Shown: piece by piece, positions 1 to 64,000 of the stretch
Layout: every line of letters begins with the position of its first letter
How positions within the stretch are numbered: the first letter of the stretch is position 1
Source: an uncultured Acidobacteriota bacterium
GTDB lineage: Bacteria; Acidobacteriota; UBA6911; RPQK01; JAPXNP01
DNA: 64,000 bases
Reading direction: 5' to 3'
Assembly: GCA_963777605.1 (NCBI GenBank)
Contig: CAVZRV010000008.1
Span: 449,761-513,760, forward strand
Made by a program: the position numbers and the translations under genes
Notes under the pieces: model-generated
Told to the model about the DNA's origin: nothing
Databases searched by the model: none
What the model saw: the letters and a program-made list of their open reading frames with translations, nothing else

Positions 1-671
1 ACAACATCCGAGACGTGGCCGAAGCAGCGTGACTGGGAGCCGTCGCCGAACACGGTCAGCGGGTCACCCTTCAGGGCCTGAGACACGAAGTTGGGCAGAA
101 CCATCCCATAGCGCCCGGTCTGGCGCGGCCCCACGGTATTGAACAGCCGAATGACCACCACCGGGAGGCCTTTCTCCCGGCAGTATGCCAGGGCCAGGAA
201 CTCGTCGATGGCCTTGCTGCAGGCATAGCTCCAGCGCCCTTTGTGGGTCGGCCCCAGGACCAGGTCGTCATCTTCGGAAAATGGCACCTTGTCCGACTTG
301 CCGTAGACCTCGGAGGTCGAGAAGACGAATACCTGCTTCTTCTTCTTGGCCGCCAGCTGCAGGATGATCTCGGTTCCCCGAATATTCGTTTCGATGGTCC
401 GGACCGGGCTTTCCACGATCAGCCTTACTCCGACTGCCGCCGCCGCGTGAAGGACCACGTCGCACAGGTCGACCAGTTCGGCAGTCGCGGGGACATTCAT
501 GATCGAGTCGATGCTGTAATTGAAGCGAGGGTGTTCCTTCAGGTGCAGAATATTTTCGATGCGGCCGGTCGAAAGGTCATCAACGACATAAACGGTGTGG
601 TCTTGCGCGAGCAGGTGTTCAGCCAGATGCGATCCGATGAAACCCGCCCCCCCGGTGATCAGAATTCTCAT
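1..671 (-). CDS. NAD-dependent epimerase/dehydratase (extended SDR), runs off window start
   Basis: Manual translation from ATG at 671: MRILITGGAGFIGSHLAE (GxxGxxG), STSEVYG, YACSK (YxxxK), RLFNTVGPRQ; no stop before position 1. Confidence 0.9.
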   Translation of the reverse strand, partial: MRILITGGAGFIGSHLAEHLLAQDHTVYVVDDLSTGRIENILHLKEHPRFNYSIDSIMNVPATAELVDLCDVVLHAAAAVGVRLIVESPVRTIETNIRGTEIILQLAAKKKKQVFVFSTSEVYGKSDKVPFSEDDDLVLGPTHKGRWSYACSKAIDEFLALAYCREKGLPVVVIRLFNTVGPRQTGRYGMVLPNFVSQALKGDPLTVFGDGSQSRCFGHVSDV

Positions 672-886
672 TGGTATCCCCTTTATCGATGCCGCCAGCA
701 AGGATAGACGACATCCCGTTCGTCTGCAAAACGTTGCTCCGGGGGGCGGGGGACGGCAGATTCAATCGGGTTGTCGACGATGCCCGGAGATTTCGATATT
801 TCGGGGCGGAACCCGAAGGTGGGGAAGGCGGTTTTCGAGCGCGGTGCTATAATTCGGATTTCATCGATATTAGTCGGGGCTCGTAA

Positions 887-1876
887 ATGCTAAGCATATC
901 GGTCGTTATACCCCTCTACAACGAAGAAGAATCGCTTCAGGAACTCTACGACGAGACGGTTCGTGAATTGGAATTGCTCGACGCCCGATTCGAGATCATT
1001 TTTATCGACGATGGCAGCACGGATTCGTCCCACCAGATTCTGAAAGACCTCCAGGGGAACGACCCGCGGATCTCGATCATTCGCTTCCGGCGTAATTTCG
1101 GGAAATCTGCCGCGCTTTCCGCGGGTTTTTCCATTGCGGAAGGCGAAATCATCATCACCATGGATGCCGATCTTCAAGACCAGCCCAGTGAGATGAACAA
1201 GTTGATCGAGGTCCTGGAGTCGGGATACGACCTGGTGTCGGGTTGGAAGCGGGTCCGCCATGACCCGGTCACGAAGCGATGGCCCTCAAAGGTCTTCAAT
1301 TTTTTCACCTCGGTCCTGACCGGGGTGCCCCTGCACGACATGAACTGCGGGTTCAAGGCTTACCGGAGGGAAGTGGTGGAAGAGATCCGGGTCTATGGCG
1401 AGATGCACCGCTACATTCCGGTGCTCGCCAGCTACCGCGGGTTTCGGGTCGGCGAGGTCGTGGTCGAACACCGCAAGCGCGTCTTCGGACGGAGCAAGTA
1501 CGGGATGGCCCGGTTTTTCGGCGGCTTTTTCGACCTCCTGACGGTGATCATGCTGACCCGCTACAATCGAAAGCCGCTGCACGCGTTCGGGGTGTTCGGC
1601 GTGCTCATGCTGTCCCTTGGCTTCGCCGTGGAACTTTACCTGACGGCCGGCTGGTTCTTCGGACGCTGGATCGGCGATCGCCCGGCCCTGATGTTCGGGG
1701 TGTTGCTCGTTATTGTCGGTGCCCAGTTCATCTTTTTCGGTCTCCTGGCTGAAATGATTGCCTACAGCGCGAGGCGCGAGGAGGATTTCTCGATCAGAAA
1801 GGTTATTCGCGGCGAACAGCGGTTAGGGGTATCAGGTGCTTCGACAGGACAGCAGTCGGTTGGCCGCAATCGGTGA
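887..1876 (+). CDS. GT2 polyprenyl-phosphate glycosyltransferase (ArnC/GtrB-like)
   Basis: SVVIPLYNEE, IDDGSTD, RNFGKSAAL, MDADLQD, DMNCGFKAYR; two C-terminal TM helices. Confidence 0.9.
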   Translation: MLSISVVIPLYNEEESLQELYDETVRELELLDARFEIIFIDDGSTDSSHQILKDLQGNDPRISIIRFRRNFGKSAALSAGFSIAEGEIIITMDADLQDQPSEMNKLIEVLESGYDLVSGWKRVRHDPVTKRWPSKVFNFFTSVLTGVPLHDMNCGFKAYRREVVEEIRVYGEMHRYIPVLASYRGFRVGEVVVEHRKRVFGRSKYGMARFFGGFFDLLTVIMLTRYNRKPLHAFGVFGVLMLSLGFAVELYLTAGWFFGRWIGDRPALMFGVLLVIVGAQFIFFGLLAEMIAYSARREEDFSIRKVIRGEQRLGVSGASTGQQSVGRNR

Positions 1877-1950
1877 CATCCCTGCTCGGAATCCCGGACG
1901 GGGAGGCTCGGGGTATCTCGTTCCGGCAACTCGTGTGGCATGATGAGGCG

Positions 1951-3126
1951 ATGAGGATCGTTCTGGTCGGCCCGGCGCACCCCCATCGAGGGGGCATCGC
2001 CCACTACACGGCATCGCTGTTCAAGTCGCTGCAGTCGGCCGGGCACTCTGTGACGCTGATCTCATTCAGCCGGCAATACCCCGGCGTCTTCTTCCCGGGG
2101 CGGACCCAGAACGACGAGAGCGGTGTCCCGCTCCAGGTGGAGTGTGAACCGCTGCTCGACTCGATTTCGCCGCAGTCCTGGAAGCGGGTCACGGACCGGA
2201 TTTGCGAGATCGAGCCGGACGCGGTCGTTTTTCAATGGTGGCAACCGTTCTTCTCCCTCGCCTACCGTTCGATCGTTCGACGGTTGAAACGGCGTCGGAA
2301 GACGCCGGCACTGTTTCTCTGTCACAACATCCTTTCCCATCCCGAGGCGGTGATTCCCGGCCGGGAGAGTATCGAACTCCTCTTGACCCGCCTGGCATTT
2401 CGTAGTGCCGACGGGTTCCTGGTCCATGCGGACCAGATGATTCCGGCGGTCAGGCGTTTGAATCCCGGCGGACTGATCCGAAAGATTTACCACCCGCTCT
2501 ACGATTTCTACGGGAAGTGGGACACCTGCCCGAATGATCTCCTGGCGTCGCCTTCGGGCGAACCGACACTCCTCTTTTTCGGAACGATCCGCCGCTACAA
2601 GGGGTTGAAGACCCTCCTGGAGGGTTTGGCGGTTCTCCGGAAATCGATGCGATTCAAAGCCGTGATTGCCGGGGAATTTTATGTTGACCCTGCCCCCTAT
2701 TATCGACTCGCGCAGCGCCTCGGCTTGGACGACTTCCTGGTCTGGAAGGACCACTACATTCCGAACGAGGAGGTCCCGGCGCTGTTCAGGGCTGCGGACC
2801 TGGTAGTCCTGCCCTATCGAGAGGCGACTCAGAGTGGGGTGGTGTCGGTCGCCTACCAGTTTGAGGTCCCGGTCGTTGCGACCCAGGTGGGAGGGCTTGC
2901 GGAAGTCGTTCGTCAGGGAGAAACCGGTTACCTGGTTCCCCCCGACGATCCGGATGCTCTTGCTGGAAAGATCCGGCAATACTTCTCCGAAAACAGAAAG
3001 GCGGAATTTCGCCGAAATATCGTCTCCTTTCGTGAACGCCTTACCTGGGGACAGGTCGTTTCTTCGATCGAGGATCTGGTTCTCGAGCTGAACAACCCGG
3101 AAGATAACCATGGCACGAACCGCTAG
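1951..3126 (+). CDS. GT4 (GT-B fold) glycosyltransferase
   Basis: MRIVLVGPAHPHRGGIAHY, FFGTIRRYKGL, LPYREATQSGV, PVVATQVGGLAE; alternative GTG start at 1873. Confidence 0.88.
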   Translation: MRIVLVGPAHPHRGGIAHYTASLFKSLQSAGHSVTLISFSRQYPGVFFPGRTQNDESGVPLQVECEPLLDSISPQSWKRVTDRICEIEPDAVVFQWWQPFFSLAYRSIVRRLKRRRKTPALFLCHNILSHPEAVIPGRESIELLLTRLAFRSADGFLVHADQMIPAVRRLNPGGLIRKIYHPLYDFYGKWDTCPNDLLASPSGEPTLLFFGTIRRYKGLKTLLEGLAVLRKSMRFKAVIAGEFYVDPAPYYRLAQRLGLDDFLVWKDHYIPNEEVPALFRAADLVVLPYREATQSGVVSVAYQFEVPVVATQVGGLAEVVRQGETGYLVPPDDPDALAGKIRQYFSENRKAEFRRNIVSFRERLTWGQVVSSIEDLVLELNNPEDNHGTNR

Positions 3127-5277
3127 AACATCCAGGTCGGCGCGGAAGCAATCACCCGTCGTGTTGAGTCCGAATTACTGGGTGGCTGCCGGCCTGGCTT
3201 TCCTCTCGGTGTTGCTCTACGTCAACACCCTGGGCAACGACTTTGTCTTTGACGACGTAACCCTGATTTTGCAGAACCCCCAAATCCGAGGTCTCGACTG
3301 GTGGGGGATCGTGTTTGACTCCGGGTACCGGCCGGTACGGACGCTGACCTATGCACTCAACTTCCTGATGGGGGAGAGAACCCGTTCGGATACCACTTGT
3401 TCAGCATTCTGCTGCACGCCGCAAACGTCTTTGTGCTGTACCGGTTGCTGTGGTGGCTTACGGCCGGTTCGGGGTTTGCAACCGGCCTTGCGACCCTCTT
3501 CTTCGCGATTCATCCGGTTCAGACGGCTGCAGTTGCCTATATCTCCGGGCGCAAGGACCTGCTTGCCGCCCTTTTCATGATGCTCGCGCTGCTCTGTTAC
3601 CGATCCTACCGGGAACATGCGGGAAAGGCCTACCTGCCCGCGGTGGCAGCGGCCGGCTGCTTCTTTCTCGCCCTCTTTTCGAAGGAAGTTGCCATTGTCT
3701 TTCCCGTCCTGCTGCTCCTCGTGGACGCGCTCAGAGAGGGGGACCGGGAGGTGCGGGAATCCCGGGAGCGAGTTCCGCTCTGGAGGGCAGCGATACGCGC
3801 CGTGAAGTCTGCGCCGATTCTCTACGCGGTTTTCGCCCTGCTCGCGGCGGTGGGACTTGCCTACGCGCTGTTCGTTGCCAAGGCAAGCCGGATGGAGGGG
3901 TACTGGGGGGGAACCCTGGGTGCCGATCTGGGAACCGGTTTCAAGCTCTTCGTCCACTACGTGAAGATGGTGCTCTTCCCCTATCCGCTCCTTGCCGACT
4001 ATCTCGGCGGTGTTTTCCCGGTTTCGACCGGATTGCTGGAGCCGGCCACGCTGGCATCCGGCCTCGGAATGATCGCCTTTGGAGTCGTTGCGGTATGGCT
4101 TTTTCGGAAGCTGCCCCTGGTGTCGGTCGGGATGCTCTGGTTTGGTGCGGCCATCGCGCCCGTGCTCCAGTTCATTCCGTTTCATGAGCTCGCTGCGGAT
4201 CACTTCCTGTATGTCCCGATGATCGGAGCTTCCCTGGTGCTTTCGGGCTTTCTCCTTCACCTGAAACGGAACCAGGCAGCAAGAACGGCGGCAATGGTCG
4301 TCATCCTTGCGCTGTCGTGCGTGTTCGGTGTGATGGTCATCGACCGCAACGGGGACTGGAAGGACAAGCAGACGCTCTGGGAAGCGACCTTGCGGAAGGC
4401 TCCCGCATCTTACCGGGCTAACGCTAATTTGGGACAGGTGTATTTCAATGCCGGTCGTTTCGAGGAGGGAATCCGGCTGACTCGCAAGAGCGCCGAACTC
4501 TCCCCTGATCGCGCACTTCCCTACAGCAACCTGGGGGCCATGTACTACACGATGGCTCAACACGCCCGGCAGTCGGGAGACATGGCCCGGGCGGAGCAGC
4601 TCCAGTTCGAAGCCCAGGACTTCTTCAACAAGGCCCTGGAACTGGAAGACAACAACCCGTTTACTTACAGCAACCTGGGCAACACCTACAAGGAACTCGC
4701 GTTGATCCTGGACGGCCGCGGCCGCAACGAGCAGGCGGCAGAATCCCGGCGCCAGGCCGCCGACCTGTACCGCAAGGCGCTGGCACTTCCCGATCGACGC
4801 CTTGACGTGCAGCGGATCTGGTACAACTTCGGCCTGCTTTACGTGGATGCCGGCTCCTATGCGGAAGGCCTTGATTACCTGCGTCGTTACGTGTCCCAGT
4901 TTCCTGCGGAACCCGGGGGCAACTATTGGATGGGATACACGCTGTCGAAACTCGGTCGTTACGATCGGGCAATACCTCTGTTCAAGAGAGCGCTGCAATC
5001 AAAGGCGACCGTCGAGAGCTGGCAGCAGTTGGCCCAGGCCTACCAGGAGTCGGGCCGGTATCCGGAGGCAGCCCAGGCCTACCGGCAATTGGTCAGCCTC
5101 TCGCCGACCGCGCAGAACTTTTATAATCTGGGGCAGTCGCTTCTTCGGGCCGGACAGAATTCCCCGGCCAGGGCCGCCTTTGAAAAGGTCCTCGAGTTGG
5201 ACCCGTGGGGCGAATGGGGGACCAGGAGTCGCAGTGCCCTGAGCCGGACAGGAGTCACGGTGAAGCGGGTCAACTAA
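3110..5277 (+). CDS. TMTC-like multi-TM GT-C glycosyltransferase with C-terminal TPR repeats; one frameshift near 3370-3385
   Basis: ORF 3110 gives NDFVFDD and YRPV; ORF 3397 frame continues ENPFGYHLFSILLH, HPVQTAAVAYISGRKDLL, ADHFLYVP, then TPRs. Confidence 0.8.
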
Positions 5278-5325
5278 ACGTTTTGATGGCGATCGTGGCA
5301 GTGATGGCGAAGTTGAGTGGTCTGA

Positions 5326-6039
5326 ATGTACAAGGGTAACGAAATTACCGTTGTGATCCCCTGTCTGAATGAAGCACAGGGCATCGGGAAAGTACTCTCC
5401 CGGATTCCGGATTTCGTCGACGAAGTAATCGTCGTGGACAACGACTCAACCGACGGGACAGCGGATATCGCCCGGCAGCTGGGTGCCCGGGTGATCCACG
5501 AGAATGTTCGCGGATACGGCCGGGCCTACAAGACCGGCCTGTTTCATGCAAAAGGGGACATCATTGTGACGCTCGACGGGGACCACTCCTATCCCGTCGA
5601 TGCCCTGTCCTACCTCGTTGAAGCGCTACTCCATTCGCGAGTGGGGTTCGTTTCTGCCTCCCGATTTCCGATCACCGACCCCGAGTCCATGTCGCGGATC
5701 AACCTCTGGGGTAACCGCCTGCTCAGTCTCGCGACCTCGATGCTCTTCCTGCGCTGGGTGAGGGATTCACAGTCAGGGATGTGGATATTCTTCAAGGATA
5801 CGCTCTCGAAAATGGACCTGGTGAGCGACGGGATGGCCTTCTCGGAAGAAATCAAGCTCGAGGCCATGCTCAAACCCGACATCGGTTTCAGGGAAATCCC
5901 GATTCGTTACTCCAACCGTGCCGGGGAGAAGAAGTTGCGGCCCTGGCGAGACGGGTGGCGCAACTTGCTCTTTCTCTTCCGTAAACGGCTGCAGGGCAGC
6001 CGGCGGCGGGGCGTTCAAACCCAGACCCTGGAGAGGTGA
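5326..6039 (+). CDS. GT2 dolichol/polyprenol-phosphate sugar synthase-like protein
   Basis: VVIPCLNEA, VDNDSTD, GYGRAYKTG, LDGDHSYP, DSQSGM. Confidence 0.85.
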   Translation: MYKGNEITVVIPCLNEAQGIGKVLSRIPDFVDEVIVVDNDSTDGTADIARQLGARVIHENVRGYGRAYKTGLFHAKGDIIVTLDGDHSYPVDALSYLVEALLHSRVGFVSASRFPITDPESMSRINLWGNRLLSLATSMLFLRWVRDSQSGMWIFFKDTLSKMDLVSDGMAFSEEIKLEAMLKPDIGFREIPIRYSNRAGEKKLRPWRDGWRNLLFLFRKRLQGSRRRGVQTQTLER

Positions 6040-6998
6040 ATTCGATGATTTGTCCGGTCTGTGAGCATCCTGACTGCCGCCAGCTTTGGGCACTGGGAGA
6101 TCGTTTCTTCGGAACCACCGAGGAGACCTTTCCTCTTTTCGAGTGCACCGGGTGCGGGCTGCTATTCCAGGACGCTTCAGCCGTCCTGTCGAGGCTGCCG
6201 AGCTTTTATCCCGAGGGCTATTGGTGGCGCCCGGGAACCGGAATAGGGGCCCAGTTCGAGCGCCGCTATCGGGAGTGGATGGTGAAGCACGATCACGTCC
6301 GGACCATCCGCCACTGGTTTCCCGCTTCGAACGCGTTTTCACTGCTGGATATTGGATGCGGTACCGGCCTCTTCGTCTCTCTTGCCGGGAGGGAAGGATT
6401 CCAGGCCGCCGGATTGGAGAGTTCCCCGGAGGCTGTCCGGGTCGCCCACGACGGCGGAGTCGACTCGGTAACCTGTGGTGACGAAAACCTGCTGATCGAG
6501 CAGGGTCGTCAGTTCGACCTGATCACGCTGTTCCATGTCCTGGAACATGTCCCGGAGCCGTTCAAATATCTCCGTAGAATCCAGAAACTGCTCAGGAAGC
6601 CGGGACACCTGGTCGTCCAGGTACCGAACCGGTCGAGCTATCAGGCACGGCTGTTCGGCCGGCGGTGGTACGGCCTGGATTGCCCCCGTCACCTGAACAA
6701 TTTCACCGAGTACGCTCTGCTGGCGGTGCTGGGGCGGGCCGGCTTCAGAATCCGGCGGGTTCGGCGCTATTCGCTCCGGGACAACGCCGCGGCAATGGTC
6801 TCCAGCCTGGTTCCGGCCCTCGACCCGATGTCGTCGCGGATTCTCGCTCGGGCGCGAAACGGCAGGGACCCGTCCCTTCAGCTTCTACGAGGGGGAGTCT
6901 ACTTCGGACTCGTCCAGTTCGCACAACCCCTGGCCTGGCTCGAAGCTAAGCTCGGCCGGGGCGGGACAATCATGGTGCATGCCACCTGGGACGCTTAG
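6036..6998 (+). CDS. Class I SAM-dependent methyltransferase with N-terminal CxxC...CxxC
   Basis: CPVC/CTGC, LLDIGCGTG, FDLITLFHVLEH, PRHL. Confidence 0.85.
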   Translation: MNSMICPVCEHPDCRQLWALGDRFFGTTEETFPLFECTGCGLLFQDASAVLSRLPSFYPEGYWWRPGTGIGAQFERRYREWMVKHDHVRTIRHWFPASNAFSLLDIGCGTGLFVSLAGREGFQAAGLESSPEAVRVAHDGGVDSVTCGDENLLIEQGRQFDLITLFHVLEHVPEPFKYLRRIQKLLRKPGHLVVQVPNRSSYQARLFGRRWYGLDCPRHLNNFTEYALLAVLGRAGFRIRRVRRYSLRDNAAAMVSSLVPALDPMSSRILARARNGRDPSLQLLRGGVYFGLVQFAQPLAWLEAKLGRGGTIMVHATWDA

Positions 6999-7009
6999 GA
7001 AGTCGGCAC

Positions 7010-8038
7010 ATGAATGGTGAGGGGCTGGTCTCCGTCCTGATCGTCAATCATGACCGGGCTGATCTCCTCCGGGAGTGTATAAACTCGGTGCTGCTCCAGG
7101 ACTACCCTGCGATCGAGGTGGTCGTGGTGGACAACGGCTCGACCGACGGCAGCCGCGACGTCGTTCGGCGACTGAAGGATCCCCGGGTTCACCTGGTTGA
7201 GCTGCCCCGAAATTTCGGCTTTGCAGGTGGCTGCAACCGTGGATTTCGGGAGTGCAGCGGGGACTGGGTTGCGCTGATCAACAACGACGCGATTGCCGAA
7301 CCGGACTGGATTTCGTCGATGCTTGCCACCCTGAAGAAACATCCCCGCGCGGGGATGTGTGCGAGCCGAATCCTCTTCTACCAGAGCGAGGTCATCGACA
7401 AGGCCGGCCACCTGATTTTCTGGGACGGGCAGAACCGGGGTCGGGGAACCGGGGAAACCGATTCGGAGGCGTTTGGGAGGGAGGAAGAAGCGCTCTTCCC
7501 GGACGGTTGCGCCGCCATCTACCGGCGGGAACTGATTTCCCAGGTGGAGGGGTTCGACGAAGACTTTTTCGCCTATGCCGACGATGCTGATCTCGGGCTG
7601 CGTGCCCGGCTCCTGGGCTGGGAGTGCGTCTATTGTCCCGGCGCCCTCGTCTATCACCGCCATTCGGCGACCTCGGGGAGGTTCTCTCCGGAGAAGATCT
7701 ACCTGGTCGAGCGCAACCGCGCCTGGCTGGCGATCAAGACCTTTCCCTGGGTGCTGCTTCTCGCCAACCCGTTCTTCACTGTCTATCGGTGGGCCTGGAA
7801 CCTGGCCGCCTTTTCCTCCGGCCGGGGGGCCGCCGGCAACTTTCGGAGGGAGCGTTCGGCCTGGGTGCTGGCGGGGGCGATCCTGCGAGCCTTCCGGGAC
7901 GGTCTGCTGGGACTGCCGAAAATGCTGGCGAAGCGACGAAAGATCAGGCGCCGCCGGGTCCTCTCCGACCGCGACTTCATCCGCCTCCTCTGGCGCTACC
8001 GAATCACCGCCCGAACGCTGGCCTGGAAGGACTTCTGA
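7010..8038 (+). CDS. GT2 glycosyltransferase
   Basis: VDNGSTDGS, NFGFAGGCN, LINNDA, GFDEDFFAYADDADLGLR. Confidence 0.88.
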   Translation: MNGEGLVSVLIVNHDRADLLRECINSVLLQDYPAIEVVVVDNGSTDGSRDVVRRLKDPRVHLVELPRNFGFAGGCNRGFRECSGDWVALINNDAIAEPDWISSMLATLKKHPRAGMCASRILFYQSEVIDKAGHLIFWDGQNRGRGTGETDSEAFGREEEALFPDGCAAIYRRELISQVEGFDEDFFAYADDADLGLRARLLGWECVYCPGALVYHRHSATSGRFSPEKIYLVERNRAWLAIKTFPWVLLLANPFFTVYRWAWNLAAFSSGRGAAGNFRRERSAWVLAGAILRAFRDGLLGLPKMLAKRRKIRRRRVLSDRDFIRLLWRYRITARTLAWKDF

Positions 8039-8084
8039 CCAGTTGGCGGCAACAGGCCGAATCGCGTAAAATGAGGCATCGCGA

Positions 8085-8160
<76 letters not shown>

Positions 8161-8346
8161 GTGAAATCAGTGTGTTACGAGAATCGTGCTGCGCGGTATT
8201 GTCTGCTCCGGCTTCTTGGGTAACAGATGGGCAGCAAGTAATCGCCTCGTGACTCTTCCGGCGAATCAGGTCGTTCACTTCAACCTCTGAGCGATCGCTG
8301 CACCCAGGTTTCTTTTCACTCCCAGTCCGAGTTTGCCACGTATTTC

Positions 8347-8982
8347 GTGCGGCTCAAGCAAATCCAAGAGAAGACCAATCGAAGGCTTCCCCACTGTGCC
8401 GGTTTAATGAGAACTGGATTTTTGCCGATAAATTCTTTGGATTGTAAAGCTACCGAAAGGACCATTCAGTTGCAGCCCGACAGGAAGACGATACTGGTCG
8501 CCGAAGATCTTGTGACGTTCCAGGACGCTCTTGCTCAGTCCCTCAGGGAGACAGGGTACCGGGTGATGACCGCAAAGTCGGGTGAAGAGGTCCTGGCGCA
8601 TTTTGCAGTTGAATCTCCTGACTTGCTCTTGCTCGACTTGTCGCTCGAAGGGACTGACGGGATCACCTGTCTGCGTGAAATCCGTGAACAGTACCCACAG
8701 AATATTTGTCCGATATTCGTGCTCACCGGCCATAAGGATCCTCTCGTGAGGCGTGCTGTTCGGCAACTGTCCGTGGCCGCCTACTATGTGAAGTCTGAGT
8801 TCTCACTCCCGGAGCTACTCAAAGATATCGAGGGAGCACTCTACGGGAGACGTCTTGGTGCAGGAGACGGTGAGAAGAATGGATCCAGCCGGCCGCAGCC
8901 AGAGAAGCGGGCAGCAAAGGTGAGTCAGTTCTCTTCAGCTGCCTTGGGTGTTTGCCAAACGCGTGTTGATGAATGGGGTTGA
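8347..8982 (+). CDS. Response regulator receiver-domain protein (true start probably near 8470)
   Basis: TILVAED, PDLLLLDLSLEGTDG, IFVLT, YYVKS. Confidence 0.75.
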   Translation: MRLKQIQEKTNRRLPHCAGLMRTGFLPINSLDCKATERTIQLQPDRKTILVAEDLVTFQDALAQSLRETGYRVMTAKSGEEVLAHFAVESPDLLLLDLSLEGTDGITCLREIREQYPQNICPIFVLTGHKDPLVRRAVRQLSVAAYYVKSEFSLPELLKDIEGALYGRRLGAGDGEKNGSSRPQPEKRAAKVSQFSSAALGVCQTRVDEWG

Positions 8983-9081
8983 TGCAGTCCGACGTTCGTC
9001 GAGCGTTCAACTCCCTTCTTTACGTGGGCCAGGTTCCATGTGAGTTCTGACTGGGCCGAAATCCCACCACCAGGGGGAGCC

Positions 9082-11526
9082 CTACGTGCTGTCCAATTCT
9101 GCACGGAGTGATTCGGCAAGAGTTGCCTGGTCGAACGGCTTCCGAAGAAGCTGTCGCCTTTGCCTCCGCGTCAGCATATTCGCGAGTGTCTCTTCGGCGT
9201 ACCCCGTCATAAGGATGACCTTGCCCGAAGGAAATATCTCCACAAAGCGTTCGGCAAGTACGGGGCCAGTGAGCCCTGGCATCATCACATCCGACAGCAT
9301 AAGGTCGATTGGGCCAGTGTGCGACTTCGCAATTTCGAGAGCCTCTTCGCCGCTCCCGGCCTCAAGGATTTTATACCCGAGCGAAGAGGCCAGGCGACTG
9401 ACCGCCCGGCGAAGGAGCAAATCGTCCTCCACCAGCAAGATTGTTTCCGTTCCTGCCGTCAACCCTTGATTGCACCTTTCCACTTGGCTCTTTTCTCCAT
9501 TACACTCTGGAAGGCGAATGACGAAGGTCGTACCGTCGCCGACTCGACTGTCGACATGAATTTCACCGGCAGCAGACCGGACAATTCCGTAGACGGTTGC
9601 CAGACCCAGTCCGGTCCCTTTTCCTTCCTCTTTCGTGGTGAAGAATGGTTCGAAGATTTTTTCTTCAAATTCTTCTGGAATCCCGCATCCCGTGTCGGAG
9701 ACGGTGAGTTCCACAAAGCCCTGGCCCCCGGCCAAAGAACCCCCTTTGGCACACGGTTCCGGACGTAGTCGAGTGCTGACGTTCAACCTGCCACCAGCAG
9801 GCATGGCATCCTTGGCATTTACGCAAAGATTCATGAGCACCTGCTCAAGCTGCGTGCGGTCAATTCTTACCGATCGAACCTCCGGACTCAGGTCAATCTC
9901 AAGGCGAATCGTTTCCTGAACAAGTGAACGAATGAGCGGCGCCAGTTCTTCAATGACTTGGTTCACCTCGCAACTGTCGGTGACGACCTGTTGTTTGCGG
10001 CCGAAAACCATCAGTCGGTCAATCAGTCGGGCTGCGCGGCCTGCCACCGCCGTGATTTCTTCGAGCGATCCGTGAATTGAATTCCCTTTTGAGGCGTTGA
10101 GGTCGGCCAGTTGAGCGTGAGCCATGATCGCCGCAAGCAGGTTGTTGAAGTCATGGGCAACGCTTCCCGCCAGTTGAGCAAGGCTTTCCATCTTCTGTGC
10201 CTGGAACAGCTCGGACTCGAGTTCCTTCTCCTGTGTGAGATCTCTCGCGACGAGAAAGATCAATTCTTCCGGGACGAGCGAGAACGCAGTGAGGGCGATT
10301 ACACGAATACTTCCATCCTTGCAACGGGCCCGGCATTCGAAGTGAGACAAGGGTGCGCCTGCCTTTAGACGATCGTACTCTCTCGAGATTGGTTGGTGAT
10401 CACCGGGGTGGAAGACATGAATCCAGGGTTGGGAAAGCAGTTCCCTGTGGGTCCATCCCAGCACGCTCTCCCAGGCCGGATTCAACTCCCGGAAATAGCC
10501 ATCCATTCCCACGATGCAAACCATATCGAGCGAACCTTCAAAAATTTGTCGATGAAGAGCCTCTTGATGTTTCAATTCACTGATATCTCGGCCAACCCCC
10601 ACGATGAGTTTTTCGTCGATGAGCGGAAAGGAATTCCAGACAATGGTCCGATAGCTTCCGTTCTTGTGCCGGTAACGATTCTCAAGCCGGACTACCGGCA
10701 TGCCAAGGCGAAGATCCCTCATTGACTCACGAGTTCGAGATAGATCCTCCGGGTGGACCAGTGAAAGCCACGACTTTTCTGCCAGGTCATCCCGCTCCCA
10801 CCCGAGAACCTTTTCCCAGGCGGGGTTCGATTCGTGCAGTCGGTCCTCAAATCCAATCACCACCATCAGGTCCAAGGAGTGGTTGAAGAGCTGATCGCGC
10901 AATGTACGGCCACGCTTGCGTTCCGTGATATCTCGTCCGATCCCAAGATTGGTGCCATCTTCCAACTCGAGATTCATGTACTCGACGATCAACCTTCGAC
11001 CCGCTCTGTTACATGGGCGTACCTCCCGCCATTCACCCTGGGCTTCTTGGCTAAACTTTTGGATAACGAGACGATAGGCAGGATCAGGATACAGTTCCGA
11101 CAGGAGATCAATTGAGTCTAACTCATTCCGCATCCATCCGAAGGTCCGTTCCCAGCATTGATTCACCCAGAGGAGTCTGCCGCGGGCATCCACCAACGAA
11201 ATCATGGCGGGGACTCTGTCGAGAATGGTCTCCAGGAGTTGAGCGGTCTTCTTGTGCTGGTGTGCTTGTGACTCCGATTCGTTTTGAGTCTCAGTAAGAG
11301 CCAACTTTAGCCGGGTCTTTCGATTCAAGAGCCGGCTGTACCAAAACGCCAGCACCAGGGCGGTCCCAGCGACGTAGAACCAGCCTTTGAGCGCCTGCAC
11401 TAAGGAAATTTGGGCCTCTGATTCGAGAAATGTCGAGATCAGGAGGTTCGAAAAGAAGACCCATAAGCTTCCGACAATTGCGTAGCCGATGGAAACCTTG
11501 AGAACTCGCCTCGTGTCGTAGGTCAT
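9082..11526 (-). CDS. Membrane hybrid sensor histidine kinase (2 TM, 3 PAS, HisKA, HATPase, REC)
   Basis: [55 protein letters not shown]-terminal ILLVEDD/SDVMMP. Confidence 0.92.
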
Positions 11527-11681
11527 CCCGACATCCTTCGGAGCGGTTGAGCCCGACGATTATGAGCGCTCCGGAAAAGAGAATCCTCGCTCGGACTCTG
11601 TTCCGGCGTGGGCTCCGTAGCGGGCTCTTGACGGAGTCGGAGTGAGGAGTGATTGGAGGAAGGCGTAACTCCAAGAACAAG

Positions 11682-13487
11682 CTACTGCAGGCTGATCAGC
11701 GAATCGATGACCGATTCCATGCAATAAGGCTTCTTCAGAACAGTGACGAGCCTTGCGCCTTGTCGAGGTGAATCCACACCCTCGCCTGACAGTAACACAG
11801 TTGGCAGTGGATCAGGCGGATTTCTCTTTTCCTCGAATGCCTTCATCTGAGACCAGAGTTCCCTGGCCTCGAACTGGCTGTCGGCTCGGACAATCCACGA
11901 ATTGACGGCTTCATCGGGATAGGGGATCAGGAGTTGCCGGAAGAAGTCACCCGCAAGCGACGAGGAATCTAACTGAAGGAACCGGGGGTGTATGTTGGAC
12001 GCAAGACGGTTCCTGAGGATGCTGGCCCGATCGGGCCAGTCTTTCCATGACTTCATAACAACAACGGTCCGGAGGTCTCTCCACGACTCCTTGATCCGGA
12101 GCTCAATCTGGCTCAGGCAGTCAGCGGGGAGGGCCAGATCGTCGGCCAGAGGCAGGGCTTCTTCGATTGTATCCTCACCGCTTTCCCCGAGGATGAGACT
12201 TTGCGCCAGAGTATTAGCGAGAACAAGTACCATTACCGAATACCGGTCCGGCCCCTGAAGAGCTCGAATCGAAGCCACCGGCAAGTGATGAAGCGTAATC
12301 GGCCGAATGATCTTTGCCGAAAATCGCCACTGAAAGAGAGGTTCTTCAGCGGCTTTGGCATGGTTGAGGAGCAGAAGTTTTGCCTCGGCCTGATGCAGCG
12401 GTATCGACAGATCCCGGGCTGCCTGAATGACCTGAGCGTAGAGGTCACCCAACTCCTCGATCAGCATCAGACGGCCGATATCGTGCATGAGCCCGGTCGT
12501 AAACGCGATATCGGGCTCCAGTTCTTTGGTCATTGGACTCGCATGTACAATTTCGGCGGCCGCCGCTGCGACACTGATGCTATGCTCCCAGAATCGTCCG
12601 TAATGGATCAGTTCGTCCGATCCCTCCCCAAATCGCTCCAGAATTCCGATCGAAACGGCCGCTTCACGTAGTTTCCCCGTTCCGATCCTCACGATGGCCT
12701 TACGGAGAGAAGTGACCGGCGCACCTCGGGAAAAGGCGGCCGAGTTGGCTAGCCAGAGGAAACGCGTTGCCAGCGCCTGATCCAAACCCGCTGCTTCAAC
12801 GATTTGGTCCATGGCGGCGGAGGGGTCATCGATGGTGCGCAAAAGGTGAGCCACCGCAGGACTGAAGCCCTTCAGTTCGCGCAGATGTTTGATTCTTGCG
12901 GCGAGCTCGTCACGGCTGAGGAGCGGGCCGAGATCTGACAGGGAAACTTGTCGTCGATTCTGGGGCTTTGGCGATTGGAGGGGCCGAGGCTTGGTGGGCC
13001 TGATCTCTGGTTCCTGCCTTTGACTCTGCGGCGGTGAGGTAATCATTCCCGTGCTTGAATTCGGTTCCGAACGCTGCTCTGCCGGAGTGTTCGTCGGTGA
13101 GGGGATGTCGATTGCCGACGCAATCTTCTCGAGGAGAACAGGAAGGGAGAAAGAGGACTTCAGAAAGAAATCGTTCACTCCCAGTCCGACGACACTCTGC
13201 ACCAAATTCCGTTCTGAGTGTGCCGTCAGCACGATCACGGGAAGCTCCTGGCAGCTATAGCATTGACGCAGTTCTCGAAGACAGGCGATTCCGTCTTTAC
13301 CAGGCATTCCGAGGTCGAGGAGGATGAGGTCGGGTTTGCGCTCCTCTACCAATCGCAGAGTCTCATTCCCGTCTTCTGCGGTTCGCACTTGATAGCCCAC
13401 TTGACTGAGGGCCGCCGCGAGCGGTTCACGGAGCACCGGCAGATCGTCAGCCACAATTATCTCAATCTGCGAAAGCTCCTTGGACAT
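11682..13487 (-). CDS. REC + HDOD domain signalling protein
   Basis: N-terminal IIVADD/LLDLGMPGKDG; HDOD motifs DQALATRFLWLANS, FWEHS, GLMHDIGRL. Confidence 0.85.
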   Translation of the reverse strand: MSKELSQIEIIVADDLPVLREPLAAALSQVGYQVRTAEDGNETLRLVEERKPDLILLDLGMPGKDGIACLRELRQCYSCQELPVIVLTAHSERNLVQSVVGLGVNDFFLKSSFSLPVLLEKIASAIDIPSPTNTPAEQRSEPNSSTGMITSPPQSQRQEPEIRPTKPRPLQSPKPQNRRQVSLSDLGPLLSRDELAARIKHLRELKGFSPAVAHLLRTIDDPSAAMDQIVEAAGLDQALATRFLWLANSAAFSRGAPVTSLRKAIVRIGTGKLREAAVSIGILERFGEGSDELIHYGRFWEHSISVAAAAAEIVHASPMTKELEPDIAFTTGLMHDIGRLMLIEELGDLYAQVIQAARDLSIPLHQAEAKLLLLNHAKAAEEPLFQWRFSAKIIRPITLHHLPVASIRALQGPDRYSVMVLVLANTLAQSLILGESGEDTIEEALPLADDLALPADCLSQIELRIKESWRDLRTVVVMKSWKDWPDRASILRNRLASNIHPRFLQLDSSSLAGDFFRQLLIPYPDEAVNSWIVRADSQFEARELWSQMKAFEEKRNPPDPLPTVLLSGEGVDSPRQGARLVTVLKKPYCMESVIDSLISLQ

Positions 13488-15067
13488 CAGTTGGCCTCCT
13501 TCACTGGAGCTTTCTGGTCAAGCGGCAAGTATATTCGGATGGAAGTCCCAGACTGCGAATCGGAATGGATCTCCCAGAATCCACCATGGGCTCGAATAAT
13601 CTTTTTGGATAGCGTAAGGCCCAGGCCGGATCCCTCGGCTTGAACTCCGCCCAAGAGCCCGGCCGAAAGAGAGAAGGGCTGATCGAGCTTTTGAAGGATC
13701 TTTGGATGGATGCCCGGTCCGCTGTCCTGAATCTCGATTCGTGCAGCGAGTTCCTCGCCTCGTTCAACGAGGTCAAGGGAGAAGCAGACAGACCCTTTAC
13801 CGGTATACCGCAGCGCGTTTTCAAGCAGCAGGTTGAGCATCCGAGCGAGCGACTCCGCGTCACCGCAAATGGTCACTGGATCTTGGGGCATTGAGTACTT
13901 GAAATGGATATGCTGCTCCTCGTCTATCGTGTCGCCAAAAGGCTTCGCGACTCCTTCACACAATTCTGACAGTCCGACCACTTGCCAGTTCCAGGGGAAG
14001 GATCCTTTTATGATTTGGGCAACCTGGAGCGCATTTAAGACGGTTCGGCTCAGCTTCTGGCTCTCGTCACCAATCAGCCTGCACAAGTCCATGTGCTTTT
14101 GGGCTGAAGTTTTCGCCCGCTGCAGGACCTCGGCAGTCGTTCGAATGCCTGCGAGCGGAGTTTGAATTTCATGGTTCAAGAAGCTGATCACTTCTTCGAC
14201 TGACCGAATGGATCGGGCCGCCTCCCGTTCATCCGTCCGATCTGAACCGGCATCCTGCGGGTTGGAATCGACGACGCCGACCAAACCCATTATCTCGTTC
14301 GATTCACCTCGAACGGTGGACTTGTAGAAACGGAAGTACTGAGTTGTACCGTCGCTGGCGACAAACGGGACCTCATACATCTGGCTCCCGCCATAGGTAA
14401 GCAACAACTCATCCGATTCCATGTGCCGCTTGGCATGTTCAGGGTCAGCAAACTGCTGGACTGTACACCCGATGATCTTGTCCTTTGGCGTGCCGACCAG
14501 TTCCTCGAATTTGGCGTTGCAGAAAGTGTAGGCGCCGAAAGGATCCTTCGCGAAGACTGGTAGTGGAATTGTGTCGACCAGTTTCTCGAAGTAGAGTCGG
14601 GCGGATTCGTCCCGGGATTCAGCCTCTCGTCGGGCGCTGACGTCTTGCTTGATCGCGACGAATTGCCCAATTCGCCCGTGGCCATCCAGCACTGGTGTGA
14701 TACGCATCCGTTCGGGATAAACGGATCCATTACGGCGGCGGTTGATAACATCACCTTCCCAAGTTCCCCCGGACAAGATCACACTCCAGAGACGGGCGTA
14801 GAATTGGCGGCTGTGATGGCCTGACTGAAGAATTTTCGGGGACTGGCCGATTGCCTCTTCCCTCGGGAAGCCTGTCGTGGATACGAAGCTGTCGTTGACA
14901 AAGATTATCCGCCCGTTGCGATCGGTAATCATGATCATTTCACGGGTGGCATTTACTGCCTTTTCGAGGACGAGAAGGCGTTCAATCGATGACAGGCAGT
15001 CGGTGTTTCCTTTGGTGTCTTCTGGTGAATTCATGGGCGTCGAGGTTGCGACGTGGCGAAACCGCAT
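13487..15067 (-). CDS. Cytoplasmic PAS-PAS sensor histidine kinase (start uncertain)
   Basis: PAS (ITDRNGRIIFVN, ILQSGHH, WEGDVINRRRNG), NHEIQTPL, NALRYT, DSGPGI, GSGLGL. Confidence 0.85.
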   Translation of the reverse strand: MRFRHVATSTPMNSPEDTKGNTDCLSSIERLLVLEKAVNATREMIMITDRNGRIIFVNDSFVSTTGFPREEAIGQSPKILQSGHHSRQFYARLWSVILSGGTWEGDVINRRRNGSVYPERMRITPVLDGHGRIGQFVAIKQDVSARREAESRDESARLYFEKLVDTIPLPVFAKDPFGAYTFCNAKFEELVGTPKDKIIGCTVQQFADPEHAKRHMESDELLLTYGGSQMYEVPFVASDGTTQYFRFYKSTVRGESNEIMGLVGVVDSNPQDAGSDRTDEREAARSIRSVEEVISFLNHEIQTPLAGIRTTAEVLQRAKTSAQKHMDLCRLIGDESQKLSRTVLNALQVAQIIKGSFPWNWQVVGLSELCEGVAKPFGDTIDEEQHIHFKYSMPQDPVTICGDAESLARMLNLLLENALRYTGKGSVCFSLDLVERGEELAARIEIQDSGPGIHPKILQKLDQPFSLSAGLLGGVQAEGSGLGLTLSKKIIRAHGGFWEIHSDSQSGTSIRIYLPLDQKAPVKEAN

Positions 15068-15462
15068 CGGGTTCCATCACGACGGGTTGGATCAGGCGTC
15101 AGTCGAAGAGCGTCGGCCATTTCAGGTTCACGGCTCCAAAATCCAACATTGCCGACCGAGGTGATGAACTCCGCATGCAACGTCAGGCAATTACTGTATC
15201 GGCACCATTGCAACGTTGGATTAGCGAGGCAGTCGAGATGGCCCATCCCCACACGTTTTCTCAGTAAATCGATTCGGCCGAGTCGAAGCACACGGATGAG
15301 GCTACCCGGGGGACAGCCGGTGCTCGGGTGGTACGGTGTTCATCTCAAAGATCTGCCTTCCGCCATCCTCTCATCTCGCGCCGCCTACCGGTTCAGGTCG
15401 CTGAAACCCTGATGTTCGCGGACTCGGAGTGCCCTGACGGCCACTCAATTTCTTCGTTTGCA

Positions 15463-15486
15463 GGTTCAAGTCCCTTCGCAGCTCCA
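15463..15486 (+). repeat. Degenerate copy of tRNA-Thr 3' end (putative attR)
   Basis: Matches 8136-8160 with one substitution and one deletion. Confidence 0.75.
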
Positions 15487-15617
15487 CTCTCTCGGCGTTG
15501 ATTTGCCACGGTGATCTTCTGTGGTAATATGTGGCCTCCCAATTTCGGGGAGAGACGGTTGCGGTGTGCATTCCAGATTGCAGCCTCTGTTCCTGATGAA
15601 GTGGTATCCCATACTGG

Positions 15618-15700
15618 GGAGGGGTGGCAGAGCGGTCAAATGCGGCGGGCTGTAAACCCGTTGACGTCAGTCTACGTAGGTTCGAATCCTACCCCCTCCA
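15618..15700 (+). tRNA. tRNA-Tyr(GTA)
   Basis: GGAGGGG/CCCCTCC acceptor, CT-GTA-AA loop, long variable arm, GGTTCGAATCC; CCA not encoded. Confidence 0.95.
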
Positions 15701-15832
15701 AATTTCTTCCCGTGGATGCTCCGGTTATCTGGGGCGGCGCGCGTCGGAGGCGGGCTGTGATTGCGCTTCGTGGCTTGCTTTGAAGGAATGTTTTGGGGAT
15801 AATTACGGTTTTCGAAGAAGAATGGTCAGGGT

Positions 15833-15908
15833 GCGGGAGTAACTCAGCTGGTAGAGTCATAGCCTTCCAAGCTATTGGTCGCGGGTTCGAGTCCCGTCTC
15901 CCGCTCCA
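15833..15908 (+). tRNA. tRNA-Gly(TCC)
   Basis: GCGGGAG/CTCCCGC acceptor, ATAGC-CT-TCC-AA-GCTAT, CCA end. Confidence 0.96.
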
Positions 15909-15985
15909 ACTTGGGATGCCCGCTACGGTTCCTTGGGCCGAGTTCAACAGGTTATAGATTCAAGAGGTAGTTAAGCATAAAGCGA

Positions 15986-16060
<75 letters not shown>

Positions 16061-16095
16061 TTTGTTTTTGCTAAACACGCTGAAGAGGAGACGTT

Positions 16096-17283
<1,188 letters not shown>

Positions 17284-17295
17284 GCGGGTTGGTGT

Positions 17296-17371
17296 AGGCC
17301 AGTAGCTCAATTGGCAGAGCATCGGTCTCCAAAACCGGCGGTTGGGGGTTCAAGTCCCTCCTGGCCTGCCA
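17296..17371 (+). tRNA. tRNA-Trp(CCA)
   Basis: AGGCCAG/CTGGCCT acceptor, CT-CCA-AA loop, CCA end. Confidence 0.96.
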
Positions 17372-17399
17372 CTTTTTTTCAGTTGGCTGGATTGTCCTG

Positions 17400-17615
17400 A
17401 TGTTGGAGAAATTGCAAGCGTTACCCGGAAGGATTGCCACCTTTACAAGTGAGGTGCGGTCTGAGTTGAAGAAGGTCACCTGGCCGAGCAAGAAAGAGGT
17501 CTACGGCACGACGGTTGTTGTTATCGTCAGTGTTATCTTTTTCGGTCTCTATTTGTTTGTGGTGGATTCGATACTTCAGGTCACGATCAATAGAATTTTT
17601 AAGTTCTTTTTGTAG
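17400..17615 (+). CDS. secE: Preprotein translocase SecE
   Basis: EVRSELKKVTWPSKKE plus TM helix; synteny. Confidence 0.95.
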   Translation: MLEKLQALPGRIATFTSEVRSELKKVTWPSKKEVYGTTVVVIVSVIFFGLYLFVVDSILQVTINRIFKFFL

Positions 17616-17671
17616 GGGCAGGGCGTTCTTTCCACGAGTTAGAATCGGGCTTTTGCTAAGGAGAGGTAATC

Positions 17672-18229
17672 ATTTCTGAGAAGGCTGCCGGCGGGTCGTC
17701 GCAGAAAAAATGGTACATCATCCACACCTACTCGGGCTACGAGCGAAAAGTGGCCGAGGGGTTGATGAATCGAGTCCAGGTCTACGGGCTGCAGGACAAG
17801 ATCGGTCAGATCCTGATACCGACCGAGGATGTGGTGGAAATGAAGGGAGGCAAGAAGGTCGTCACCTCCAAGCTCTTCTTTCCCGGCTACATCCTGGTTG
17901 AAATGGAGCTGAACGACGATACCTGGCACCTGGTGCGGAATACGCCGAAGGTCAGCGGATTCGTCAGTCAGGGGAATCAGCCGACCCCGCTGACGGAAGA
18001 GGAAGTGAACCAGGTCGTTCATCGTGTCTCGAGCGTCGGCGAGAAGCCGAAGCCCAAGTTCATGTTTGAGCGGGGCGAAACGGTGAAGATCATTGACGGG
18101 CCCTTCTCAAACTTTACGGGTGTGGTTGAGGATGTGAACCTGGAACGCAGCACCGTGAAGGTGATGGTTACGATTTTTGGCCGTGCCACACCGGTCGAAC
18201 TCGAGTTTGTTCAGGTCGAGAAGGTCTAG
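17672..18229 (+). CDS. nusG: Transcription termination/antitermination factor NusG (apparent ATT start)
   Basis: [14 protein letters not shown] lies upstream of the track's GTG (17750); [10 protein letters not shown]; KOW motif [10 protein letters not shown]. Confidence 0.95.
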
Positions 18230-18278
18230 CGGCCCTTTCGGGCGTTCCGGGAGCAATGGCTCTTGCGGGAGTGAATAA

Positions 18279-18704
18279 ATGGCAAAAAAGGTAATTGGCA
18301 TGATTAAGCTGCAGATTCCTGCGGGGAAGGCGACACCGGCGCCTCCTGTGGGGCCTGCGCTTGGTCAGCATGGCGTGAACATCATGGATTTCTGCAAGGC
18401 CTTCAATGCGAAGACCCAGGGGCAGGAGGGCCTGATTATTCCGGTGGTGATCACGGTCTATCAGGACCGCAGTTACTCGTTCATCACCAAGACGCCTCCC
18501 GCGGCCGTTCTGCTGAAAAGGGCTGCCAGTATCGCCAAGGGGTCGGCGGAGCCGAACAAGACCAAGGTGGCGAAGGTGGACATGAAGCAGGTTGAGGAAA
18601 TCGCCAAGCTGAAGATGCCGGATTTGAACGCGGCGAGCCTTGAGGCTGCGGTGAAGATCATTGCCGGGACTGCTCGAAGCATGGGAATCGAGCTCAAGGA
18701 ATAA
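18279..18704 (+). CDS. rplK: 50S ribosomal protein L11
   Basis: [28 protein letters not shown]. Confidence 0.99.
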
Positions 18705-18710
18705 CGGATT

Positions 18711-19400
18711 ATGGCGGGCAAGAAATTTGTAGAAGCTGAGAATCGGGTAGAGCCGTCGGATTATGCGCTGGAAGATGCCATCGACCTGATGGTTTCCGTC
18801 AAGTTTGCCAAATTCGACGAGACTGCCGAAATCGCGATGAATCTGGGCGTTGATCCGAAGCACGCCGACCAGATGGTGAGGGGAACCGTTGTGCTTCCCA
18901 ATGGTCTGGGTAAATCGGTGCGCGTCTGCGTGGTCGCCTCGGGCGAGAAGATGAAAGAAGCCGAGGAGGCAGGAGCCGACTTCTCCGGCGGGGAAGACAT
19001 CGTCGAAAAGATCCAGGAGGGTTGGACCGCCTTCGATGCCATGGTGGCGACGCCCGACATGATGAAGCTGGTAGGAAAGCTGGGACGGATCCTGGGGCCG
19101 AGGGGTCTGATGCCGAACCCGAAGACGGGTACCGTGACCTTCAACGTCAAGGAGGCGATCGAAGACATCAAGGCCGGAAAAGTCGAATTTCGGGTAGATA
19201 AGAACGGCGTTATTCATGCCCCCTTCGGCAAGCTGTCTTTCCCCAAGGAAAAGTTGGTGCAGAATGCACGGAGTCTGATTGACGCGGTCCTTCGTGCGAA
19301 GCCTTCCGCTGCCAAGGGTCGTTACGTTCGAAGTGTTTCAATCAGCTCGACGATGGGCCCCGGTATTCGTTTAGATGTTGCCCAGTTGGGTGCGAAGTAG
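18711..19400 (+). CDS. rplA: 50S ribosomal protein L1
   Basis: [36 protein letters not shown]. Confidence 0.99.
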
Positions 19401-19412
19401 GAGCTCCGGATT

Positions 19413-19931
19413 ATGAACAGGGCTGAAAAGACAGAGCTTATCGAGAGCATGCACAAGAGCTTCTCCGAGAGCGGAAACGTTATTGTGCTCAGCTTTAACG
19501 GGGTCGACGTCCCGGATATCACCGACCTGCGACAAAAGATTCGTGACAGCGAAGGCAGCTATGAGGTGGTCAAGAACACCCTGGCTATCCGGGCTGCCGA
19601 GGGGACTCCGGTAGGGGGACTCAAGGAGCAGTTTACCGGGCCCACTGCGGTTGCCTGCACGTCGAAAGATCCGGTGTCGCTGGCGAAGATTCTGAAGGAT
19701 TTCGTAAAGACCCATCCCGGCATGTCGTTCAAGGCGGCAATCCTCGAGGGGCGGCCGATTGACCAGGCGCAGGTGGAGTCGCTGGCGGAGATGCCGTCCC
19801 GGGAAGAATTGCTTTCCAGGCTGCTGTTCATGTTGAACGCGCCGCTTACCCGGTTGGCGTCGGCTCTCCAGTCTCCGGTCAGGAACTTGGCCATCGTGCT
19901 TAATGAGTTGGCCAAGAAGAATCAGCAGTGA
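19413..19931 (+). CDS. rplJ: 50S ribosomal protein L10
   Basis: VVKNTLA, GPTAVA, LAEMPSREELL; synteny. Confidence 0.97.
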   Translation: MNRAEKTELIESMHKSFSESGNVIVLSFNGVDVPDITDLRQKIRDSEGSYEVVKNTLAIRAAEGTPVGGLKEQFTGPTAVACTSKDPVSLAKILKDFVKTHPGMSFKAAILEGRPIDQAQVESLAEMPSREELLSRLLFMLNAPLTRLASALQSPVRNLAIVLNELAKKNQQ

Positions 19932-19973
19932 AAAGCCTTTTTATCTCTATATCGTTGCAAGGAGTAATGAACA

Positions 19974-20360
19974 ATGGCGATCAGTCGTGAAGATGTCCTG
20001 GGCTGGATCGAGCAGGCCTCGATCCTTGAGATTAATGATTTAGTGAAGGACCTGGAAGAGAAGTTTGGAATCAGTGCAGCCGCGGCTGCACCGGTTGCCG
20101 TCATGGCCGGTGGCGCCGGAGCCGGCGCTGCAGCTGCTGAAGAAGAGCAAACCGAGTTCGACGTGGTTCTTACCTCCTTCGGCGACAAGAAGATCAACGT
20201 GATCAAAGTGGTCCGCGAAGTCACCAGCCTCGGCCTCAAGGAAGCCAAGGATCTGGTTGAGGGCGTTCCCAAGGCCGTTAAGGAAGCTATCACGAAGGAA
20301 GAGGCTGCGGAAATTAAGAAGAAGTTCGAGGACGCTGGGGCAACCGTCGAAATTAAATAG
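19974..20360 (+). CDS. rplL: 50S ribosomal protein L7/L12
   Basis: [31 protein letters not shown]. Confidence 0.99.
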
Positions 20361-20444
20361 GGATTGCCTGAGCTTGTACAATCACTCCAGGTGTGCTACG
20401 CTCACTCAAGCGTGGTTTTTGATATTTCTTCTTTGATTTAGGGA

Positions 20445-20476
20445 AGGAAAAGGGGCAAGTGTCCCTTTTCCTTTTT
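20445..20476 (+). terminator. Intrinsic terminator/attenuator after rplL
   Basis: AAGGAAAAGGGGC-AAGT-GTCCCTTTTCCTT followed by T run. Confidence 0.7.
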
Positions 20477-20710
20477 CTATTTCAGATGCGCGTGTTTCTC
20501 CAGGTCCGTTGATGAAGTCGGTCATCCGTGTCCCAGGCCTTCCGATGCGCGAATTCATGCCGGGTCCAGATCGGTCTCGCCCAATTCAGAACAGTTGCCG
20601 GTCTTGGGCTGCCGGTTTTGGAGGGCCGGTCTCCGGAGCGGCCTCGGCGTTTTTGGTTGAGGAATTCCTGTCGCCTTGTCCGAGCGTGTCCAAGTGTGAC
20701 GTGTCTTCAG

Positions 20711-20743
20711 GTGGCGAATAATGACCATTCCAGCTATCGGCGC
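20711..20743 (+). other. Probable 5' fragment of rpoB cut off at the segment junction
   Basis: GTG GCG AAT AAT GAC CAT TCC AGC TAT CGG CGC (MANNDHSSYRR) where rpoB is expected after rplL; no rpoB body follows. Confidence 0.4.
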
Positions 20744-21667
20744 CTAAGCGGCGTTTTTTCGTGGCGTATGCCCCTGGTGGCGCAGTGGCCGCTCAGTTGG
20801 GTGCTGGGCGTAGTATTCAGCCGCTAGAATCGCGTTTATAAGCCCCGTTTTACGCATACCAAGCGTGCGCGCCATGCTCATGTCCGTTTCGCCGCTGCCA
20901 ACACCCAAAAATTGCAGCGAACTGGGGTTAATGTGCGAGCTCATTGCGTTCGCACCGAGGCCGTTTAGGGTGGTAGCATGTTCACTCATGCCGGCCGTTT
21001 CATCAATAGTGGATGTATCAAGATAGTTAATTTGCGGTGGAATGCCCAGCGAACGGCACACTAACTCTTCCGAGCGGCCACCAAGGCTCATTTCGCCGTC
21101 TAATATCATCAGCATAGCTTGCACATTGTTGGGTTCGAGCCGGCCGCCCTTTTCCTGTGCGCGTTCAATCAGTAGCTTGCGGTATTCACTGGCGAGCTGC
21201 TTGTAGTGCCCCCAGCGCACGTCGTGATCAAGCGACGAATCGGTAAAGCCAGGCAGGGCAAGGGTAGGGGTAATCTTCTCACTAATCACCGCCGCATCAT
21301 CTTTTTCAACGCCCATCATCACGTGGAACCAAAACAATAGGTAATCGCTCTGCGACCAACCCTTCATTTTGCCCACTTCAGACGGCAAAATAATATCGGC
21401 TTCGGTAAACATTGGATGTTGGTACAGCAAAGCACGCTTAGCGATGTCGCCGTAGCTGCTATTTTTACCAATCACTTCGCCAATCCCAAGCTGCTTGTCA
21501 CGGGCATAGCCACCACTAGTGATTGCCATACTCAGGTAAATCGTGGGGTCTAAGCCTTCATCGACTAAATAGTCATCGTACAATTCGTAGGCTTCTTGGG
21601 GTTCTACACGGCGCTCGGCGGCGTAGGCTTCCATGGTTTCAAAAACGGGGCGATAGGGGCTGGGCAT
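20744..21667 (-). CDS. Hypothetical protein with nucleoside-2-deoxyribosyltransferase/DUF4406-like motifs
   Basis: SD AAAGGAG before ATG 21667; IYLSMAITSGG and DGEMSLGGRSEELVCRSLGIP. Confidence 0.55.
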   Translation of the reverse strand: MPSPYRPVFETMEAYAAERRVEPQEAYELYDDYLVDEGLDPTIYLSMAITSGGYARDKQLGIGEVIGKNSSYGDIAKRALLYQHPMFTEADIILPSEVGKMKGWSQSDYLLFWFHVMMGVEKDDAAVISEKITPTLALPGFTDSSLDHDVRWGHYKQLASEYRKLLIERAQEKGGRLEPNNVQAMLMILDGEMSLGGRSEELVCRSLGIPPQINYLDTSTIDETAGMSEHATTLNGLGANAMSSHINPSSLQFLGVGSGETDMSMARTLGMRKTGLINAILAAEYYAQHPTERPLRHQGHTPRKNAA

Positions 21668-21791
21668 TGCTACTCCTTTTGTGTCGTTAGCTGCACCCAC
21701 CATGCGTTAACCCTTACTTTAGTGGCACCTGCCCAGGCTGTCAATTACACCACTTTAAGCCCTGGCCACAGTTTGCTACAATAGACATAAT

Positions 21792-22367
21792 ATGAAGCGA
21801 CTACAGTTGGCGCGGCCGCACGCGATTATGATGGTAGGGTTGCCCGGAAGCGGGAAGAGTTTTTTTGCTGAAAAATTTGCCGAAACCTTCACTGCACCCT
21901 ATATCGACAGCTTAAGCATCGAGCAAGAAGCAAAAGACGCCGAATCTGCCGGCCGGTTAATCACCATGATGGTTGCAGAAGTTGCTAAAACCAACCAGAC
22001 CTTTATTTTTGAAGGCAATTCCGACAGCCGCGTCATGCGCACCGAGTTCGCCCGCTGGGCCCGCAAAAACGATTACCACCCCCTATTTATTTGGGTGCAG
22101 ACCGACGCAAACACCTGCTTAAAACGCACCCTCAAAAACGGCACATTAGACCAACATGGCTTTGAAGACGTATACCACACCTTTAGCCCACCCCACGAAA
22201 GCGAAAAGGCAATTGTGGTGAGCGGTAAGCACACCTTTGCTAGCCAGGTACGCACCGTACTTAACTTCCTTACTAAGCAAACGCGCCCAGGAACCGCAGT
22301 TTTGGCATCGCCACCACCACGGCCACAGGCATCGCACGGCAACCGCAGCGCCAAACTTATACGATAA
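21792..22367 (+). CDS. P-loop kinase-like protein (AAA_33-type)
   Basis: IMMVGLPGSGKS Walker A at N-terminus. Confidence 0.8.
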   Translation: MKRLQLARPHAIMMVGLPGSGKSFFAEKFAETFTAPYIDSLSIEQEAKDAESAGRLITMMVAEVAKTNQTFIFEGNSDSRVMRTEFARWARKNDYHPLFIWVQTDANTCLKRTLKNGTLDQHGFEDVYHTFSPPHESEKAIVVSGKHTFASQVRTVLNFLTKQTRPGTAVLASPPPRPQASHGNRSAKLIR

Positions 22368-22379
22368 TAACTACTCACT

Positions 22380-23084
22380 ATGGCAGACTCTACGTTTACT
22401 GACCGCGAATTCGGTGCTATTACGGTTCGACGCCTACGCCAAAGCCGTAGCGTAAAAGTACGCTTAGCACCAAATGGTGGATTGGTGGTAAGCGCACCGC
22501 GCTATACACCGATTGCCTATGTAAAACTGGTTATCGAAACCTCCCGCACCGAACTACGCGCCCTTGCGGCCAAGCACATACCCGAACATTCCTACGCGCA
22601 CGGCCAGGCAGTTGGCAAAGAACACTCCATTGCCGTGGTGCAAACCGGCACCGTAAAAGCGCCTTCTGTAAGCCTGGTGCGCAAGCATGTAGTAGTAAAG
22701 GTTCCGCCAAACCACGATATAACCGCCAAGCATACGCAAGGCCTTATTCGCGACGGCGTGGCACGTGCCTTACGCGCAGAAGCCAAGCGCATTCTACCTG
22801 GTAAATTAAAAGCCTATGCCAGCAAATATGGCTTTCATTACGATCGAATCCGCTTCAGCCACGCCGGCAGTAGGTGGGGAAGCTGTAGTAGTACCGGCAC
22901 GATTAGCCTTAATATCGCCCTTATGAAGCTACCCGACCAACTGATTGATTATGTGATTGTACACGAACTCTGCCACACCCAGCATATGAACCATTCTGGC
23001 CAGTTTTGGAATGCAGTTGAGCGCATTGATCCACTGTTTAAATCGCACCGCACACAGCTAAAACGCTTCGACACGCGGCTTTAG
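22380..23084 (+). CDS. YgjP/DUF45-like zinc metalloprotease-fold protein
   Basis: SRWGSCS, IDYVIVHELCH, MNHSGQFW. Confidence 0.88.
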   Translation: MADSTFTDREFGAITVRRLRQSRSVKVRLAPNGGLVVSAPRYTPIAYVKLVIETSRTELRALAAKHIPEHSYAHGQAVGKEHSIAVVQTGTVKAPSVSLVRKHVVVKVPPNHDITAKHTQGLIRDGVARALRAEAKRILPGKLKAYASKYGFHYDRIRFSHAGSRWGSCSSTGTISLNIALMKLPDQLIDYVIVHELCHTQHMNHSGQFWNAVERIDPLFKSHRTQLKRFDTRL

Positions 23085-23123
23085 CCTTTTCATTCAACAC
23101 GCTTGCGGCTATAATAAAGTCAC

Positions 23124-24755
23124 ATGAAAAAGGGAGGGATGCTCGTCAATCAACGAACCGCCTACATTATCCGGTTTGCCGGTTTTCTTATTCCTGTTGT
23201 CTTAACGCTGTACGGTATTATGATCCAGATCGGCGCCGTGTATGCCGAGCATTACAGTGGCGACGCCATATTCTACACCATCACAGCTGGCTGGCTGGCA
23301 CTGGGGATTTATCAGTTCCTTTCGGTATCCCAATCACGACTTAATTCTGCCCTGAGGCTCATTGGCTACCACATATTTACCGTAGCGTACATTTTGTTTG
23401 TGGCAGGCTATTCAATGCCATTTATTAGCGCCTGGGCAGTGCTGTTTCTGGCTTCCTACGCTTACTTTTCGCGCGATGGCCTACGCCTAAGTATTTTCGT
23501 ATTCTTTGCAGCGGCTGTTGCTGACGTATTAATGCACCTTGAAGACACCAGCTATGTGCTTTCAAATATGCTAGCCATGGTTGCTACCTTTATTGTGGGG
23601 ATTGTGGCTGTGGCGATTAGCCAAGCACAAGAAGTCGACCGCAGCGAGCTTACCCGGAGCCGAGCCGAAGAAGTACTGCAGCGCGAACGGATGCTCACCC
23701 TTATCAACAACCTGGCCGATGCAATCATGAGCACCGACCGCGACGGCAACATTCAGCTGTATAATGCCGCAACCCTCGGGCTCCTCGATACCAACGAAGA
23801 TTTAATTGGGAAGCGTATCGACGATGTCATAAAGCTGATTGATAAAGAACAAAAACCGTTTCGCTTGGGCCGCAGCTTTAAACACACCCACAGCGTGCAG
23901 GCACGCGATGATTTAAGCGCCGTTATTTCTAGTGAAACCTTCCATTTAAGCGTGATTTATTCGCCAATCCGCGGCACCGATAGCACCCACACCGACGACG
24001 AGGATGGCTACATTGTCATTTTGCGTGACATCACCAAGCAAAAATCGCTTGAAGAAGAACGTGACGAATTTATCAGCGTGGTCAGCCACGAATTACGCAC
24101 ACCTATCACCGTTGCCGAAGGAACATTAAGTAACGCGCAGATTATGATGAGCCGCGATGATATTCCAAAATCCACCCTTACCGAAAGTGTGACGATGGCG
24201 CATGACCAAGTTATCTTCCTGGCTAAAATGGTGAACGATCTTTCGACATTAAGCCGTGCGGAACGGGGCGTGGCCGATGAAGCAGAGGAAATTGATGTAG
24301 AAGCAATGGCCCACAGCCTATTCGCAGAATACGAACCAGAAGCTGCCAAGAAGGGGCTCACACTTGACCTAGACTTGTCACCAAAAGTGGGGAGTGTATT
24401 CGCAAGCAGCCTATACCTCCGCGAACTGCTGCAAAACTTTATCACCAATTCAATCAAGTACACCAAAGAAGGCAGTGTCACAATCATTATCAGCAAGCCG
24501 CGCAGTGATATCATTAGCTTCAGCGTAAAAGACACCGGTATCGGCATCAGTAAATCCGACCAATCGCGCATCTTTGATAAGTTCTATCGCGCCGAAGATT
24601 ACCGGACCCGCGAAACCAGCGGCACCGGCCTTGGGCTCTATGTGGCGGTCAAGCTCGCGAAAAAACTTGGTACACACATCACCATGAAATCGCGCTTAAA
24701 CCACGGCTCAACCTTTGGTTTTGAGTTACCCGTTCATGTTGCAAAAGATAAATAA
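23124..24755 (+). CDS. Multi-TM PAS sensor histidine kinase (WalK/PhoR-like)
   Basis: EFISVVSHELRTP, NSIKYT, DTGIGI, FDKFYR, GTGLGL. Confidence 0.92.
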   Translation: MKKGGMLVNQRTAYIIRFAGFLIPVVLTLYGIMIQIGAVYAEHYSGDAIFYTITAGWLALGIYQFLSVSQSRLNSALRLIGYHIFTVAYILFVAGYSMPFISAWAVLFLASYAYFSRDGLRLSIFVFFAAAVADVLMHLEDTSYVLSNMLAMVATFIVGIVAVAISQAQEVDRSELTRSRAEEVLQRERMLTLINNLADAIMSTDRDGNIQLYNAATLGLLDTNEDLIGKRIDDVIKLIDKEQKPFRLGRSFKHTHSVQARDDLSAVISSETFHLSVIYSPIRGTDSTHTDDEDGYIVILRDITKQKSLEEERDEFISVVSHELRTPITVAEGTLSNAQIMMSRDDIPKSTLTESVTMAHDQVIFLAKMVNDLSTLSRAERGVADEAEEIDVEAMAHSLFAEYEPEAAKKGLTLDLDLSPKVGSVFASSLYLRELLQNFITNSIKYTKEGSVTIIISKPRSDIISFSVKDTGIGISKSDQSRIFDKFYRAEDYRTRETSGTGLGLYVAVKLAKKLGTHITMKSRLNHGSTFGFELPVHVAKDK

Positions 24756-24773
24756 ATATTTTATAATTACTAT

Positions 24774-25319
24774 ATGAAACTTGAGCTCCGCGCACCCGAG
24801 CGCGAAGATATGCAGCAAATCCGCGAACTTATTGCCCATGATTATGGGCGGCTTGCCGTTGAGCTATACAACGTTAATGGCTTAACGATGAAATTTATTG
24901 AGCCTGCCGAAGACGCTGATAATACCGTTGTGGCCGATTATCACAGCGGTGAAGTATATGCCATTTGCTCGAGTGAGCCCTGGAAAGCCACCGATGCAGC
25001 ACCCTATACTCGCGGCGGCATCGATGCAGCGGCGCAACTGGCAGCAACCGGCATCTACGACACTATGCAAGGCATCCACACGCTCGCAGCCTACTCGTAC
25101 GCCCCTGATTCACCACTCGACACCACCTTTATAGATTTGTTAAGCCCCAGCTATTCATACCGTGCCGCCGTTGCTGGGCGTGACCTGGCTAAGCAAACCC
25201 TTATGCGCCGCCACGGCTTTCACTATAACGGCAATCACTCCCAACATTCGACGTTTGGCAATATGCGCCTGCTGACGCGCCGTGGACGCTACGACTTTTC
25301 GCGCAGTGATGACTATTGA
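24774..25319 (+). CDS. Hypothetical protein, possibly degenerate GNAT fold
   Basis: LRAPEREDMQQIREL start and LMRRHGF end resemble GNAT; -10 box directly upstream of ATG. Confidence 0.55.
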   Translation: MKLELRAPEREDMQQIRELIAHDYGRLAVELYNVNGLTMKFIEPAEDADNTVVADYHSGEVYAICSSEPWKATDAAPYTRGGIDAAAQLAATGIYDTMQGIHTLAAYSYAPDSPLDTTFIDLLSPSYSYRAAVAGRDLAKQTLMRRHGFHYNGNHSQHSTFGNMRLLTRRGRYDFSRSDDY

Positions 25320-25397
25320 CGAATCGCCCCCTAGTTGCTACACTACACTTGACAGTCTGCAACAAGCAGACTTTTTCATTTGGGAGAAGCAACAACA

Positions 25398-25799
25398 ATG
25401 GCAAAGAAAACGAAAACCAAGTCAGCACCTGCTCGTAAGACCACGTCTGACACGCATGTCACCCGCATTACTGCGTCTGATAGCAGTACACCAAAAGCCA
25501 AGAAGGCGAGCACAACCACAAAAGGTAAGGCTGCGCCTTCAGCGGCACGCAAGATTCGCGTCAGCGCACCAAAGGTTAAAAACCTTAATGTGACCGGCGG
25601 CCGTTTTAATCCGCTGCGCCCACTACTGCGCTACCTTAAAGGTTCGTGGTACGAACTCCGCCAAGTACGCTGGCCAGATCGCCGCGCAACTTGGGGTTTA
25701 ACTGGTGCGTTAATCGTATTTGTCGTTTTCTTTGTCGTCATTATTACGCTTCTCGATGCCGGATTTGAATATTTGTTTAACATCATGATAGGAAAATAA
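25398..25799 (+). CDS. secE: SecE with long basic N-terminal extension
   Basis: YLKGSWYELRQVRWPDRRATW plus TM; directly upstream of nusG. Confidence 0.9.
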   Translation: MAKKTKTKSAPARKTTSDTHVTRITASDSSTPKAKKASTTTKGKAAPSAARKIRVSAPKVKNLNVTGGRFNPLRPLLRYLKGSWYELRQVRWPDRRATWGLTGALIVFVVFFVVIITLLDAGFEYLFNIMIGK

Positions 25800-25800
25800 T

Positions 25801-26346
25801 ATGTCTAAGAATCGTTATGACAGCTCGCGAAACTGGTATGCTATCCACACCTACAGCGGCTATGAAGAAAAGGTAGCAGAATCAATCAAACAGCGCATTC
25901 AGGCGGTCGACATGGCCGACAAAATCTTTGATGCGATTGTGCCAAAAGAAAAGCAAATTCAGATTAAGAACGGTAAGCGTAAAGTGGTAGAAGCTAAGAT
26001 TTTCCAAGGCTACGTGCTGGTAGAAATGAAGCTGACCGAAGAAACCTGGTTTATCGTCCGCAACACGCCTGGTGTAACCGGTTTTGTGGGAAGCGGCAGC
26101 GAACCGACCCCAGTATCTGACAGTGAAATTTCAAAGATCAAGAAACGCATGGGCGTGGAAGATCCAAAGCACCAAATCGACTTTTCAGAAGGCGAAGTGG
26201 TAAGCATTGTCGATGGCCCATTCAAGGGATTCGATGGTGCGGTATCTGAAATCGACACCGCTAAAGGCAAGCTGCGCGTGATGGTCAGCATGTTTGGCCG
26301 CGACACTCCCGTCGAGCTCGACGCATTGCAAGTGAAGAAAGTTTAA
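25801..26346 (+). CDS. nusG: NusG
   Basis: [33 protein letters not shown]. Confidence 0.98.
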   Translation: MSKNRYDSSRNWYAIHTYSGYEEKVAESIKQRIQAVDMADKIFDAIVPKEKQIQIKNGKRKVVEAKIFQGYVLVEMKLTEETWFIVRNTPGVTGFVGSGSEPTPVSDSEISKIKKRMGVEDPKHQIDFSEGEVVSIVDGPFKGFDGAVSEIDTAKGKLRVMVSMFGRDTPVELDALQVKKV

Positions 26347-26370
26347 TCGGAACTATAGCGCCAATTAAAA

Positions 26371-26395
26371 TACCCCGGGTTTCCCCGGGGTTTTC
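26371..26395. terminator. Hairpin terminator between convergent nusG and adhesin gene
   Basis: ACCCCGGG-TTTC-CCCGGGGT with flanking A and T runs. Confidence 0.7.
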
Positions 26396-26402
26396 TCGAA
26401 TA

Positions 26403-27980
26403 TTACTTGCTCAGCGTTTCGGTACTCGTCTGGGTACCGTCCTGCGTCACAACCGTCTGCTTCACCTTGACACTGTTGCTGCCGACGGAAAGAATCTGCA
26501 CCTTGACGAGAAGCTTCTCGCTCTGGAGCACCTTCGTTCCATCGATATCCGAGTTCACATGGAAGCTCGCGGTGATGATGTCACCGACCGCAGCATTCTT
26601 TGTGATGTCGAAGTATTCCGTCTGGCCGTTGGCGAGATTCATCGCCTTCGACAGCTTTCTGCCAGCAGCGTTGTCCACGTAGACATGGCCCACGTAGTAC
26701 CGCTTGGCGTACTGCGGGTGCGCCGGCGTGGTGAACGAAACACCCGCCGAACACGACTCACAGCCTGCTCCAACCTGGATAAGCGCCTTGGCCCACGCAG
26801 GGCACACGACCGTGTAGCTACCTGACAGCGTGACCCAGCTCGTCGCACAGGCCCCGCCCACAGTGTTCGTGTAGCAGTACTTGTCGATCAGCACGTCACC
26901 ATCGTTCATGTAGAACGTCTTGGACACGCTGGCGCCGGGGGCGGCACTGATGTAGCCGACCACCGCACCGGTGAACTTGTTGACAATGGCGTGCTTGATG
27001 GGCTTCGCGTTCTCGCGGTGCACCACACTCACCTTGACAGGGATGTTGGTCCCGTCACAGTCGGTAGTACACGTCGTCGCGAACGATACCTTGTGCGCAA
27101 AGAGCTGGAACGTGTTGTAGCCATAATCACGGTTGTAGTAAGTCGACCCGATCAGGCGCTGCCGACTGCTCGACGACGGGAAGGTGATGCGCGTCTTGAA
27201 GGACGATGGCGCATACACGTAGGCGTTTGCGCGTGCCTCACCCGTACCTGTTCGCTTGAACTTGAACGAGGTGTAGCCGAAGCCAGTCTTGCCCTTGTTG
27301 CCGGAAGTGCCGTTCACCGAAATGATCTGCAACCCACGATTGGTGATCGTGAGCGGCATACCCTTCGGTGCCCACAGGCCGTTGTGCTTGTTCGTGATCT
27401 TGACCTTGCCGGTCGCAACGCCACCAACCTCAACCGAGGGCAGGGTAACCGTGACCTTCAGGCCACCGTACCCACGCTTGGCGCGGTTGATGATGTTGTT
27501 GATGCCACTGACGTCGTACTTCGTGAGGTAGCCACGGTTGACCATGTCGTAGTAGTAGCTCCGGCCACCAGACGACAGCAGTCGCCAGATGGCAAAGCTC
27601 GTCCGGTAAGACGTCTTGTTACTGAAATCCTTGTTACGGAAATAGTCATTGGCGATGTACGTCGCCAAATCCTTGTAGTAGTTGGAAGCGGAACCGGGCA
27701 GGTTCGTGGCCACACCAACGATGTCGGTGTTAGCAACTCCCTTGTTCGGCTCACTACAGAAGCCCTTGAACTTGCCGGGAATGACCTTGAGGCCGACGTG
27801 ACCGCCGACACTCCGACCCTTACCAGCAGGGAACGACTTGCCGTAGCTGTTTACGGCGCTCACGTACGTAGCTGCCTCTGCGGGCGCAGCCGTAGCAACG
27901 GCAGCACCCGTCAGCATGATCAGCGGGATAGGAGCGCCCAGAAGACGCCTGACGGCACTACTGCGAGGCGATGCACTCAT
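26403..27980 (-). CDS. Secreted thioester-domain (TED/TQXA)-like adhesin candidate
   Basis: Signal peptide (RR...APAEA), GFCSEP, TSFAIW, RQRLI motifs, Cys-paired beta-rich C-terminus; GC-richer codons than neighbours. Confidence 0.6.
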   Translation of the reverse strand: MSASPRSSAVRRLLGAPIPLIMLTGAAVATAAPAEAATYVSAVNSYGKSFPAGKGRSVGGHVGLKVIPGKFKGFCSEPNKGVANTDIVGVATNLPGSASNYYKDLATYIANDYFRNKDFSNKTSYRTSFAIWRLLSSGGRSYYYDMVNRGYLTKYDVSGINNIINRAKRGYGGLKVTVTLPSVEVGGVATGKVKITNKHNGLWAPKGMPLTITNRGLQIISVNGTSGNKGKTGFGYTSFKFKRTGTGEARANAYVYAPSSFKTRITFPSSSSRQRLIGSTYYNRDYGYNTFQLFAHKVSFATTCTTDCDGTNIPVKVSVVHRENAKPIKHAIVNKFTGAVVGYISAAPGASVSKTFYMNDGDVLIDKYCYTNTVGGACATSWVTLSGSYTVVCPAWAKALIQVGAGCESCSAGVSFTTPAHPQYAKRYYVGHVYVDNAAGRKLSKAMNLANGQTEYFDITKNAAVGDIITASFHVNSDIDGTKVLQSEKLLVKVQILSVGSNSVKVKQTVVTQDGTQTSTETLSK

Positions 27981-28091
27981 GCCGGTTCCTTTCTGCAGGG
28001 AAACGTATGTATTCGAGATGTTAAGTCGAATCGACCCACCTCGAATCGATACGTCTTTTGGTGGCCCCCTAGGGGGACCTTGGACTGCATA

Positions 28092-28120
28092 ATTATAGTA
28101 GTATAACTATATTTTGTCAA
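28092..28120 (-). promoter_or_regulatory. Consensus sigma70 promoter of the adhesin gene
   Basis: TTGACA-17-TATAAT on minus strand. Confidence 0.8.
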
Positions 28121-28133
28121 TTTTTTGTATCTA

Positions 28134-28162
28134 TAGACATTTCGTTCTTTATATTATATAAT
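28134..28162 (+). promoter_or_regulatory. sigma70 promoter of ORF 28200
   Basis: TAGACA-17-TATAAT. Confidence 0.7.
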
Positions 28163-28199
28163 TTCTACATTCGAGCACCTAAGCCATAAGGAGGCACCA

Positions 28200-28571
28200 A
28201 TGCTCGACGATATCAGAAAAGCTTGGCTCTACCGCCACATGAATCCGATGGATGCCGATGTGCTTGGCGCACGCGCTGAGGAACGTGCCATGGCCGTTCA
28301 AGCTGCGACCGATCGCATGCACCACGGTGTTGGGCGACTGCACGCCAGTGGGCCGATGAATAACTCACTCGAGGCCCGTCGGAGCGCCGTCATGCGGGCA
28401 ATGGCCATCGAAGAGGCTCACGTCCAGGATCTCACCGAACTTTACCAAGCAGTGGCACACTACCGTGGCTGCAACAGCGAAGAGTGTGAGCGCATTCAGT
28501 CCGGCTGGGCATACAAGCTACTCAGTGCACTGGGTTTGGCGTCAAGGCCAGCATTCAAAGAGCACATCTGA
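28200..28571 (+). CDS. Hypothetical protein (cassette class)
   Basis: TAAGGAGG SD, own promoter, bulged hairpin plus T run at ~28581-28614. Confidence 0.75.
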   Translation: MLDDIRKAWLYRHMNPMDADVLGARAEERAMAVQAATDRMHHGVGRLHASGPMNNSLEARRSAVMRAMAIEEAHVQDLTELYQAVAHYRGCNSEECERIQSGWAYKLLSALGLASRPAFKEHI

Positions 28572-28656
28572 CATCACCGCACCGGCTTACGCATCACGCG
28601 ATAGGCCGGTTTTTCTTGCGTATCCATAGGCTGGGGTGTTACAACTAATAGGAACT

Positions 28657-28917
28657 ATGACTACATCTTATGAAACCCCCTCACATCGCTTTACGCTCGA
28701 ACAAATGCGCCTACACCAACCACCAAAACCCGATTCAACACCCATAACGCACGAAGGCCCAAGCCTTGATGAAGTGCATGCTGAGCTCGCCGGCCTGTCG
28801 CCTGAAGCGCTACAGGCGTTAGCACTCGAAGAACAGCTCACCCGACACAGGTTGAGTGTCGAAACGCGCACCTCGCTGACACGCAGCGCCGCACTGGCCG
28901 AGTTATTAGGGTTATAG
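28657..28917 (+). CDS. Hypothetical protein
   Basis: ORF with ATG 28657 between a terminator and the next promoter. Confidence 0.55.
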   Translation: MTTSYETPSHRFTLEQMRLHQPPKPDSTPITHEGPSLDEVHAELAGLSPEALQALALEEQLTRHRLSVETRTSLTRSAALAELLGL

Positions 28918-28983
28918 ATTGCCAAAATAGCAGTTCGATGGTATGATACATCGCATTACTTACAAAAGCGAGATGAGAAACTG

Positions 28984-29688
28984 ATGCCTTCAACTTTTGA
29001 CTACCCACCAGGCGATGGTGACGACGAACAACCAAATATGGATGCGTTTGAACAAGAATTCAACGACATCACGGGTGAACTGAACGAAATAGGCAGGATA
29101 CCCGACCTAATGAGCGATGTTGCAGGATTTCGCGAAGCGATTATTGACCTGATGGACGCAAAAATGAAGGTGGCCGACCCGAGGGGCAATTTTGACCGCG
29201 GCATTGTTGAAACCAAACGGCAGCTTTACGACGCCGCAGCGGATTTGTTCAGAGCAATTATCGAAGACACGCCGTCGGTTGAAGAACTGAAGCCAACACT
29301 CACTCGGCTACTAAATGATGAATTCGACACGTGGGTGGAGGCGCTTGGCGAACTTTCTGAAGGCCGGTTCGATCATACCAAGTATGACGATGAGGGCGAC
29401 TCAGCCGAAGCGGTAGAGGGCGAAATTGAAGAACACATCGTTGAAGACGATAACCGCGACGCACTCGCAAAGTGTGTTGCCAACCACTACCATGGCATCG
29501 TTGACGACATGCTAGAAGATTTCGAAGAATTTTACCCCGAAGAAGGTGAGTTGCAGCGCTCGTACCGCGATTATACAAAAGAAGAAATCATCAGTGGTGC
29601 AACGGTATTACTCGGCAAGGCGGCATTTCAAGCCGTAACGATTGCGGCTGGGATATTGATTGCCGAGCGATTTAAGCGTAACCGGTAA
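28984..29688 (+). CDS. Acidic hypothetical protein with C-terminal hydrophobic segment
   Basis: 234 aa, D/E-rich, ends AVTIAAGILIAERFKRNR. Confidence 0.7.
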   Translation: MPSTFDYPPGDGDDEQPNMDAFEQEFNDITGELNEIGRIPDLMSDVAGFREAIIDLMDAKMKVADPRGNFDRGIVETKRQLYDAAADLFRAIIEDTPSVEELKPTLTRLLNDEFDTWVEALGELSEGRFDHTKYDDEGDSAEAVEGEIEEHIVEDDNRDALAKCVANHYHGIVDDMLEDFEEFYPEEGELQRSYRDYTKEEIISGATVLLGKAAFQAVTIAAGILIAERFKRNR

Positions 29689-29723
29689 TTGTATTTTATA
29701 AGTTTTTGTGATATAATATATTT

Positions 29724-30341
29724 ATGGAATATGCGCATCGACCGAAAGATGCTACCGAGCAACTTCGGCAACACCCGAACGAACCGGTAATTGAATACTT
29801 CGTAAGTAACGAAGGCTCTACTTATGAACGCACATTTAATACTGCAGATGCGGATACCCTCGGAGGAAGCTCTGAGTATATTGTCGGACACGATGCAGTG
29901 ATTCAACATGTCGAATCACTACTTGAGAAATACGAGGCCTCAACACCGAATGAGCGTAATCTTGGATGTCTTATTGACGCCGTCACAATTATACAGGAGC
30001 TTCCATCGCTCTTCGGCAATAAACTACCAGATGCCTTACACGAAGAAATTTTTCAACAAGCCGTGGCGCGACTCGACCGCCGTGAAGACCGAATATACGA
30101 TGAACCAGAGGACATGGCGGCAGATGCGGCACTTGTGATTCACTTGTCACAGATCCCTGAGGTGTACGAACGGTTACGCGCAATCGTGCAGGAACACCTT
30201 AAAGAACATAGGGCCTTTAGGCAACACCTAGAAGACCCACTCTTGCGTGCATTCGCGTCAGCCTTCAGTGAAATGCACCTAGATTATAACAGCCTTGATT
30301 TGAGTGATGCTGACGGACTCCACGCGCTCTTATCGCAATAA
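29724..30341 (+). CDS. Hypothetical protein
   Basis: 205 aa ORF; TATAAT 6 nt before ATG. Confidence 0.7.
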   Translation: MEYAHRPKDATEQLRQHPNEPVIEYFVSNEGSTYERTFNTADADTLGGSSEYIVGHDAVIQHVESLLEKYEASTPNERNLGCLIDAVTIIQELPSLFGNKLPDALHEEIFQQAVARLDRREDRIYDEPEDMAADAALVIHLSQIPEVYERLRAIVQEHLKEHRAFRQHLEDPLLRAFASAFSEMHLDYNSLDLSDADGLHALLSQ

Positions 30342-30344
30342 CCC

Positions 30345-30373
30345 TTGCAAAATTGCTCTGCTTACGCTATAAT
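30345..30373 (+). promoter_or_regulatory. rplK promoter
   Basis: TTGCAA-17-TATAAT. Confidence 0.7.
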
Positions 30374-30440
30374 ACAACGAAGTTACGCACTGCAAATGCT
30401 TCACATTAACTGCAGTAATCTAAAAAGGATTTAATTTATT

Positions 30441-30866
30441 ATGGCAAAGAAAGTTATTGGTAACCTAAAACTTCGTATTCCTGCCGGCCGCGCAACTGCT
30501 GGGCCGCCAGTTGGTAGCACACTTGGGCAGTGGGGCCTTAATATGATGGACTTCATTAACCCGTTCAACGACGCCACTAAAGGCGACATGGGTAAAGACG
30601 TTATCGTTCACATTAAGGTATATGAAGACCGCACGTTCGACTGGAAAAGCCTGGGCCAGCCTGCTGACGACATGATTCGTGCCGCTGCTGGTATCCAAAA
30701 GGGTTCCGGTAAGCCACACTCTGAAAAAGTAGGTAAAATTACCCGCGCACAGCTTGAAGAAATTGCAAACGCTAAGATGGATCAGCTAAACGCGAACGAT
30801 CTCGACGGCGCCTGCAAGGTGATTGCCGGTACAGCACGCAGTATGGGTGTTGAAGTCGAAAACTAA
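30441..30866 (+). CDS. rplK: 50S ribosomal protein L11 (Saccharibacteria-type), monocistronic
   Basis: KLRIPAGRATAGPPVGSTLGQWGLNMMDF, GTARSMGV; terminator AATAGGCACTC..GGGTGCCTATT at ~30884-30912. Confidence 0.98.
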   Translation: MAKKVIGNLKLRIPAGRATAGPPVGSTLGQWGLNMMDFINPFNDATKGDMGKDVIVHIKVYEDRTFDWKSLGQPADDMIRAAAGIQKGSGKPHSEKVGKITRAQLEEIANAKMDQLNANDLDGACKVIAGTARSMGVEVEN

Positions 30867-31023
30867 GCAGTATTACACCATAAAATAGGCACTCGCATGG
30901 GTGCCTATTTTTAATATCCTCGATACAAATAGTCGTGCAACAGGTTGGAATATTGGAGATATTATGATATAATAACATAATTACGCAATCCTGCGTACGA
31001 ACCTACCTAAGGAGGAGCGGGCG

Positions 31024-31848
31024 ATGACCTCGACCGAACTCAACCAAGACGACTTCTACACCGCGTTCCGGAGGTGGAACGCCAAGACAAGCACGCCAAT
31101 TTTGGCAGGGAACATGGCCTACGTACTGTGGCGGATTGTCGAGCGCCTGCGCTCGGCACGGCTCGGTACTGACGTTGACTACCTGCCGGGCACGCGACCG
31201 CTCACGAGGCGCCGTCGAGCCCAGAACGCACTCGGCGTTGGACTGTTCAGTGTTAGTGCCGCCATGGATACAAGCGAGCTGTACTACAGGGCAACGCGCC
31301 CCGGCGACACGTACGGCCCGGCGAACAGCCAGGACAGAGAGCTCATCGGCTTGATTGCTACGGCCGCCACTGGCATCGCCCTCGCAATGCGTGAGCTGCG
31401 AACCGGCAAGGCATTCATCCGCGGCTATCCACTGTCGAAGGATGGCCGAGCCGACAGCGCCATCACGATTGCCAAGCTGAGCGCTGTGGCTCTCATGGCT
31501 GCACACGAACTGTACCGCCGCCGTGAGCAGTGGCTGCCGCAGCTGCAGGATCACCTGTACACCGCCAAGGTGCTCGCACCTGTGGTGTGGAGTCAGTTGA
31601 AGGCGAAGGTGACTCGGCGCGAGCCCGAGGAGTTGAGCATGTCCGAGGAAGACCTCGATCGACTGCTCACCACCATGGCCGGGATCGAGGGAAGTCTCAT
31701 CGACACCGACCCGGACAACCCGGACTCGTGGCCGGAGGAGCTTGACTTCGAGCGGCTCGTGCTTCTTGCGGGCTTGACACCCGAAGAGGTGGCCGTGCTT
31801 GAAGGCCGAGACTTCGTGCCCGACCAAGGCTCACCCGAGCGCTCCTAA
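31024..31848 (+). CDS. Hypothetical protein (cassette class, GC-rich)
   Basis: TTGGAA-17-TATAAT (30945-30973), TAAGGAGGAG SD, bulged hairpin 31861-31892 plus T run. Confidence 0.75.
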   Translation: MTSTELNQDDFYTAFRRWNAKTSTPILAGNMAYVLWRIVERLRSARLGTDVDYLPGTRPLTRRRRAQNALGVGLFSVSAAMDTSELYYRATRPGDTYGPANSQDRELIGLIATAATGIALAMRELRTGKAFIRGYPLSKDGRADSAITIAKLSAVALMAAHELYRRREQWLPQLQDHLYTAKVLAPVVWSQLKAKVTRREPEELSMSEEDLDRLLTTMAGIEGSLIDTDPDNPDSWPEELDFERLVLLAGLTPEEVAVLEGRDFVPDQGSPERS

Positions 31849-31951
31849 CCCCTCCTTTACCCCCCACCACCCGTTAGCACGGGGGATGGGGGATTTTTTA
31901 TTAACCGCCTATGGTTTGGGGCAACCACCCCCAGTGGTAGACTGATGGTAT

Positions 31952-32839
31952 ATGGGAGTTGTTGTCTCACCCGAACGAATCGCGCGCGGATACCTACCAA
32001 GCGCCGAAGCCCACCAAGAAGCAGGGCGGTTTTTGCTGCAGCGTCTTGGCCAGACAGCCCACGAAATGCCATCGCTACTGGGGGCAATGGTGTATGGCTC
32101 GGTAACCTTCAAACCGACGCGTCGCAGTGATTTGGACGTATTAACGGTCTTTTCAAACCACGTTGGGGCAGATGAGCTTCACATGGCGGCGGGCGTATAC
32201 GCCGAAACTGCTGAAACGTTTAATGTCCCCCCAGAACCAAATACCATAATCGTTACTCCACATATGAAGCCCCATGACCATATGCTCGATAGTATGTTCG
32301 GCGAACATTTGCGATTCACCCAAACCACCCGCCCCGAATGGGCGCTTGGTACACCGGTCGACCACCTACCGTTCCGTGAACTTGATCAACAAGAAGCATT
32401 TGACGTATCGCGCAACTATTCAGCGTACAAAGAACGTTTATTTCTAAAAGCAATCAGTGAAAAGCGGGGCATACTTGATGTTTCGATATTGCAGCGGGCG
32501 TTTGAAACACCGAGTTCAATGGCGCGAAAAGCAATTGGTGCGATTGACTTTGCCACGCTAGACGACCCGGCACAATTGGGCCGCGAACGATTGGCAGTAA
32601 GGGCCGAGGAGCTATTACACCAAATCGGCAGCGACGAACATGGGGTGTGGGCTCACCGCAGGCTAAAGATGTTAGATAGCGAATACACCGATTTACTTGA
32701 AGGTGTGATTGAGGGTGATATTTACCTCGAAGAATACACCTCGTGGCTAAACCGCTATAACGGCGAAGCACTTCATAAAGCCCGCGAGCTTGCCACGACG
32801 TGGAAGACGATTATTAGTGAATACCAGCACCATTTCTAA
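31952..32839 (+). CDS. Pol-beta superfamily nucleotidyltransferase with helical C-terminal domain
   Basis: VYGSV...RRSDLDVL motif. Confidence 0.7.
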   Translation: MGVVVSPERIARGYLPSAEAHQEAGRFLLQRLGQTAHEMPSLLGAMVYGSVTFKPTRRSDLDVLTVFSNHVGADELHMAAGVYAETAETFNVPPEPNTIIVTPHMKPHDHMLDSMFGEHLRFTQTTRPEWALGTPVDHLPFRELDQQEAFDVSRNYSAYKERLFLKAISEKRGILDVSILQRAFETPSSMARKAIGAIDFATLDDPAQLGRERLAVRAEELLHQIGSDEHGVWAHRRLKMLDSEYTDLLEGVIEGDIYLEEYTSWLNRYNGEALHKARELATTWKTIISEYQHHF

Positions 32840-32897
32840 AATTTATATAAATATTGTATAATAGTCGTGTCACGCTCTACCCGATTGAGGAGGCGAC

Positions 32898-33326
32898 ATG
32901 TCGGACAATACCAAATGCATTACGCCGATTATGCACAGGAAGCTCGAAGCAAGCCGCGTGCGTGTGCAATCGTCGCGACGACGTGTCAGCACGGCATACA
33001 TGAGCGCTCACATGACCCTGCAGCCAATCCTTCGTGAAATGGCGGGGTTGCTCGAAAAGATGAGCGGTGTACTGACGAAGTACCTTGACGCGGAGGTAAA
33101 CGAGATTTCGAGGAGTGATGTATTCTCGCACACCAGCAGCATCGTCAATACCGCCTTGGCACTCGCCGAGTACTTGGCGGCAACAGGTGATGTTCTTGCC
33201 GGCGAGCCTGAAACGGCTGAAGCACAGAAACGGCTGGAAGCCTGCAAGCGCGAAATCGCGTCCGCGCGCGCCGAGATGAGACAGCACGAGCAGCTACTGG
33301 AAGCGGCATTGCAGTCAGCAAAGTAA
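32898..33326 (+). CDS. Hypothetical helical/coiled-coil protein (cassette class)
   Basis: GAGGAGG SD, TATAAT at 32857, bulged hairpin 33335-33366 plus T run. Confidence 0.7.
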   Translation: MSDNTKCITPIMHRKLEASRVRVQSSRRRVSTAYMSAHMTLQPILREMAGLLEKMSGVLTKYLDAEVNEISRSDVFSHTSSIVNTALALAEYLAATGDVLAGEPETAEAQKRLEACKREIASARAEMRQHEQLLEAALQSAK

Positions 33327-33401
33327 TCTGCACACCCGGTAGCCCCATACATGGGCAACTACCGGGATTTTTTTATGCAAACAACGTATAATAGCCCCTA
33401 T

Positions 33402-34289
33402 ATGCGTGATACCCCGCCAAAACAGAAGTCATTTTTACGGCGTCACTGGATTGTACTGGCGATTATTCCGCTCGCATATTTAAGTGCACTTGGTAGTATT
33501 AGCTACGCCGATTACACCCAGCGCAACCAAGAATCCGCGCGCATTGAGCAATCAATCAAAGAAACAAAAACAATCTACAAAAAGCTTGCCGATATCAAGC
33601 AAGCAAAAATAGAGGCTGCAAAAAAAGCCGAGGCTGAAGCAAAGGCAAAAGCAGCTGCCGAAGCAAAAGCTAAAGCCAAAGCAGCGGCAGCGGCGGCTAC
33701 TGCTGCCAACCAATCCACTGCCAATTGTGGCGTCAGCGACCCGGCATCAATTACTGTGGTTATTAATAAAAAACATTGTTTTAGCCCGCTTTCATGGACG
33801 CCTAGTGACCTAACGAGCGTTGATGGCTACGCTGTGCGCAGTAGTGCGGCGACTAACTTACGCGCCATGATGACAGCGGCCAGTAAAGCTGGTGTTCCGT
33901 TCGGGCTGACCAGTACCTACCGTTCCTACCAAAATCAAGTCACTACCTACAACTACTGGGTTGCCACGAATGGCAGCTACGCAGCCGCCGATACCGTCAG
34001 CGCGCGCCCTGGCTTTAGCGAACATCAAACCGGCCTTGCCGCCGATTTAGACGCAGGTTCATGTGCGCTCAGCTGCTTTGGTGGTACTGCGCAGTACACC
34101 TGGTTAAAGAAGAACGCCGCCAACTATGGCTATATCGAGCGTTACCCCGCAGGCCTCACTGGAATTACAGGCTATAGCCCCGAACCATGGCATTGGCGCT
34201 ACGTAGGCGTGAGCGTTGCAAAAGATATGAAAACCAAAGGCATCGAAACACTCGAAAGCTACTTTGGTGTGAGCGGCGGCGGCTACTAA
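33402..34289 (+). CDS. Membrane-anchored M15B (VanY-like) peptidoglycan carboxypeptidase on an Ala/Lys stalk
   Basis: STYRSYQNQ, SARPGFSEHQTGLAAD, EPWHWRYVG; N-terminal TM. Confidence 0.9.
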   Translation: MRDTPPKQKSFLRRHWIVLAIIPLAYLSALGSISYADYTQRNQESARIEQSIKETKTIYKKLADIKQAKIEAAKKAEAEAKAKAAAEAKAKAKAAAAAATAANQSTANCGVSDPASITVVINKKHCFSPLSWTPSDLTSVDGYAVRSSAATNLRAMMTAASKAGVPFGLTSTYRSYQNQVTTYNYWVATNGSYAAADTVSARPGFSEHQTGLAADLDAGSCALSCFGGTAQYTWLKKNAANYGYIERYPAGLTGITGYSPEPWHWRYVGVSVAKDMKTKGIETLESYFGVSGGGY

Positions 34290-34358
34290 GCCGCTCATGC
34301 TTGGGTTTTACCCTTATAGCGCGCATAATAATCACCAAAGAAGAGGATAAGGAGTGAT

Positions 34359-35258
34359 ATGTCGCGTTCAAGTGAAACATTAAAATCATACCCTAAAAGC
34401 ATGGCTGGCGAGCGCGTTGGCTGGTATAGCGTGAGTCCGATCAGTGAAACCGGTATGCGCGAAGTGGCGGTCGCGACCGCAACTGTGGGTGAAGACGGCG
34501 CCCGTGCGATTCGCGAATTAGGTGACGATGGTGGTCAGCTCTATGGAAGTAGCTTGTCGCAAGGCTTCGAATCAGTGGCGAGCCTACGAACCTTCATACG
34601 CCCCGATATGCCACATGATGTACGCAGGCCTGAATTCAACTACCGGCGTGAAGGTGGCCCCACCATCAACCCTAACTTTCCACTCGAAGGATATAACCTC
34701 TTACTAGGCGGCAACAGTTTATTTAATATGCCAGACGCAGATACGTGGGTCGATTCAATGGATGATATGCGAGCAGGGCTATACGAAGCCATGGCCCGCA
34801 CCGACCTTGCTTACGATTGGTGGTTACCGTTTTACTATGAATTTAATATTAACGTTGCTCAAAAACCGCCCACCGGTATTGCCCCCGAAGGGCTAGCCGA
34901 CACACTTCTTGTCGACCCAGAAAACACCGCTGAAACCGAACGTCAAATCCATGTGCTTTCTAATCTTGTGCGCGCCCTGCAAAAACGCATTGAGCAATAT
35001 CACACCGTCAATGGGGAATTTGACCGGGGATTGCTCGACAAGAATAACCAGTGGTCGTACCGCCATGCGTTTGCCCGTGACGCGACGAACACACTCTTTA
35101 CCACATTGCGTTCAGATACGCACGCCCCCTACAGCTTGGTGTACGGCCCGTTTGATGGTGATAGGGATATGGGCACACAGTTTTCAACACGCATTACCCA
35201 CCTGCAAGAAGCGGTGCAAGCCCTGCATGTACTCGACATCGCCGAACGTAATGCCTAG
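34359..35258 (+). CDS. Hypothetical protein
   Basis: 299 aa ORF with TAAGGAG SD. Confidence 0.7.
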   Translation: MSRSSETLKSYPKSMAGERVGWYSVSPISETGMREVAVATATVGEDGARAIRELGDDGGQLYGSSLSQGFESVASLRTFIRPDMPHDVRRPEFNYRREGGPTINPNFPLEGYNLLLGGNSLFNMPDADTWVDSMDDMRAGLYEAMARTDLAYDWWLPFYYEFNINVAQKPPTGIAPEGLADTLLVDPENTAETERQIHVLSNLVRALQKRIEQYHTVNGEFDRGLLDKNNQWSYRHAFARDATNTLFTTLRSDTHAPYSLVYGPFDGDRDMGTQFSTRITHLQEAVQALHVLDIAERNA

Positions 35259-35267
35259 TAAGCCGCA

Positions 35268-35714
35268 CTACGCGTCATCTTCTAAATAAATCAGCTGCAT
35301 CGGTTGGAGGCCATCCCTGTCGTGCTTTTTCGGTGAGCGGCAGGTGAGTATCTGCGCACGTGCACCAAGCCCGCGTGGTACATTAATGCGTAGTTTTCCA
35401 GGGCATCCTGCCACCAGTTCTTCATGCTCTTCAACCAACTGTGCCTGATGGCTATCAAGATGCTCAATCTGATCACCGTACCGCTGCATCACTTCAGTCT
35501 GACGCCTTCGCACGTAATCGGCTACTTCCTCCTCGGTATCAGCAGGGTACTGACCGTATTGATAGGCAAGGTATTGTGGCATATCTGGATCCATCGCCGC
35601 ATACTCAAGCTGTTTGGTACGTGCTGCAATTTGCTCTGATTCAGCCTGCATCATCCTGAGAATAGGGCAGTCGAGGCAACGCTGTGGCGTTTCAACTTGC
35701 TCGTGTAACTTCAT
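35268..35714 (-). CDS. Hypothetical protein with CxxC and further Cys
   Basis: TATAAT 6 nt before ATG 35714; RCLDCP, GCPG, TCRS. Confidence 0.65.
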   Translation of the reverse strand: MKLHEQVETPQRCLDCPILRMMQAESEQIAARTKQLEYAAMDPDMPQYLAYQYGQYPADTEEEVADYVRRRQTEVMQRYGDQIEHLDSHQAQLVEEHEELVAGCPGKLRINVPRGLGARAQILTCRSPKKHDRDGLQPMQLIYLEDDA

Positions 35715-35817
35715 ATACCCATTATACGCCCAGTTTTCACGGTTACTATTTTTCACAACGTACCAGGCGAATTACTAGTCTTGACGGCCATTAGCTGGCT
35801 GGGGTTACAATAGATAC

Positions 35818-35980
35818 AGCTTATGATTGTACTCGGCTGGCAACAGCAGTTTCCACGGTCAAAGCAATGCACATTCTGGCTCGCTTCGCGTTATAGCAAG
35901 TGAACCTTCAAGAACTCGCGACTTCAGGCAGATGGATCGGTTAGCAAGTGGTATACCGTAGCCAGCCTCGTCGTTCATAC
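35818..35980 (+). ncRNA. Candidate 6S-like structured RNA
   Basis: TACAAT at 35806; long irregular hairpin: TATGA..GGCTGGC/GCCAGCC..TCATA closing stem, central bubble, TCGCG/CGCGA apical stem. Confidence 0.45.
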
Positions 35981-36023
35981 TCCACCACTTATACGAAAAA
36001 CATTCATCATAGGAGAGTATGCT

Positions 36024-36263
36024 ATGGCAAATACAATCAACAGTCCTGTTCAAATTACTGCACTCGGGTTTGGTCGCCACATGGAGCCAATCCCACAGCG
36101 AATGGAATGGAAGGGCACCACGTATCACTTTGTTGATCGCGGTATCCGCGCTACCATTCGGCGGGGTGAGCACATTTGGAGCACCGTCACGGTAAGTGAT
36201 GGTACACGCAACTTCTGCCTACGGGCAGAGGGTAGCGCATGGACGCTTCTGAGCGTCTGCTAG
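36024..36263 (+). CDS. Small beta-rich hypothetical protein
   Basis: AGGAGAG SD; PQRMEWKGTTY; hairpin plus T run at ~36290-36321. Confidence 0.7.
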   Translation: MANTINSPVQITALGFGRHMEPIPQRMEWKGTTYHFVDRGIRATIRRGEHIWSTVTVSDGTRNFCLRAEGSAWTLLSVC

Positions 36264-36388
36264 AACCTTTTAGCAATACAGGACGAAATGGCCCCCGCTG
36301 TTACCAAAGCGAGGGTTTTTTCGTTTATTGACCTTTTGGTAGTTTTATGGTTAAGTAAATACGGTGATTTTCCCCGACAACCAAGGAG

Positions 36389-37060
36389 ATGATCGATGTG
36401 TTCGTTCAAAACTTTTCAGCACTCGTAGGGTCGCACAAATGCTTCGTTACGCACCGCATCACAGAAGATGAGCTGACGACCCTGAAGCGGCTACGCGAAC
36501 GCTACACGAATTCGGCTATCCGTATTGGCTACAACGTGCTCGCAGGCATTGTGTCCATGGTAACGATCTGGCTACTCGCAGACGTAATCAACCTAAAGCG
36601 GCCCGTGCTCACTGGGTTCCTGCTTGGTGCACTCACTGCCGCGGTTCTTAGTATCCAGCCGCTGCTCACGCGGCGTAAGTTCCGGCGCTTTGTCCGTCAG
36701 CTCGTTTCGAGCGGCGCACTGCTGCCATACAGCTACGAGCTCGAACAGCGCACCGAAGCGCTGGAACGGACGCGTCCAGAAAGTGCGAGCGGCTTCGCGA
36801 TTACTGAATTGCTCCGCCGCATCCAGCCAGCTGAATCCGAAGCGGTCACGACCTTCTTCGAAAACGAGCGACTCCCTAAGGTCTACAGGCTCATCAAGGA
36901 TAACTCATATGGCTACACAGCGATGAGCGATGAAGTGAGCCACGAGCTGAAAGAGCATCTCGCGCAGCTAACTCGTCCCGTATGGGAATCACTACTACGG
37001 GTTCTCAACGCACTCAGGGCAGAAAACGACGCGCGCGCCAAGGCTGCCATGGAATCATAA
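36389..37060 (+). CDS. 2-TM hypothetical membrane protein (cassette class)
   Basis: TTGACC promoter at 36328, AAGGAG upstream, long bulged hairpin 37070-37109 plus T run. Confidence 0.7.
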   Translation: MIDVFVQNFSALVGSHKCFVTHRITEDELTTLKRLRERYTNSAIRIGYNVLAGIVSMVTIWLLADVINLKRPVLTGFLLGALTAAVLSIQPLLTRRKFRRFVRQLVSSGALLPYSYELEQRTEALERTRPESASGFAITELLRRIQPAESEAVTTFFENERLPKVYRLIKDNSYGYTAMSDEVSHELKEHLAQLTRPVWESLLRVLNALRAENDARAKAAMES

Positions 37061-37151
37061 CTCACCACCACCCGTCATATTTGCGAACATCTTCGTGAAG
37101 TTGGCGGGTATTTTTATTGTACGATGCAACCCGCACGGCTATAATCCGTAT

Positions 37152-37622
37152 ATGACACATTCAAAGAGTCCGGAATCCGCACCAGCTGAACTGCTCGAAC
37201 AACTCCATTTATCGACACTTGAAACACTAAAGAACCATGTCGAGGAACTCGGGGAAATGAGTGATGCAGTGTTGTGCTGCCTCCGTTACGCCCAGAGTGA
37301 AGCAGATATTGCGGCGATTACAGGCCTCCGCGCGCTGTTTAATGATCAAATTACCTCAATTGCGCTCCTCCTGACACCAGTCCGCTTCTGGGACAGCACT
37401 TCGCCAAATATTACAGAAGAGCGCCACGCAGTGATTGACCAAGCGATAGTCCAGTTCGAATACGGGCTCGATAGCCTCGAGAACGCAGTAGAGAGCTTTG
37501 TCGCAGACGCCGTATCCGGCAACTCGCTCGGTGATTATGAAAACATTATACTAGTTGAACTCACCCAATACCTCGAACCTTTGCAACGGGCAATCATCGA
37601 ATCGTACCCGGCGCGGCAATAG
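37152..37622 (+). CDS. Hypothetical helical protein
   Basis: TATAAT 6 nt before ATG 37152. Confidence 0.65.
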   Translation: MTHSKSPESAPAELLEQLHLSTLETLKNHVEELGEMSDAVLCCLRYAQSEADIAAITGLRALFNDQITSIALLLTPVRFWDSTSPNITEERHAVIDQAIVQFEYGLDSLENAVESFVADAVSGNSLGDYENIILVELTQYLEPLQRAIIESYPARQ

Positions 37623-37729
37623 TAACGTTCATTCAATAATCATGGCCATTGATATTATCGTATATTTGTTGTATAGTATCCATCAGTTGTCAGTAGGCAA
37701 GCTGCTGACGCAGGTAGAAGGGTAGTGAT

Positions 37730-38146
37730 ATGGCCAGTAACAACAGGCTCAGCGCCGAGCTGATCGAAGTGCTGAATGGCTACACGCAGAAGTTTGGCGA
37801 AGCGACCGTCCAGCTCCTCCGACTGGTGTCATCAACGAGGATGCCCGTGGATCACGATGATCTCGACAGTTTGGTGTCGCTGATCGACGACGCACGCTGC
37901 CTTTGTGTCGTGCTGGTCGTGCCATTCCCCGATGGCGTAGCAATCAGTGACGACGAGCTCGCGTCGCTTGACCGAGCACTTCGGAACTATGGTGATGTCT
38001 TCACTGATGTTGATCGGGTGATCGATCGTGCAACTCGGGCCGTTCAGAGTCACCAGTCACTCAAACCACTGATCGAGGCATTCGAGAAGACGCTCGAGAG
38101 CCACATCGCTCCAATCGATGAGATCGTGAATGGCGTTTCGGAGTAA
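37730..38146 (+). CDS. Hypothetical helical protein (cassette class)
   Basis: TTGATA-17-TATAGT (37649-37677), purine-rich RBS, hairpin 38155-38182 plus T run. Confidence 0.7.
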   Translation: MASNNRLSAELIEVLNGYTQKFGEATVQLLRLVSSTRMPVDHDDLDSLVSLIDDARCLCVVLVVPFPDGVAISDDELASLDRALRNYGDVFTDVDRVIDRATRAVQSHQSLKPLIEAFEKTLESHIAPIDEIVNGVSE

Positions 38147-38237
38147 CGCCACCAACCCCTGTGTCAATAATGGCATGGGGGTATTTTAATGTTCGACAAA
38201 TAGAAGCGTTTGTGCTATAATGAAAGGACAATATCAA

Positions 38238-38270
38238 GGTTGGGAGGCATAAACTGCCGTTCGTACCACA
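38238..38270 (+). promoter_or_regulatory. Putative L1-binding leader of rplA
   Basis: GGTTGGGAGGCA...TGCCGTTCGTACCACA resembles the GGGAG...ACCAC L1 site; downstream of TCGACA-17-TATAAT (38193-38221). Confidence 0.6.
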
Positions 38271-38287
38271 GAAAGGATTTTAACTAC

Positions 38288-39262
38288 ATGGCCAAGAAGG
38301 CTGAACTATTAGAAAAGGCTGCCGAGCTAAAACTCGACGTGACCGAAAAAAATACGATTGCTGAAATTGAAGCAGCAATTGCTGGTGCTGAAAAGCACGA
38401 AGTGCGTGAAGCAACCGTTGCTAAAGCTGGTAAACGAAGCCAGAAATCAATCGATGAAGCCGAAGAAAAGGCTGAAAAAGAAGCACGTAAAGCTGCTCAC
38501 GATACTACTCCGAAAGACCCAGAAGCAGAAGAAACTCGCAAAAAAGGCCCAGCGCCAATCGTACGCCCACGTGCAGAACGCCGCGGTAAGAAATATAAAG
38601 AAGCCGCTAAGCTCGTTGATGCAAGCAAGGTATACAACCTCGCTGACGCAATGGAGTTAGCTGCAAAAACCAGCCCTGTAAAGTTCGACGCGAGCGTAGA
38701 ACTACATGTTCGCCTTGGTGTTGACCCACGCCAGGCTGACCAAAACATTCGCGCAACAGTCAGCCTGCCACACGGTACAGGTAAAACCGTCCGTGTTGCT
38801 GTGTTCGCCCCAGAAGATCAACATGCTGCTGCCAAAAAAGCTGGTGCCGATGTTGTTGGTGACGACGACTTCCTCAAGCAACTCGACAAAGAAGTGCTGA
38901 ACTTCGACGTACTGGTAGCAACCCCACAGTACATGGCAAAGCTCGGTAAATACGCGCGCCTGCTTGGCCCACGCGGTTTGATGCCAAACCCTAAGAGCGG
39001 CACCGTGGCTGCAGATGTTGCCAAGGCAACCACCGAAGCCAAAGCCGGTAAAGTAGAATACCGCGTCGACAAGCAAGCCACCATTCACCTAAGCGTTGGT
39101 AAGGTAAGCTTTGGTGCTAAGAAACTTGAAGAAAACGCTGCAGCATTCTTTGCGAGCCTGCAAGGCCAAAAGCCAAGCAGCCTCAAGGGTGGCTACGTCC
39201 TTTCAAGTGCCGTCACGACCACAATGGGTCCTGGCATTAAGCTCGAAAACCAAGTCAGCTAA
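38288..39262 (+). CDS. rplA: 50S ribosomal protein L1 with ~95-aa N-terminal extension
   Basis: [38 protein letters not shown]; SD GAAAGGA before ATG 38288. Confidence 0.97.
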
Positions 39263-39373
39263 TTATTGACTGTCCTAAACCCGCCGCGCTGTAACTACAG
39301 GGGCGGGTTTTTGGTATAAAAAATACCCGCTCCATACCGTGATACGGCAATGAACGGGCGGTAAAGAGAGTAG

Positions 39374-39907
39374 TTAGTGATGGTAGTAATAGAGCCGCTC
39401 ACGCAGCAGTTCAGCCAGCCAGCGAGCGTTGTCATCCACCACCAGGGCGATGCGCTCAAGCAAGTTGGCCGGATCGTATGCAGCACCTACAACAGGGCTG
39501 AGCAGATCATCTACGGCATTCGCAAATGCTTCGCCGGTCAGCATATCATAGTTCCACGCTTCAACCGAAACGGCCACCTTCGTGAAGCCGTGTCGACTGG
39601 CAGCATCAAGGCCGCGGCGCAAGAACTGCGGGGTAGTAACGCCCGTTTCATGCTGGTCAATCGTAAACACAACCGCACGAAAACCTTCGCTCACTCGCAG
39701 GGGGTTTTCAACCACCACAACATTGCTGAAACGATTGTACATAAGCTGTGTATGCAGCTCGGCATGGAACCAGTCAGTCCCCATGAAACGACGAATCGCT
39801 TCATCGGTAGGGTTGTGCCAACAGCTGTTGTCTGCGTCGACCATCGTGAGAATGGCTTCGCAGGGCATGTAGCGGGTGACGTCACCGACCTGTACGCACA
39901 GCTCCAT
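39374..39907 (-). CDS. Degenerate macro-domain protein (cassette class)
   Basis: VQVGDVT..CEAIL, TDEAIRRFMG, LDAASRHGFTKVAV, LERIALVV follow macro topology; GAGGAG SD; TTGAAT-17-TATAAT. Confidence 0.55.
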   Translation of the reverse strand: MELCVQVGDVTRYMPCEAILTMVDADNSCWHNPTDEAIRRFMGTDWFHAELHTQLMYNRFSNVVVVENPLRVSEGFRAVVFTIDQHETGVTTPQFLRRGLDAASRHGFTKVAVSVEAWNYDMLTGEAFANAVDDLLSPVVGAAYDPANLLERIALVVDDNARWLAELLRERLYYYHH

Positions 39908-40003
39908 GGCTACTCCTCTCATTGTGAAGGGATGGCTCGCGAGCCATCAGTGGGTGATAGGGAATCCGTATCGCGGTTATTATACAATATCAACCGGAAT
40001 AAT

Positions 40004-40435
40004 TCAACGCGAGAGTCCATGCGTGCGCTTTGTGTAGGCGAAGGGCAGAAGTTCACCAATCGTGTGCGTTTGTACAACTGTTGCATATTTGTCGGTTTCA
40101 CCAGCCATAATTACCAGCGTCTCAGCGCTACGGGCAAATTCTAAAATGACCTGTCGGCATAATCCACATGGCGCGATCATTTCGTAGGTAGGGGTATAGA
40201 TGGCAATTTGGGCGATAGCACGTTCACCCTCTGAAATAGCATTTTGGATTGCCATCCGCTCGGCGCACATAGTGAGCGCCGGGCTAGCGTTTGCCATATT
40301 CGCACCACTATAAATCCGGTCTGCTACCGTTTGTAATGCAGAGCCGACCTTTAGTCCTGAATAGCTTCGGCCCCACATTGCCGCGCGCTTAGCCCGCTGC
40401 AATAACACCTGCTGGTCATCTGTTAATCGCTCCAT
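40004..40435 (-). CDS. cdd: Cytidine deaminase (homotetrameric type)
   Basis: YSGLKVGSAL, CAERMAI, PCGLCRQ, ELLPFA. Confidence 0.9.
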   Translation of the reverse strand: MERLTDDQQVLLQRAKRAAMWGRSYSGLKVGSALQTVADRIYSGANMANASPALTMCAERMAIQNAISEGERAIAQIAIYTPTYEMIAPCGLCRQVILEFARSAETLVIMAGETDKYATVVQTHTIGELLPFAYTKRTHGLSR

Positions 40436-40466
40436 GCACGGTATCATATACCAGGCCAACTAATGC

Positions 40467-40493
40467 AATCTAGGGTAGTTGAGTCCCCCTAGT
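40467..40493. promoter_or_regulatory. Palindromic site AATCTAGGGTA...CCCTAG (copy 1)
   Basis: CTAGGG...CCCTAG inverted repeat upstream of cdd; 11 bp identical to 41214-41224. Confidence 0.5.
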
Positions 40494-41184
40494 ATTCATC
40501 GTCGCGATAAGCACACACCGCTTCGCGGAAGGTTTCATTCTGTTCAATCATATCAAGCGTCGCTTCGGTAGTAGGGAAGAGCCTGTCTTGAGCGAGTAGC
40601 TCAGCACGTGTCATCCACCGGCTCACCCCACCATACCATTCATGAGGGGTCTGGCAGTTCGCTAGATCAGCATACATCAGCATAAATAGCTTGTCTTCAA
40701 GCACATCCCCATTACGCTTCGTATCGATGACACGAAAGCTGCCCTGGATGTGAAAGTTAACGTGAAGGCCGGTTTGCTTCGCCACTTCACGCGCTGCAGA
40801 CTCGCGGACTGGTACGCCGCGTAGCACGGGGGCGCTGGCAATTCCCCAAAAATCACGAAAGGGTTCACGCTTGCGCTGGTGGGCTAAATAATAGGTTTTG
40901 TCATCCTTGTTGCAGCGTAGAACCATCAGCATCGAAGATTTAGGCTGTTCAATTTCGCGCCCGGTAGTTTCGCACATGCGATTAGCAAGTTCTTTGCCTT
41001 CAGCAGATAGTTCATACATGCCATCATGCGCTTTTATTACATACTTTGCCCGTACCAATTTACGCAAATGATACTTAAAAATATCGCCATCAAGCCCTGT
41101 GGGGCGAAGTAGTTCGCTATAGCGTGCGCGAGTAGCGTGGCGGAGTGTAAATAACACGCTTGCCTGGGCTTTATGTAGTTCCAT
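40489..41184 (-). CDS. Winged-HTH + degenerate Nudix domain putative regulator
   Basis: RYSEL...FKYHLRKL...YELSAEG (wHTH); RKREPFRDFWG, ESAAREVAKQTGL (Nudix-like box). Confidence 0.8.
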   Translation of the reverse strand: MELHKAQASVLFTLRHATRARYSELLRPTGLDGDIFKYHLRKLVRAKYVIKAHDGMYELSAEGKELANRMCETTGREIEQPKSSMLMVLRCNKDDKTYYLAHQRKREPFRDFWGIASAPVLRGVPVRESAAREVAKQTGLHVNFHIQGSFRVIDTKRNGDVLEDKLFMLMYADLANCQTPHEWYGGVSRWMTRAELLAQDRLFPTTEATLDMIEQNETFREAVCAYRDDEY

Positions 41185-41213
41185 AACAGTATAATATAAT
41201 CATTAGTTAAAAT

Positions 41214-41239
41214 AATCTAGGGTACAATTTGTCCCTAGT
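41214..41239. promoter_or_regulatory. Palindromic site AATCTAGGGTACAATTTGTCCCTAG (copy 2)
   Basis: Inverted repeat in the divergent regulator/thyA intergenic region. Confidence 0.55.
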
Positions 41240-41293
41240 TTTTTAATTTACCACCTATCATACTAGCTACAATCACTAATTAATGGGGGTAAT

Positions 41294-42226
41294 ATGAAAT
41301 CAGCAGAACAACAATACCTCGGCCTACTCGAAAAGATTCGCGATGAAGGCGAAACGAGGGGCGACCGCACCGGCACCGGCACCCGAAGCCTATTCGGCGA
41401 GCAAATGACTTACGACATGCGCGACGGCTTTCCGATGCTCACGACAAAGAAAATTTTCGTGAAATCAATCATGCACGAACTACTCTGGATGCTAAACGGC
41501 GACAGCAACATCCAGTATCTTGCGCAGAACAATGTCAATATTTGGAACGAATGGCCGTTTGTGTCATATCTCGAACGTACCGGCCAGCAGGTGCCCAGGC
41601 AAGACAGCCCCGAGTGGCAGGAACTGATGCAGAACTATCTCGAACACATTACAACAGATGACAACTTTGCCACTGAACATGGTGATCTGGGCCCAGTGTA
41701 TGGCTACCAATGGCGCCATTGGCCACGCCCAGGTGGTGGTGAAGTCGATCAGCTAGCCGAAGCGCAGCATACCATTCGCACCAACCCCGATTCACGCCGG
41801 ATTGTGGTGAGTGCCTGGAACGCTGCCGACATTGAGGAAATGGCTGTGTCGGGCTTACCGCCCTGCCACATGTTTTATCAGTTTTACGTCAGTAAAGGCG
41901 AATACCTGGATATGAAAATGTACCAGCGCAGTGCTGATATGTTCTTGGGTGTACCGTTTAACATGGCACAGTACGCGATGCTGCTGAGTATGATGGCACA
42001 AACTACTGATTTGAAACCGCGAAATCTTGTCCATACCTTTGGCGATACCCATATTTACAATAATCACGTCAATCAAGTTAACGAACAGCTTGCGCGTGAA
42101 CCGCTCTCGCCACCAACACTTAGTCTTAATCCAGATGTAAAAGAAATTTGGGACTTTGGCATCGATGATATTACAATCGAGGATTACCAGTCGCACCCAG
42201 CCATTAAAGCGCCAATTGCCATTTAA
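41294..42226 (+). CDS. thyA: Thymidylate synthase
   Basis: DRTGTGT, LGPVYGYQWR, LPPCH, YQRSADMFLGVPFN, GDTHIYNNH. Confidence 0.98.
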   Translation: MKSAEQQYLGLLEKIRDEGETRGDRTGTGTRSLFGEQMTYDMRDGFPMLTTKKIFVKSIMHELLWMLNGDSNIQYLAQNNVNIWNEWPFVSYLERTGQQVPRQDSPEWQELMQNYLEHITTDDNFATEHGDLGPVYGYQWRHWPRPGGGEVDQLAEAQHTIRTNPDSRRIVVSAWNAADIEEMAVSGLPPCHMFYQFYVSKGEYLDMKMYQRSADMFLGVPFNMAQYAMLLSMMAQTTDLKPRNLVHTFGDTHIYNNHVNQVNEQLAREPLSPPTLSLNPDVKEIWDFGIDDITIEDYQSHPAIKAPIAI

Positions 42227-42277
42227 CACGTGTATACTAAAAACAACTAGGTGGGCAAGAAAAAGAATAGGGGAACA

Positions 42278-42946
42278 ATGATTGCTCACGAATTAACACA
42301 GCATGCAGGGTGGTATGCCCGCCTCGAAGGCGGCGATGGGGTTGGTAAAACGACCATACTCCAGCTTGCAAAGGACTATGATGAACAACACGGAATCGGT
42401 GCCGTATTTATTCGCGAACCAGGCGGCACTGATCTCGGGATGGAACTTCGCCAAATTCTTTTACATGGCGATTACAACCTATCACCTGAAGCACAGCTCT
42501 TACTTATGACGGCCGATCGGCGGCACCTGTGGGATACCGTGATTAGCCCAGCACTTGCTGAAGGCCGGCCTGTCATTAGCGACCGCGGCTATGAATCAAC
42601 CGTCGCCTATCAGGGTGCGCAAGGTGTTGATCTCGCATCAATTGCCGATGTCCACCATCGCGTCTTGCCCGAAGGTTACATCAACCCAAGCGCCGTTGCA
42701 ATTTTATCGTTGAGCGATGCAGCACGCGCAGCACGCATTAGCGCACGGCTCGAAGCTTCAGGCATGAAAGCTGATAATTTTGAATCAATGGATGGCGGCT
42801 TTCATACCCGTGTCCGTGAAATTTATCGCGATTGGATACCAAAACATCTTGGCGGCGTGGTGATTGATGCTGATGCACCACCCGAAGTCGTATTCGAGCG
42901 AGCTAAACCGTATTTATTCGGTCCCCATGCGGGGCACGGGAATTAA
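42278..42946 (+). CDS. tmk: Thymidylate kinase
   Basis: EGGDGVGKTT, REPGGT, ISDRGYESTVAYQG. Confidence 0.93.
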   Translation: MIAHELTQHAGWYARLEGGDGVGKTTILQLAKDYDEQHGIGAVFIREPGGTDLGMELRQILLHGDYNLSPEAQLLLMTADRRHLWDTVISPALAEGRPVISDRGYESTVAYQGAQGVDLASIADVHHRVLPEGYINPSAVAILSLSDAARAARISARLEASGMKADNFESMDGGFHTRVREIYRDWIPKHLGGVVIDADAPPEVVFERAKPYLFGPHAGHGN

Positions 42947-43856
42947 TCGGCCGGGCATACCCCGTCACGCCAATCTCTGCCATATGTACACGGTGACCAG
43001 CAATTTCACCACTTAATGTCACAAAGCGCATGTCGTCGTTGTTCGGATCAAGAATAACATGGGCACTCCGCGTAATCACTTCAACCAGTACGCCGCGCAC
43101 CGCCGCAACCGCAAGTCGCGCTTTCATTACCACAATCCGTGGATCATCAACTTCAATTCGACGGTAGGGCGCTTCATTTAATACCTCTACCTCCATGGCA
43201 GGGTGGTCAACCGACAGTAAGTCATACACTAAATTAGTATGTGCCTGAGTGATTTCTTCATGGCTAAATGGTCGCGTCGCCTTCATCACTTCAATACCGC
43301 CAACTTCAGGGCGTAGTGCCAGCAGCTTAAACGCCGAAGCAACATTACCTATCCCGGCACGAAGGCGCATTAACCGCTCTGCCTGACTTTTTGTAACGGG
43401 CGTATCATCACCAGTCAATTCCCGCAAAGCAGCGTCGTTACGCAGGCCTTTTAGCTCGTGCTGGGCAACGATTTCGCGTGCCACTGCATGCCACGTTCCT
43501 TCACTAATCAATGGTAGTGGCGAATGATTCTCTGCGTCAGCCTTGCCTTCGTATCGTGCCAGTTGGAACTGCCGCCAGGCTTCAACTTCTTCAGCCGTCT
43601 GCGGCAAGGGGAGCTTTTCGGTTTGCCAATTTTCCATATAGTCACGCGCTAAATCATCATAGCGGTAGCCGTTAACATACAGCATTAACGGATCGAGCGG
43701 TGTCGGGGAATAGGGGTTGTAGTAATACGGTGGATGTTCAAGATGGAGCGGTGCGCGCATGACACCAGCAATAGTGTCCGGATGAGTCTCGGTGAAAAAG
43801 CGTGGAGTCTGCTCGGCCCGGGGGCGGACGAACGTCTCATGCATTGTCTCACTCAT
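42903..43856 (-). CDS. Hypothetical protein
   Basis: 317 aa ORF; TTGACA-17-CAAAAT promoter 10 nt upstream. Confidence 0.7.
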   Translation of the reverse strand: MSETMHETFVRPRAEQTPRFFTETHPDTIAGVMRAPLHLEHPPYYYNPYSPTPLDPLMLYVNGYRYDDLARDYMENWQTEKLPLPQTAEEVEAWRQFQLARYEGKADAENHSPLPLISEGTWHAVAREIVAQHELKGLRNDAALRELTGDDTPVTKSQAERLMRLRAGIGNVASAFKLLALRPEVGGIEVMKATRPFSHEEITQAHTNLVYDLLSVDHPAMEVEVLNEAPYRRIEVDDPRIVVMKARLAVAAVRGVLVEVITRSAHVILDPNNDDMRFVTLSGEIAGHRVHMAEIGVTGYARPINSRAPHGDRINTV

Positions 43857-43952
43857 ATAACAGGCTATTTTGCACCCTAAACGTCATTTTGTCAATATTC
43901 CTATATCACCCTTGTCATTATTTGTAATTTCGATTATAATAATCATCAGACA

Positions 43953-44058
43953 TTACCAGAGACAGTAGCAGCAGGGGAAACCCGCTTAATCCGCTACCGA
44001 GGAGTGAAAATTACTTTCGTTCTAAAAGAAGTCTTTGCTGATGCAAGGGCTGTTTTTA
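43953..44058 (+). promoter_or_regulatory. Ribosomal protein L10 leader with downstream hairpin/T run
   Basis: CCAGAGACAGTAGC...TTAAT..GCTACCGAGG matches L10-leader core; promoter TTGTCA-17-TATAAT (43912-43940). Confidence 0.75.
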
Positions 44059-44125
44059 TAACACTGGCATGTCGCTACCTTTACAATGTGGTCGAACTAT
44101 TAAACCCTAACGGAGAATGTAATTT

Positions 44126-44650
44126 ATGGCAATTACTCGCGATAAAAAACACGCGTTAGTAAGTGAAATGAGTGAACTTTTAGCAGATGCTAAGATGACC
44201 GTATACGCACAGTACAACGGCCTTAGTGTGGCTGATTTACAAACACTTCGCCGCAATGCTCGTGAAGCTGGCGTTACCATTAAAGTGGTTAAAAACCGCT
44301 TGGTACGCGTCGCGTTTGCCGAGCAGGCAAAGTATAAAGACGTTGATACCGCCGACCTAGTTGGCCAGCTCCTCTACGCCGTCAGCACTGACGACGAAGT
44401 GGCGCCAGCCCAAGTGTTCGACAAATTCGCTAAAGACAACCCAGCGCTCCAAGTGGTGGGAGCTGTCAGCGGCGAGGCTGCAAAGCTATCAACCGACGAA
44501 GTGAAGGCGCTCGCTGGCTTGCCAAGCAAGAACCAGCTTATCGCCGAAGTGGTGGCTCAACTACTTTCACCAGTACACGATGTTACCAATGCGCTTTCAG
44601 GCAACCTCCACGGCTTGCTTGATGGTGTAGAAGCAAAGGCAAACGCCTAA
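44126..44650 (+). CDS. rplJ: 50S ribosomal protein L10
   Basis: YNGLSVADLQTLR, VVKNRL, LAGLPSK. Confidence 0.96.
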   Translation: MAITRDKKHALVSEMSELLADAKMTVYAQYNGLSVADLQTLRRNAREAGVTIKVVKNRLVRVAFAEQAKYKDVDTADLVGQLLYAVSTDDEVAPAQVFDKFAKDNPALQVVGAVSGEAAKLSTDEVKALAGLPSKNQLIAEVVAQLLSPVHDVTNALSGNLHGLLDGVEAKANA

Positions 44651-44710
44651 CATTTCACTAAGCTTACGCGTCAATAAGACGTAACGATATAGAATCAAAG
44701 GAGATTAACT

Positions 44711-45095
44711 ATGGCTGATGTAAAGAAACTCGCCGAAGAACTGACAAAACTGACAGTTCTCGAAGTAAACGAACTAAAGAATGTCCTCAAAGACGAATAC
44801 GGCATCGAACCTGCTGCTGCAGCTGTTGCTGTTGCAGGCCCTGCTGCTGGCGGTGACGCTGGTGCAGACTGCTGCCGACGAAAAGACCGAATTCACCGTC
44901 AACCTTAAAGACGCTGGTGCGCAAAAAGTTGCTGTGATCAAGGCTGTGAAAGAAATCACCGGCCTTGGCCTTGGTGAAGCAAAGGCGCTTGTAGACAACG
45001 CGCCAAGTGCTATCCTTGAAAAGGCTGGCAAAGACGACGCTGAAAACGCCAAGAAGCTTCTTGAAGAAGCTGGCGCAAGCGTAGAACTTGCCTAA
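44711..45095 (+). CDS. rplL: 50S ribosomal protein L7/L12; one frameshift near 44870 (likely sequencing error)
   Basis: [19 protein letters not shown] in one frame; [25 protein letters not shown] in the next. Confidence 0.93.
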
Positions 45096-45128
45096 GTTCA
45101 CTTGTTAACACCCGACCACTTGTAAACG

Positions 45129-45159
45129 AACTGCCCCTCTAGCTTGAGGGGCAGTTTTT
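45129..45159 (+). terminator. Intrinsic terminator after rplL
   Basis: AACTGCCCCTC-TAGCTT-GAGGGGCAGTT plus T run. Confidence 0.8.
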
Positions 45160-45162
45160 GTA

Positions 45163-45191
45163 TTGACTATTTATGCTGATTATGCTATAAT
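45163..45191 (+). promoter_or_regulatory. sigma70 promoter of ORF 45228
   Basis: TTGACT-17-TATAAT with extended -10 TG. Confidence 0.8.
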
Positions 45192-45227
45192 GATAATGAT
45201 AAGCCATCCATCTACGAAGGGAACCAC

Positions 45228-45902
45228 ATGGCTCGTACCTTTGCCATCGACTACTACGAGTTCGACGACGACACTTGGAGCGACAGCGTCCAGGGCGTTC
45301 AGGTCAAGGCGCGCAGCGCCTCCGACCTGGCCCTCATCGCGAGCGCCACGCCGCCCGTCGTCCACATGCCCAAGTGGGAGCTCTACCGCGAGCGCCAGCC
45401 CATGACGCGTGCCCGGCGTAACCGCCAGTACACGCGCATGGACCGTTGGCACAAGCGCGAGCACGCCGCCGCCATGGCCGCCCAGAAGGCGCGCCGTGAC
45501 GACGAGGCCACTTGGGGTGTCGAGAGCGACCCCTACGCCCACTTGCACGACGCGGAGTGGGACCACTGCGACGAGCTGGACTGCTGGAGCCCCTGCGGCT
45601 GCTACGGACCGTGCTTCCACGAAGAGGCTGGCACCGTGCACCCCACGGAGCAGCAGCGCGAGCTGTTCGCAGCCGTCGCACCCATCACCGCTCTGCCGGT
45701 GCAGATCCTGCCGACGAAGCGCAGCGAGAAGTCGACGCTGATGAAGCGTCCGTCGCCCTCGCCGGTTCGCCGCAAGAGCGCACCGCAGCCGCAGTTGCCG
45801 CCGCACCTGCGCGTCCCCGAGAACGAGGAGCGCTGGCGCGACGGGCACCGTGGTGGTCGCGGCACCAAGGGTCGTCACCGCATGGTGCGGCTCGTCAGCT
45901 AG
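45228..45902 (+). CDS. Very GC-rich hypothetical protein with Cys cluster and basic C-terminus ending RLVS
   Basis: GAAGGGAACCAC-ATG RBS, strong G/C third-position bias, CDELDCWSPCGCYGPC. Confidence 0.75.
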   Translation: MARTFAIDYYEFDDDTWSDSVQGVQVKARSASDLALIASATPPVVHMPKWELYRERQPMTRARRNRQYTRMDRWHKREHAAAMAAQKARRDDEATWGVESDPYAHLHDAEWDHCDELDCWSPCGCYGPCFHEEAGTVHPTEQQRELFAAVAPITALPVQILPTKRSEKSTLMKRPSPSPVRRKSAPQPQLPPHLRVPENEERWRDGHRGGRGTKGRHRMVRLVS

Positions 45903-45914
45903 CGCTGGCATCCT

Positions 45915-45970
45915 GAGGCCTGGTACCCTCGATGAACCCCTAGTGGGAACATCGGGGGTCACCAGGCCTC
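45915..45970 (+). other. Conserved C-bulged hairpin, copy 1
   Basis: GAGGCCTGGT-ACCCTCGATG...CATCGGGGGT-C-ACCAGGCCTC; homologous to 46871-46927. Confidence 0.75.
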
Positions 45971-45984
45971 TTCGCATAGAAAAA

Positions 45985-46029
45985 ACCCGCAGTGGCGGTA
46001 GTCGATTCTACGACTACCGCTCTGCGGGT
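45985..46029 (-). terminator. Long bulged terminator of ORF 46046-46558
   Basis: ACCCGCAG..GCGGTAGTCG-loop-CGACTACCGC.CTGCGGGT with A run on + strand. Confidence 0.7.
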
Positions 46030-46045
46030 GTTGCGCTTTAGCGCA

Positions 46046-46558
46046 CTATGAAGGTGGCGTGAGCGGTTCGAACTGTAGCTCACCGCCTACACGACGATAG
46101 CGACCATAGATCCTGCCTGGCTGGCCAACGATCTGACGCCTGAACGCCCGCGTGACATCAAACGCGACCCACTCTCCCTCAAGCTCCAGCTTAGCTGTTC
46201 GCGGGAACATCGCGTCATCTGCACCAATCATGTTAGCGTATTCAGCGGCAGTGGTTTGTAGCCGTGGGACGCCGTGCCGCACAGGGAAGTAGTACCCCGT
46301 GATATCAAACCACCCCAGTTTCCATAGCTCCTCCTGGCGGTGTTCACGCCACAAGCACAACAGCAGCACTGCAACGAGACCGAGAATACCAGCCGACAGA
46401 ATGACACCAGGCACCAACGCGCGGCGTGATGCAAAAATCATCACAACACCGATCACCGTGATTGCGCCTGCGGCGAGACCCAGAATTGTTCCAAGATCTT
46501 CCAGGCGCTTATAATGGCGCACAAGGCCAGGATCCTCATATACTTCCGTAGACCGCAT
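46046..46558 (-). CDS. 2-TM hypothetical membrane protein (cassette class)
   Basis: AAAGGAGGAG SD before ATG 46558; TTGCTA-17-TAAAAT promoter. Confidence 0.75.
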   Translation of the reverse strand: MRSTEVYEDPGLVRHYKRLEDLGTILGLAAGAITVIGVVMIFASRRALVPGVILSAGILGLVAVLLLCLWREHRQEELWKLGWFDITGYYFPVRHGVPRLQTTAAEYANMIGADDAMFPRTAKLELEGEWVAFDVTRAFRRQIVGQPGRIYGRYRRVGGELQFEPLTPPS

Positions 46559-46638
46559 GGCTCCTCCTTTTAGTAGGGTCGTGGGCACAGAATAGGCATA
46601 TTTTATACTTTTTTTCATATTTTAGCAAGGTATAGTTA

Positions 46639-46667
46639 TTGACATTTTATACTGCTTGTGCTATAAT
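46639..46667 (+). promoter_or_regulatory. Consensus sigma70 promoter of small RLVS ORF
   Basis: TTGACA-17-TATAAT with extended -10 TG. Confidence 0.82.
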
Positions 46668-46714
46668 AGTAAACGTAAGTCGATTCATACCCGTCGTCCC
46701 CGAAAGGACACCAC

Positions 46715-46865
46715 ATGTCGACCAGCACCACCCAGCCCCAGCCCAGTGCACCGGCAGCGCCGCATCACCAACAGCAGTGCGCTGCCGAAGCACCTGCGCA
46801 CCGAGGAGCCGCGCCGTGAGCGCCGCTCCAGCCCCGGCCATTCCGGCCCGCGCCTGGTCAGCTGA
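46715..46865 (+). CDS. ~50-aa basic peptide homologous to the C-terminus of ORF 45228; needs one frameshift near 46730
   Basis: GAAAGGACACCAC-ATG RBS; shifted frame gives PSPSPV...LPKHLR...RLVS-stop. Confidence 0.6.
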
Positions 46866-46870
46866 GACCT

Positions 46871-46927
46871 GAGGTCTGGCGCCCCTGATGATACCCACCC
46901 ATGGGACATCGGGGGCCGCCAGGCCTC
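46871..46927 (+). other. Conserved C-bulged hairpin, copy 2
   Basis: GAGGTCTGGC-GCCCCTGATG...CATCGGGGGC-C-GCCAGGCCTC; compensatory changes relative to copy 1. Confidence 0.75.
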
Positions 46928-46984
46928 TTCGCTTTTTCAAAAAAGTACTTGCGTAAGCACTATATGTGGTGTAGTATCAGAGGC

Positions 46985-47056
46985 ATGAGCCGTATGAATA
47001 TCATTATTAGCATCATTATTCGCCCCCGCGAAGCGGTGCTAGTTGCTCATACGTAA
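46985..47056 (+). CDS. Ile-rich attenuator leader peptide MSRMNIIISIIIRPREAVLVAHT
   Basis: Six Ile codons at 47000-47020; TTGCGT-17-TAGTAT promoter 7 nt upstream; terminator follows. Confidence 0.8.
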   Translation: MSRMNIIISIIIRPREAVLVAHT

Positions 47057-47080
47057 AAATAACCCTACGAACCAAAAGAG

Positions 47081-47107
47081 CTCCCGGCACTGCAGCCGGG
47101 AGTTTTT
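47081..47107 (+). terminator. Attenuator terminator upstream of threonine dehydratase-like gene
   Basis: CTCCCGGC-ACTGCA-GCCGGGAG-TTTTT; alternative pairing of 47033-47048 with 47078-47093. Confidence 0.82.
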
Positions 47108-47139
47108 CATTTTCGTAACAAGAGGATAAGGAGAATACC

Positions 47140-48208
47140 ATGTCAGATCTATACAAACCAGGGCACTTCGACCCAAAACCAGACACCGTCATGCCAGGTG
47201 AGACTGCGCTTAGCGATTGTCGATGCGTTTCGCGGGGAAGCCGACGACAGGGCGCGCATGGAAGATCTGGAGTGCGAGTTCCCATTTTTTGCCCAGCGAT
47301 ACGGCCTCCGCGGCGTTGCACTGATGGATTTGGCCGACAACCAAGCCGGTGCATTTAAATGGCGCGGTGCAGTGACGGGGTTGGTGCACCATATGGAAGA
47401 TGGTGCTGACCATTTTGTTGCACCAAGTGCCGGCAATCATGCACGCGGCGCAATCTTAGCCGCGCGCTGGTTCAACCAACACCTGACGGTTGCCGTTCCT
47501 AGTTCTGCGCCGCCCAGCAAGCGTGAAATGCTGAACGAGCTATGGGGCTCGCATATGCTTGATGTGCGCACCGTGGGCGCAACCTTTAACGACTCACTGG
47601 CCTGGGCGCTGAGTTCACCGTACGCGATGCTCCACCCATTTGATGATGAAGCCGTGATGGCCGGGCAGGGCACTGCGCTTGATGACGTGCTGGCTGGTCG
47701 CCCAGAAACACAGCATGTGGTACTACCAAGTGGTGGCGCAGGCCTCGGTGGTGGTGTCGTAAGGCGCCGTGACGAATTAGGGCGCCAGGACGTGGCTATC
47801 CATCTCGTGCAAGCATCTGGGAGTAACAGTTTAAGTAATAGCTTACAGCGCGGTGAGCTGACATCCGCCGACGCACCGAACCACTTATACGGTGGCGCGC
47901 ATGTCGAGCGCGTTGGGGTACACCCGCTCACGCAGGTTGCCCGTGGCGAAAATGTGTTTGTTCATACCGTGCCAGAAGCCGATATGGATGAACTGCGCGA
48001 CCTGTATAGTCATGGTCGCGAAGTTTTGTTGCGTGAAGACACTCCGAACTTTGAACCGACATCGCTGCTCGCCGTCGCCGCGTTAAAACGGCTACAACTC
48101 ACGGGTGATGTTACCGTGCTTGGCACGGGTAAAAATGACAGTATTTACCCCCAAACAGCCGCCCGCGGTCGGCGCAACATGGTGTGGTATGGCCCGCAAG
48201 CTGCCTAG
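47140..48208 (+). CDS. Threonine/serine dehydratase-like PLP enzyme without regulatory domain; frameshift near 47205-47215
   Basis: AAGGAG SD at ATG 47140; GAFKWRGA, PSAGNHARG, HPFDD..MAGQGT, PSGGAGL in the 47198 frame. Confidence 0.82.
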
Positions 48209-48342
48209 TATTGCATAAAATACAACGCTTTTGATTATGCCTCTGTTTATCTTGTGGATAAGAATTTCCTTGACATCGCCGCACCCGAGTAGTATATAAT
48301 GAGGTCAGTATCACCCAAAAACAGACAAAGGAATGCGAGAAT

Positions 48343-48861
48343 ATGTCTGAATTACCAGAAAAACAGGTAAAGCGTTTAAAATCGTTGATCCAAGAAGCAG
48401 AAACGAACTTAGCAGCAGCCAAAGAATTGTTAATGAGCATCATCGGAGACGATGGCACTGTTGTACTCGGGCAATAGTCAGGCAGCGAAGAAGTCAGCGG
48501 TAAAGTTGTCGAAGGTGTTTTTGATGGCCAGGTTATGATTGGCCCAGATGGCAAAAGCTACCCTGTACCGGCCAACTACGCCAGTAAATCAAAACTTGTT
48601 GAAGGGGACATCCTTAAACTTACCATTGCCGATGACGGTGGCTTTATTTATAAACAAATTGGCCCAATTGCGCGCAAGCAAATTATTGGTACGCTCGTAC
48701 AGCATGACGGCGCCTACTATGTAGAAGCCAACGGTCGAGAATACCGCATCTTGCTTGCCAGCGTCACCTACTTCCGTATTAATATTGGCGACCAAGTCAC
48801 CATTATTGTTCCAGAAGACAACCCAGATGCTACCTGGGCAGCTGTTGAAGCCGCGCTCTAG
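48343..48861 (+). CDS. Conserved CPR-type hypothetical protein interrupted by in-frame TAG at 48475
   Basis: ATG 48343 in frame with 48535; EGVFDGQVMIGPDGKSYPVPANYASKSKLVEGD. Confidence 0.7.
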
Positions 48862-48961
48862 CCTATAGCACTAATACGAATACACATCCCTGAGTGGTTT
48901 GTGTATTTTTATTTTTATAGTATAATATATACGACATATCCCCGCACACGGAGGTGGAGTA

Positions 48962-49132
48962 ATGGTCTTCATACTTCCAGCAATCATGATCGTGCTCGGA
49001 CTCGCATTCCTTGGCCTCGGGCAGCGCAGCCAGACAGGCAAAAACCAGCGAGCGTGGAGCGCACTGGGGACATCATGCGTAATCCTTGCGTTTATCGCAC
49101 TCATCGCTGGGGCCATCATGTCATCGTGGTAA
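48962..49132 (+). CDS. 56-aa two-TM small membrane protein (below ORF-track cutoff; cassette class)
   Basis: GGAGGTGGAG SD; MVFILPAIMIVLGLAFLGLG...CVILAFIALIAGAIMSSW; TATAAT at 48921; hairpin ACCAGGTAG..CTACCTGGT plus T run. Confidence 0.75.
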   Translation: MVFILPAIMIVLGLAFLGLGQRSQTGKNQRAWSALGTSCVILAFIALIAGAIMSSW

Positions 49133-49286
49133 CTCAACCACACCACCAGGTAGCTTGCAGGCTTTGCTTAGCGAATACTACCTGGTTTTTTATTGTCAAT
49201 TTTACGGCCCCCAGCATGAGCGTATTGCGCTATACTAGCTACAAACGAACGGGTGGAGTTTAGAAGAGTAGGGGAATAATCAATCA

Positions 49287-49889
49287 ATGGCAAAGCTCAA
49301 TTTTCGCTATGGCGCGATGAACTGCGGCAAAAGCGACACCATGATCAGCACGGCGTTTAACTACACCGAAAACGGGCACAACGTCGTGACGATGATGCCT
49401 GGCTTCATGATGCGCGAACCCGGTTATACAACATCGCGTGCAGGCAAAAAGTGGGAAATTGACATTACTACCGACAACGAAACGGATGTGTACAATGCCT
49501 ATCATCGCTATATTGGTAGCGGGCTCATCCAGTGCGTATTGGTCGATGAAGCAACCTTTATGACGCCTGAACAAATTGACGATTTAGAACGAATCGCCAA
49601 ACTCGACGGTACATCGGTGATTGCATACGGTATCCGCACCAACATTCAGCGAAACCTGTTTGATGGCGCGAAGAGATTATTTGAACTCGCCGATACCATT
49701 GAAAACATGCCAACCATGTGTACCTGCGGCTCACGTGCCGAGTTTAACGGCCGCTTTGTTGATGGCGTCTTCCACGTCGGTGAGCCTATCGTGTGGCTCG
49801 ACAACGACCCTGGCCATGTAAAATACCAGTCGATGTGCGGTACCTGCTACCTTGAAAACCTTGCAATCCCCGGGGCAATAACCGAATAA
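49287..49889 (+). CDS. tdk: Thymidine kinase
   Basis: YGAMNCGKS, LVDEATF, IAYGIRTN, CTCG, SMCGTC. Confidence 0.92.
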   Translation: MAKLNFRYGAMNCGKSDTMISTAFNYTENGHNVVTMMPGFMMREPGYTTSRAGKKWEIDITTDNETDVYNAYHRYIGSGLIQCVLVDEATFMTPEQIDDLERIAKLDGTSVIAYGIRTNIQRNLFDGAKRLFELADTIENMPTMCTCGSRAEFNGRFVDGVFHVGEPIVWLDNDPGHVKYQSMCGTCYLENLAIPGAITE

Positions 49890-49933
49890 ATCACAACAGT
49901 TTATTGCGCGGAACCAAGCTATAATAATAGGCA

Positions 49934-51328
49934 ATGGGGCAGGCGTTATATCGTAAATATCGTTCACGGTCGCTCGACGAAATCGTCGGGCAGTCGCATA
50001 TTACGGCCATTTTACAGCGCGCGATTACAAGCGGCAACGTGGGGCACGCCTACCTACTCACAGGGCCAAAGGGTGTGGGGAAGACGTCAATTGCACGCAT
50101 ATTGGCACACGAAATCAATAAACTGCCGTATAGCGATGAATCGGATCATTTAGACATTATTGAAATCGACGCAGCCAGTAATAATAGCGTAGAAGACGTG
50201 CGTGATTTACGCGATAAAGTACGCATTGCACCCTCAAGCGCTGCTTACAAAATCTACATTATTGACGAAGTCCACATGCTGTCAAAGCAAGCATTCAATG
50301 CACTCCTAAAAACACTCGAAGAACCGCCAGCTCATGTCATTTTCATTCTAGCTACTACCGACGCCGATAAATTACCTGCGACGATTTTAAGCCGCGTGCA
50401 ACGCTTCAACTTCCGCACCATTCAACCTGCCGACGCAGCACGCCACTTGCGCCGCATTGCCGATGAAGAAAAGATTGCGATTACCGACGACGCCTTATCA
50501 CTGATTGCCCAACACGGCCGCGGTAGCTTCCGCGATAGCATTAGTTTGCTTGATCAGCTGCAACACATCGCCAGCGACATGATTACACCGAAAGATGTCG
50601 AGGGTGTGCTCGGCCTCGCCAGCTCGGCACTTGTCAGCGAATTACTCTCGGCCTACGATGCGGGTGATTTGCCCACCGTTGTACGCTTACTCGATACCGC
50701 CGAATCACAAGGTACATCAGCCGTGCAATTAATTGATCAACTCAGCTTTTACATCCGCGAACACATCCTAGAAGAACCACACCATCTCGCGCTACTCGAC
50801 CGCTTACTCGATGCTCGCCGCAGCAGTTGGCCAGACCTAAAGCTCCTCAGCACCCTCGCCGGAACTACCCCAGCAGTCACGCCAGCTGCCACCACAATAC
50901 GCACACCAGCACCTGCGGCCCAAGCGCCATCATCCCCAGCAGCAGCCCCCGTGGTTCCTAAAACCCAACCAGATGTAAAACCACCAAGTGCACCCGCCGA
51001 ACCAACCGAGCCAACGCCCCAAACCCGTGCAAGTGAGTTCCCGTGGACCGACTTTTTGACTGAGCTAAAAAGTAGAGCAATGGGTGCGCATACGTTAGTG
51101 AATAAGTGCGGTCATGAGTTTAATGGCAATACGCTGACAATTTTCGCAGGACGCAGCTTTACTAAGAAACAAATCGAAAAAGCACTGCCCGCCCTGCGTG
51201 AAGCGATGGAAGCAGTCGGTGTTAGCGATGCTGAAATTAGCGTCAGTGCTACCGCAAAACCACCCAAGGATAGCAAAACTGCAGAAATCCTTGCTATGAT
51301 GGGTGGAGGAGAAGAGGTGACCCTGTAA
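49934..51328 (+). CDS. dnaX: DNA polymerase III subunit gamma/tau
   Basis: LYRKYR, GPKGVGKTS, EIDAAS, IIDEVHMLS, LLKTLEEPP. Confidence 0.97.
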   Translation: MGQALYRKYRSRSLDEIVGQSHITAILQRAITSGNVGHAYLLTGPKGVGKTSIARILAHEINKLPYSDESDHLDIIEIDAASNNSVEDVRDLRDKVRIAPSSAAYKIYIIDEVHMLSKQAFNALLKTLEEPPAHVIFILATTDADKLPATILSRVQRFNFRTIQPADAARHLRRIADEEKIAITDDALSLIAQHGRGSFRDSISLLDQLQHIASDMITPKDVEGVLGLASSALVSELLSAYDAGDLPTVVRLLDTAESQGTSAVQLIDQLSFYIREHILEEPHHLALLDRLLDARRSSWPDLKLLSTLAGTTPAVTPAATTIRTPAPAAQAPSSPAAAPVVPKTQPDVKPPSAPAEPTEPTPQTRASEFPWTDFLTELKSRAMGAHTLVNKCGHEFNGNTLTIFAGRSFTKKQIEKALPALREAMEAVGVSDAEISVSATAKPPKDSKTAEILAMMGGGEEVTL

Positions 51329-52679
51329 TGGCCGATAAAAAAACCACCCCAGCCGGTAAGATACCACCACAAAGTCTCGACGCCGAGATGAGTTTGCTTG
51401 GTGCCGTGCTGATTGATGAAGAAGTCTTAGCCGATATTTCAGATACCGTGCACTCAGACGACTTTTATGACAAGCGTCACGCGCTCATTTTTGCTGCCAT
51501 GATACGGCTGTATGAACGACATCGTCCTGTCGATCTATTGACCTTAACCGAAGAGCTAAAAAAGAAGGATGAATTTTCAACCGTGGGTGGTTCATCGTAC
51601 TTAACTGAGCTGACGAACTACGTACCTACTGCGGCCCATGCCGAAGCATACGCCGAGATTGTTGCCCAAAAAGCCGTGCGCCGGCGGCTGATCAAAGCAA
51701 GTGGCGACATTAGTGAAATGGGCTTCGACGAATACAACGTCCACCCAGGAACTGCTTGAAAAAGCTGAGGCTGAATTATTTAGCGTCAGCGACCAATCGC
51801 TCAAACAAGACCTGGTGAGTATTGAAAGTATTTTGACGGAAAGTTTTGACCGTATTGAAGAACTGCACCGCAACAAAGGGGCCGCTCCGCGGCATCCGCA
51901 CCGGCTACCGCGACCTCGACAATATGACTGCCGGGTTGCAGCGTAGTGACCTGATTATCCTGGCCGCACGACCAGCCATGGGTAAAACGACACTGGTCAC
52001 CAACCTAGCGTACAACGTAGCTACGATTGCAAAACTACCCGTACTATTTTTCAGCCTCGAGATGAGCAAAGAACAGTTAGTCGACCGTATGCTGTCTGAT
52101 GCATCGGGTGTTGATAGCTGGAATATTCGCACCGGGAATTTGAGTGACGACGACTTTAGTAAACTGAGTGATGCCATGGGTGAAATGGCAGAGGCGCCGA
52201 TTTTTATTGATGATACACCTGGTGTAACAGTGCGCGAAATGCGCACCAAAGCCCGCCGCGCCGCGCACGACCAACCACTGGGCTTATCATCGTCGACTAC
52301 CTACAGCTCATGCAGGCGAGTGGACAAATCAGGAAACCGCGTGCAAGAAGTGAGCGAGATTACCCGTGGTTTGAAGCTGATTGCCCGCGAGCTAAACGTG
52401 CCGCTGATTGCCCTCAGTCAGCTCAGTCGTACCGTCGAAAGCCGCACACCGCCAGTACCACAGCTTTCCGACCTACGTGAATCAGGATCGATTGAGCAAG
52501 ATGCCGACATCGTGAGCTTTATTTATCGCCCAGGCTATTACGAGCCGGATAATCCTGAAGTGCAAAACATTACCGACCTAATTATCGCTAAGCACCGTAA
52601 CGGCCCGGTTGGGAAGATCCAATTATACTTCCACCCAGAGCGCCTGCGCTTCATGTCACTCGATAAGCGCCACGAGTAA
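51328..52679 (+). CDS. dnaB: Replicative helicase DnaB with several frameshifts (~51735, ~51880, compensated pair ~52285-52320)
   Basis: PPQSLDAEMSLLG, AARPAMGKT, FSLEMS, LSQLSR, LRESGSIEQDAD, KHRNGP. Confidence 0.93.
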
Positions 52680-52712
52680 CCGACGCTCCGTTTATGCTAT
52701 ACTAATAGCTAT

Positions 52713-54170
52713 ATGCGCACCCGTGTTACCGACTTTTCGTTATATCGCTGGCGATACATTGTCAGTTTAGTAGGACTTGGCCTCATCTTAGTTCTCGCCA
52801 TTTACACGGCGTTGTTTTTTGCGCCCAACGGCCTGCGTGCAGGCGAGTTAGAATCAAGCCTCCAAAGTAGTCAATTATCGATGACAAGCCTCGAGCCAGA
52901 AATGGTCATCAACTTGCCGTACCATATCTTGCAACGTGCTTCGTTCTTAGTATTCGACGTAACACAACTGTCGATTAAACTTCCTTCGGTTATCTTGGGT
53001 GCCGCAACCATCGCTGGGCTCTATATGCTACTTCGCACTTGGACGCGCCGCAACATTGCCGTGCTCGTCAGTATCCTTGCGACACTTTCTGCGCCCTTTA
53101 TGTTTATGCTGCAAGATGGCACCCCAACCATTATGTTTACGGTGGTAAGTGTATGGCTGCTTTTTGCTGCAACCTACGTTACCCGCGAAAAAACCTTTGG
53201 GACGCTGTGGAAGGTGATGACCGGCGTGCTCATGGCAACGGCGCTGTATGTACCGCTCGGTGGTTACATCGTGCTCGCGATTATGACCACCGCATTTTTC
53301 CATCCGCATATTCGGCATGTCATTAAGCGGTTCCCGCGCGTCAAACTTATCCTGGCGATTACACTTGGCATACTCGCCCTCACGCCACTCATTTACGCCT
53401 CAATTGTCGACTATCGTATCGCATTCACGCTTCTCGGTATTCCTACCGGTTCGATTGACATCATCGCTAATGCCACCCGAGTCTCGCTTGACTGGTTTGG
53501 GTTTGGCGCCGCATCAGACGGCCACTATGTTCGCCCAATGTTTATGCTCGCGACATCGATTTTAATGGTGGTTGGTGCATACCGACTGTTTACCCAAAAA
53601 TATACCGCTCGCAGCTACATCGTTATCATTCTCACCATCTTACTTGTGCCCCTTATACTGCTTAATCCTGAACACATCTTCGACAGCTTTGTTATCGGCA
53701 TGCTGCTGGCTGGACTAGGCCTCGCAACATTAGTAGCTTACTGGTATAGGCTCTTCCCCCGAAACCCGTACGCACGTATTACTGGCCTTATACCGCTCAC
53801 CATCTTAGTCGTTGGCCTCGGCATCGCCGGTTTTATCCGCTATACCAACAACTACATGTACAACCCAGAAATCACCGCACGCTACTCATCCGATTTGCGC
53901 CTCCTCCAAGCTCAGCTGGGTGAAACCAAATCGTCATCACCAGTGCGTTTGATTGTTGCAAAAAGCGAACTCCCGTTTTATGACTTGGTGGCGCACTATG
54001 ATGACCGGTTCTACACTACCATCGACCCAAGCCTGAAAGAAGAAGTATCAATTATGACTCACGACGCCTTTCGTATGGATGGGCCCGAACAAACTGCAGC
54101 GCGCATTATTACCGACCGCCAGGCCGAGCACAGCGACCGGTTCTACCTCTACCAAAGAGATGCCAAATAG
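52713..54170 (+). CDS. Multi-TM membrane protein, GT-C (ArnT/PMT)-like
   Basis: NLPYHILQ, SIKLPSVILG; about 11-13 hydrophobic segments. Confidence 0.6.
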   Translation: MRTRVTDFSLYRWRYIVSLVGLGLILVLAIYTALFFAPNGLRAGELESSLQSSQLSMTSLEPEMVINLPYHILQRASFLVFDVTQLSIKLPSVILGAATIAGLYMLLRTWTRRNIAVLVSILATLSAPFMFMLQDGTPTIMFTVVSVWLLFAATYVTREKTFGTLWKVMTGVLMATALYVPLGGYIVLAIMTTAFFHPHIRHVIKRFPRVKLILAITLGILALTPLIYASIVDYRIAFTLLGIPTGSIDIIANATRVSLDWFGFGAASDGHYVRPMFMLATSILMVVGAYRLFTQKYTARSYIVIILTILLVPLILLNPEHIFDSFVIGMLLAGLGLATLVAYWYRLFPRNPYARITGLIPLTILVVGLGIAGFIRYTNNYMYNPEITARYSSDLRLLQAQLGETKSSSPVRLIVAKSELPFYDLVAHYDDRFYTTIDPSLKEEVSIMTHDAFRMDGPEQTAARIITDRQAEHSDRFYLYQRDAK

Positions 54171-54206
54171 CGTATACTAGAACGAGTAAGAAATTTGGAG
54201 GATTAC

Positions 54207-54497
54207 ATGGCTCTTAATCAAATGAAGATGCTAAATGACCTGCGTAAAGCACAAAAAGACCTTGCCCGCGAAATTGTTGAAGTTGAAGCTGGTGATGGTG
54301 CTGTGGTGGTGCAGGTAACTGGTGAGTTGAAAGTTAAAAGTATTAAAATCGACCCTGCGAGCGTTGACACTGACGACATCGAAGAGCTCGAACACTGGCT
54401 CGAAATTGCGATTCGTGATGGTATGGCCAAAGCCCAAGAAATTGCTGCCGAAAAGATGAAGCCCCTGATGGGTGGTCTTGGCAACCTTGGCATGTAA
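54207..54497 (+). CDS. YbaB/EbfC family nucleoid-associated protein
   Basis: EAGDGAVVVQVTG, IKIDP, DIEELE; precedes recR. Confidence 0.9.
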   Translation: MALNQMKMLNDLRKAQKDLAREIVEVEAGDGAVVVQVTGELKVKSIKIDPASVDTDDIEELEHWLEIAIRDGMAKAQEIAAEKMKPLMGGLGNLGM

Positions 54498-54523
54498 CGA
54501 AATAGGAAGATTACGTAACCTCT

Positions 54524-55138
54524 ATGTCACAGCTGCTCCCGAAAGCACTGGTTTCATTAATTGATGAATTAGGCCGCTTACCCGGTGTTGGTGTGCGTAC
54601 CGCCGAACGGTATGCCTACTTTTTGCTGCGTAGCAACGAACGCACTGCGCAATCACTTGCATCGTCGATTACCTCACTACACGAAAAGGTAAAAGTATGC
54701 CCAACCACATTTGCGCTGATTGACGCTGACCTTGACGTTTCACCGCTCTATACTGGCAGCGACCGCGACAAGACAACCATCGCTGTTGTTGAAGAGCCGC
54801 TCGACATTGTGGCACTAGAACGAACCGACCAATACAAAGGCACCTACCATGTGCTTGGCGGCGCGATATCACCAATCGACGGCATTGGCCCCGAACAGCT
54901 ACATATTCCAGAACTACTGGAACGTATTGCTCGCGATAAGGTCACTGAAGTAATTATCGCCACTAATGCGAGTGTGGAAGGTGAGTCAACTGCACTGTTT
55001 ATCCAGCGTCAAATCACCCAGGCAAAGCTGGATGTTAAAGTATCGCGCCTCGCACGCGGAATTCCCGCTGGCATCGATTTGGAATATGCCGATCAAATCA
55101 CGCTCGCTCACGCGCTGGAAGGCCGTCGCATATTATGA
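54524..55138 (+). CDS. recR: Recombination mediator RecR
   Basis: LPGVGVRTAER, VVEEPLD, YHVLGGAISPIDGIGP, VEGESTA, LEYAD. Confidence 0.96.
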   Translation: MSQLLPKALVSLIDELGRLPGVGVRTAERYAYFLLRSNERTAQSLASSITSLHEKVKVCPTTFALIDADLDVSPLYTGSDRDKTTIAVVEEPLDIVALERTDQYKGTYHVLGGAISPIDGIGPEQLHIPELLERIARDKVTEVIIATNASVEGESTALFIQRQITQAKLDVKVSRLARGIPAGIDLEYADQITLAHALEGRRIL

Positions 55139-55722
55139 ACCTCGAGTCCACTACACGCCTTCAAGAAGATATCAATAAACTCACTGGTTTGAAGCGAAAT
55201 CACTTTTTACCAGGCACCGAGCAAAAGGAAGATGATGCATCACATAGCTACAGCGTGGCGATGATTGCATGGAAGCTCCATAACGAACTCGCGCCACAGC
55301 TCAAGCTGGAAATTATCATGCAGTATGCTATGATTCACGACTTTGTGGAAATACACGCGGGGGATGTGAACACATTTGCACCCCAAGAAGCAAAGCTCCA
55401 AAAAGTCATTAACGAGCGCGCCGCACTTGAACAGTTAGCCGCAGAATATGCCCAGTGGCCGCAATTTGTCGATACATTAAGGCGCTATGAAGCAAAAGAA
55501 GACGAAGAGTCACGGTTCGTGTGGAGCTGCGATAAAATCCAGGCGTTACTACAAGGGCAGCTGGATGAGTGGCGCTGCTACTACGAATTTCCGATTTCGG
55601 ATGAAACCTTCGCAGCGAAATTAAAAGAGTTTCAACCAGATATTCACCCTGCTTTAGCAGAATTTTTTGCAACACTAACTGAAGGCTGTATTGATTCGTA
55701 TCATAATCCCCGTATAGATTAG
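55135..55722 (+). CDS. HD-domain hydrolase (5'-deoxynucleotidase-like)
   Basis: EDDASHSY, IHDFVEIHAGD, ESRFVWSCDK. Confidence 0.85.
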   Translation: MNLESTTRLQEDINKLTGLKRNHFLPGTEQKEDDASHSYSVAMIAWKLHNELAPQLKLEIIMQYAMIHDFVEIHAGDVNTFAPQEAKLQKVINERAALEQLAAEYAQWPQFVDTLRRYEAKEDEESRFVWSCDKIQALLQGQLDEWRCYYEFPISDETFAAKLKEFQPDIHPALAEFFATLTEGCIDSYHNPRID

Positions 55723-55818
55723 GGGGTAGTAGGTACATCGCACCCACAACATTCGATTTATTCGAATACTCTGGGTGCGAGCAGGAGTGATGAGTCCATA
55801 CTCGCTGGTGGCACATCG

Positions 55819-56103
55819 TCAGCTTGCGCGGACGATTACCAACCGATTGGGCTTGTGAAGGCGGTCTTGCACGTTCTCGTGCGCGTACTGCACGACCCAC
55901 GTACGGTCCTTGCCGAACGCTGTGCCGGGAAGGCCACAGTCTGTGGCATTCGCCTCGACGATGGCCGCGAAGAACGCATCGTGCTTGGTGGGATCGCGGG
56001 GAAGATCCTCGATGGCGATCTGGTAGTACGCCCACCAGATGACCGACGGACGCTCATCCCCGAGCACCGGGTGCTCATCCCACATGTACCGTTCGATTCT
56101 CAT
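55819..56103 (-). CDS. GC-rich hypothetical protein (cassette class)
   Basis: AGGAG SD, TTGCAA-17-TATAAT (56155-56183), long hairpin 55738-55780. Confidence 0.7.
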   Translation of the reverse strand: MRIERYMWDEHPVLGDERPSVIWWAYYQIAIEDLPRDPTKHDAFFAAIVEANATDCGLPGTAFGKDRTWVVQYAHENVQDRLHKPNRLVIVRAS

Positions 56104-56243
56104 GACGCATCACTCCTGCGTGTCTAGACGGAACTTGCTTCTGTCTCTTTAATCATTATATCATATTTATTCGATAATTGCAATACGCACCGCTTACGGT
56201 TAAGACAGAGGCCAAAAGCAGCAGATATGCTATACTATCACTA

Positions 56244-57242
56244 ATGTTTGACTCAACGATTTCTCTTATTAACGACGCTTCACATATTGTGGTTATTCAG
56301 GGCGAAAACCCCGACGGTGACAGCCTGGGCAGCTCGGTCGCACTCGAAGAATTATTATCGGAACAAGGCAAAAAGGTGACGATGTACTGCGCCATCGATA
56401 TGCCGAAATATCTGCGTTACATTAACGGCTGGGATAGGGTAGAAAAAGATTGGCCGCGAGATGCTGATTTAGCGATTATTGTTGATACCACCGCTGAATC
56501 GTTACTGCTTAAAGCGCTTGCCACGCCCGGTGTGCGTCACTGGCTCGAATCACATCCGGTTATCGCGCTCGATCACCACGGTGAAGCCGAAGATGAACTA
56601 AGCTTTGAACACGAACTAGTCATTGACCCAAAAGCGATTTCGACCGGCCAAGTCATCTACAATCTTGCCAACGAAGCCGGATGGAACATTACACCCTCCG
56701 CTGCTGAAACTATGCTTATTTCGTTGCTAGCAGATAGCCTGGGGCTCACGACCCAAGCCGTTGACGCCGACGCCTACCACGTGGCCGCCGAGCTAGTAAA
56801 GGCTGGCGCGGTACCGGCCGAAATTGAAGAGCGCCGCCGCGACTATATGCGTAAACCGGCAGACATTTTAGCCTACAAAGGTGAACTGATTAAACGAATC
56901 GAATACTCACTTGATGGCACGCTCGCAACCGTTCACATTCCCTGGGAGGACATTAAAGAATATAGCGATCGCTACAACCCAAGCGTGCTGGTACTGGATG
57001 AGATGCGTTTGGTTGAAGGTGTGCGCGTCGCCTGTGCGATTAAAACCTACCCAGACGGTAAGGCAACCGGCAAATTGCGCGCCAACGTGCCCGTCTGTGG
57101 TGCCATCGCTGGCTATTTCGGCGGCGGCGGACATGGCTATTCGGCCGGCTTTAAAGTCTACGAAGATTACGATACCGTGATGCGTGAACTTGTAGACGCA
57201 ACCCATAAAGCCCTGGAGGAATTCGATGCTCAAGCTTCATAA
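56244..57242 (+). CDS. DHH family phosphoesterase (NrnA-like)
   Basis: NPDGDSLGS, IVD, LDHH, GGGGH. Confidence 0.9.
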   Translation: MFDSTISLINDASHIVVIQGENPDGDSLGSSVALEELLSEQGKKVTMYCAIDMPKYLRYINGWDRVEKDWPRDADLAIIVDTTAESLLLKALATPGVRHWLESHPVIALDHHGEAEDELSFEHELVIDPKAISTGQVIYNLANEAGWNITPSAAETMLISLLADSLGLTTQAVDADAYHVAAELVKAGAVPAEIEERRRDYMRKPADILAYKGELIKRIEYSLDGTLATVHIPWEDIKEYSDRYNPSVLVLDEMRLVEGVRVACAIKTYPDGKATGKLRANVPVCGAIAGYFGGGGHGYSAGFKVYEDYDTVMRELVDATHKALEEFDAQAS

Positions 57243-58689
57243 TACGCTCACCCATAAGACCGAAGCATTTACACCTATTGTCAGTGATAGTGTGAGCCTC
57301 TATACCTGTGGTCCTACGGTGTATGATCGACCACACGTGGGTAACTGGGCATCATTTATTTACTGGGATATTTTAGTGCGCGTATTGATTGCCAGCGGTT
57401 ATGACGTGAACCGTGTCATGAATATTACCGATGTGGGGCACTTAGTCAGCGACGCCGATGATGGGCAAGATAAGCTTGAAAAAGGCGCCGCACGCGAAGG
57501 CAAAACTGCATGGGAAGTCGCCGACTATTATACAAAAGACTTTATTAAAGGCATGGAAGCACTCGGTATGATTGCGCCAGAGCACATGGTGCGGGCTACC
57601 GACTTTATTACCCAGCAGCTGGATTTAGTGCGTACGCTAAAAGAAAAAGGCTACACCTACCAAACCCGTGATGGCATCTATTTTGACACGAGTAAATTCC
57701 CGACCTATGCCGACTTTGCGGGGCTTGATCTGGAAGCTCAAAAGGCTGGTGCCCGGGTGGAACAAAACCCTGAAAAGCGCGCGCCATGGGACTTTGCATT
57801 GTGGAAGTTTACGCCCGATGGGCAAACGCGGGATATGCAGTGGGAAACGCCAAGCGACTTAGTAGAACTACCGAGCGAAACACCGCTCATGGGATTCCCA
57901 GGCTGGCACCTAGAGTGTAGTGCCATGGCGATGAGTATATTGGGTGCAACCATTGATATTCATACTGGCGGAATTGATCACATACCCGTGCACCATACGA
58001 ACGAAATCGCCCAAAGTGAAGCAGCCAGTGGCCAGCAGTTTTCGCGTGTATGGCTGCATAATAATCACATCAAAATCGACGGAACAAAAGTGAGTAAATC
58101 GCTTGGCAACACCTACACCTTGCAGGATATCGAAGAAAAAGGGTATAGCCCGATGGATTTGCGTATGGCGATTGTGCAAAGTCATTACCGCAGCGAAGGA
58201 ACATTCACGTTCGAAAACCTCGCAGCTGCGCACAATCGGCTTGCCAACTGGCGTAATTACGCCGTACTCCGCCACCAAACGCACGATCGGTTGAACGATG
58301 ATGATGAAAAGGCGAGTAAAGATACATTTACAGCCGCGACGGCGCGGCTGGTTGATGCCCTGCAAAATGACCTAGATACACCAGAAGCAATGCGGATTAT
58401 TGATGAAACGTTTTCGACACTCGACAACAAAAAGCTCGAGAGTATCTACCACCATGGGCTTGTATCGTTCCTTGAAACAATTGATGAACTACTGGGCGTA
58501 CAGCTACTCACCTCGACACCCGACCTTGATGATGACATGAAGCAGTTAATCATTACCCGTGAACGCGCACGTGATGAAAAAGATTGGGAAGCGTCTGATA
58601 AGCTGCGCGATACATTAGCAAAGCATGGGGTTATGGTGAGTGACCGCGCTGGTGGCAGCGCGTGGATGTATAGCGACAAGCGAGGTTAA
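57226..58689 (+). CDS. cysS: Cysteine--tRNA ligase
   Basis: CGPTVY..HVGN, NITDV, PGWHLECS, HHTNEIAQS, KVSKS. Confidence 0.97.
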   Translation: MLKLHNTLTHKTEAFTPIVSDSVSLYTCGPTVYDRPHVGNWASFIYWDILVRVLIASGYDVNRVMNITDVGHLVSDADDGQDKLEKGAAREGKTAWEVADYYTKDFIKGMEALGMIAPEHMVRATDFITQQLDLVRTLKEKGYTYQTRDGIYFDTSKFPTYADFAGLDLEAQKAGARVEQNPEKRAPWDFALWKFTPDGQTRDMQWETPSDLVELPSETPLMGFPGWHLECSAMAMSILGATIDIHTGGIDHIPVHHTNEIAQSEAASGQQFSRVWLHNNHIKIDGTKVSKSLGNTYTLQDIEEKGYSPMDLRMAIVQSHYRSEGTFTFENLAAAHNRLANWRNYAVLRHQTHDRLNDDDEKASKDTFTAATARLVDALQNDLDTPEAMRIIDETFSTLDNKKLESIYHHGLVSFLETIDELLGVQLLTSTPDLDDDMKQLIITRERARDEKDWEASDKLRDTLAKHGVMVSDRAGGSAWMYSDKRG

Positions 58690-59822
58690 GCTTCTTCGCC
58701 TGTTAGTTTTTTCGCAAGTTTTGCCAGTGGTTTTGCGTCGTCGTCATGCTCTTTCTTACGGCGCTGCAAATAATCTTCAACTAATACCTTTACGCACCCA
58801 GCGATTGGGATAGAAATAATACCACCGAGTACGCCAAACACATACAAGCCAATTGTGACTGCGATTAGCACAGCAAGCGGAGAAAGCTCGATGCGTTTCG
58901 CCTGAATGGTTGGTGAAATAAAGTTGTTTTCGATTTGCTGGTACACCACAAAGTAGATTGCGAAAATAATTGCTGCCGGCAAACTGTTCAGAAGCAGAAG
59001 CAGCGTAATAATAGCACCCGCAATGGTTGCGCCGAACATTGGAATGAGTGATAGGGTAAACGCGATTGCAACAACTGGCAACGCAAGGTTAGATGGTATT
59101 TCTGGGAAGAAGAGACTTAAAATAAATACCGTTAGCCCAGCTGCAAGACCGTCAATACCAGAAACCGTCAGCTGGCCGTTCACATAACCCGACACTACAG
59201 TGTACATTTTATGTGCCAGCGCATGGTGGTGCTCGCGGCGCTTATCGTCACGATACACACCCCAAATTCGATTAAGCCACATCGGACCTTCAATCAGCAT
59301 CAAGAATGTGAGGACCAGCACAAGGATTGTCCCGGCGCTAAACGAGAGTATTGAGCTAACACTAACGAGTACGTTCTTTCCAAAGTCAGCAGCAAACTGC
59401 AACGAGCCATCTTTAGCCGATTCAACGGCCTGATCGATTTGCGGCTGCAAGTGATATTTATCGACAACGTTACCAAATGCCGCCCACTGCGTACTCATAC
59501 TTTGCACAAGTGACGGAACAGAATCAACAAACTTCAAGGATTGCTGGATAATTGGTGGCAGAACTAAGAAGATAACCGATGCGAGAACGCCAATTACCAC
59601 CAAAAAAGCAATCGCGGTGCTAAGCACACGGCTGCGATCAGGAAGCCAGCGGGTTAAGCGCGTAACGGGTGCGTTGAGCGCAAGTGCCAGAAAGAGTGAT
59701 ATGCCGATAATAATCAGGGCGCTGCGTGCACTATAGACGGCAACGAAGGCAAGCGCGAAGCCAATCATTACAAGCCAAAAACGTACAAACGTTTTTGTGT
59801 CAATTTCAATCCGTACTTTCAT
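58686..59822 (-). CDS. AI-2E family transporter
   Basis: GYVNGQL, LIPMFGA, QQIENNFISP, multi-TM. Confidence 0.9.
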   Translation of the reverse strand: MKVRIEIDTKTFVRFWLVMIGFALAFVAVYSARSALIIIGISLFLALALNAPVTRLTRWLPDRSRVLSTAIAFLVVIGVLASVIFLVLPPIIQQSLKFVDSVPSLVQSMSTQWAAFGNVVDKYHLQPQIDQAVESAKDGSLQFAADFGKNVLVSVSSILSFSAGTILVLVLTFLMLIEGPMWLNRIWGVYRDDKRREHHHALAHKMYTVVSGYVNGQLTVSGIDGLAAGLTVFILSLFFPEIPSNLALPVVAIAFTLSLIPMFGATIAGAIITLLLLLNSLPAAIIFAIYFVVYQQIENNFISPTIQAKRIELSPLAVLIAVTIGLYVFGVLGGIISIPIAGCVKVLVEDYLQRRKKEHDDDAKPLAKLAKKLTGEEA

Positions 59823-59862
59823 AGCCTTAATTATACCTTACTTTAGTGCGGTAGAGGATTTT

Positions 59863-60051
59863 TTATTTCCAACCAAGCACAGCAATGAGTGCTAAGAGCA
59901 CCAGCAAGGTACCAGCAAGTGCCGATACGGCTACTGTCATACGGTTTGGATAATAATCTACCGTTACTGCAGTTTTTTGTGCAGCAGACTTACGCGTACG
60001 CTTTACCGTTTTCTTAGGTGTGGATTTCGATGTGGTTTTTTTCGTTGCCAT
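59863..60051 (-). CDS. Small protein: basic N-terminus plus single TM
   Basis: MATKKTTSK...ALAGTLLVLLALIAVLGWK; TACACT 9 nt upstream. Confidence 0.65.
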   Translation of the reverse strand: MATKKTTSKSTPKKTVKRTRKSAAQKTAVTVDYYPNRMTVAVSALAGTLLVLLALIAVLGWK

Positions 60052-60123
60052 ATAGGCACTAGTGTACGCTTTTCATGCGTATCTGTCTATACTGCTTACG
60101 CTCTATTTGGTACAATATCTCTA

Positions 60124-62647
60124 ATGGAATATCATGCACAAAGCGTGGGCGAAACGCTAAGCGAGCTCGATACCTCTGAAGCTGGCCTAGCGCCATCCGA
60201 AGTAGCCGACCGCCGTATTGAATACGGCAGTAATCAAATTAGCGTTCACCGTGAACCGCTATGGCGTAAGCTTATCGAACCGTTTCGGTCTATTTTTATG
60301 GGCGTGCTACTGGTAGCTGCACTTGTGAGCTTGTGGCATCATGAGCCAATTGATGCCATTATCATCTTTGCAATCATTGGCTTTAACGCCATAATTTACT
60401 ACATACAACGCTTTTCAACCGAGCGAGTACTGCGAGCACTCGAAAAACACCGCCAAGTAATGGTGCGCGTGGTACGTGAAGAGCAAGAACTATTACTCGA
60501 CGCAATTGAACTCGTACCTGGCGACATAATTTTAGTTGAAGAGGGTGATAAGATTCCTGCCGATGCCCGGCTGATTCATGTAAAATCACTGCGAGTAAAT
60601 GAATCGCAGCTCACTGGGGAATCGCTGCCCGTCGATAAGCAAATTAATCCCGTTGCAGCGAATGCTAATGTATATGAACGTAGCAACTCAATTTATCAAG
60701 GTTCATTTGTAGTTGGTGGGCAAGCCAGGGCAGTTGTAACCGGCACTGGTAATGCAACCGAATTTGGCCGTATCGCCTCGCTCTCAAGTGGCACAAAGAG
60801 CGAAAGTCCCGTCCGGGCGCGTATCGATAAGTTAATTAGCCGTATTATTATGGCGATCGGTATCGGCGGTACAATTATTTTGTTACTCGCGCTTTCAAAA
60901 GGCATCGAGTTTAGCGAAGCAATCCGCTTTGTGATTGCACTGGCCGTCAGCGCCGTACCAGAGGGCCTGCCCGTCGCAATATCGGTAGTATTAGTATTCG
61001 CCATGCGCCGGATGGCGGCACGAAAAGCATTAGTGCGCTCGATGGATGCAATCGAGTCAATCGGGTCAGTCACCGCAATCGCCACCGACAAAACCGGCAC
61101 ATTAACGAAGAATATTTTAACCGTTCAAGATGTCTGGTCGCTGGATGGTTCAAAGCGAGCGCTCTTGCACTCGCTTGAACGCGCGACGTTGCCTGGCTAC
61201 ACCTCAAAAGTACCCGATCCACTTGATACAGCATTATTGGCATACCATGGTAACGAACCAAAAACAAAGCCCGTAGCGTACTTTACGTTCGAACACGCAT
61301 ACGCCATGAGCGGTAGCCTGTGGCATAATGGCGACCACTATAACCTTTACGTAAAGGGCTCACCTGAACGCATGGTCGACGCCAGTGATCTTACAGAAAA
61401 CGAGCGTGAAACAATTATGCACCAGCTACATCACCTAACGAGCCAAGGGTTCAGGGTGGTGGCGCTTGCTCATACAGAATTATCAAAACCAATTGAATCA
61501 TTGGGTGATTTACCAAAACATCCACGGCTCGAATTTGACGGGCTGATTGCGATTGCCGATATTTTACGCCCTGAAGCTCGTTCGGCAATCCGCACCGCGT
61601 TGAATGCCGGCGTGCAGGTGTATATGATTACTGGCGACCACGTTGAAACGGCGTATCATATTGGGAAAAACCTCGGCCTCGTCGAACGTCATACACAGGT
61701 GCTCGACTGTCGCATGCTCAGTACTATGAGCGACGAAGAGCTCGAAGAACATATTGATGTCGTCCGGGTCTTCGCCCGTGTGACGCCAGAACATAAACAC
61801 CGCCTGCTGACACTCCTAAAAACACAGCACATTACTGCCATGACGGGTGATGGTGTCAACGACGTGCCTGCGCTGACTAATGCGCACGTTGGCGTGGCGA
61901 TGGGGAGTGGTACACAAATTGCCAAAGATGCAGGTGACATAATTCTCCTCGACGATAACTTCCGCTCAATCATTCGCGCGGTCCATGAGGGAAGGGGTGT
62001 CTACGCCAATATTAAACGCATGGTAGCGTACCTACTAACCACCACCATTGCCAATGTCAGCGCTTCGGTTGCGGCGCTCTTGGTGGGCCTGCCATTGCCG
62101 TTTACCGCCGTACAAATTCTCTGGATTAACCTTGTCACCGACTCAATTATGGGTATCCCGCTGGGATTAGAGCGCGGCAGTAAGCGTATTATGCGTCGCA
62201 AGCCAGTACCCCCAAAAGCACCACTCTTAAGCAAATATATGATTTCGCGCGTCCTTGTACGGGCCTTGTGATGGCCGCTGTGGCACTTTGGATCTTCACC
62301 TACGCTTTACCACATAAACAGCGAAGAATATGGCCGTACGCTGGCGTTTGCTGCGCTCGTGGCCATGCAGTGGACAAGCGCACTCTGCTATCGCAGCGAC
62401 TACACGCCACTCTGGCAACGCATCCTTACGCCAAACCCCGCCTTCTATATTGGGCTTGTCATTGCCGTCGGGCTTGCAAGCCTTTGCGCTGTTTGGCCCG
62501 CTCGCGCCGTGGCTACATGTGCGTGACGTCGCGATTGGTGATTTAGCCTACGTACTTGGCATCGCACTAATCGTGCCCGTCATTACGATTGAACTTCATA
62601 AATTTGTTGGCCGACGCTTCTTCGATAAGGGCGATAAGCTCGCTTAG
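60124..62647 (+). CDS. Cation-transporting P-type ATPase (type II-like); C-terminal frameshifts
   Basis: LTGES, VPEGLP, DKTGTLT, MITGDH, TGDGVNDVPAL, QILWINL; TM frames continue to 62647. Confidence 0.9.
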
Positions 62648-63026
62648 CTAGACGGTTACGATACGATTCAAGAAGCCGAATGTCCGAGGCATCTTTTTTA
62701 CGGGCTAAGCGCCGCTTGGCAGTGATAATCCGGACAATACTGGCACACGGCAAGCCTTTTACTACCATTTGGTCGCGCTGCAGTCCATTTAATGACTGGC
62801 CGCCCCATGTATGCATAATATTGATTCCGCCACGCGATAACATCTTCTTGCCATTTACCTGCGTAAACTCTTGCCATAGTTGTTCATCACGGAAATGCGT
62901 ATAGACATTACTACTGACAACTAAATCAATTTCATGTGAGCTGCGCAGATTCAGTGGTCTTTCAACCGCACCGCCGACTACTACCATGCTCGTGTGCTCG
63001 ATACCAAGTGCTCGCACGCGCTTCAT
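62583..63026 (-). CDS. Nucleotidyltransferase-fold-like hypothetical domain, possibly fused to SulP
   Basis: VVVGGAV..LR..EIDLVV and ARKKDASDI. Confidence 0.55.
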   Translation of the reverse strand: MKRVRALGIEHTSMVVVGGAVERPLNLRSSHEIDLVVSSNVYTHFRDEQLWQEFTQVNGKKMLSRGGINIMHTWGGQSLNGLQRDQMVVKGLPCASIVRIITAKRRLARKKDASDIRLLESYRNRLAKRAYRPYRRSVGQQIYEVQS

Positions 63027-64000
63027 CTACGTTCTGCTTAGGTTCAAGATTGGCATGAATCGCTGCAGTAAGGGTAGAGTAGATGTTTTCTTCACCCACT
63101 AAATCAACAAGCCCATATTTCTTAAACTGAGCCTTCAAGCTTGGTGAGACATGAGCAAGCGACAATCGCACACCGTCGATACCGATCTGATGATACAGCT
63201 GCTTTAATATTTCTACGGCGGTGTAGTCGATTGTTTCAACCGCACCAACATCAATCACCAGGTATCGCACACTCGCACGCGAGCCATTAATGGCTTTACG
63301 CACACGCATTGCGAAGTAGTGTGCATTCTCAAAAAATAGCGAACCATCGAAACTGTACACCAAAATACCTTCAGGGTATCCGTGCTTCGGTGCCTCACCA
63401 AGTCGATCCTTCGCCCATTCGGACAGCTTGCCATCACGCAGCAGGATTTCGTCTTTTGGTTGATATTGGCGACTGAGGCGCTCCATCAACGAAATAACGA
63501 CGGCAATAATCACACCCTGGCTAACGCCAAAAAACAATGTACCAGTAAGGGCAATCATCGCAACAATAAATTCTAAACGGTGCCGGCTCATAATATAACG
63601 AAGTTCGCCAACACGAACCAGTTTCAGACCGATTACAAAAATAATTGCCGCTAACGCAGCTTCGGGTACATGGGTAAACAGGCTTGCACCGAACAGTAGC
63701 AGCGCACCAATCATAAGGCTCATAAATACGTTGACCATCTGCGAACGGCCGCCGGCGATGTCTGCCGCCACACTGCGTGGTGGGCTTCCATTCACCACAA
63801 AGCCGCGCGTAAGTGCAGACACAGCGTTAGCGAACCCAAGCGCACGCAAATCTTGATTAATCCAAACCGGTTCATCGTGTTCACCAGCTAAGCTACGAAT
63901 GACCGCAGAACTCTGCGCCAAAATAACAATTGCCAGCGAAAGCGATACCGGAAGAAGCGTAACGATCATATCAATGGTCACGGGCGGGAAAGTCAAGCTT
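62962..64000 (-). CDS. SulP family anion transporter with STAS domain (5' part outside window)
   Basis: NQDLRALGFAN, GGRSQM, VPEAALAAII, GSLFFENA, IDYTA. Confidence 0.92.
   Translation of the reverse strand, partial: SLTFPPVTIDMIVTLLPVSLSLAIVILAQSSAVIRSLAGEHDEPVWINQDLRALGFANAVSALTRGFVVNGSPPRSVAADIAGGRSQMVNVFMSLMIGALLLFGASLFTHVPEAALAAIIFVIGLKLVRVGELRYIMSRHRLEFIVAMIALTGTLFFGVSQGVIIAVVISLMERLSRQYQPKDEILLRDGKLSEWAKDRLGEAPKHGYPEGILVYSFDGSLFFENAHYFAMRVRKAINGSRASVRYLVIDVGAVETIDYTAVEILKQLYHQIGIDGVRLSLAHVSPSLKAQFKKYGLVDLVGEENIYSTLTAAIHANLEPKQNVDEARASTWYRAHEHGSSRRCG

Follow-up and report, generated by a model that had tools for sequence, protein, structure and literature searches.

The stretch of DNA analysed here (the window, 64,000 nt, to which all position numbers refer) raises the question of why scattered single ORFs, rich in G/C-ending codons and led by SD sites, stand among apparently leaderless genes. 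A first-pass annotation had listed twelve such ORFs and all are present; they are numbered C1 to C12 in coordinate order and called cassettes here (Table 1). Its reading of the DNA as Saccharibacteria holds for about 20.7-64 kb, but the rest of the window is Acidobacteriota: a Saccharimonadales fragment of ~50% GC has been fused, as a chimera, to an Acidobacteriota genome of 6.7 Mb and 59% GC. The last gene on the Acidobacteriota side is its own rplL, ending at 20360, GC falls from 0.59 to 0.50 across the join zone (20361..20745), and nusG, rplK, rplA, rplJ and rplL are present as second copies with 25-52% identity between copies. A truncated Acidobacteriota rpoB opens contig C50, and coverage by run X1 is confined to the Saccharibacteria side of the join. 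The cassettes occupy variable slots, which are the gaps between anchor genes (secE to rplL) that are themselves mostly leaderless or operon-internal. As the annotation had stated, the domain search revealed neither integrase nor transposase domains, and no flanking repeats were detected around the units; searches also yielded no attC-like repeat, and domain and PHROGs searches no phage genes in the fragment.

Table 1. Cassettes and reference features of the window
Feature	Positions	Strand	Elements or evidence	Product; GC3
Join zone Acidobacteriota / Saccharimonadales	20361..20745	no strand	doubled ribosomal genes, GC drop, cut rpoB	
Conserved anchors secE, nusG, rplK, VanY, 79-aa ORF, rplA, DUF7347 gene, thyA, tmk, rplJ, rplL	25380..45095	+	Pfam, tblastn to 166 loci, synteny with L087, gap sizes in relatives	
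C1 unit	26372..28120	-	promoter TTGACA-17-TATAAT 28120-28092, 111-nt leader, SD GAAAGGAA, CDS 27980-26403, terminator 26391-26372	525 aa; 0.77
C2 unit	28134..28617	+	promoter 28134-28162 (11/12), SD TAAGGAGG, CDS 28200-28571, bulged hairpin and T run	123 aa; 0.63
C3 unit	30945..31900	+	extended -10 promoter 30945-30973, SD TAAGGAGGAG, CDS 31024-31848, long hairpin and T run	274 aa; 0.77
C4 unit	32834..33375	+	-10 TATAAT 35 nt upstream, SD GAGGAGG, CDS 32898-33326, terminator 33335-33374	142 aa; 0.66
C5	36389..37115	+	CDS 36389 (or GTG 36398 behind AAGGAG)-37060, bulged terminator	0.64
C6 unit	37649..38190	+	promoter 37649-37677 (10/12), weak SD GAAGGG, CDS 37730-38146, terminator 38155-38182	138 aa; 0.66
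C7 unit	39284..40007	-	promoter about 40007-39979, 71-nt leader, SD GAGAGGAG, CDS 39907-39374, bulged terminator	177 aa; 0.62
C8 unit	45163..45975	+	promoter TTGACT-17-TATAAT with TG 45163-45191, SD GAAGGGAA, CDS 45228-45902, 56-nt hairpin without T run	224 aa, GC 0.69; 0.89
C9 unit	45988..46628	-	promoter-like site 46628-46600 (9/12), SD AAAGGAGGGG, CDS 46558-46046, long terminator	170 aa; 0.57
C10	46639..46940	+	promoter 46639-46667 (12/12), ORF 46715-46865, hairpin and T run	49 aa
C11 unit	48895..49195	+	-10 TATAAT 35 nt upstream, SD GGAGGTGGAG, CDS 48962-49132, bulged terminator	56 aa; 0.65
C12 unit	55738..56183	-	promoter 56183-56155 (10/12, with TG), SD AGGAG, CDS 56103-55819, hairpin without T run	94 aa; 0.78

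Within the Saccharibacteria sequence, 43 kb of one organism, the cassettes have a GC3 of 0.57-0.89 (median 0.66) versus 0.44-0.60 (median 0.51) in the other 39 genes (Mann-Whitney p = 4e-7). As annotated, their coding sequence is GC-richer: 11 of 12 exceed every other gene of the fragment (0.62-0.89), the exception being C9, which lies inside the native range. The proposed check for bimodality came out divided, since a two-component mixture is only moderately preferred (BIC -95.9 vs -87.4) and the sorted values form a gap-free, continuous right tail rather than two clean modes; C2, C4, C5, C7 and C9 are only moderately deviant in composition. All two-fold codon families are shifted in the cassettes compared with natives (AAG 0.89 vs 0.42, CAG 0.87 vs 0.46, TTC 0.80 vs 0.34), as are ATC (0.75 vs 0.32) and TTA (0 vs 0.15), whereas low-GC orphans follow the native codon pattern (RSCU r = 0.89). 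Ribosomal proteins are biased otherwise, with two-fold C-ending codons up and four-fold GC3 down. The codon shift of the cassettes is a general G/C shift, neither a tRNA-adaptation pattern nor translational selection.

The annotated self-contained promoter design was borne out in 11 of 12 cassettes, in which a promoter-like site with at least 9 of 12 consensus matches (12/12 in C1 and C10) lies 35-111 nt upstream, but not in C5, for which no promoter of its own was found and a conserved 79-aa ORF lies 125 nt ahead. An SD-like site precedes all 12, with a median duplex energy of -7.8 kcal/mol versus -2.5 kcal/mol in other genes (p = 6e-5), although the sites of C5, C6, C8 and C12 are weaker than the strong SD leaders described. 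The cassettes had been picked partly on these very features, and an objective split of the fragment genes at a GC3 of at least 0.62 (11 GC3-rich vs 41 other) lowers this circularity, not to zero; by this split, promoter-like sites precede 10/11 versus 7/41 genes (Fisher p = 1e-5). A -10 hexamer with at least 5 of 6 matches stands 6-12 nt before the start in about 17 of the 41 other genes versus none of the 11 (p = 0.0098). Judged by this spacing, these ~17 look leaderless as the annotation had it, but natives use SD sites too (thyA, cysS, ybaB, rplL and dnaB, operon-internal genes included), and some are equally strong (thyA -9.7, cysS -9.3, ybaB -9.3 kcal/mol). A 3' hairpin follows every cassette, with a T run in all except C8 and C12 (10/12; z-scores -1.2 to -7.0), which agrees with the annotation; these are ordinary terminators, and the supposed common 3' structure of the class is absent. 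In a set of 78 loci from Saccharibacteria, -10 boxes most often stand 6-8 nt before the start (99/608 ORFs). In these loci GC3 outliers are less often of the leaderless type than typical genes (2/37 vs 210/785; Fisher p = 0.0018) and more often of the SD type (12/37 vs 96/785; Fisher p = 0.0015). The cassettes are a class with distinct composition and expression design.

C1 carries a Sec-type signal peptide and is modelled as a secreted multi-Ig protein resembling TIE adhesins, and two TM-like segments each occur in C5, C9 and C11, which look like membrane proteins; some cassettes are plausibly host- or surface-related. This much of the suggested host-interaction gene class stands, but no support was obtained for tuning to foreign SD-dependent translation. 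C7 is macro-domain-like by an Atlas lead and a weak fold match. The terminator of C4 overlaps the longest-ORF start of VanY, whose actual start is likely at 33402 and leaderless. C7, C9 and C10 as listed use internal starts (39907, 46558, 46715) of longer ORFs, each SD-led. C10 had been taken for an ordinary monocistronic ORF and is instead a deletion derivative of a C8 paralog, which has the same promoter, has lost about 540 nt spanning the leader and the 5' coding sequence, and retains the 3' ~250 nt together with hairpin and T run; C8 and C10 are a local duplication.

Nor does the label orphan-like fit C1, C3, C7 and C8, which have rare relatives, all those from named genomes being Saccharibacteria, often in the same slot and again GC3-rich and SD-led. 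The C1 family was found in 6/401 sampled Saccharimonadia genomes and at five loci among 185,579 species genomes, every one labelled Saccharibacteria/Patescibacteria. The homolog adjoins nusG in opposite orientation in three of these five, with rplK on the far side in two, and the SD motif GCAGAAAGGAA is common to the C1 relatives and the window. These nusG-adjoining homologs have a GC of 0.60-0.62 and a GC3 of 0.69-0.78 irrespective of background, and across six genomes the family keeps a GC of 0.58-0.62 despite neighbours at GC3 0.27-0.68. C3 has sixteen distant relatives and occurs in 4/401 Saccharimonadia genomes, three of which show an extended -10 and an SD-bearing leader of 40-55 nt; in G367 the homolog lies in the same slot between rplK and VanY (GC3 0.72 vs 0.53-0.56). 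The word-index search had missed these C3 relatives, so apparent orphanhood elsewhere is weakly founded. The single C7 relative (1/391 genomes, in Saccharimonadia) adjoins thyA in G304, with a ~85-nt leader, GAGGAGG and a GC3 of 0.73 versus 0.48-0.58. The closest relative, locus L087 (rplK and rplA DNA identity 76-78%), has after rplL an ORF of GC3 0.96 that is the counterpart of C8: promoter, leader and first codons are kept (91% over 35 nt) and the body is unalignable save a PCGCxGxC motif. Further C8 relatives are P0007 and P0008. No convincing relative was found for C2, C4, C5, C6, C9, C11 and C12, the scope for some being local loci and family libraries; C2 had no match in the latter, and C9 only marginal matches outside the window. 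IMG/VR scans gave no confirmed relative of C1 or C8, one 29-residue match for C5 and, for C7, one tblastn match without a readable locus, and a PHROGs search gave nothing convincing. In the nusG-rplK and rplK-rplA gaps of relatives GC3 outliers are not enriched (7/167 vs 35/1266, p = 0.32) and rare ORFs are mostly not GC-rich, therefore the cassette density here is lineage-specific.

These loci also differ between strains. L170 and L172 have NusG proteins 98% identical and C1 homologs only 56% identical. At their C1 locus the flanks have a DNA identity of 0.77-0.89; within the gene it is 0.95 at the 5' end, drops to 0.47-0.52 midway and returns to 0.80-0.93 towards the 3' end. A related strain in run X1 shows 4 differences over 2319 nt of native sequence versus 66 over 2745 nt in pieces that carry cassettes, and contigs of this run continue from native genes into C1, C3 and C4. 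Recombination is suggested by these identity profiles, from a single genome pair, and by the short contigs of a single run, and natural competence with homologous recombination is described for Saccharibacteria in PMC10633639.

We therefore lean, with modest confidence, towards reading the cassettes as "moron-like" accessory genes, compositionally atypical and autonomously expressed, from a fast-evolving pool that is specific to Saccharibacteria and exchanged by recombination. Each unit (11/12), with its sigma-70-type promoter, 35-111 nt leader with SD, one ORF and intrinsic terminator, would be its own transcription unit. The Saccharibacterium itself would make and use the products, several of them probably envelope or secreted proteins, including the adhesin-like surface protein. 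The units would form a small gene pool, located so far only in Saccharibacteria, that homologous recombination at conserved flanks may keep in place, diversify and exchange between lineages; relatives in the same slot, mosaic divergence and strain hypervariability would all follow from such turnover. The excess of G/C-ending codons may be a compositional signature of a GC-richer source, of frequent replacement or of GC-biased conversion, and the searches made found no donor or GC-rich source lineage. The leader-plus-SD design would travel with the units, possibly since leaderless initiation works poorly on a GC-rich 5' end.

The annotation had also considered actinobacteria or their phages as a source, and serial recent acquisitions from unsampled higher-GC donors such as these, SD included and not yet ameliorated, would account for a G/C shift across all codon families, an SD-led design typical of most bacteria, the patchy distribution of C1, C3 and C7 and the heterogeneous GC of the cassettes (0.55-0.69). 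No actinobacterial or phage relative was located, however: C1 relatives were found nowhere beyond Saccharibacteria/Patescibacteria, viral scans gave no usable match, and Gly, Arg and Ser codon choice stays native-like. Distant Saccharibacteria moreover hold relatives in the same slots with promoter or SD sequences kept, a pattern that independent imports would not yield, and we regard such acquisition as unlikely, if still the leading competitor. Somewhat less probable again are old, vertically inherited natives of no foreign origin whose high GC3 is actively maintained, by GC-biased gene conversion at hyper-recombining, diversifying loci or by selection, which might favour mRNA structure or remove RNase sites and AT-rich internal promoters. 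The near-constant GC of the C1 family, the GC3 of ~0.9 in both C8 and its L087 ortholog despite the divergence of rplK and rplA, and the hypervariability of both the C1 and C8 loci fit such maintenance. Slot neighbours are not GC-rich, though, the families are sparsely and patchily distributed and not part of the core, and the GC3 excess of 0.3-0.45 is far above any effect of bacterial GC-biased conversion reported to our knowledge.

That the cassettes are artefacts is highly improbable, whether as ORFs called spuriously in GC-rich spacers or as foreign GC-rich pieces misassembled into a mosaic. A chimeric join at ~20.4-20.7 kb is demonstrated, rplL has a 1-nt insertion and C10 is a remnant, but independent X1 contigs pass from natives into cassettes, protein relatives exist for C1, C3, C7 and C8, most of the strain differences in C4 are synonymous (9 of 13, with 4 non-synonymous), GC3 > GC1 > GC2 as expected of coding sequence, and there are no matches elsewhere in G000. 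We give least credence to genes tuned to the SD-dependent translation of a high-GC host, as transferred mRNAs or effectors acting in its cell, an idea from the annotation for which the sequence offers the codon and SD contrast and nothing else. Cultured Saccharibacteria are indeed epibionts of Actinobacteria, according to PMC10633639. The idea is nevertheless unsupported because natives use SDs equally strong, promoters and terminators conform to the resident type, C1 depends on the Sec pathway of the cell itself, C5, C9 and C11 have TM-like segments, and the G/C shift is general. We know of no mechanism of mRNA export, and translation of these mRNAs in the host is very unlikely. The first-pass observation is confirmed, and its interpretation is partly supported.

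The preferred reading of an exchanged accessory pool borrows its name from phage morons, reportedly defined by Hendrix and co-workers about 2000. Like the cassettes, morons are single genes of odd base composition, each with a promoter of its own and a factor-independent terminator, inserted between genes adjacent in related genomes; unlike morons, the cassettes lie in a cellular fragment without phage genes, and several, of families located only in Saccharibacteria, keep the same slot in distant relatives. Integron gene cassettes are likewise small, single-gene units of mostly unknown function from a variable pool, but the present units have no integrase or attC-like repeat, lie scattered instead of in arrays and carry individual promoters. 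Leaderless and SD-led initiation occur together here, as in the mixed genomes that GeneMarkS-2 is said to recognize as a class. Deviant codon usage and patchy distribution are shared with atypical acquired accessory genes. Acquired genes and ORFans are usually AT-richer, whereas the cassettes are GC-richer than the genome, their composition and 5' design go closely together, and the GC3 excess persists in same-slot relatives. C1 alone resembles the TIE surface adhesins of Gram-positive bacteria (e.g. PDB 6fwv, its top Foldseek match; E 9e-8, Z 9.4) in its N-terminal signal peptide, alpha/beta head with a conserved Cys and tandem Ig-like domains. It has no LPXTG anchor and no Pfam TED match, and the Gln of the thioester pair is not kept in the family, the aligned position being S, L, A or G in 9 members. 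Finally, replacement of hypervariable surface loci via homologous recombination at conserved flanks is general in naturally competent bacteria; the C1 locus shares their conserved flanks and gene ends and unalignable middle, and strain differences are likewise concentrated in the cassettes, which add a strong, persistent codon offset and a switch of translation-initiation mode.

The window is the final 64 kb of contig C8, one of 53 contigs in a 6.73 Mb assembly (58.8% GC) with a reported completeness of 96.7% and contamination of 5.7%. Up to ~20.4 kb it is part of the assembly's own genome and carries tRNAs, tuf and the genes nusG-rplK-rplA-rplJ-rplL, ending at 20360. The NusG encoded there shares 82-93% identity with Acidobacteriota MAGs among the best 26 of the 80 loci kept, and the lower rows of these 80 reach down to 61% and include a few other labels. 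From ~20.7 kb through the contig end the GC content drops to ~0.50, and this part holds second copies of nusG, rplK, rplA, rplJ, rplL, thyA, tmk, dnaX, dnaB, recR, ybaB and cysS, which share only 24-52% identity with their counterparts in the rest of the assembly. Its NusG is 84-93% identical to 80 loci labelled nearly all as Saccharibacteria or Saccharimonadales. The rpoB of the Acidobacteriota genome, which should follow rplL, is instead found cut at the beginning of contig C50. In X1, a public sequencing run with a related strain, short contigs covered 20.7-34 kb at a depth of ~3-4, incompletely (e.g. none over 28675-29341); cover was essentially absent at the flanks 14.0-15.3 and 18.7-20.6 kb, and nothing bridged the junction, whose placement was not pinned down by k-mers shared with other contig ends. 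Contig C8 is a chimeric join of an Acidobacteriota chromosome segment ending with rplL and a 43-kb Saccharimonadales fragment, so that the Acidobacteriota assembly contains a chimeric contig, which is a practical point for its use. What the first-pass annotation had taken for the native genome is in fact this fragment, only part of the window. The rest of the assembly holds no further region of such composition and gene content. A ~15-kb low-GC opening of another contig, C29, could be another contig end that is foreign or chimeric. Two genes of the Saccharimonadales part are broken: rplL, intact in the closest relative found (L087, 127 aa), probably by an assembly or sequencing error, and dnaB, whose split may stem from a frameshift, an error or an insertion.

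Coordinates of individual features (window positions unless a locus or contig is named)
Feature	Position	Strand	Observation
Low-GC slot gene	28984-29688		Very acidic protein (25% D+E), C-terminal TM anchor
Low-GC slot gene just before C4	31952-32839		Minimal nucleotidyltransferase-like G-S...D-x-D motif; Pfam Polbeta E=0.14 only
VanY gene	33402		Likely start, leaderless
Conserved stretch	35732-36267		68% DNA identity with L087
Antisense ORF	35859-36173		Spurious
79-aa ORF	36024-36263	+	Conserved, within the 68% identity stretch
Gene with longest-ORF start at 37095	37152		Likely start, leaderless
Ribosomal protein L1 gene	38210-39262		N-terminal extension of ~120-150 aa ahead of the Pfam L1 domain (residues 153-341)
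rplJ promoter	43912-43940		11/12 consensus matches
Rfam L10 leader before rplJ	43938-44067		52 bits, above gathering score
rplL (Saccharimonadales part)	44711-45095		Split by a 1-nt insertion at about 44868
dnaB (Saccharimonadales part)	51328-52679		N-terminal ORF 51328-51759, C-terminal ORF 51846-52679, several stops between
5' leader of C1 homologs	L170:3540-3790; L172:1170-1380		~210 nt, ~95% identical
GC-rich block in a relative	L034:11326-19397		Serine-recombinase-like gene right after rplK
Start of contig C29	C29:1-15000 of G000 (the source assembly)		~15 kb at 42% GC opening a 59% GC contig

All 12 GC-rich ORFs proposed in the first-pass annotation are present in the window (cassettes C1 to C12, in window order). 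Their G+C at third codon positions (GC3) is 0.57-0.89, against 0.44-0.60 for the 39 remaining genes (Mann-Whitney p=4e-7), and 11 of them (0.62-0.89) exceed every other gene of the Saccharimonadales part. The bimodality check that had been proposed gave a divided answer: a two-component mixture was moderately preferred (BIC -95.9 vs -87.4), whereas the sorted values are continuous, and C2, C4, C5, C7 and C9 are intermediate in GC3 deviation. Every 2-fold codon family of the cassettes is shifted to G/C endings, TTA and ATA are avoided, and the correlation of relative codon usage (RSCU) with conserved native genes is 0.49, compared with 0.89 for low-GC orphans in the same intervals. Translational selection was considered as a cause of the high GC3 and is ruled out, because the ribosomal-protein genes are biased otherwise, with C-ending 2-fold codons up, 4-fold GC3 down and G-endings for K/E/Q not up; the cassette pattern is therefore compositional. 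The choices for Gly (GGC/GGT), Arg (CGC/CGT) and Ser (AGC) follow the native pattern rather than that of the co-assembled Acidobacteriota part, and no cassette has a match elsewhere in the assembly.

The cassettes also differ from their neighbours in their expression signals. A promoter-like site, defined by consensus matches only (at least 9/12), lies 35-111 nt upstream of 11 of the 12, the exception being C5. When the genes were divided objectively at GC3>=0.62 (11 genes vs 41), a leadered promoter preceded 10/11 of the GC-rich genes and 7/41 of the others (p=1e-5), and a -10 box of leaderless type, 6-12 nt ahead of the start codon, was found in 0/11 and about 17/41, respectively (p=0.0098). 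The median duplex energy of the ribosome-binding site (SD) is -7.8 kcal/mol in the cassettes vs -2.5 in other genes (p=6e-5). A 3' hairpin follows all 12 cassettes, with a T run in 10. Where VanY and 37095 come next, the hairpin overlaps the start of the longest ORF, and leaderless starts farther downstream are likely for both genes. The special 3' structure that the cassettes had been thought to share did not hold up: apart from a GC stem and a T run, the hairpins have no common sequence or architecture, the one pair with shared sequence being C8 and C10, and they are ordinary intrinsic terminators in the same style as those of native rplL and nusG.

Among 78 Saccharibacteria loci the distance from -10 box to start peaks at 6-8 nt (99/608 ORFs, about 5-7 per other position), and because this peak is sharp, leaderless starts appear from sequence to be general in the group. 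The texts returned by our literature searches contained no description of widespread leaderless genes in Saccharibacteria, nor of a GC-rich SD-led class. SD sites are also used by the natives thyA, cysS, ybaB, rplL and dnaB, and with its L10 leader, rplJ also represents a leadered, regulated unit among the natives. The suggestion that cassette mRNAs are translated by the host is not supported, since native genes also use SDs; judging from these signals, the cassettes are probably expressed by the resident machinery.

The cassettes lie between genes that are adjacent in relatives. The gap between nusG and rplK, 4094 bp in the window, ranges from 14 to 4552 bp in relatives and is at most 200 bp in 37/73, and that between rplK and rplA, ~7.4 kb in the window, is 53-7372 bp in 42 relatives. 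Against L087, whose L1 is 85% identical, only rplK, VanY, the 79-aa ORF, rplA, the DUF7347 gene, thyA, tmk and rplJL align, and every interval holds unrelated genes. Because only these genes align, the region consists of conserved anchors alternating with hypervariable slots, the latter filled with native-composition, mostly leaderless orphans plus the GC-rich leadered units. The 79-aa ORF had no match in Pfam or PADLOC searches, nor did the conserved 35.5-36.5 kb stretch in Rfam. The N-terminal extension of L1 is common to Saccharibacteria relatives (tblastn matches span about 1000-1100 nt).

The contents of these slots vary even between close relatives. L170 and L172, two loci of relatives whose NusG proteins are 98% identical, carry C1 homologs that are only 56% identical, and DNA identity between the two loci, 0.77-0.89 over the flanks, reaches 0.95 at the 5' end of the C1 gene, falls to 0.47-0.52 in its middle and returns to 0.80-0.93 at its 3' end. 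The X1 strain differs from the window at 4/2319 nt in native pieces and at 66/2745 nt in pieces with C1, C3 or C4; the listed synonymous to non-synonymous differences are 9:4 for C4 and 5:7 for C3. A mosaic artefact is excluded because X1 contigs join natives to cassettes. Relatives in the same slots, mosaic identity and strain-level hypervariability together point to homologous recombination as the means by which cassettes are exchanged. Saccharibacteria are known to be naturally competent and to recombine DNA with ~1 kb flanks (PMC10633639).

The cassettes had been described as orphan-like, which is incorrect for C1, C3, C7 and C8, as each has rare relatives. C1 has 3 relatives among 5.8 billion proteins and matches in 6/401 sampled Saccharimonadia genomes, and a pattern scan across 185,579 species genomes located 5 loci, all in Saccharibacteria/Patescibacteria. 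In 3 of these 5 the gene adjoins nusG on the opposite strand, with rplK on the far side in two, as in the window. All 5 have a GC of 0.60-0.62 and a GC3 of 0.69-0.78, compared with a GC3 of 0.27-0.68 in their neighbours, and the SD context GCAGAAAGGAA is common to the family and the window. The 5' leader shared by L170 and L172 may be regulatory, as suggested by its conservation above that of the flanking nusG and rplK DNA.

An AF2 model of C1 (pLDDT 82.9) predicts a head domain followed by tandem Ig-like domains. The top Foldseek match is the TIE surface protein 6fwv (E 9e-8, TM 0.28), with a VIA Z of 9.4 over 366 residues at an rmsd of 30.9, and the predicted Ig-like domains (residues 168-501) score Z up to 11.6 against invasin-, intimin- and S-layer-type Ig domains. 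TIE/thioester-domain adhesins possess a Cys-Gln thioester pair. The C1 family keeps the cysteine (Cys75, invariant in all 9 family sequences) but not the glutamine, the residue before the conserved A-[IV]-W being S, L, A or G.

C3 appeared unique in a word-indexed search, whereas full HMMER retrieved 16 relatives (best 42% identity), and the family occurs in 4/401 Saccharimonadia genomes. Its homolog in one genome (G367) lies between rplK and VanY with a GC3 of 0.72 vs 0.53-0.56, and in 3 of the 4 genomes the gene has an extended -10, a leader of 40-55 nt and an SD. The single homolog of C7 in 391 genomes (37% identity, genome G304) adjoins thyA as in the window and shows a GC3 of 0.73 vs 0.48-0.58, a ~85-nt leader and GAGGAGG. 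C7 itself is predicted to be weakly macro-domain-like: the top Foldseek rows of a low-confidence model (pLDDT 63.5) are macrodomains (E 1.8e-3 to 2e-2, TM about 0.4), and its atlas feature score is 0.91 to a cluster with Macro in 64% of members; no Pfam family matched at E<=1, PF01661 included. For C8 there are two weak relatives and a positional ortholog after rplL in L087, which retains the promoter, leader and first codons, whereas its body cannot be aligned and has a GC3 of 0.96. This is the only case of promoter or leader conservation of a cassette in other loci. The C8 family had no member in a pattern scan across the 185,579 species genomes, and two alignments, A3 and A5, were too divergent for such a scan. 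C10 derives by deletion from a paralog of C8, with the same promoter, ~540 nt missing and the 3' end plus hairpin retained; all-vs-all BLASTP revealed no other paralogy among cassettes. C9 had only four marginal matches in 391 Saccharimonadia (E 2e-4 to 7e-4), which cover its TM hairpin and were not accepted as homologs. Pfam at E<=1 returned only noise for the cassettes and low-GC orphans, and NCBIfam, PHROGs and PADLOC no credible family.

We then considered GC3 outliers across the clade, defined as ORFs with GC3 at least 0.15 above the locus median. Among 1466 ORFs of 78 Saccharibacteria loci there are 42, including thyA, thyX, secreted proteins and a mobile element, and they make up 7-8% of rare ORFs vs 0.4-2.5% of conserved ones. 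Among ORFs that are first in their unit, outliers are less often of leaderless type than typical genes (2/37 vs 210/785, p=0.0018) and more often of SD type (12/37 vs 96/785, p=0.0015). Because outliers show no enrichment among the slot ORFs of relatives (7/167 vs 35/1266, p=0.32), the density of cassettes in the window is lineage-specific. The thyA or thyX adjoining rplA is a strong outlier in several relatives (0.65-0.79 vs 0.39-0.55; L021, L026, L049 and L063 after rplA, L056 and L080 in a second family, and L076 alone), which suggests that thymidylate synthase has been replaced horizontally more than once; in the window, thyA itself does not deviate. The GC-rich block in another relative is probably an integrated mobile element.

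As to where the cassettes come from, an actinobacterial or phage origin, as had been proposed, is not supported. The window contained no phage domain in Pfam and nothing in PHROGs at E<0.01; in IMG/VR, scans with C1 and C8 gave no confirmed relative, that with C7 one tblastn match without a locus, and the one match of C5, 29 residues long, was taken as spurious. Relatives of C1 were located only in Saccharibacteria/Patescibacteria records, and the cassette families are rare and have so far been located only in Saccharibacteria. Their high GC3 could be kept by a GC-richer source with continual replacement, by GC-biased conversion or by selection, and its coupling to a leader plus SD could reflect the source's design or GC-rich 5' ends unsuited to leaderless initiation. 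One joint reading, which we put forward tentatively and hold to be rather doubtful, is that a compositionally distinct accessory pool occupies fixed slots among housekeeping genes throughout Saccharibacteria, and that hyper-frequent recombination between lineages holds GC3 at ~0.7-0.9 and forces the switch from leaderless to leader-plus-SD initiation. Such a pool would be enriched in surface and envelope proteins and be exchanged through natural transformation, with a gene-specific GC3 set point arising from GC-biased conversion or continual replacement.

Saccharibacteria live as obligate epibionts, and few genes for their host attachment or host range are known. If the joint reading is true, codon composition, translation mode and host-interaction function would be mechanistically linked. 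The signature of GC3 excess, own promoter and leader plus SD among leaderless neighbours would flag, in any Saccharibacteria genome, a flexible, fast-evolving and partly surface-exposed gene set that is testable with transformation and Tn-seq tools. It is unusual for a GC3 excess to persist in same-slot relatives, and this persistence could bear on the debate over bacterial GC-biased gene conversion.

Among known systems, integron cassettes are promoterless, arrayed and accompanied by an integrase and attC, whereas the units described here have their own promoters and are dispersed. Neither integrase, transposase, phage family, defence family nor shared flanking repeats were found in the window, in agreement with the first-pass annotation, which had noted no integrase, transposase or att repeat. 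With horizontally acquired atypical genes the cassettes share deviant codon usage and patchy distribution, but such genes have a donor outside the recipient clade, and none was identified for the cassettes in the C1 and C8 scans and viral searches. The cassettes also resemble phage morons, which have their own promoter, their own factor-independent terminator and a deviant base composition, and sit between genes that are adjacent in relatives; the cassettes show all of these features. Morons reside in phages and prophages, whereas the cassettes reside in a cellular genome fragment, and by this analogy they may work as autonomous promoter-gene-terminator insertions, the morons of a cellular genome.

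Follow-up and report, generated by a model that had tools for sequence, protein, structure and literature searches.

A duplicated orphan-gene cassette behind rplJ-rplL of a Saccharimonas-like fragment, with a bulged hairpin conserved after each stop codon

Behind the ribosomal stalk genes of a Saccharimonas-like genome fragment, two units are found at a spacing of 1.4 kb, and each consists of a consensus promoter, a ribosome-binding site (RBS), a GC-rich open reading frame (ORF) that ends in RLVS-stop and a bulged hairpin. The correspondence of promoter, RBS, ORF end and hairpin identifies the two units as true duplicates, and the structure of the hairpin is constrained at the level of plus-strand RNA. 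We lean towards reading the locus as a duplicated orphan-gene cassette, with a hairpin that has been selected as a stem-loop of the 3' end, either a terminator or a stabiliser. Coordinates of all features are presented in Table 1.

The window (the whole 64-kb stretch of DNA analysed) is the tail of a composite contig, and from about position 20,400 onwards it consists of a Saccharimonas-like fragment (51% GC) that is joined behind an rplL belonging to a 59% GC genome. The dnaX relatives that bear names are Candidatus Saccharimonas, and the CPR setting guessed in an earlier note on this DNA was therefore right. The context of the locus is thus corrected to a Saccharimonas-like (CPR) fragment that a public assembly has fused to an unrelated genome; this fragment carries single-base indel errors. 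Its own rplL is assembled as two ORFs (44711-44908 and 44781-45095); the extra base responsible is missing from three contigs of the public run X1 and is probably an assembly indel. Without this base the gene has 127 codons, 113 of which are identical to the orthologue at L021, a metagenome contig locus discussed below. The 190-aa ORF that separates the two units has no match in Pfam, NCBIfam or PHROGs, and its matches in the ESM Atlas are unnamed clusters only.

Table 1. Features of the duplicated locus and its surroundings, in window positions.
Feature	Position	Strand	Details
L10 leader upstream of rplJ	43938-44067		Rfam RF00557, 52.2 bits vs gathering score 44
rplJ (L10), Saccharimonas-like segment	44126..44650	+	PF00466 match; 70% identical to L021 rplJ
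rplL (L7/L12)	44711..45095	+	PF00542 match; a single extra base (44868) splits it over two frames
rplL terminator	45128..45157	+	canonical, 12-bp stem and T run
Promoter 1	45163..45191	+	TTGACT-17-TATAAT, 11/12 consensus, TG before -10
ORF-A	45228..45902	+	224 aa, 69% GC, GC3 0.89, orphan family
Hairpin 1	45915..45970	+	56 nt, begins 12 nt past stop, no U tract; 100.4 bits
Second strong hairpin	45985..46029	.	A6 ahead of it on + strand; -43 kcal/mol, z -8.4
190-aa ORF separating copies 1 and 2	46046..46618	-	hydrophobic middle, no family
Promoter 2	46639..46667	+	TTGACA-17-TATAAT, 12/12 consensus, TG before -10
Copy 2, cut-down	46715..46865	+	ATG 46715, RBS GAAAGGA, frame change ~46745
Hairpin 2	46871..46927	+	57 nt, begins 5 nt past stop; 93.2 bits

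The first unit carries ORF-A, a small and rapidly evolving gene whose family and conserved synteny are demonstrated and whose reality is supported by the GC3 of 0.89 in its frame. Its translation ends in ...PSPSPVRRK...LPPHLRV...RLVS-stop, in agreement with the end given earlier, and further contains a Cys cluster and an LPPHLRVPE motif. The Arg-rich motif RQPMTRARRNRQ lies within the sole confidently predicted helix (residues 61-96, pLDDT 76-81 as means over 10-residue blocks) of an AlphaFold2 model that was built from a 5-sequence alignment and has a mean pLDDT of 56.6 and a pTM of 0.25, values too low to support a search by fold. Four relatives of ORF-A were found among 1,835,955,588 representatives, at E values from 3e-11 to 5e-5. 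Stretches invariant in the family are RQPMTRARRNR, ATWG and LPxHL, the Arg-rich 11-residue RQPMTRARRNR in four of the five members, which are otherwise 31-38% identical. The RLVS end is absent from all four relatives.

One of these relatives, P0004, bears the NCBI name Candidatus Saccharimonas sp. In the contig APMI01004632.1 its gene follows rplJ-rplL and a TTGACA-17-TATAAT promoter, and the placement directly after rplL that the earlier note had pointed out is therefore conserved in this relative. L021 carries the same gene and covers only its first 255 nt. The GC3 of ORF-A contrasts with values of 0.48-0.58 in its neighbours, and the L021 orthologue likewise has a GC3 of 0.79 as compared to 0.42-0.49 for the L021 rplL and rplJ. 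A recent transfer from Actinobacteria, which would explain the 70% GC, is unsupported, as no actinobacterial homologue is present among the 1.84 billion representatives; such a transfer also faces the GC3-rich L021 orthologue.

Searches beyond these relatives returned little. By sequence, ORF-A matched no family in Pfam, NCBIfam, PHROGs or the PDB, and the only profile match across the five family members was DUF6195, at E 0.11 in one of them. There was no match by tblastn to phages and plasmids and no usable match in the ESM Atlas. ORF-A was found in none of 40 genomes related to the 59% GC genome, a result that is uninformative because these genomes are kin of that genome and not of the Saccharimonas-like fragment. 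With a 3-member alignment, none of the pattern matches in genome contigs (28), viral contigs (18) or metagenome contigs (122) was confirmed, and a degenerate RQPMTRARRNR pattern met one locus in metagenome contigs, L021, and none in viral contigs. A search with the family alignment for short relatives of 30-79 aa gave 33 candidates, none at E<=1.

The correspondence between the two units begins at their promoters. Only three consensus promoters of such quality occur on both strands of the 64 kb, and promoters 1 and 2 are two of them; they are 77% identical over 43 nt, and conservation extends three ways to the L021 promoter. The RBS of ORF-A is GAAGGGA, 7 nt upstream of the ATG, and GAAAGGA precedes the ATG of copy 2, so that the near-perfect promoters and similar RBSs described earlier are present at both units. 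The copies also correspond in RBS-ATG, in the GTCAGCT stop context and in the hairpin, and homology is continuous from the coding end through the hairpin.

At the coding level the second unit is less well preserved. The frame 46656-46865 ends in ...PSPSPVHRQ...LPKHLRT...RLVS-stop, and LPKHLR and the RLVS end both lie within the last 39 codons of copy 2. A small ORF starting at 46715 with this end had been proposed; the RLVS-ending frame is indeed there, but as assembled ATG 46715 opens another frame of 34 codons (stop at 46819), and past promoter 2 there is no start codon in the RLVS frame. An indel had been suspected near 46730, and base 46745 is missing from one related-strain contig of run X1. 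Omitting it yields a 49-codon ORF that starts at ATG 46715 and ends at the RLVS stop (46865); the frame change then comes after the PSPSP stretch, which would be translated differently. The essential rplL of this assembly also contains an extra base, which makes indel errors likely. Comparison of the two C-termini by pairwise BLASTP gave E 0.01 with 12 of 24 residues identical, and when copy 2 was left out of a profile of the C-terminal module, that profile gave it only E 1.8 among 1018 fragments. The claimed paralogy of the two units is thus borne out by their DNA architecture and weak at the peptide level.

Both hairpins share one anatomy, in which 10 bp, a single bulged C on the 3' side, a further 10 bp and an internal loop are closed by a 3-4 bp CCC/GGG cap. 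The fold energy is -43.8 kcal/mol (z -6.9) for hairpin 1 and -45.8 kcal/mol (z -6.7) for hairpin 2, and none of 200 shuffled sequences folded as well. The copies have a mean column identity of 82%, and all 23 pairs are standard in both despite nine changed paired bases. Three of the changes are double, two of them flanking the bulge and the third, C-G to A-U, in the cap, while three are one-sided, all from C-G to U-G, and paired on the plus strand only. When the nine changed bases were placed at random, all pairs were kept in 2 of 200,000 trials. Divergence amounts to 5 of 10 columns in the unpaired interior as compared to 9 of 46 in paired columns, and a shuffle control on the hairpin pair, which is weak with two sequences only, reached the observed values in 52 of 500 shuffles. 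The strand is shown to be the plus strand: the one-sided changes are all C-G to U-G, and the minus strand folds more weakly (-37.6 as compared to -45.8 kcal/mol in copy 2) and scores lower (27-35 bits with the hairpin model as compared to 93-100 bits on the plus strand). Templated repair inside a DNA palindrome could mimic compensatory change in such hairpins. The description in the earlier note, a C-bulged hairpin of about 56 nt within about 12 nt of each stop, with two compensatory pairs flanking the bulge, G-U-tolerated changes and the common flanks CCT and TTCGC, is accurate on all these points, with the double change in the cap as an addition.

The same observations bear on whether copy 2 is a decaying pseudogene remnant, with a functionless hairpin that resembles the first through recent gene conversion or palindrome-templated repair. 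The out-of-frame ATG, a large internal deletion and the failure of the independent family profile to find copy 2 would fit such decay. However, a related-strain contig lacks the frame-breaking base, indel errors are likely given the extra base in rplL, copy 2 retains a full-consensus promoter and an RBS, and the GC3 of its RLVS frame is 0.83; moreover, recent conversion predicts identical arms, yet nine paired positions differ. We therefore regard decay as unlikely. The history that we propose starts from a lineage-specific orphan gene of Saccharimonas-type bacteria, directly behind rplJ-rplL and with its own consensus sigma-70 promoter. The whole cassette of promoter, RBS, ORF and 3' hairpin was duplicated in situ, 1.4 kb downstream, and the second copy would then have shed ~530 nt internally, leaving a short N-terminus and a basic C-terminal module, together ~49 codons. 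In this reading, selection has kept the long bulged hairpin behind each stop as a structure of the plus-strand transcript.

From their position and surroundings, we infer that the most likely job of the hairpins is to form or protect the 3' end of the mRNA. Hairpin 2 is followed by TTCGCTTTTTC at 46928-46938, and a terminator scan flags copy 2 with the tail TCGCTTTTTC. Hairpin 1 is followed by TTCGCATAG, in which there is no U tract (the criterion for a terminator being a U tract of ~7-9 nt directly after the stem), just as the earlier note had reported. With no U tract in copy 1, it is doubtful that transcription terminates at hairpin 1 itself; mycobacterial RNA polymerase is reported to depend on a U tract for intrinsic termination (PMC3993855). 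The second strong hairpin, which starts 15 nt after hairpin 1, is the canonical terminator of the convergent minus-strand gene and may stop ORF-A transcripts as well. Hairpin 2 would thus be a terminator stem together with its U-rich tail, and hairpin 1 a 3' stabiliser ahead of a shared bidirectional terminator.

Like intrinsic terminators and 3' stabilising stem-loops, both hairpins are GC-rich stem-loops shortly after a stop on the transcribed strand, with a U-rich tail in copy 2 and a structure kept by compensatory change. They differ from the canonical terminators of the same segment (45128-45157, 47076-47107, after 31848 and before 26403), as the earlier note had anticipated: the latter have stems of 8-13 bp and U tracts, whereas the stems of hairpins 1 and 2 are about twice as long and are broken by the conserved bulged C and the internal loop, and copy 1 has a second terminator hairpin behind it instead of a U tract. 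The long hairpin does not mark GC-rich genes in general here, since the other GC3-rich ORFs of the segment are followed by short terminators of the ordinary kind. The conserved bulged C and the CCT/TTCGC flanks exceed the needs of a mere stabiliser, which counts against a 3'-end role.

RNase III needs about two turns of double-stranded RNA, ~20 bp, and each hairpin offers a near-perfect duplex of ~20 bp with one bulge, plus the cap. Together with the specificity of the structure to plus-strand RNA, this would suit a candidate site of RNase III-type processing or decay, through which the strongly promoted transcripts would have their level or 3' end set. A stabiliser or terminator accounts for the same facts, and we give such a site only a small chance.

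Hairpins with a bulge or an internal loop are bound by Arg-rich helices, for example those of lambda N and HIV Rev. ORF-A resembles the lambda N-boxB and HIV Rev-RRE pairs in having an invariant Arg-rich helix and a bulged hairpin in the same transcript, and it differs in that the hairpin lies in the 3' UTR, copy 2 is without the helix and there is no sequence homology. The hairpin could accordingly be the cognate RNA target of this helix, of the basic C-terminal tail or of both, in autoregulation or RNP assembly; the invariance of RQPMTRARRNR in its confidently predicted helix and the retention of bulged C, internal loop and flanks in both copies speak for it. The Arg-rich helix is however wholly absent from copy 2, the four relatives lack the RLVS end, and no hairpin copy was found elsewhere, which makes such a target improbable. 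Slightly less probable again is a self-contained RNP or autoregulatory module, in which the Arg-rich helix, or the tail shared with the 49-aa paralogue, recognises the bulged hairpin of its own mRNAs.

The searches for further hairpins cover several collections. The 6.73 Mb searched hold only the two copies, and no third was found in the window, the assembly, the GTDB species genomes (exact 3'-arm pattern) or IMG/VR. The 3'-arm pattern, with 19 fixed bases, matched seven stretches in 596 Gb of genome contigs, about as many as estimated by chance, and none of the seven folds like the hairpin; viral contigs gave no match. In Rfam 15, only the L10 leader passes across 43500-48500, and neither hairpin has any match up to E 1. 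A conserved peptide-plus-RNA module extending beyond this locus, as the earlier note had envisaged, is therefore not supported, given the lack of RLVS in the relatives, of a third hairpin and of short relatives. Of the plainer alternative named in that note, a duplicated terminator without other copies, one half was found, namely the lack of further hairpin copies.

These counts also bear on the idea that the hairpins are DNA-level recombination sites or transposon ends (attC-, IS200/IS605- or REP-like) and the ORFs their cassettes. As in an integron cassette, an imperfect palindrome with an extrahelical base closely trails a short ORF of composition alien to its neighbours, and a gene is bracketed by the two hairpins, which form direct repeats on one strand. 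The attC core consensus is RYYYAAC ... GTTRRRY. Neither hairpin region contains GTT or such R''/R' cores, the ends being CCTGAGG ... CCTCTTCGC, and no integrase or Y1 transposase occurs among 25 ORFs scanned against Pfam. Unlike attC cassettes, each unit has its own consensus promoter, and homology runs unbroken from coding end to hairpin, as plain duplication predicts; the G-U pairs favour RNA. REP elements and IS200/IS605 ends are further set apart by the restriction to two copies and by an intervening ORF without family matches. The DNA-element explanation is thus largely refuted, and we consider it very improbable.

As the evidence stands, the locus is an ordinary duplicated gene with a 3' stem-loop. 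It defines a tiny uncharacterised family, marked by a conserved site after rplJ-rplL, by an invariant Arg-rich motif and by persistently GC-rich coding. On a small scale, it is also a clean example of compensatory change preserving a 3' UTR hairpin between paralogues. If the Arg-rich helix or shared tail did recognise the hairpin, the module would be driven by one of the strongest promoters of the region, beside the genes of the ribosomal stalk, and could also explain why a GC3 of 0.8-0.9 is kept in a ~50% GC genome. A hairpin that binds protein would offer rare access to post-transcriptional control in episymbionts of a lineage with almost no known regulatory RNA.

The assembly has a size of 6.73 Mb and about 59% GC, while the last 44 kb of the contig holding the window (from about position 20,400) has about 51% GC. 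Two rplJ-rplL sets are present on this contig, one host-type at 19413–20360 after tuf-nusG-rplK-rplA, and the other at 44126–45095 (Table). The low-GC part encodes its own nusG, rplA, thyA, thymidine kinase (tdk), dnaX and P-type ATPase along with many ORFs without family, and at the DNA level it shows no notable resemblance to other parts of the assembly. Its dnaX is 55–69% identical to the 120 matches listed (57–63% when aligned full length), five of which carry organism names: three Candidatus Saccharimonas sp., one Patescibacteria group and one Microbacteriaceae. The sole rpoB of the assembly is truncated at the start of another contig, C50. The locus belongs to a Saccharimonas-like fragment joined 3' of the rplL of an unrelated genome, and the join near 20,360–20,800 is likely a misjoin or binning artefact. 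Since the fragment is foreign to the rest of the assembly, the 0 of 40 from the relatives search is uninformative on ORF-A, the orphan gene behind the second rplL.

Table. Features of the locus behind the second rplJ-rplL set
Feature	Position	Strand	Remarks
rplJ	44126–44650	+	second rplJ set of the contig, upstream of rplL
rplL	44711–45095	+	3' of rplJ, followed by terminator
rplL terminator, canonical	45128–45157	+	between rplL and promoter 1
Promoter 1	45163–45191	+	TTGACT-17-TATAAT, TG extension; RBS, then ORF-A
ORF-A	45228–45902	+	224 codons, behind promoter 1 and RBS
Hairpin 1	45915–45970	+	56 nt, 12 nt past ORF-A stop
Strong second hairpin	45985–46029		15 nt past hairpin 1; preceded by A run
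Convergent ORF	46046–46618	-	190 codons; canonical terminator is hairpin 45985–46029
Promoter 2	46639–46667	+	TTGACA-17-TATAAT; back to back with upstream region of 190-codon ORF
Copy 2	ATG 46715 to stop 46865	+	RBS, ATG, then GC-rich stretch ending RLVS
Hairpin 2	46871–46927	+	57 nt, 5 nt past RLVS stop; then TTCGCTTTTTC

Hairpin 1 (-43.8 kcal/mol, z about -6.9) and hairpin 2 (-45.8 kcal/mol, z about -6.7) were matched in stability by none of 200 shuffles. All 23 aligned pairs are standard in both copies. The compensatory pairs described in the earlier note are borne out, as two double-sided changes flank the bulged C and a third lies in the cap; three pairs change from C-G to U-G. When the nine changed paired bases were placed at random, pairing was fully kept in 2 of 200,000 trials, and a shuffle control on the alignment, of low power with two sequences, gave 52/500. 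The U-G pairs exist on the + strand only, the minus strand of copy 2 folds more weakly (-37.6 vs -45.8 kcal/mol) and the covariance model gives the minus strand 27–35 bits vs 93–100 bits for the + strand; therefore, the structural constraint acts on the + strand transcript. The features noted at this locus are real, and selection maintains the structure of the hairpin. A DNA-level recombination element is largely refuted by these G-U pairs, by the absence of attC cores, by the separate promoter of each unit and by the presence of only two copies in the window and the whole assembly.

The second unit, copy 2, had been described as an ORF running from ATG 46715 to an RLVS end. This does not hold as assembled, where the ATG opens a 34-codon frame different from the RLVS frame, which is without any start downstream of promoter 2. 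A suspected indel near 46730 found a counterpart in the public run X1, whose contigs come from a related strain sequenced to a depth of about 3x: one contig lacks a base at 46745, and its omission yields a 49-codon ORF from ATG 46715 to the RLVS end at 46865. In rplL, frameshifted by one extra base at 44868, this base is likewise absent from X1, and omitting it restores 127 codons, of which 113 are the same in the intact orthologue of L021 (APMI01004632.1). Because X1 lacks both bases and both frames are thereby restored, the breaks are likely single-base assembly errors. Other one-base differences from the related-strain contigs lie at 45980, 48466 and 48480; the contigs lose one base at 48466 and gain one after 48480, and ORFs 48343–48477 and 48535–48861 may be one gene.

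The consensus promoters noticed earlier are confirmed on both units, where they make up two of the only three matches to TTGACN-16..18-TATAAT that the 64 kb contain on either strand, with 77% identity to each other over 43 nt. Paralogy of the units is upheld by this DNA architecture but only weakly by the peptides: the C-termini align pairwise at E 0.01 (12/24 identical), and a C-terminal profile that excludes copy 2 scores this copy at only E 1.8 among 1018 fragments. The paralogy rests on promoter, RBS, stop context GTCAGCT, hairpin and shared flanks. A rival reading takes hairpin and copy 2 as a remnant without function.

ORF-A has no match in Pfam, NCBIfam, PHROG or PDB sequences. An exhaustive HMMER pass over 1,835,955,588 representatives returned four relatives (E 3e-11 to 5e-5), three with the N-terminal module and one, P0005, with the C-terminal half only. 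Invariant stretches comprise RQPMTRARRNR (in four of the five members), ATWG and LPxHL, and P0005 shares a Cys cluster and HPTE..RE.F; the RLVS end, proposed as a conserved feature, is absent as such from all four relatives. The AlphaFold2 model from five sequences is poor (mean pLDDT 56.6), its sole confidently predicted long helix being the Arg-rich region, residues 61–96. The hairpin could alternatively be a putative binding site for this Arg-rich helix or the basic tail of the family.

Searching with a degenerate form of the Arg-rich stretch located the gene of relative P0004, from an organism named Candidatus Saccharimonas sp. at NCBI, in L021. The order there is orf317-like gene (30% identical), rplJ (70%), rplL, terminator, TTGACA-17-TATAAT, RBS and the P0004 gene (32% to ORF-A), inside which the sequence ends. 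Placement directly after rplL is thus shared, and because of this matching layout the ORF-A gene is an old resident of the post-rplL site and not a recent insertion. Full-text literature searches yielded nothing on the family or a post-rplL cassette in Saccharibacteria, which is weak evidence of absence.

GC3 of ORF-A is 0.89 vs 0.48–0.58 in its neighbours, and in L021 the P0004 gene reaches 0.79 over its first 85 codons vs 0.49 for rplJ and 0.42 for rplL. Recent transfer was rejected as the cause, since so divergent an orthologue is also GC3-rich and no high-GC donor homologue is detectable among the same representatives; GC-richness is therefore a trait kept by the family. Speculative causes would be selection on mRNA structure or biased gene conversion between the paralogues. 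Three other ORFs of the 51% GC segment have GC3 of 0.77–0.78, namely 26403–27980 (-), 31024–31848 (+) and 55819–56103 (-). One has an N-terminus that is Ala-rich and resembles a signal peptide, a Pfam scan of the first two gave no match, and all three could be acquired genes. The last has a strong stem 3' of the gene without a clear U tract.

Ordinary terminators in this segment, with 8–13 bp stems and U tracts, sit after rplL, after a leader (47076–47107) and after two other GC3-rich ORFs (26403–27980 and 31024–31848), so the long bulged hairpin is special to the ORF-A/copy 2 gene pair. The leader ORF itself (region 46985–47107; 23 codons, six Ile, MSRMNIIISIII...) and its canonical terminator lie immediately upstream of a PLP enzyme gene (47198–48208). 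The best NCBIfam matches of the enzyme, none of which reaches cut-off, are in the main threonine/serine ammonia-lyases and dehydratases with IlvA on top; the arrangement resembles classical attenuation by an ilv-type leader peptide, here in a Saccharibacterium.

Hairpin 2 is followed by a U-rich tail and a terminator scan marks it as terminator-like, and hairpin 1 indeed has no U tract and is followed by a bidirectional terminator. Mycobacterial RNA polymerase is reported to require a U tract (PMC3993855), which weighs against termination at hairpin 1 itself. A putative RNase III site is another rival. We lean slightly towards a selected 3'-end stem-loop, which would terminate the transcript of copy 2 and/or shield both transcripts from 3' exonucleases. 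A widespread peptide-RNA module, as proposed earlier, finds no further hairpin copy in the assembly, in 596 Gb of species genomes (seven stretches with the exact 3'-arm pattern, about the chance number by estimate, none folding like the hairpin) or in IMG/VR (no match to that pattern), nor any relatives of 30–79 aa. A duplicated orphan-gene cassette with a 3' stem-loop fits the evidence better.

Follow-up and report, generated by a model that had tools for sequence, protein, structure and literature searches.

A predicted leaderless isoleucine attenuator preceding a stand-alone relative of threonine/serine dehydratases in Saccharibacteria-like DNA

In the enterobacterial leaders ilvL (ilvGMEDA), ivbL (ilvBN) and trpL, a ribosome stalled at the cognate codons frees segment 2 of the transcript, and the resulting 2:3 pairing blocks formation of the 3:4 terminator. 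These leaders carry a Shine-Dalgarno site in a 5' UTR, contain multivalent codons and control whole operons. The locus described here, located in a 64,000-nucleotide stretch of DNA referred to as the window, follows the same switching logic but differs from the enterobacterial leaders in each of the latter three respects. The ilvBNC attenuator of Corynebacterium glutamicum encodes the leader peptide IlvL (MTIIRLVVVTARRLP), which begins one base from the transcript start and is thus leaderless, and it has three hairpins: an anti-antiterminator encompassing the initiation region and, overlapping each other, an antiterminator and a terminator (PMC11857589). This is the closest described system, sharing with the predicted switch of the window a leaderless transcript, the three-hairpin architecture and branched-chain regulatory codons; the basic tail of IlvL (..RR..) also resembles that of several Saccharibacteria leaders. 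The C. glutamicum leader combines Ile, Val and Leu codons and controls ilvBNC in an actinobacterium with a complete pathway, whereas the window leader has Ile codons only and precedes a single orphan IlvA-like gene of Saccharimonadia. The likeness to the system in PMC11857589 is one of architecture, and the window leader had no Rfam match. A search of positions 44000-50000 at E <= 1 returned two chance-level matches, far below the gathering scores, and no T-box or cis-regulatory family. We found no paper describing such a switch before ilvA in CPR genomes.

The leader, promoter-like element, terminator and antiterminator were all present where an initial annotation, made from the sequence alone, had placed them. 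The features of the unit are as follows.

46911..46935, plus strand: terminator-like hairpin and T-run, with a 7-pair stem (46911-46928) and a T-rich tail; assigned role, insulation of the leader unit against upstream transcription
46949..46977, plus strand: promoter-like TTGCGT (46949-46954), 17 nt and TAGTAT (46972-46977), the -10 box ending 7 nt 5' of the ATG at 46985
46985..47056, plus strand: leader ORF of 23 codons and TAA, read from the sequence as MSRMNIIISIIIRPREAVLVAHT, with Ile-rich homologues starting with M-S in related loci
47000..47020, plus strand: sensor of six Ile codons in seven (ATC ATT ATT AGC ATC ATT ATT)
46991..47053, plus strand: anti-antiterminator in the MFE fold, in which the 5' part of the leader, including the Ile codons, pairs with segment 2
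47033..47048, plus strand: segment 2, the 5' strand of the antiterminator (GCGGTGC..GCTC)
47078..47093, plus strand: segment 3, the 3' strand of the antiterminator (GAGC..GCACTGC), overlapping the 5' arm and loop of the terminator
47081..47107, plus strand: intrinsic terminator, CTCCCGGC (47081-47088) and GCCGGGAG (47095-47102) with T5 (47103-47107), an 8-bp GC-rich core and a 6-nt loop
47128..47133, plus strand: Shine-Dalgarno motif AAGGAG of the enzyme gene, 6 nt before the ATG at 47140
47140..48208, plus strand: stand-alone PLP enzyme gene of an IlvA/TdcB-like short family, in two frames in the assembly

The intrinsic terminator is situated between the leader ORF and the enzyme gene, as in an attenuator. 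It has a predicted stability of -18.3 kcal/mol, its stem could be extended to 13 pairs from position 47076, and it was called by a consensus scan (13 pairs). The candidate promoter is weak, matching 7 of 12 consensus positions, and was not called by the consensus scan. Visual inspection of three related loci (L001, L003 and L007) detected a comparable hairpin after rplL and immediately 5' of the leader promoter. A density of at least six Ile codons in seven was found at just two places in the six frames of the 6.73-Mb assembly, one of which was the window leader. The other, at 43927, was read as a chance occurrence, being located in an AT-rich promoter region before rplJ with ATA codons and no terminator. 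A covariance model of the leader produced a single strong match per genome, always before the enzyme gene, in all five genomes searched and in the window's own assembly.

The analysis covered samples of 151 and 401 genomes of the class Saccharimonadia, together with metagenome loci. Of 28 related loci, 27 had an Ile-rich leader and a terminator in front of a gene of the same enzyme family, comprising the window, all seven loci from GTDB genomes, 18 of 19 metagenome loci and one further genome (G263); the remaining locus (L008) is cut by a contig end inside the leader and retains the terminator. The seven GTDB genomes are all titled Saccharibacteria, Saccharimonadales or Patescibacteria, and every named locus is from Saccharibacteria. 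A terminator was present in each of 23 leaders, which had four to seven Ile codons apiece (91 ATT, 27 ATC and 1 ATA in total). These 23 leaders all had a TAnnnT hexamer, corresponding to a -10 box, at 6 to 9 nt 5' of the start codon, and an SD-like motif was detected in 2 of them. The proximity of the -10 box to the start codon suggested that the leader mRNA is leaderless. Related leaders, rich in Ile or in Ile, Val and Leu, were also found before an AHAS gene that occupies the same rplL slot on its own (G082) and before a ridA-ilvB-ilvA operon (G099), and true IlvA genes of the same class were likewise preceded by homologous leaders. The initial annotation had made its proposal of an Ile-sensing, translation-coupled and leaderless attenuator dependent on conservation of the leader and hairpins in Saccharibacteria homologues; as 27 of the 28 loci have kept the leader and terminator along with an antiterminator that co-varies, the proposal is supported on comparative grounds.

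The folding potential of the leader RNA was compared with controls. Folding of the 162-nt leader gave -52.4 kcal/mol (z = -5.4), a value that none of 200 shuffled sequences matched. When the RNA was masked through the last Ile codon plus 12 nt, the remainder folded exactly into the antiterminator of the initial annotation, at -18.9 kcal/mol. A two-helix antiterminator was predicted for 23 of 23 leaders at -15.8 to -22.0 kcal/mol, with terminators of -7.7 to -18.6 kcal/mol. In a cross-pairing test on 12 lineage representatives, cognate combinations of segment 2 and segment 3 had a mean of -19.1 kcal/mol versus -14.1 kcal/mol for non-cognate combinations, a difference that was not equaled in any of 20000 permutations (p about 5e-5). 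The antiterminator co-varies with the terminator across the related leaders. On a MAFFT alignment of the 23 leaders, 82% of cells were paired and both-side changes were detected in 11 of 19 pairs; these values were reached by 0 of 500 shuffles, and slid controls were 22-47% paired. For the P2 helix of the anti-antiterminator (helices P1/P2), both-side changes were present in 5 of 6 pairs (alignment A2). RNAalifold recovered four terminator pairs and no more from the plain MAFFT alignment because the hairpin arms were misaligned, and per-sequence folds were therefore used instead. As the register differs between lineages, no column-by-column count was made for the antiterminator, the evidence for which consists of the per-sequence folds and the cross-pairing test. 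Segment 2 begins at nt 44-53 and the stop codon is located at nt 46-76 in the 23 leaders, such that the stop codon is inside or just behind segment 2 in every case. By computation, the masked folds, the duplexes and the relative positions of stop codon and segment 2 all pointed to an antiterminator that is mutually exclusive with the terminator.

These comparisons make it very probable, as judged from sequence, that the unit attenuates transcription through a ribosome on its leader peptide, with charged tRNA-Ile as the sensed signal, and controls a single gene for a stand-alone relative of threonine/serine dehydratases. Transcription would start at, or a few bases from, the leader AUG, given a -10 box at 6 to 9 nt upstream, and the ribosome would load on this 5'-terminal AUG. 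With plentiful Ile-tRNA, the ribosome would reach the stop codon in or just behind segment 2 and so cover this segment, leaving segments 3 and 4 to pair, and the GC-rich hairpin and U-run would terminate transcription before the enzyme gene. When Ile-tRNA is scarce, the ribosome would stall within the four to seven Ile codons and the free segment 2 would pair with segment 3 in two helices, taking up the 5' arm and loop of the terminator; no terminator would then form and an enzyme mRNA with its own AAGGAG would be made. If the leader were not translated, its 5' part would hold segment 2 and the default state would be off.

The enzyme contains a single Pfam domain, PALP (PF00291; residues 29-304 of 336; 1.8e-30), and other members of the short family, of 320-414 aa, likewise have PF00291 only. 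No C-terminal ACT-like regulatory domain was found with Pfam or in the predicted structure, which consists of one catalytic fold and a disordered tail. The description of the enzyme as feedback-less in the initial annotation is thus borne out solely as the absence of a regulatory domain. With IlvA and TdcB (NF006390, TIGR01127, TIGR01124 and NF006389), the enzyme shares the PALP fold, the PLP lysine in F-K-x-R-G-A, an S-A-G-N-H loop, a glycine-rich phosphate loop and T/S-G-x-N. K54, N80 and G179/G180/G182 were invariant in 19 sequences, as expected for PLP binding in fold type II, and a HMMER alignment to 1ve5 was made. The predicted structure (pLDDT 90.7) had its best matches among Ser/Thr dehydratases and serine racemases (TM 0.70-0.76), with 2gn0, 8y1j, 8zkv and 1ve5 as structural neighbors. 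The best NCBIfam partial matches were all threonine ammonia-lyases; the scores, however, were below the cut-offs for IlvA (108.2 versus 421, 98.7 versus 378.75 and 71 versus 411.3) and for TdcB (80.9 versus 453), and there was no tdc operon context. In a tree from a quick search, in which long branches were flagged, the short family formed its own long-branched clade and fell inside neither of the bona fide IlvA clades of Saccharimonadia. The earlier designation of threonine dehydratase holds as the nearest family, while membership was not supported by the score (108 bits versus a cut-off of 421). Overall, the enzyme is a divergent relative of IlvA/TdcB, a fold-type-II PLP enzyme without a regulatory domain, and its predicted reaction is most likely the deamination of Thr or Ser to 2-oxobutanoate or pyruvate.

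A frame change reported by the initial annotation around 47205-47215 is real in the assembly. The gene is read in frame 1 from 47140 to about 47211 (..MPGETAL) and in frame 2 from about 47213 to 48208 (AIVDAFR..). Compared with 18 homologues, which read GDEALxIIDxYR unbroken, the assembly has a single extra base within 47212-47215. We dismissed a programmed +1 frameshift at CTT-AGC, as the frame change was present in 0 of 18 homologues. The one-base change could be an assembly error. A search for RNA runs holding the stretch listed none. Logan contigs of the only run that holds it (X1; about 3x) covered 47219-48034, with the frame-change site outside, and differed at 16 of 816 bases, indicating that X1 derives from a related strain; nothing was found for the stretch in another read set (X3). 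The highly conserved next gene carries an in-frame TAG at 48475-48477 and, on the sequence as assembled, the window copy of the enzyme gene may be dead.

The neighbors of the enzyme gene are rplL, an unrelated insert, a conserved 171-aa protein, tdk and dnaX. The insert (1.9 kb, high GC, 45096-46984) matched none of the fetched loci and nothing else in the assembly. The assembly is 6.7 Mb with 59% GC, while the end of contig C8 consists of about 43 kb of Saccharibacteria-like DNA with roughly 50% GC. This fragment is mis-joined to the contig of a larger genome, with the presumed junction near 20.4-21 kb; the first gene past this junction (20747-21703, minus strand) had no match in six Saccharibacteria genomes with a single query. 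Contrary to the initial annotation, the assembly as a whole is not a CPR genome. The ilv genes of the assembly are a property of the large genome and not of the joined fragment, so that a search of the assembly for ilv genes, as had been suggested, would mislead. This chimera is a warning that the presence or absence of the pathway has to be judged on related Saccharibacteria genomes and not on the assembly.

Among 10 related Saccharimonadia genomes with such genes, IlvD was detected in none and IlvC (KARI) gave marginal matches only; AHAS was absent from six short-family genomes, and a branched-chain aminotransferase was missing from most of the related genomes examined. The enzyme is an orphan by virtue of the lack of IlvD and IlvC in these genomes, which, together with its gene neighborhood, upheld the earlier description of the gene as lone. 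No obvious consumer of 2-oxobutanoate was found in the related genomes. A point against the attenuator reading is that an Ile-induced dehydratase makes no obvious sense where IlvC, IlvD and mostly the aminotransferase are missing.

Other readings of the locus concern the leader, the state of the gene and the reaction of the enzyme. The small ORF could encode a functional hydrophobic peptide, or the hairpins could act without translation as a tRNA- or protein-binding element. This is extremely unlikely: the peptide varies in sequence and length outside M-S and the Ile run while the RNA pairing is kept, third codon positions included, all 23 leaders have the stop codon within segment 2 or immediately behind it, and no Rfam or T-box match was found at E <= 1. 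The window locus could also be a relic, with a real frame change and a pseudogene, whatever the switch does in relatives. The surplus base at 47212-47215 and the TAG in the conserved neighbor point in this direction, but the leader, the SD motif and all the invariant catalytic columns are intact and the contig of the about 3x run starts at 47219, leaving the frame-change site outside its coverage; we lean against a relic while regarding it as a serious possibility.

Instead of a Thr/Ser dehydratase, the enzyme could be a fold-type-II PLP enzyme of a different kind, for example a racemase/epimerase or one catalyzing beta-elimination/replacement, on a substrate whose conversion directly provides isoleucine or saves it. 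Control of a lone gene by Ile would then be explained by a one-step route to this amino acid, and the scores far under all the curated cut-offs, the separate long-branched clade and the serine racemases that match the model almost as well as dehydratases are all consistent with such an activity. Against this are the asparagine loop S-A-G-N-H, which we take to read as in IlvA, the best profile matches, which are all to threonine ammonia-lyases, and the homologous leaders before true IlvA in the same class, and such an activity seems unlikely. A further reading is a catabolic role, in which the switch would operate as described but Ile scarcity would be a general starvation signal for deamination of Ser/Thr to obtain carbon, ammonia or energy, not Ile. 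The enzyme resembles TdcB and the serine dehydratases, which are among the best structural matches, in having no regulatory domain, and acetate kinase was present in 5 of 10 genomes; furthermore, for one genus of Saccharimonadia, K01754 'tdcB' is interpreted in a preprint as feeding Ser/Thr into central metabolism (10.64898/2026.09.16.751625). No route was found, however, from 2-oxobutanoate to acyl-CoA or acyl-phosphate (PFL in 0 of 10 genomes, TPP_enzyme_N above the cut-off in 0 of 5, and weak partial matches only for POR_N and E1_dh), the sensor of the short family is strictly Ile, and in related genomes this sensor is found together with ilvA, ilvB and ridA of the bona fide biosynthetic type. 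A catabolic role is, on this evidence, quite improbable. The preferred reading is still that of a leader-peptide attenuator responding to charged tRNA-Ile before a dehydratase relative.

The attenuator reading leaves a puzzle, as purifying selection in these genomes preserves the wiring of an Ile sensor to a single orphan enzyme while the remaining pathway is missing. In insect endosymbioses such as that of Buchnera and aphids, branched-chain amino acid synthesis is split between the partners in a complementary division. The present case is similar in that one partner holds some Ile steps only and intermediates would have to cross between cells, but it is unlike Buchnera in that the likely Saccharibacteria hosts would own IlvA and that exchange is hypothetical here. 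One speculative scenario, which we consider highly doubtful, is that some Saccharimonadia epibionts keep only the committed and normally feedback-controlled entry enzymes (here the IlvA-like enzyme without a regulatory domain and, among relatives, a solitary AHAS large subunit or ridA-ilvB-ilvA), each on its own Ile or Ile/Val/Leu attenuator, and that an Ile-short epibiont hands 2-oxobutanoate or acetohydroxy acids, which it cannot use, to the host, bypasses host feedback and harvests isoleucine. If true, a parasite would here be operating a throttle on a pathway of its host.

To our knowledge, almost nothing is known about gene regulation in Saccharimonadia, a lineage that is taken to be amino acid auxotrophic. 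The comparisons made here suggest that attenuation of the classical ribosome-coupled type, based on a leaderless leader peptide, is at work in this class of the CPR or, at the least, strictly conserved there. The leader would be a compact and predictable Ile-responsive part and a marker of the enzyme family in metagenomes. The fate of the product, whether excretion, transfer to the host or use by an unrecognized enzyme, bears on how these epibionts obtain or manipulate amino acids.

Inspection of positions 46940-47140 detected every element that the initial annotation had described upstream of the PLP enzyme gene (47140-48208, + strand). These elements, together with the Shine-Dalgarno (SD) sequence of the gene, are listed below.

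7 nt upstream of the ATG at 46985, + strand: promoter-like TTGCGT-17 nt-TAGTAT
From the ATG at 46985, + strand: leader open reading frame (ORF) of 23 codons, MSRMNIIISIIIRPREAVLVAHT
47000-47020, + strand: six Ile codons within the leader ORF
47081-47107, + strand: terminator hairpin, CTCCCGGC/GCCGGGAG, followed by T5
Six bases upstream of the ATG at 47140, + strand: AAGGAG, the SD sequence of the enzyme gene

The 162-nt leader RNA had a folding energy of -52.4 kcal/mol (z = -5.4), and none of 200 shuffled sequences equalled this fold. The terminator was called by a consensus scan; the leader promoter, which matches the consensus at only 7 of 12 positions, was not. No Rfam family matched the leader when 44000-50000 was searched at an E value of ≤1. 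At least six Ile residues in seven codons occurred at only two places in the six frames of the 6.73-Mb assembly, one of which was the leader. The second, at 43927 (within 43870-43968), was an ISIIIII run, with ATA codons, in an AT-rich region upstream of rplJ; no terminator was present behind it, and it was read as a promoter region in which the run arose by chance. Between rplL and the leader lies a 1.9-kb insert of 60 to 70% GC (45096-46984), which resembled neither any fetched locus nor any other part of the assembly. It contains two ORFs of 224 aa (+) and 190 aa (-), neither belonging to any family. Within it, a TTGACA-17-TATAAT promoter that matches the consensus perfectly occupies 46639-46667, and a terminator-like hairpin spans 46911-46928.

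The window takes up the final 64 kb of contig C8 in an assembly of 6.73 Mb, 59% GC and 53 contigs (completeness, 96.7%; contamination, 5.7%). From approximately position 20,000 onward the GC content falls to about 50%. The secE-nusG-rplK-rplA-rplJ-rplL cluster of the large genome terminates at 20360 (region 17400-20760), and its truncated rpoB begins at base 6 of another contig (G000:C50:6-2978). A second rplJ/rplL pair was found at 44126-45095, along with thyA, tdk and dnaX, in the downstream part, where the order rplJ, rplL, leader, enzyme, 171-aa protein, tdk, dnaX is that of three Saccharibacteria loci (L001 to L003). On the basis of the drop in GC content, the second rplJ/rplL, the Saccharibacteria gene order and the location of rpoB on another contig, we concluded that C8 is chimeric, with ∼43 kb of Saccharibacteria-like DNA mis-joined to the contig of another organism. 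The junction lies near 20.4 to 21 kb, from which point the DNA has ∼50% GC. The IlvD genes of the assembly sit on 59% GC contigs and are uninformative about the Saccharibacteria-like fragment. On the large-genome side, an ORF at 16039-17322 has a copy on contig C10 that is 98 to 99% identical and split over two frames; it is probably an insertion sequence. The 171-aa protein (48343-48861), of unknown function and encoded between the enzyme gene and tdk, is 91% identical to those of L001 to L003, while the dehydratase-like proteins of the same loci share only about 55% identity. In the window its reading frame is interrupted by a TAG at 48475-48477, its Pfam match was a sub-threshold MazE/AbrB-like one only, and the Atlas groups it with CPR proteins auto-named L7/L12-like.

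The initial annotation had treated the gene as a threonine dehydratase with a frameshift near its start. The true start is evidently the ATG at 47140, with its SD sequence. Frame 1 from this codon reads ..MPGETAL, matching GDEAL of the homologues, and the enzyme body continues in frame 2 (AIVDAFR..); therefore, one base within 47212-47215 is surplus. The sole read run containing the enzyme stretch had a depth of about 3x and gave a contig beginning at 47219, downstream of these bases. The frame change may be an assembly error or true decay. A 336-aa frame from 47198 matched the PALP family of Pfam (E = 1.8e-30). The best NCBIfam matches were all threonine ammonia-lyases, at scores far under the cut-offs (108 versus 421 for IlvA and 81 versus 453 for TdcB). 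An AlphaFold model (pLDDT, 90.7) consisted of one catalytic fold and a disordered tail, and its best PDB neighbours (TM, 0.70 to 0.76) were human serine dehydratase, TdcB, IlvA catalytic domains, a Thermus threonine deaminase and serine racemases.

The enzyme belongs to a sharply bounded family of short proteins: a search of 5.8 billion proteins detected 92 further clusters with E values of 1e-113 to 6e-54, the next match being at 2e-21. Members have 320 to 414 aa and PF00291 alone; with the exception of one "Microbacteriaceae bacterium," those with names came from Saccharibacteria or Saccharimonadales. Neither the S-A-G-N-H loop nor the glycine loop varied, and the PLP lysine (F-K-W-R-G-A) was likewise invariant. 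In a 72-row tree, 18 short-family rows fell within one 19-row clade (SH-aLRT, 100), the remaining row being a metagenomic protein on a very long branch; the clade had a long stem and lay outside the two groups into which other Saccharimonadia IlvA-like proteins fell. The tree came from a quick search in which long branches were flagged and L106, a locus of the unpublished genome G345, was left out. Overall, the sequence and the model predict an enzyme that is nearest to, and works like, a Thr/Ser dehydratase that lacks the regulatory domain; scores below the curated cut-offs do not show it to be IlvA or TdcB proper.

Conservation of the leader and both hairpins in homologues was borne out, with a leader in 27 of 28 short-family loci. 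All seven loci from GTDB genomes had an Ile-rich ORF (for example, MSFLNMIISNIIIIRLQPAALLVHI, MSSNQQIIISIIISHGNARR and MSAMNQIISIIIIRTTRAAD) and a hairpin of the CTCCCGG type, with its T-run, upstream of the gene. Among the metagenome loci (n = 20), a leader was present in 18 of the 19 with upstream DNA; L026 had none, and L008, which begins inside the leader, kept the terminator alone. Genome G263 and the window likewise have a leader. RNA analyses utilized 23 of 26 leaders; L014, L016 and L019 were excluded as duplicates or near-duplicates of L013, L012 and L018, respectively. All 23 had a TAnnnT hexamer 6 to 9 nt upstream of the start codon and only 2 had an SD-like motif, indicating that the leader mRNA is leaderless or nearly so.

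When leaders were folded at full length, segment 2 (GCUGAU..UGCUCAU), the 5' strand of the antiterminator (47033-47048), was paired with the start region and Ile codons (..AUCAGC..), and the terminator stood alone. In a MAFFT alignment, the leader helices and terminator paired in 82% of cells, with 11 of 19 pairs showing two-sided changes; these values were not reached in any of 500 shuffles, and slid controls were 22 to 47% paired. A stalled ribosome was represented by masking every base through the 12th nt after the last Ile codon. Masked folds produced a two-helix antiterminator for the window and for the majority of the 23 leaders, using part of the terminator 5' arm and loop. The L017 terminator was mis-parsed in this analysis; with terminators re-parsed, the duplex between segment 2 and segment 3 (47078-47093, overlapping the terminator 5' arm) of the two-helix form was found in 23 of 23 leaders, with energies of -15.8 to -22.0 kcal/mol versus -7.7 to -18.6 kcal/mol for the terminators. 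Terminator loops varied between lineages and segment 2 varied in step: GCGGUGC pairs with GCACUGC in the window, whose counterparts are GGUGCUCG and CGAGCACC for L022, and GUUGCUGG and CCGGUAAC for the L011 group. Across 12 lineage representatives, cognate pairs averaged -19.1 kcal/mol versus -14.1 kcal/mol for non-cognate pairs, and none of 20,000 permutations was as good.

Stop codons of the leaders lay at nt 46 to 76 and segment 2 started at nt 44 to 53, so that a terminating ribosome would cover segment 2 and an Ile-stalled ribosome would leave it free. Read from sequence, this is the geometry of classical attenuation. The closest described case is the leaderless ilvBNC attenuator of C. 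glutamicum (PMC11857589), with its anti-antiterminator, antiterminator and terminator. Conservation, covariation and geometry lend good support to the predicted Ile-sensing attenuator, whose mechanism is of the textbook kind. Among the papers listed by a literature search, none described an attenuator in Saccharibacteria/Patescibacteria.

A covariance model built from the leaders (R1) gave exactly one strong match per genome, always upstream of a short-family gene, in 5 of 5 genomes, where other matches had E values of >0.01; the assembly that holds the window likewise had one strong match, upstream of the enzyme gene. Within the class, R1 matched 2 of 151 sampled genomes (E ≤ 1e-5) and the protein profile matched 42 of 401 (E ≤ 1e-10), including the unpublished G345. 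Only three of these 42 had the short family (G001, G004 and G263), and most of the others had open frames of about 420 to 580 aa. The second R1 genome, G082, carries in the same slot after rplL a leader rich in Ile/Val/Leu (MSSVFSIIVSLVLVPSHGAGCSYQ), followed by a terminator and a single, lone biosynthetic-type acetohydroxyacid synthase (AHAS) large subunit (TIGR00118, 721 bits versus a cut-off of 538; L128 1501-3349, G082:C1). No ilvN, ilvC or ilvD followed it, and IlvD and KARI (IlvC) were not found in G082. In G099, a leader (MTKPNVIIQLVITSHPARL) precedes ridA, ilvB and the gene for a bona fide IlvA with two domains (TIGR00004, 115 versus 106; TIGR00118, 753 bits; TIGR01124, 667 versus 411). 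This Saccharimonadia genome is 1.3 Mb in size, and searches of it found neither IlvD nor KARI.

L129 2145-6213 (G099:C13), minus strand: leader-controlled ridA-ilvB-ilvA operon

Weaker R1 matches (E < 0.02) were detected in 14 of 29 searched loci, 12 of them upstream of IlvA-like genes outside the short family and the others in G263 (short family) and G082 (AHAS). A short ORF was present in 13 of the 14, most being either Ile-rich or Ile/Val/Leu-rich. Branched-chain leaders thus form a wider set in the class, of which the window switch is the Ile-only branch.

The initial annotation had also called the dehydratase lone and suggested a search for other ilv genes. Ten Saccharimonadia genomes of 0.8 to 1.4 Mb were searched, six with the short family and four with other ilv genes; control genomes were positive in 13 to 14 of 14. 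The lone enzyme held up, with IlvD in 0 of 10 genomes and no AHAS in the six short-family genomes (TPP_enzyme_N, 0 of 5 above the cut-off in G001 to G005; TIGR00118 in G263). KARI_N gave marginal matches alone (19 to 27 bits), and Aminotran_4 was present in 2 of 10 (G002 and G082). Consumers of 2-oxobutanoate were sought in a partly different ten genomes (G224 and G239 in place of G260 and G300): RidA was found in 1 of 10, PFL and Ldh_1_C in 0 of 10 and acetate kinase in 5 of 10, and POR_N and E1_dh gave weak partial matches alone. The pattern of absence was consistent across genomes, though any single MAG may be incomplete; searches of these ten-genome sets of MAGs detected neither the remainder of the Ile pathway nor any obvious sink for the product. 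For a rhizosphere Saccharibacteria genome, PMC6031116 describes de novo amino-acid synthesis as impossible and amination of branched-chain keto acids as possible. A preprint (10.64898/2026.09.16.751625) reports enrichment of tdcB in one genus of Saccharimonadia and assigns the gene a catabolic role. The puzzle is that an Ile-starved epibiont without the pathway would turn on a single dehydratase-like enzyme; it is possible that the product of this enzyme feeds the host pathway.
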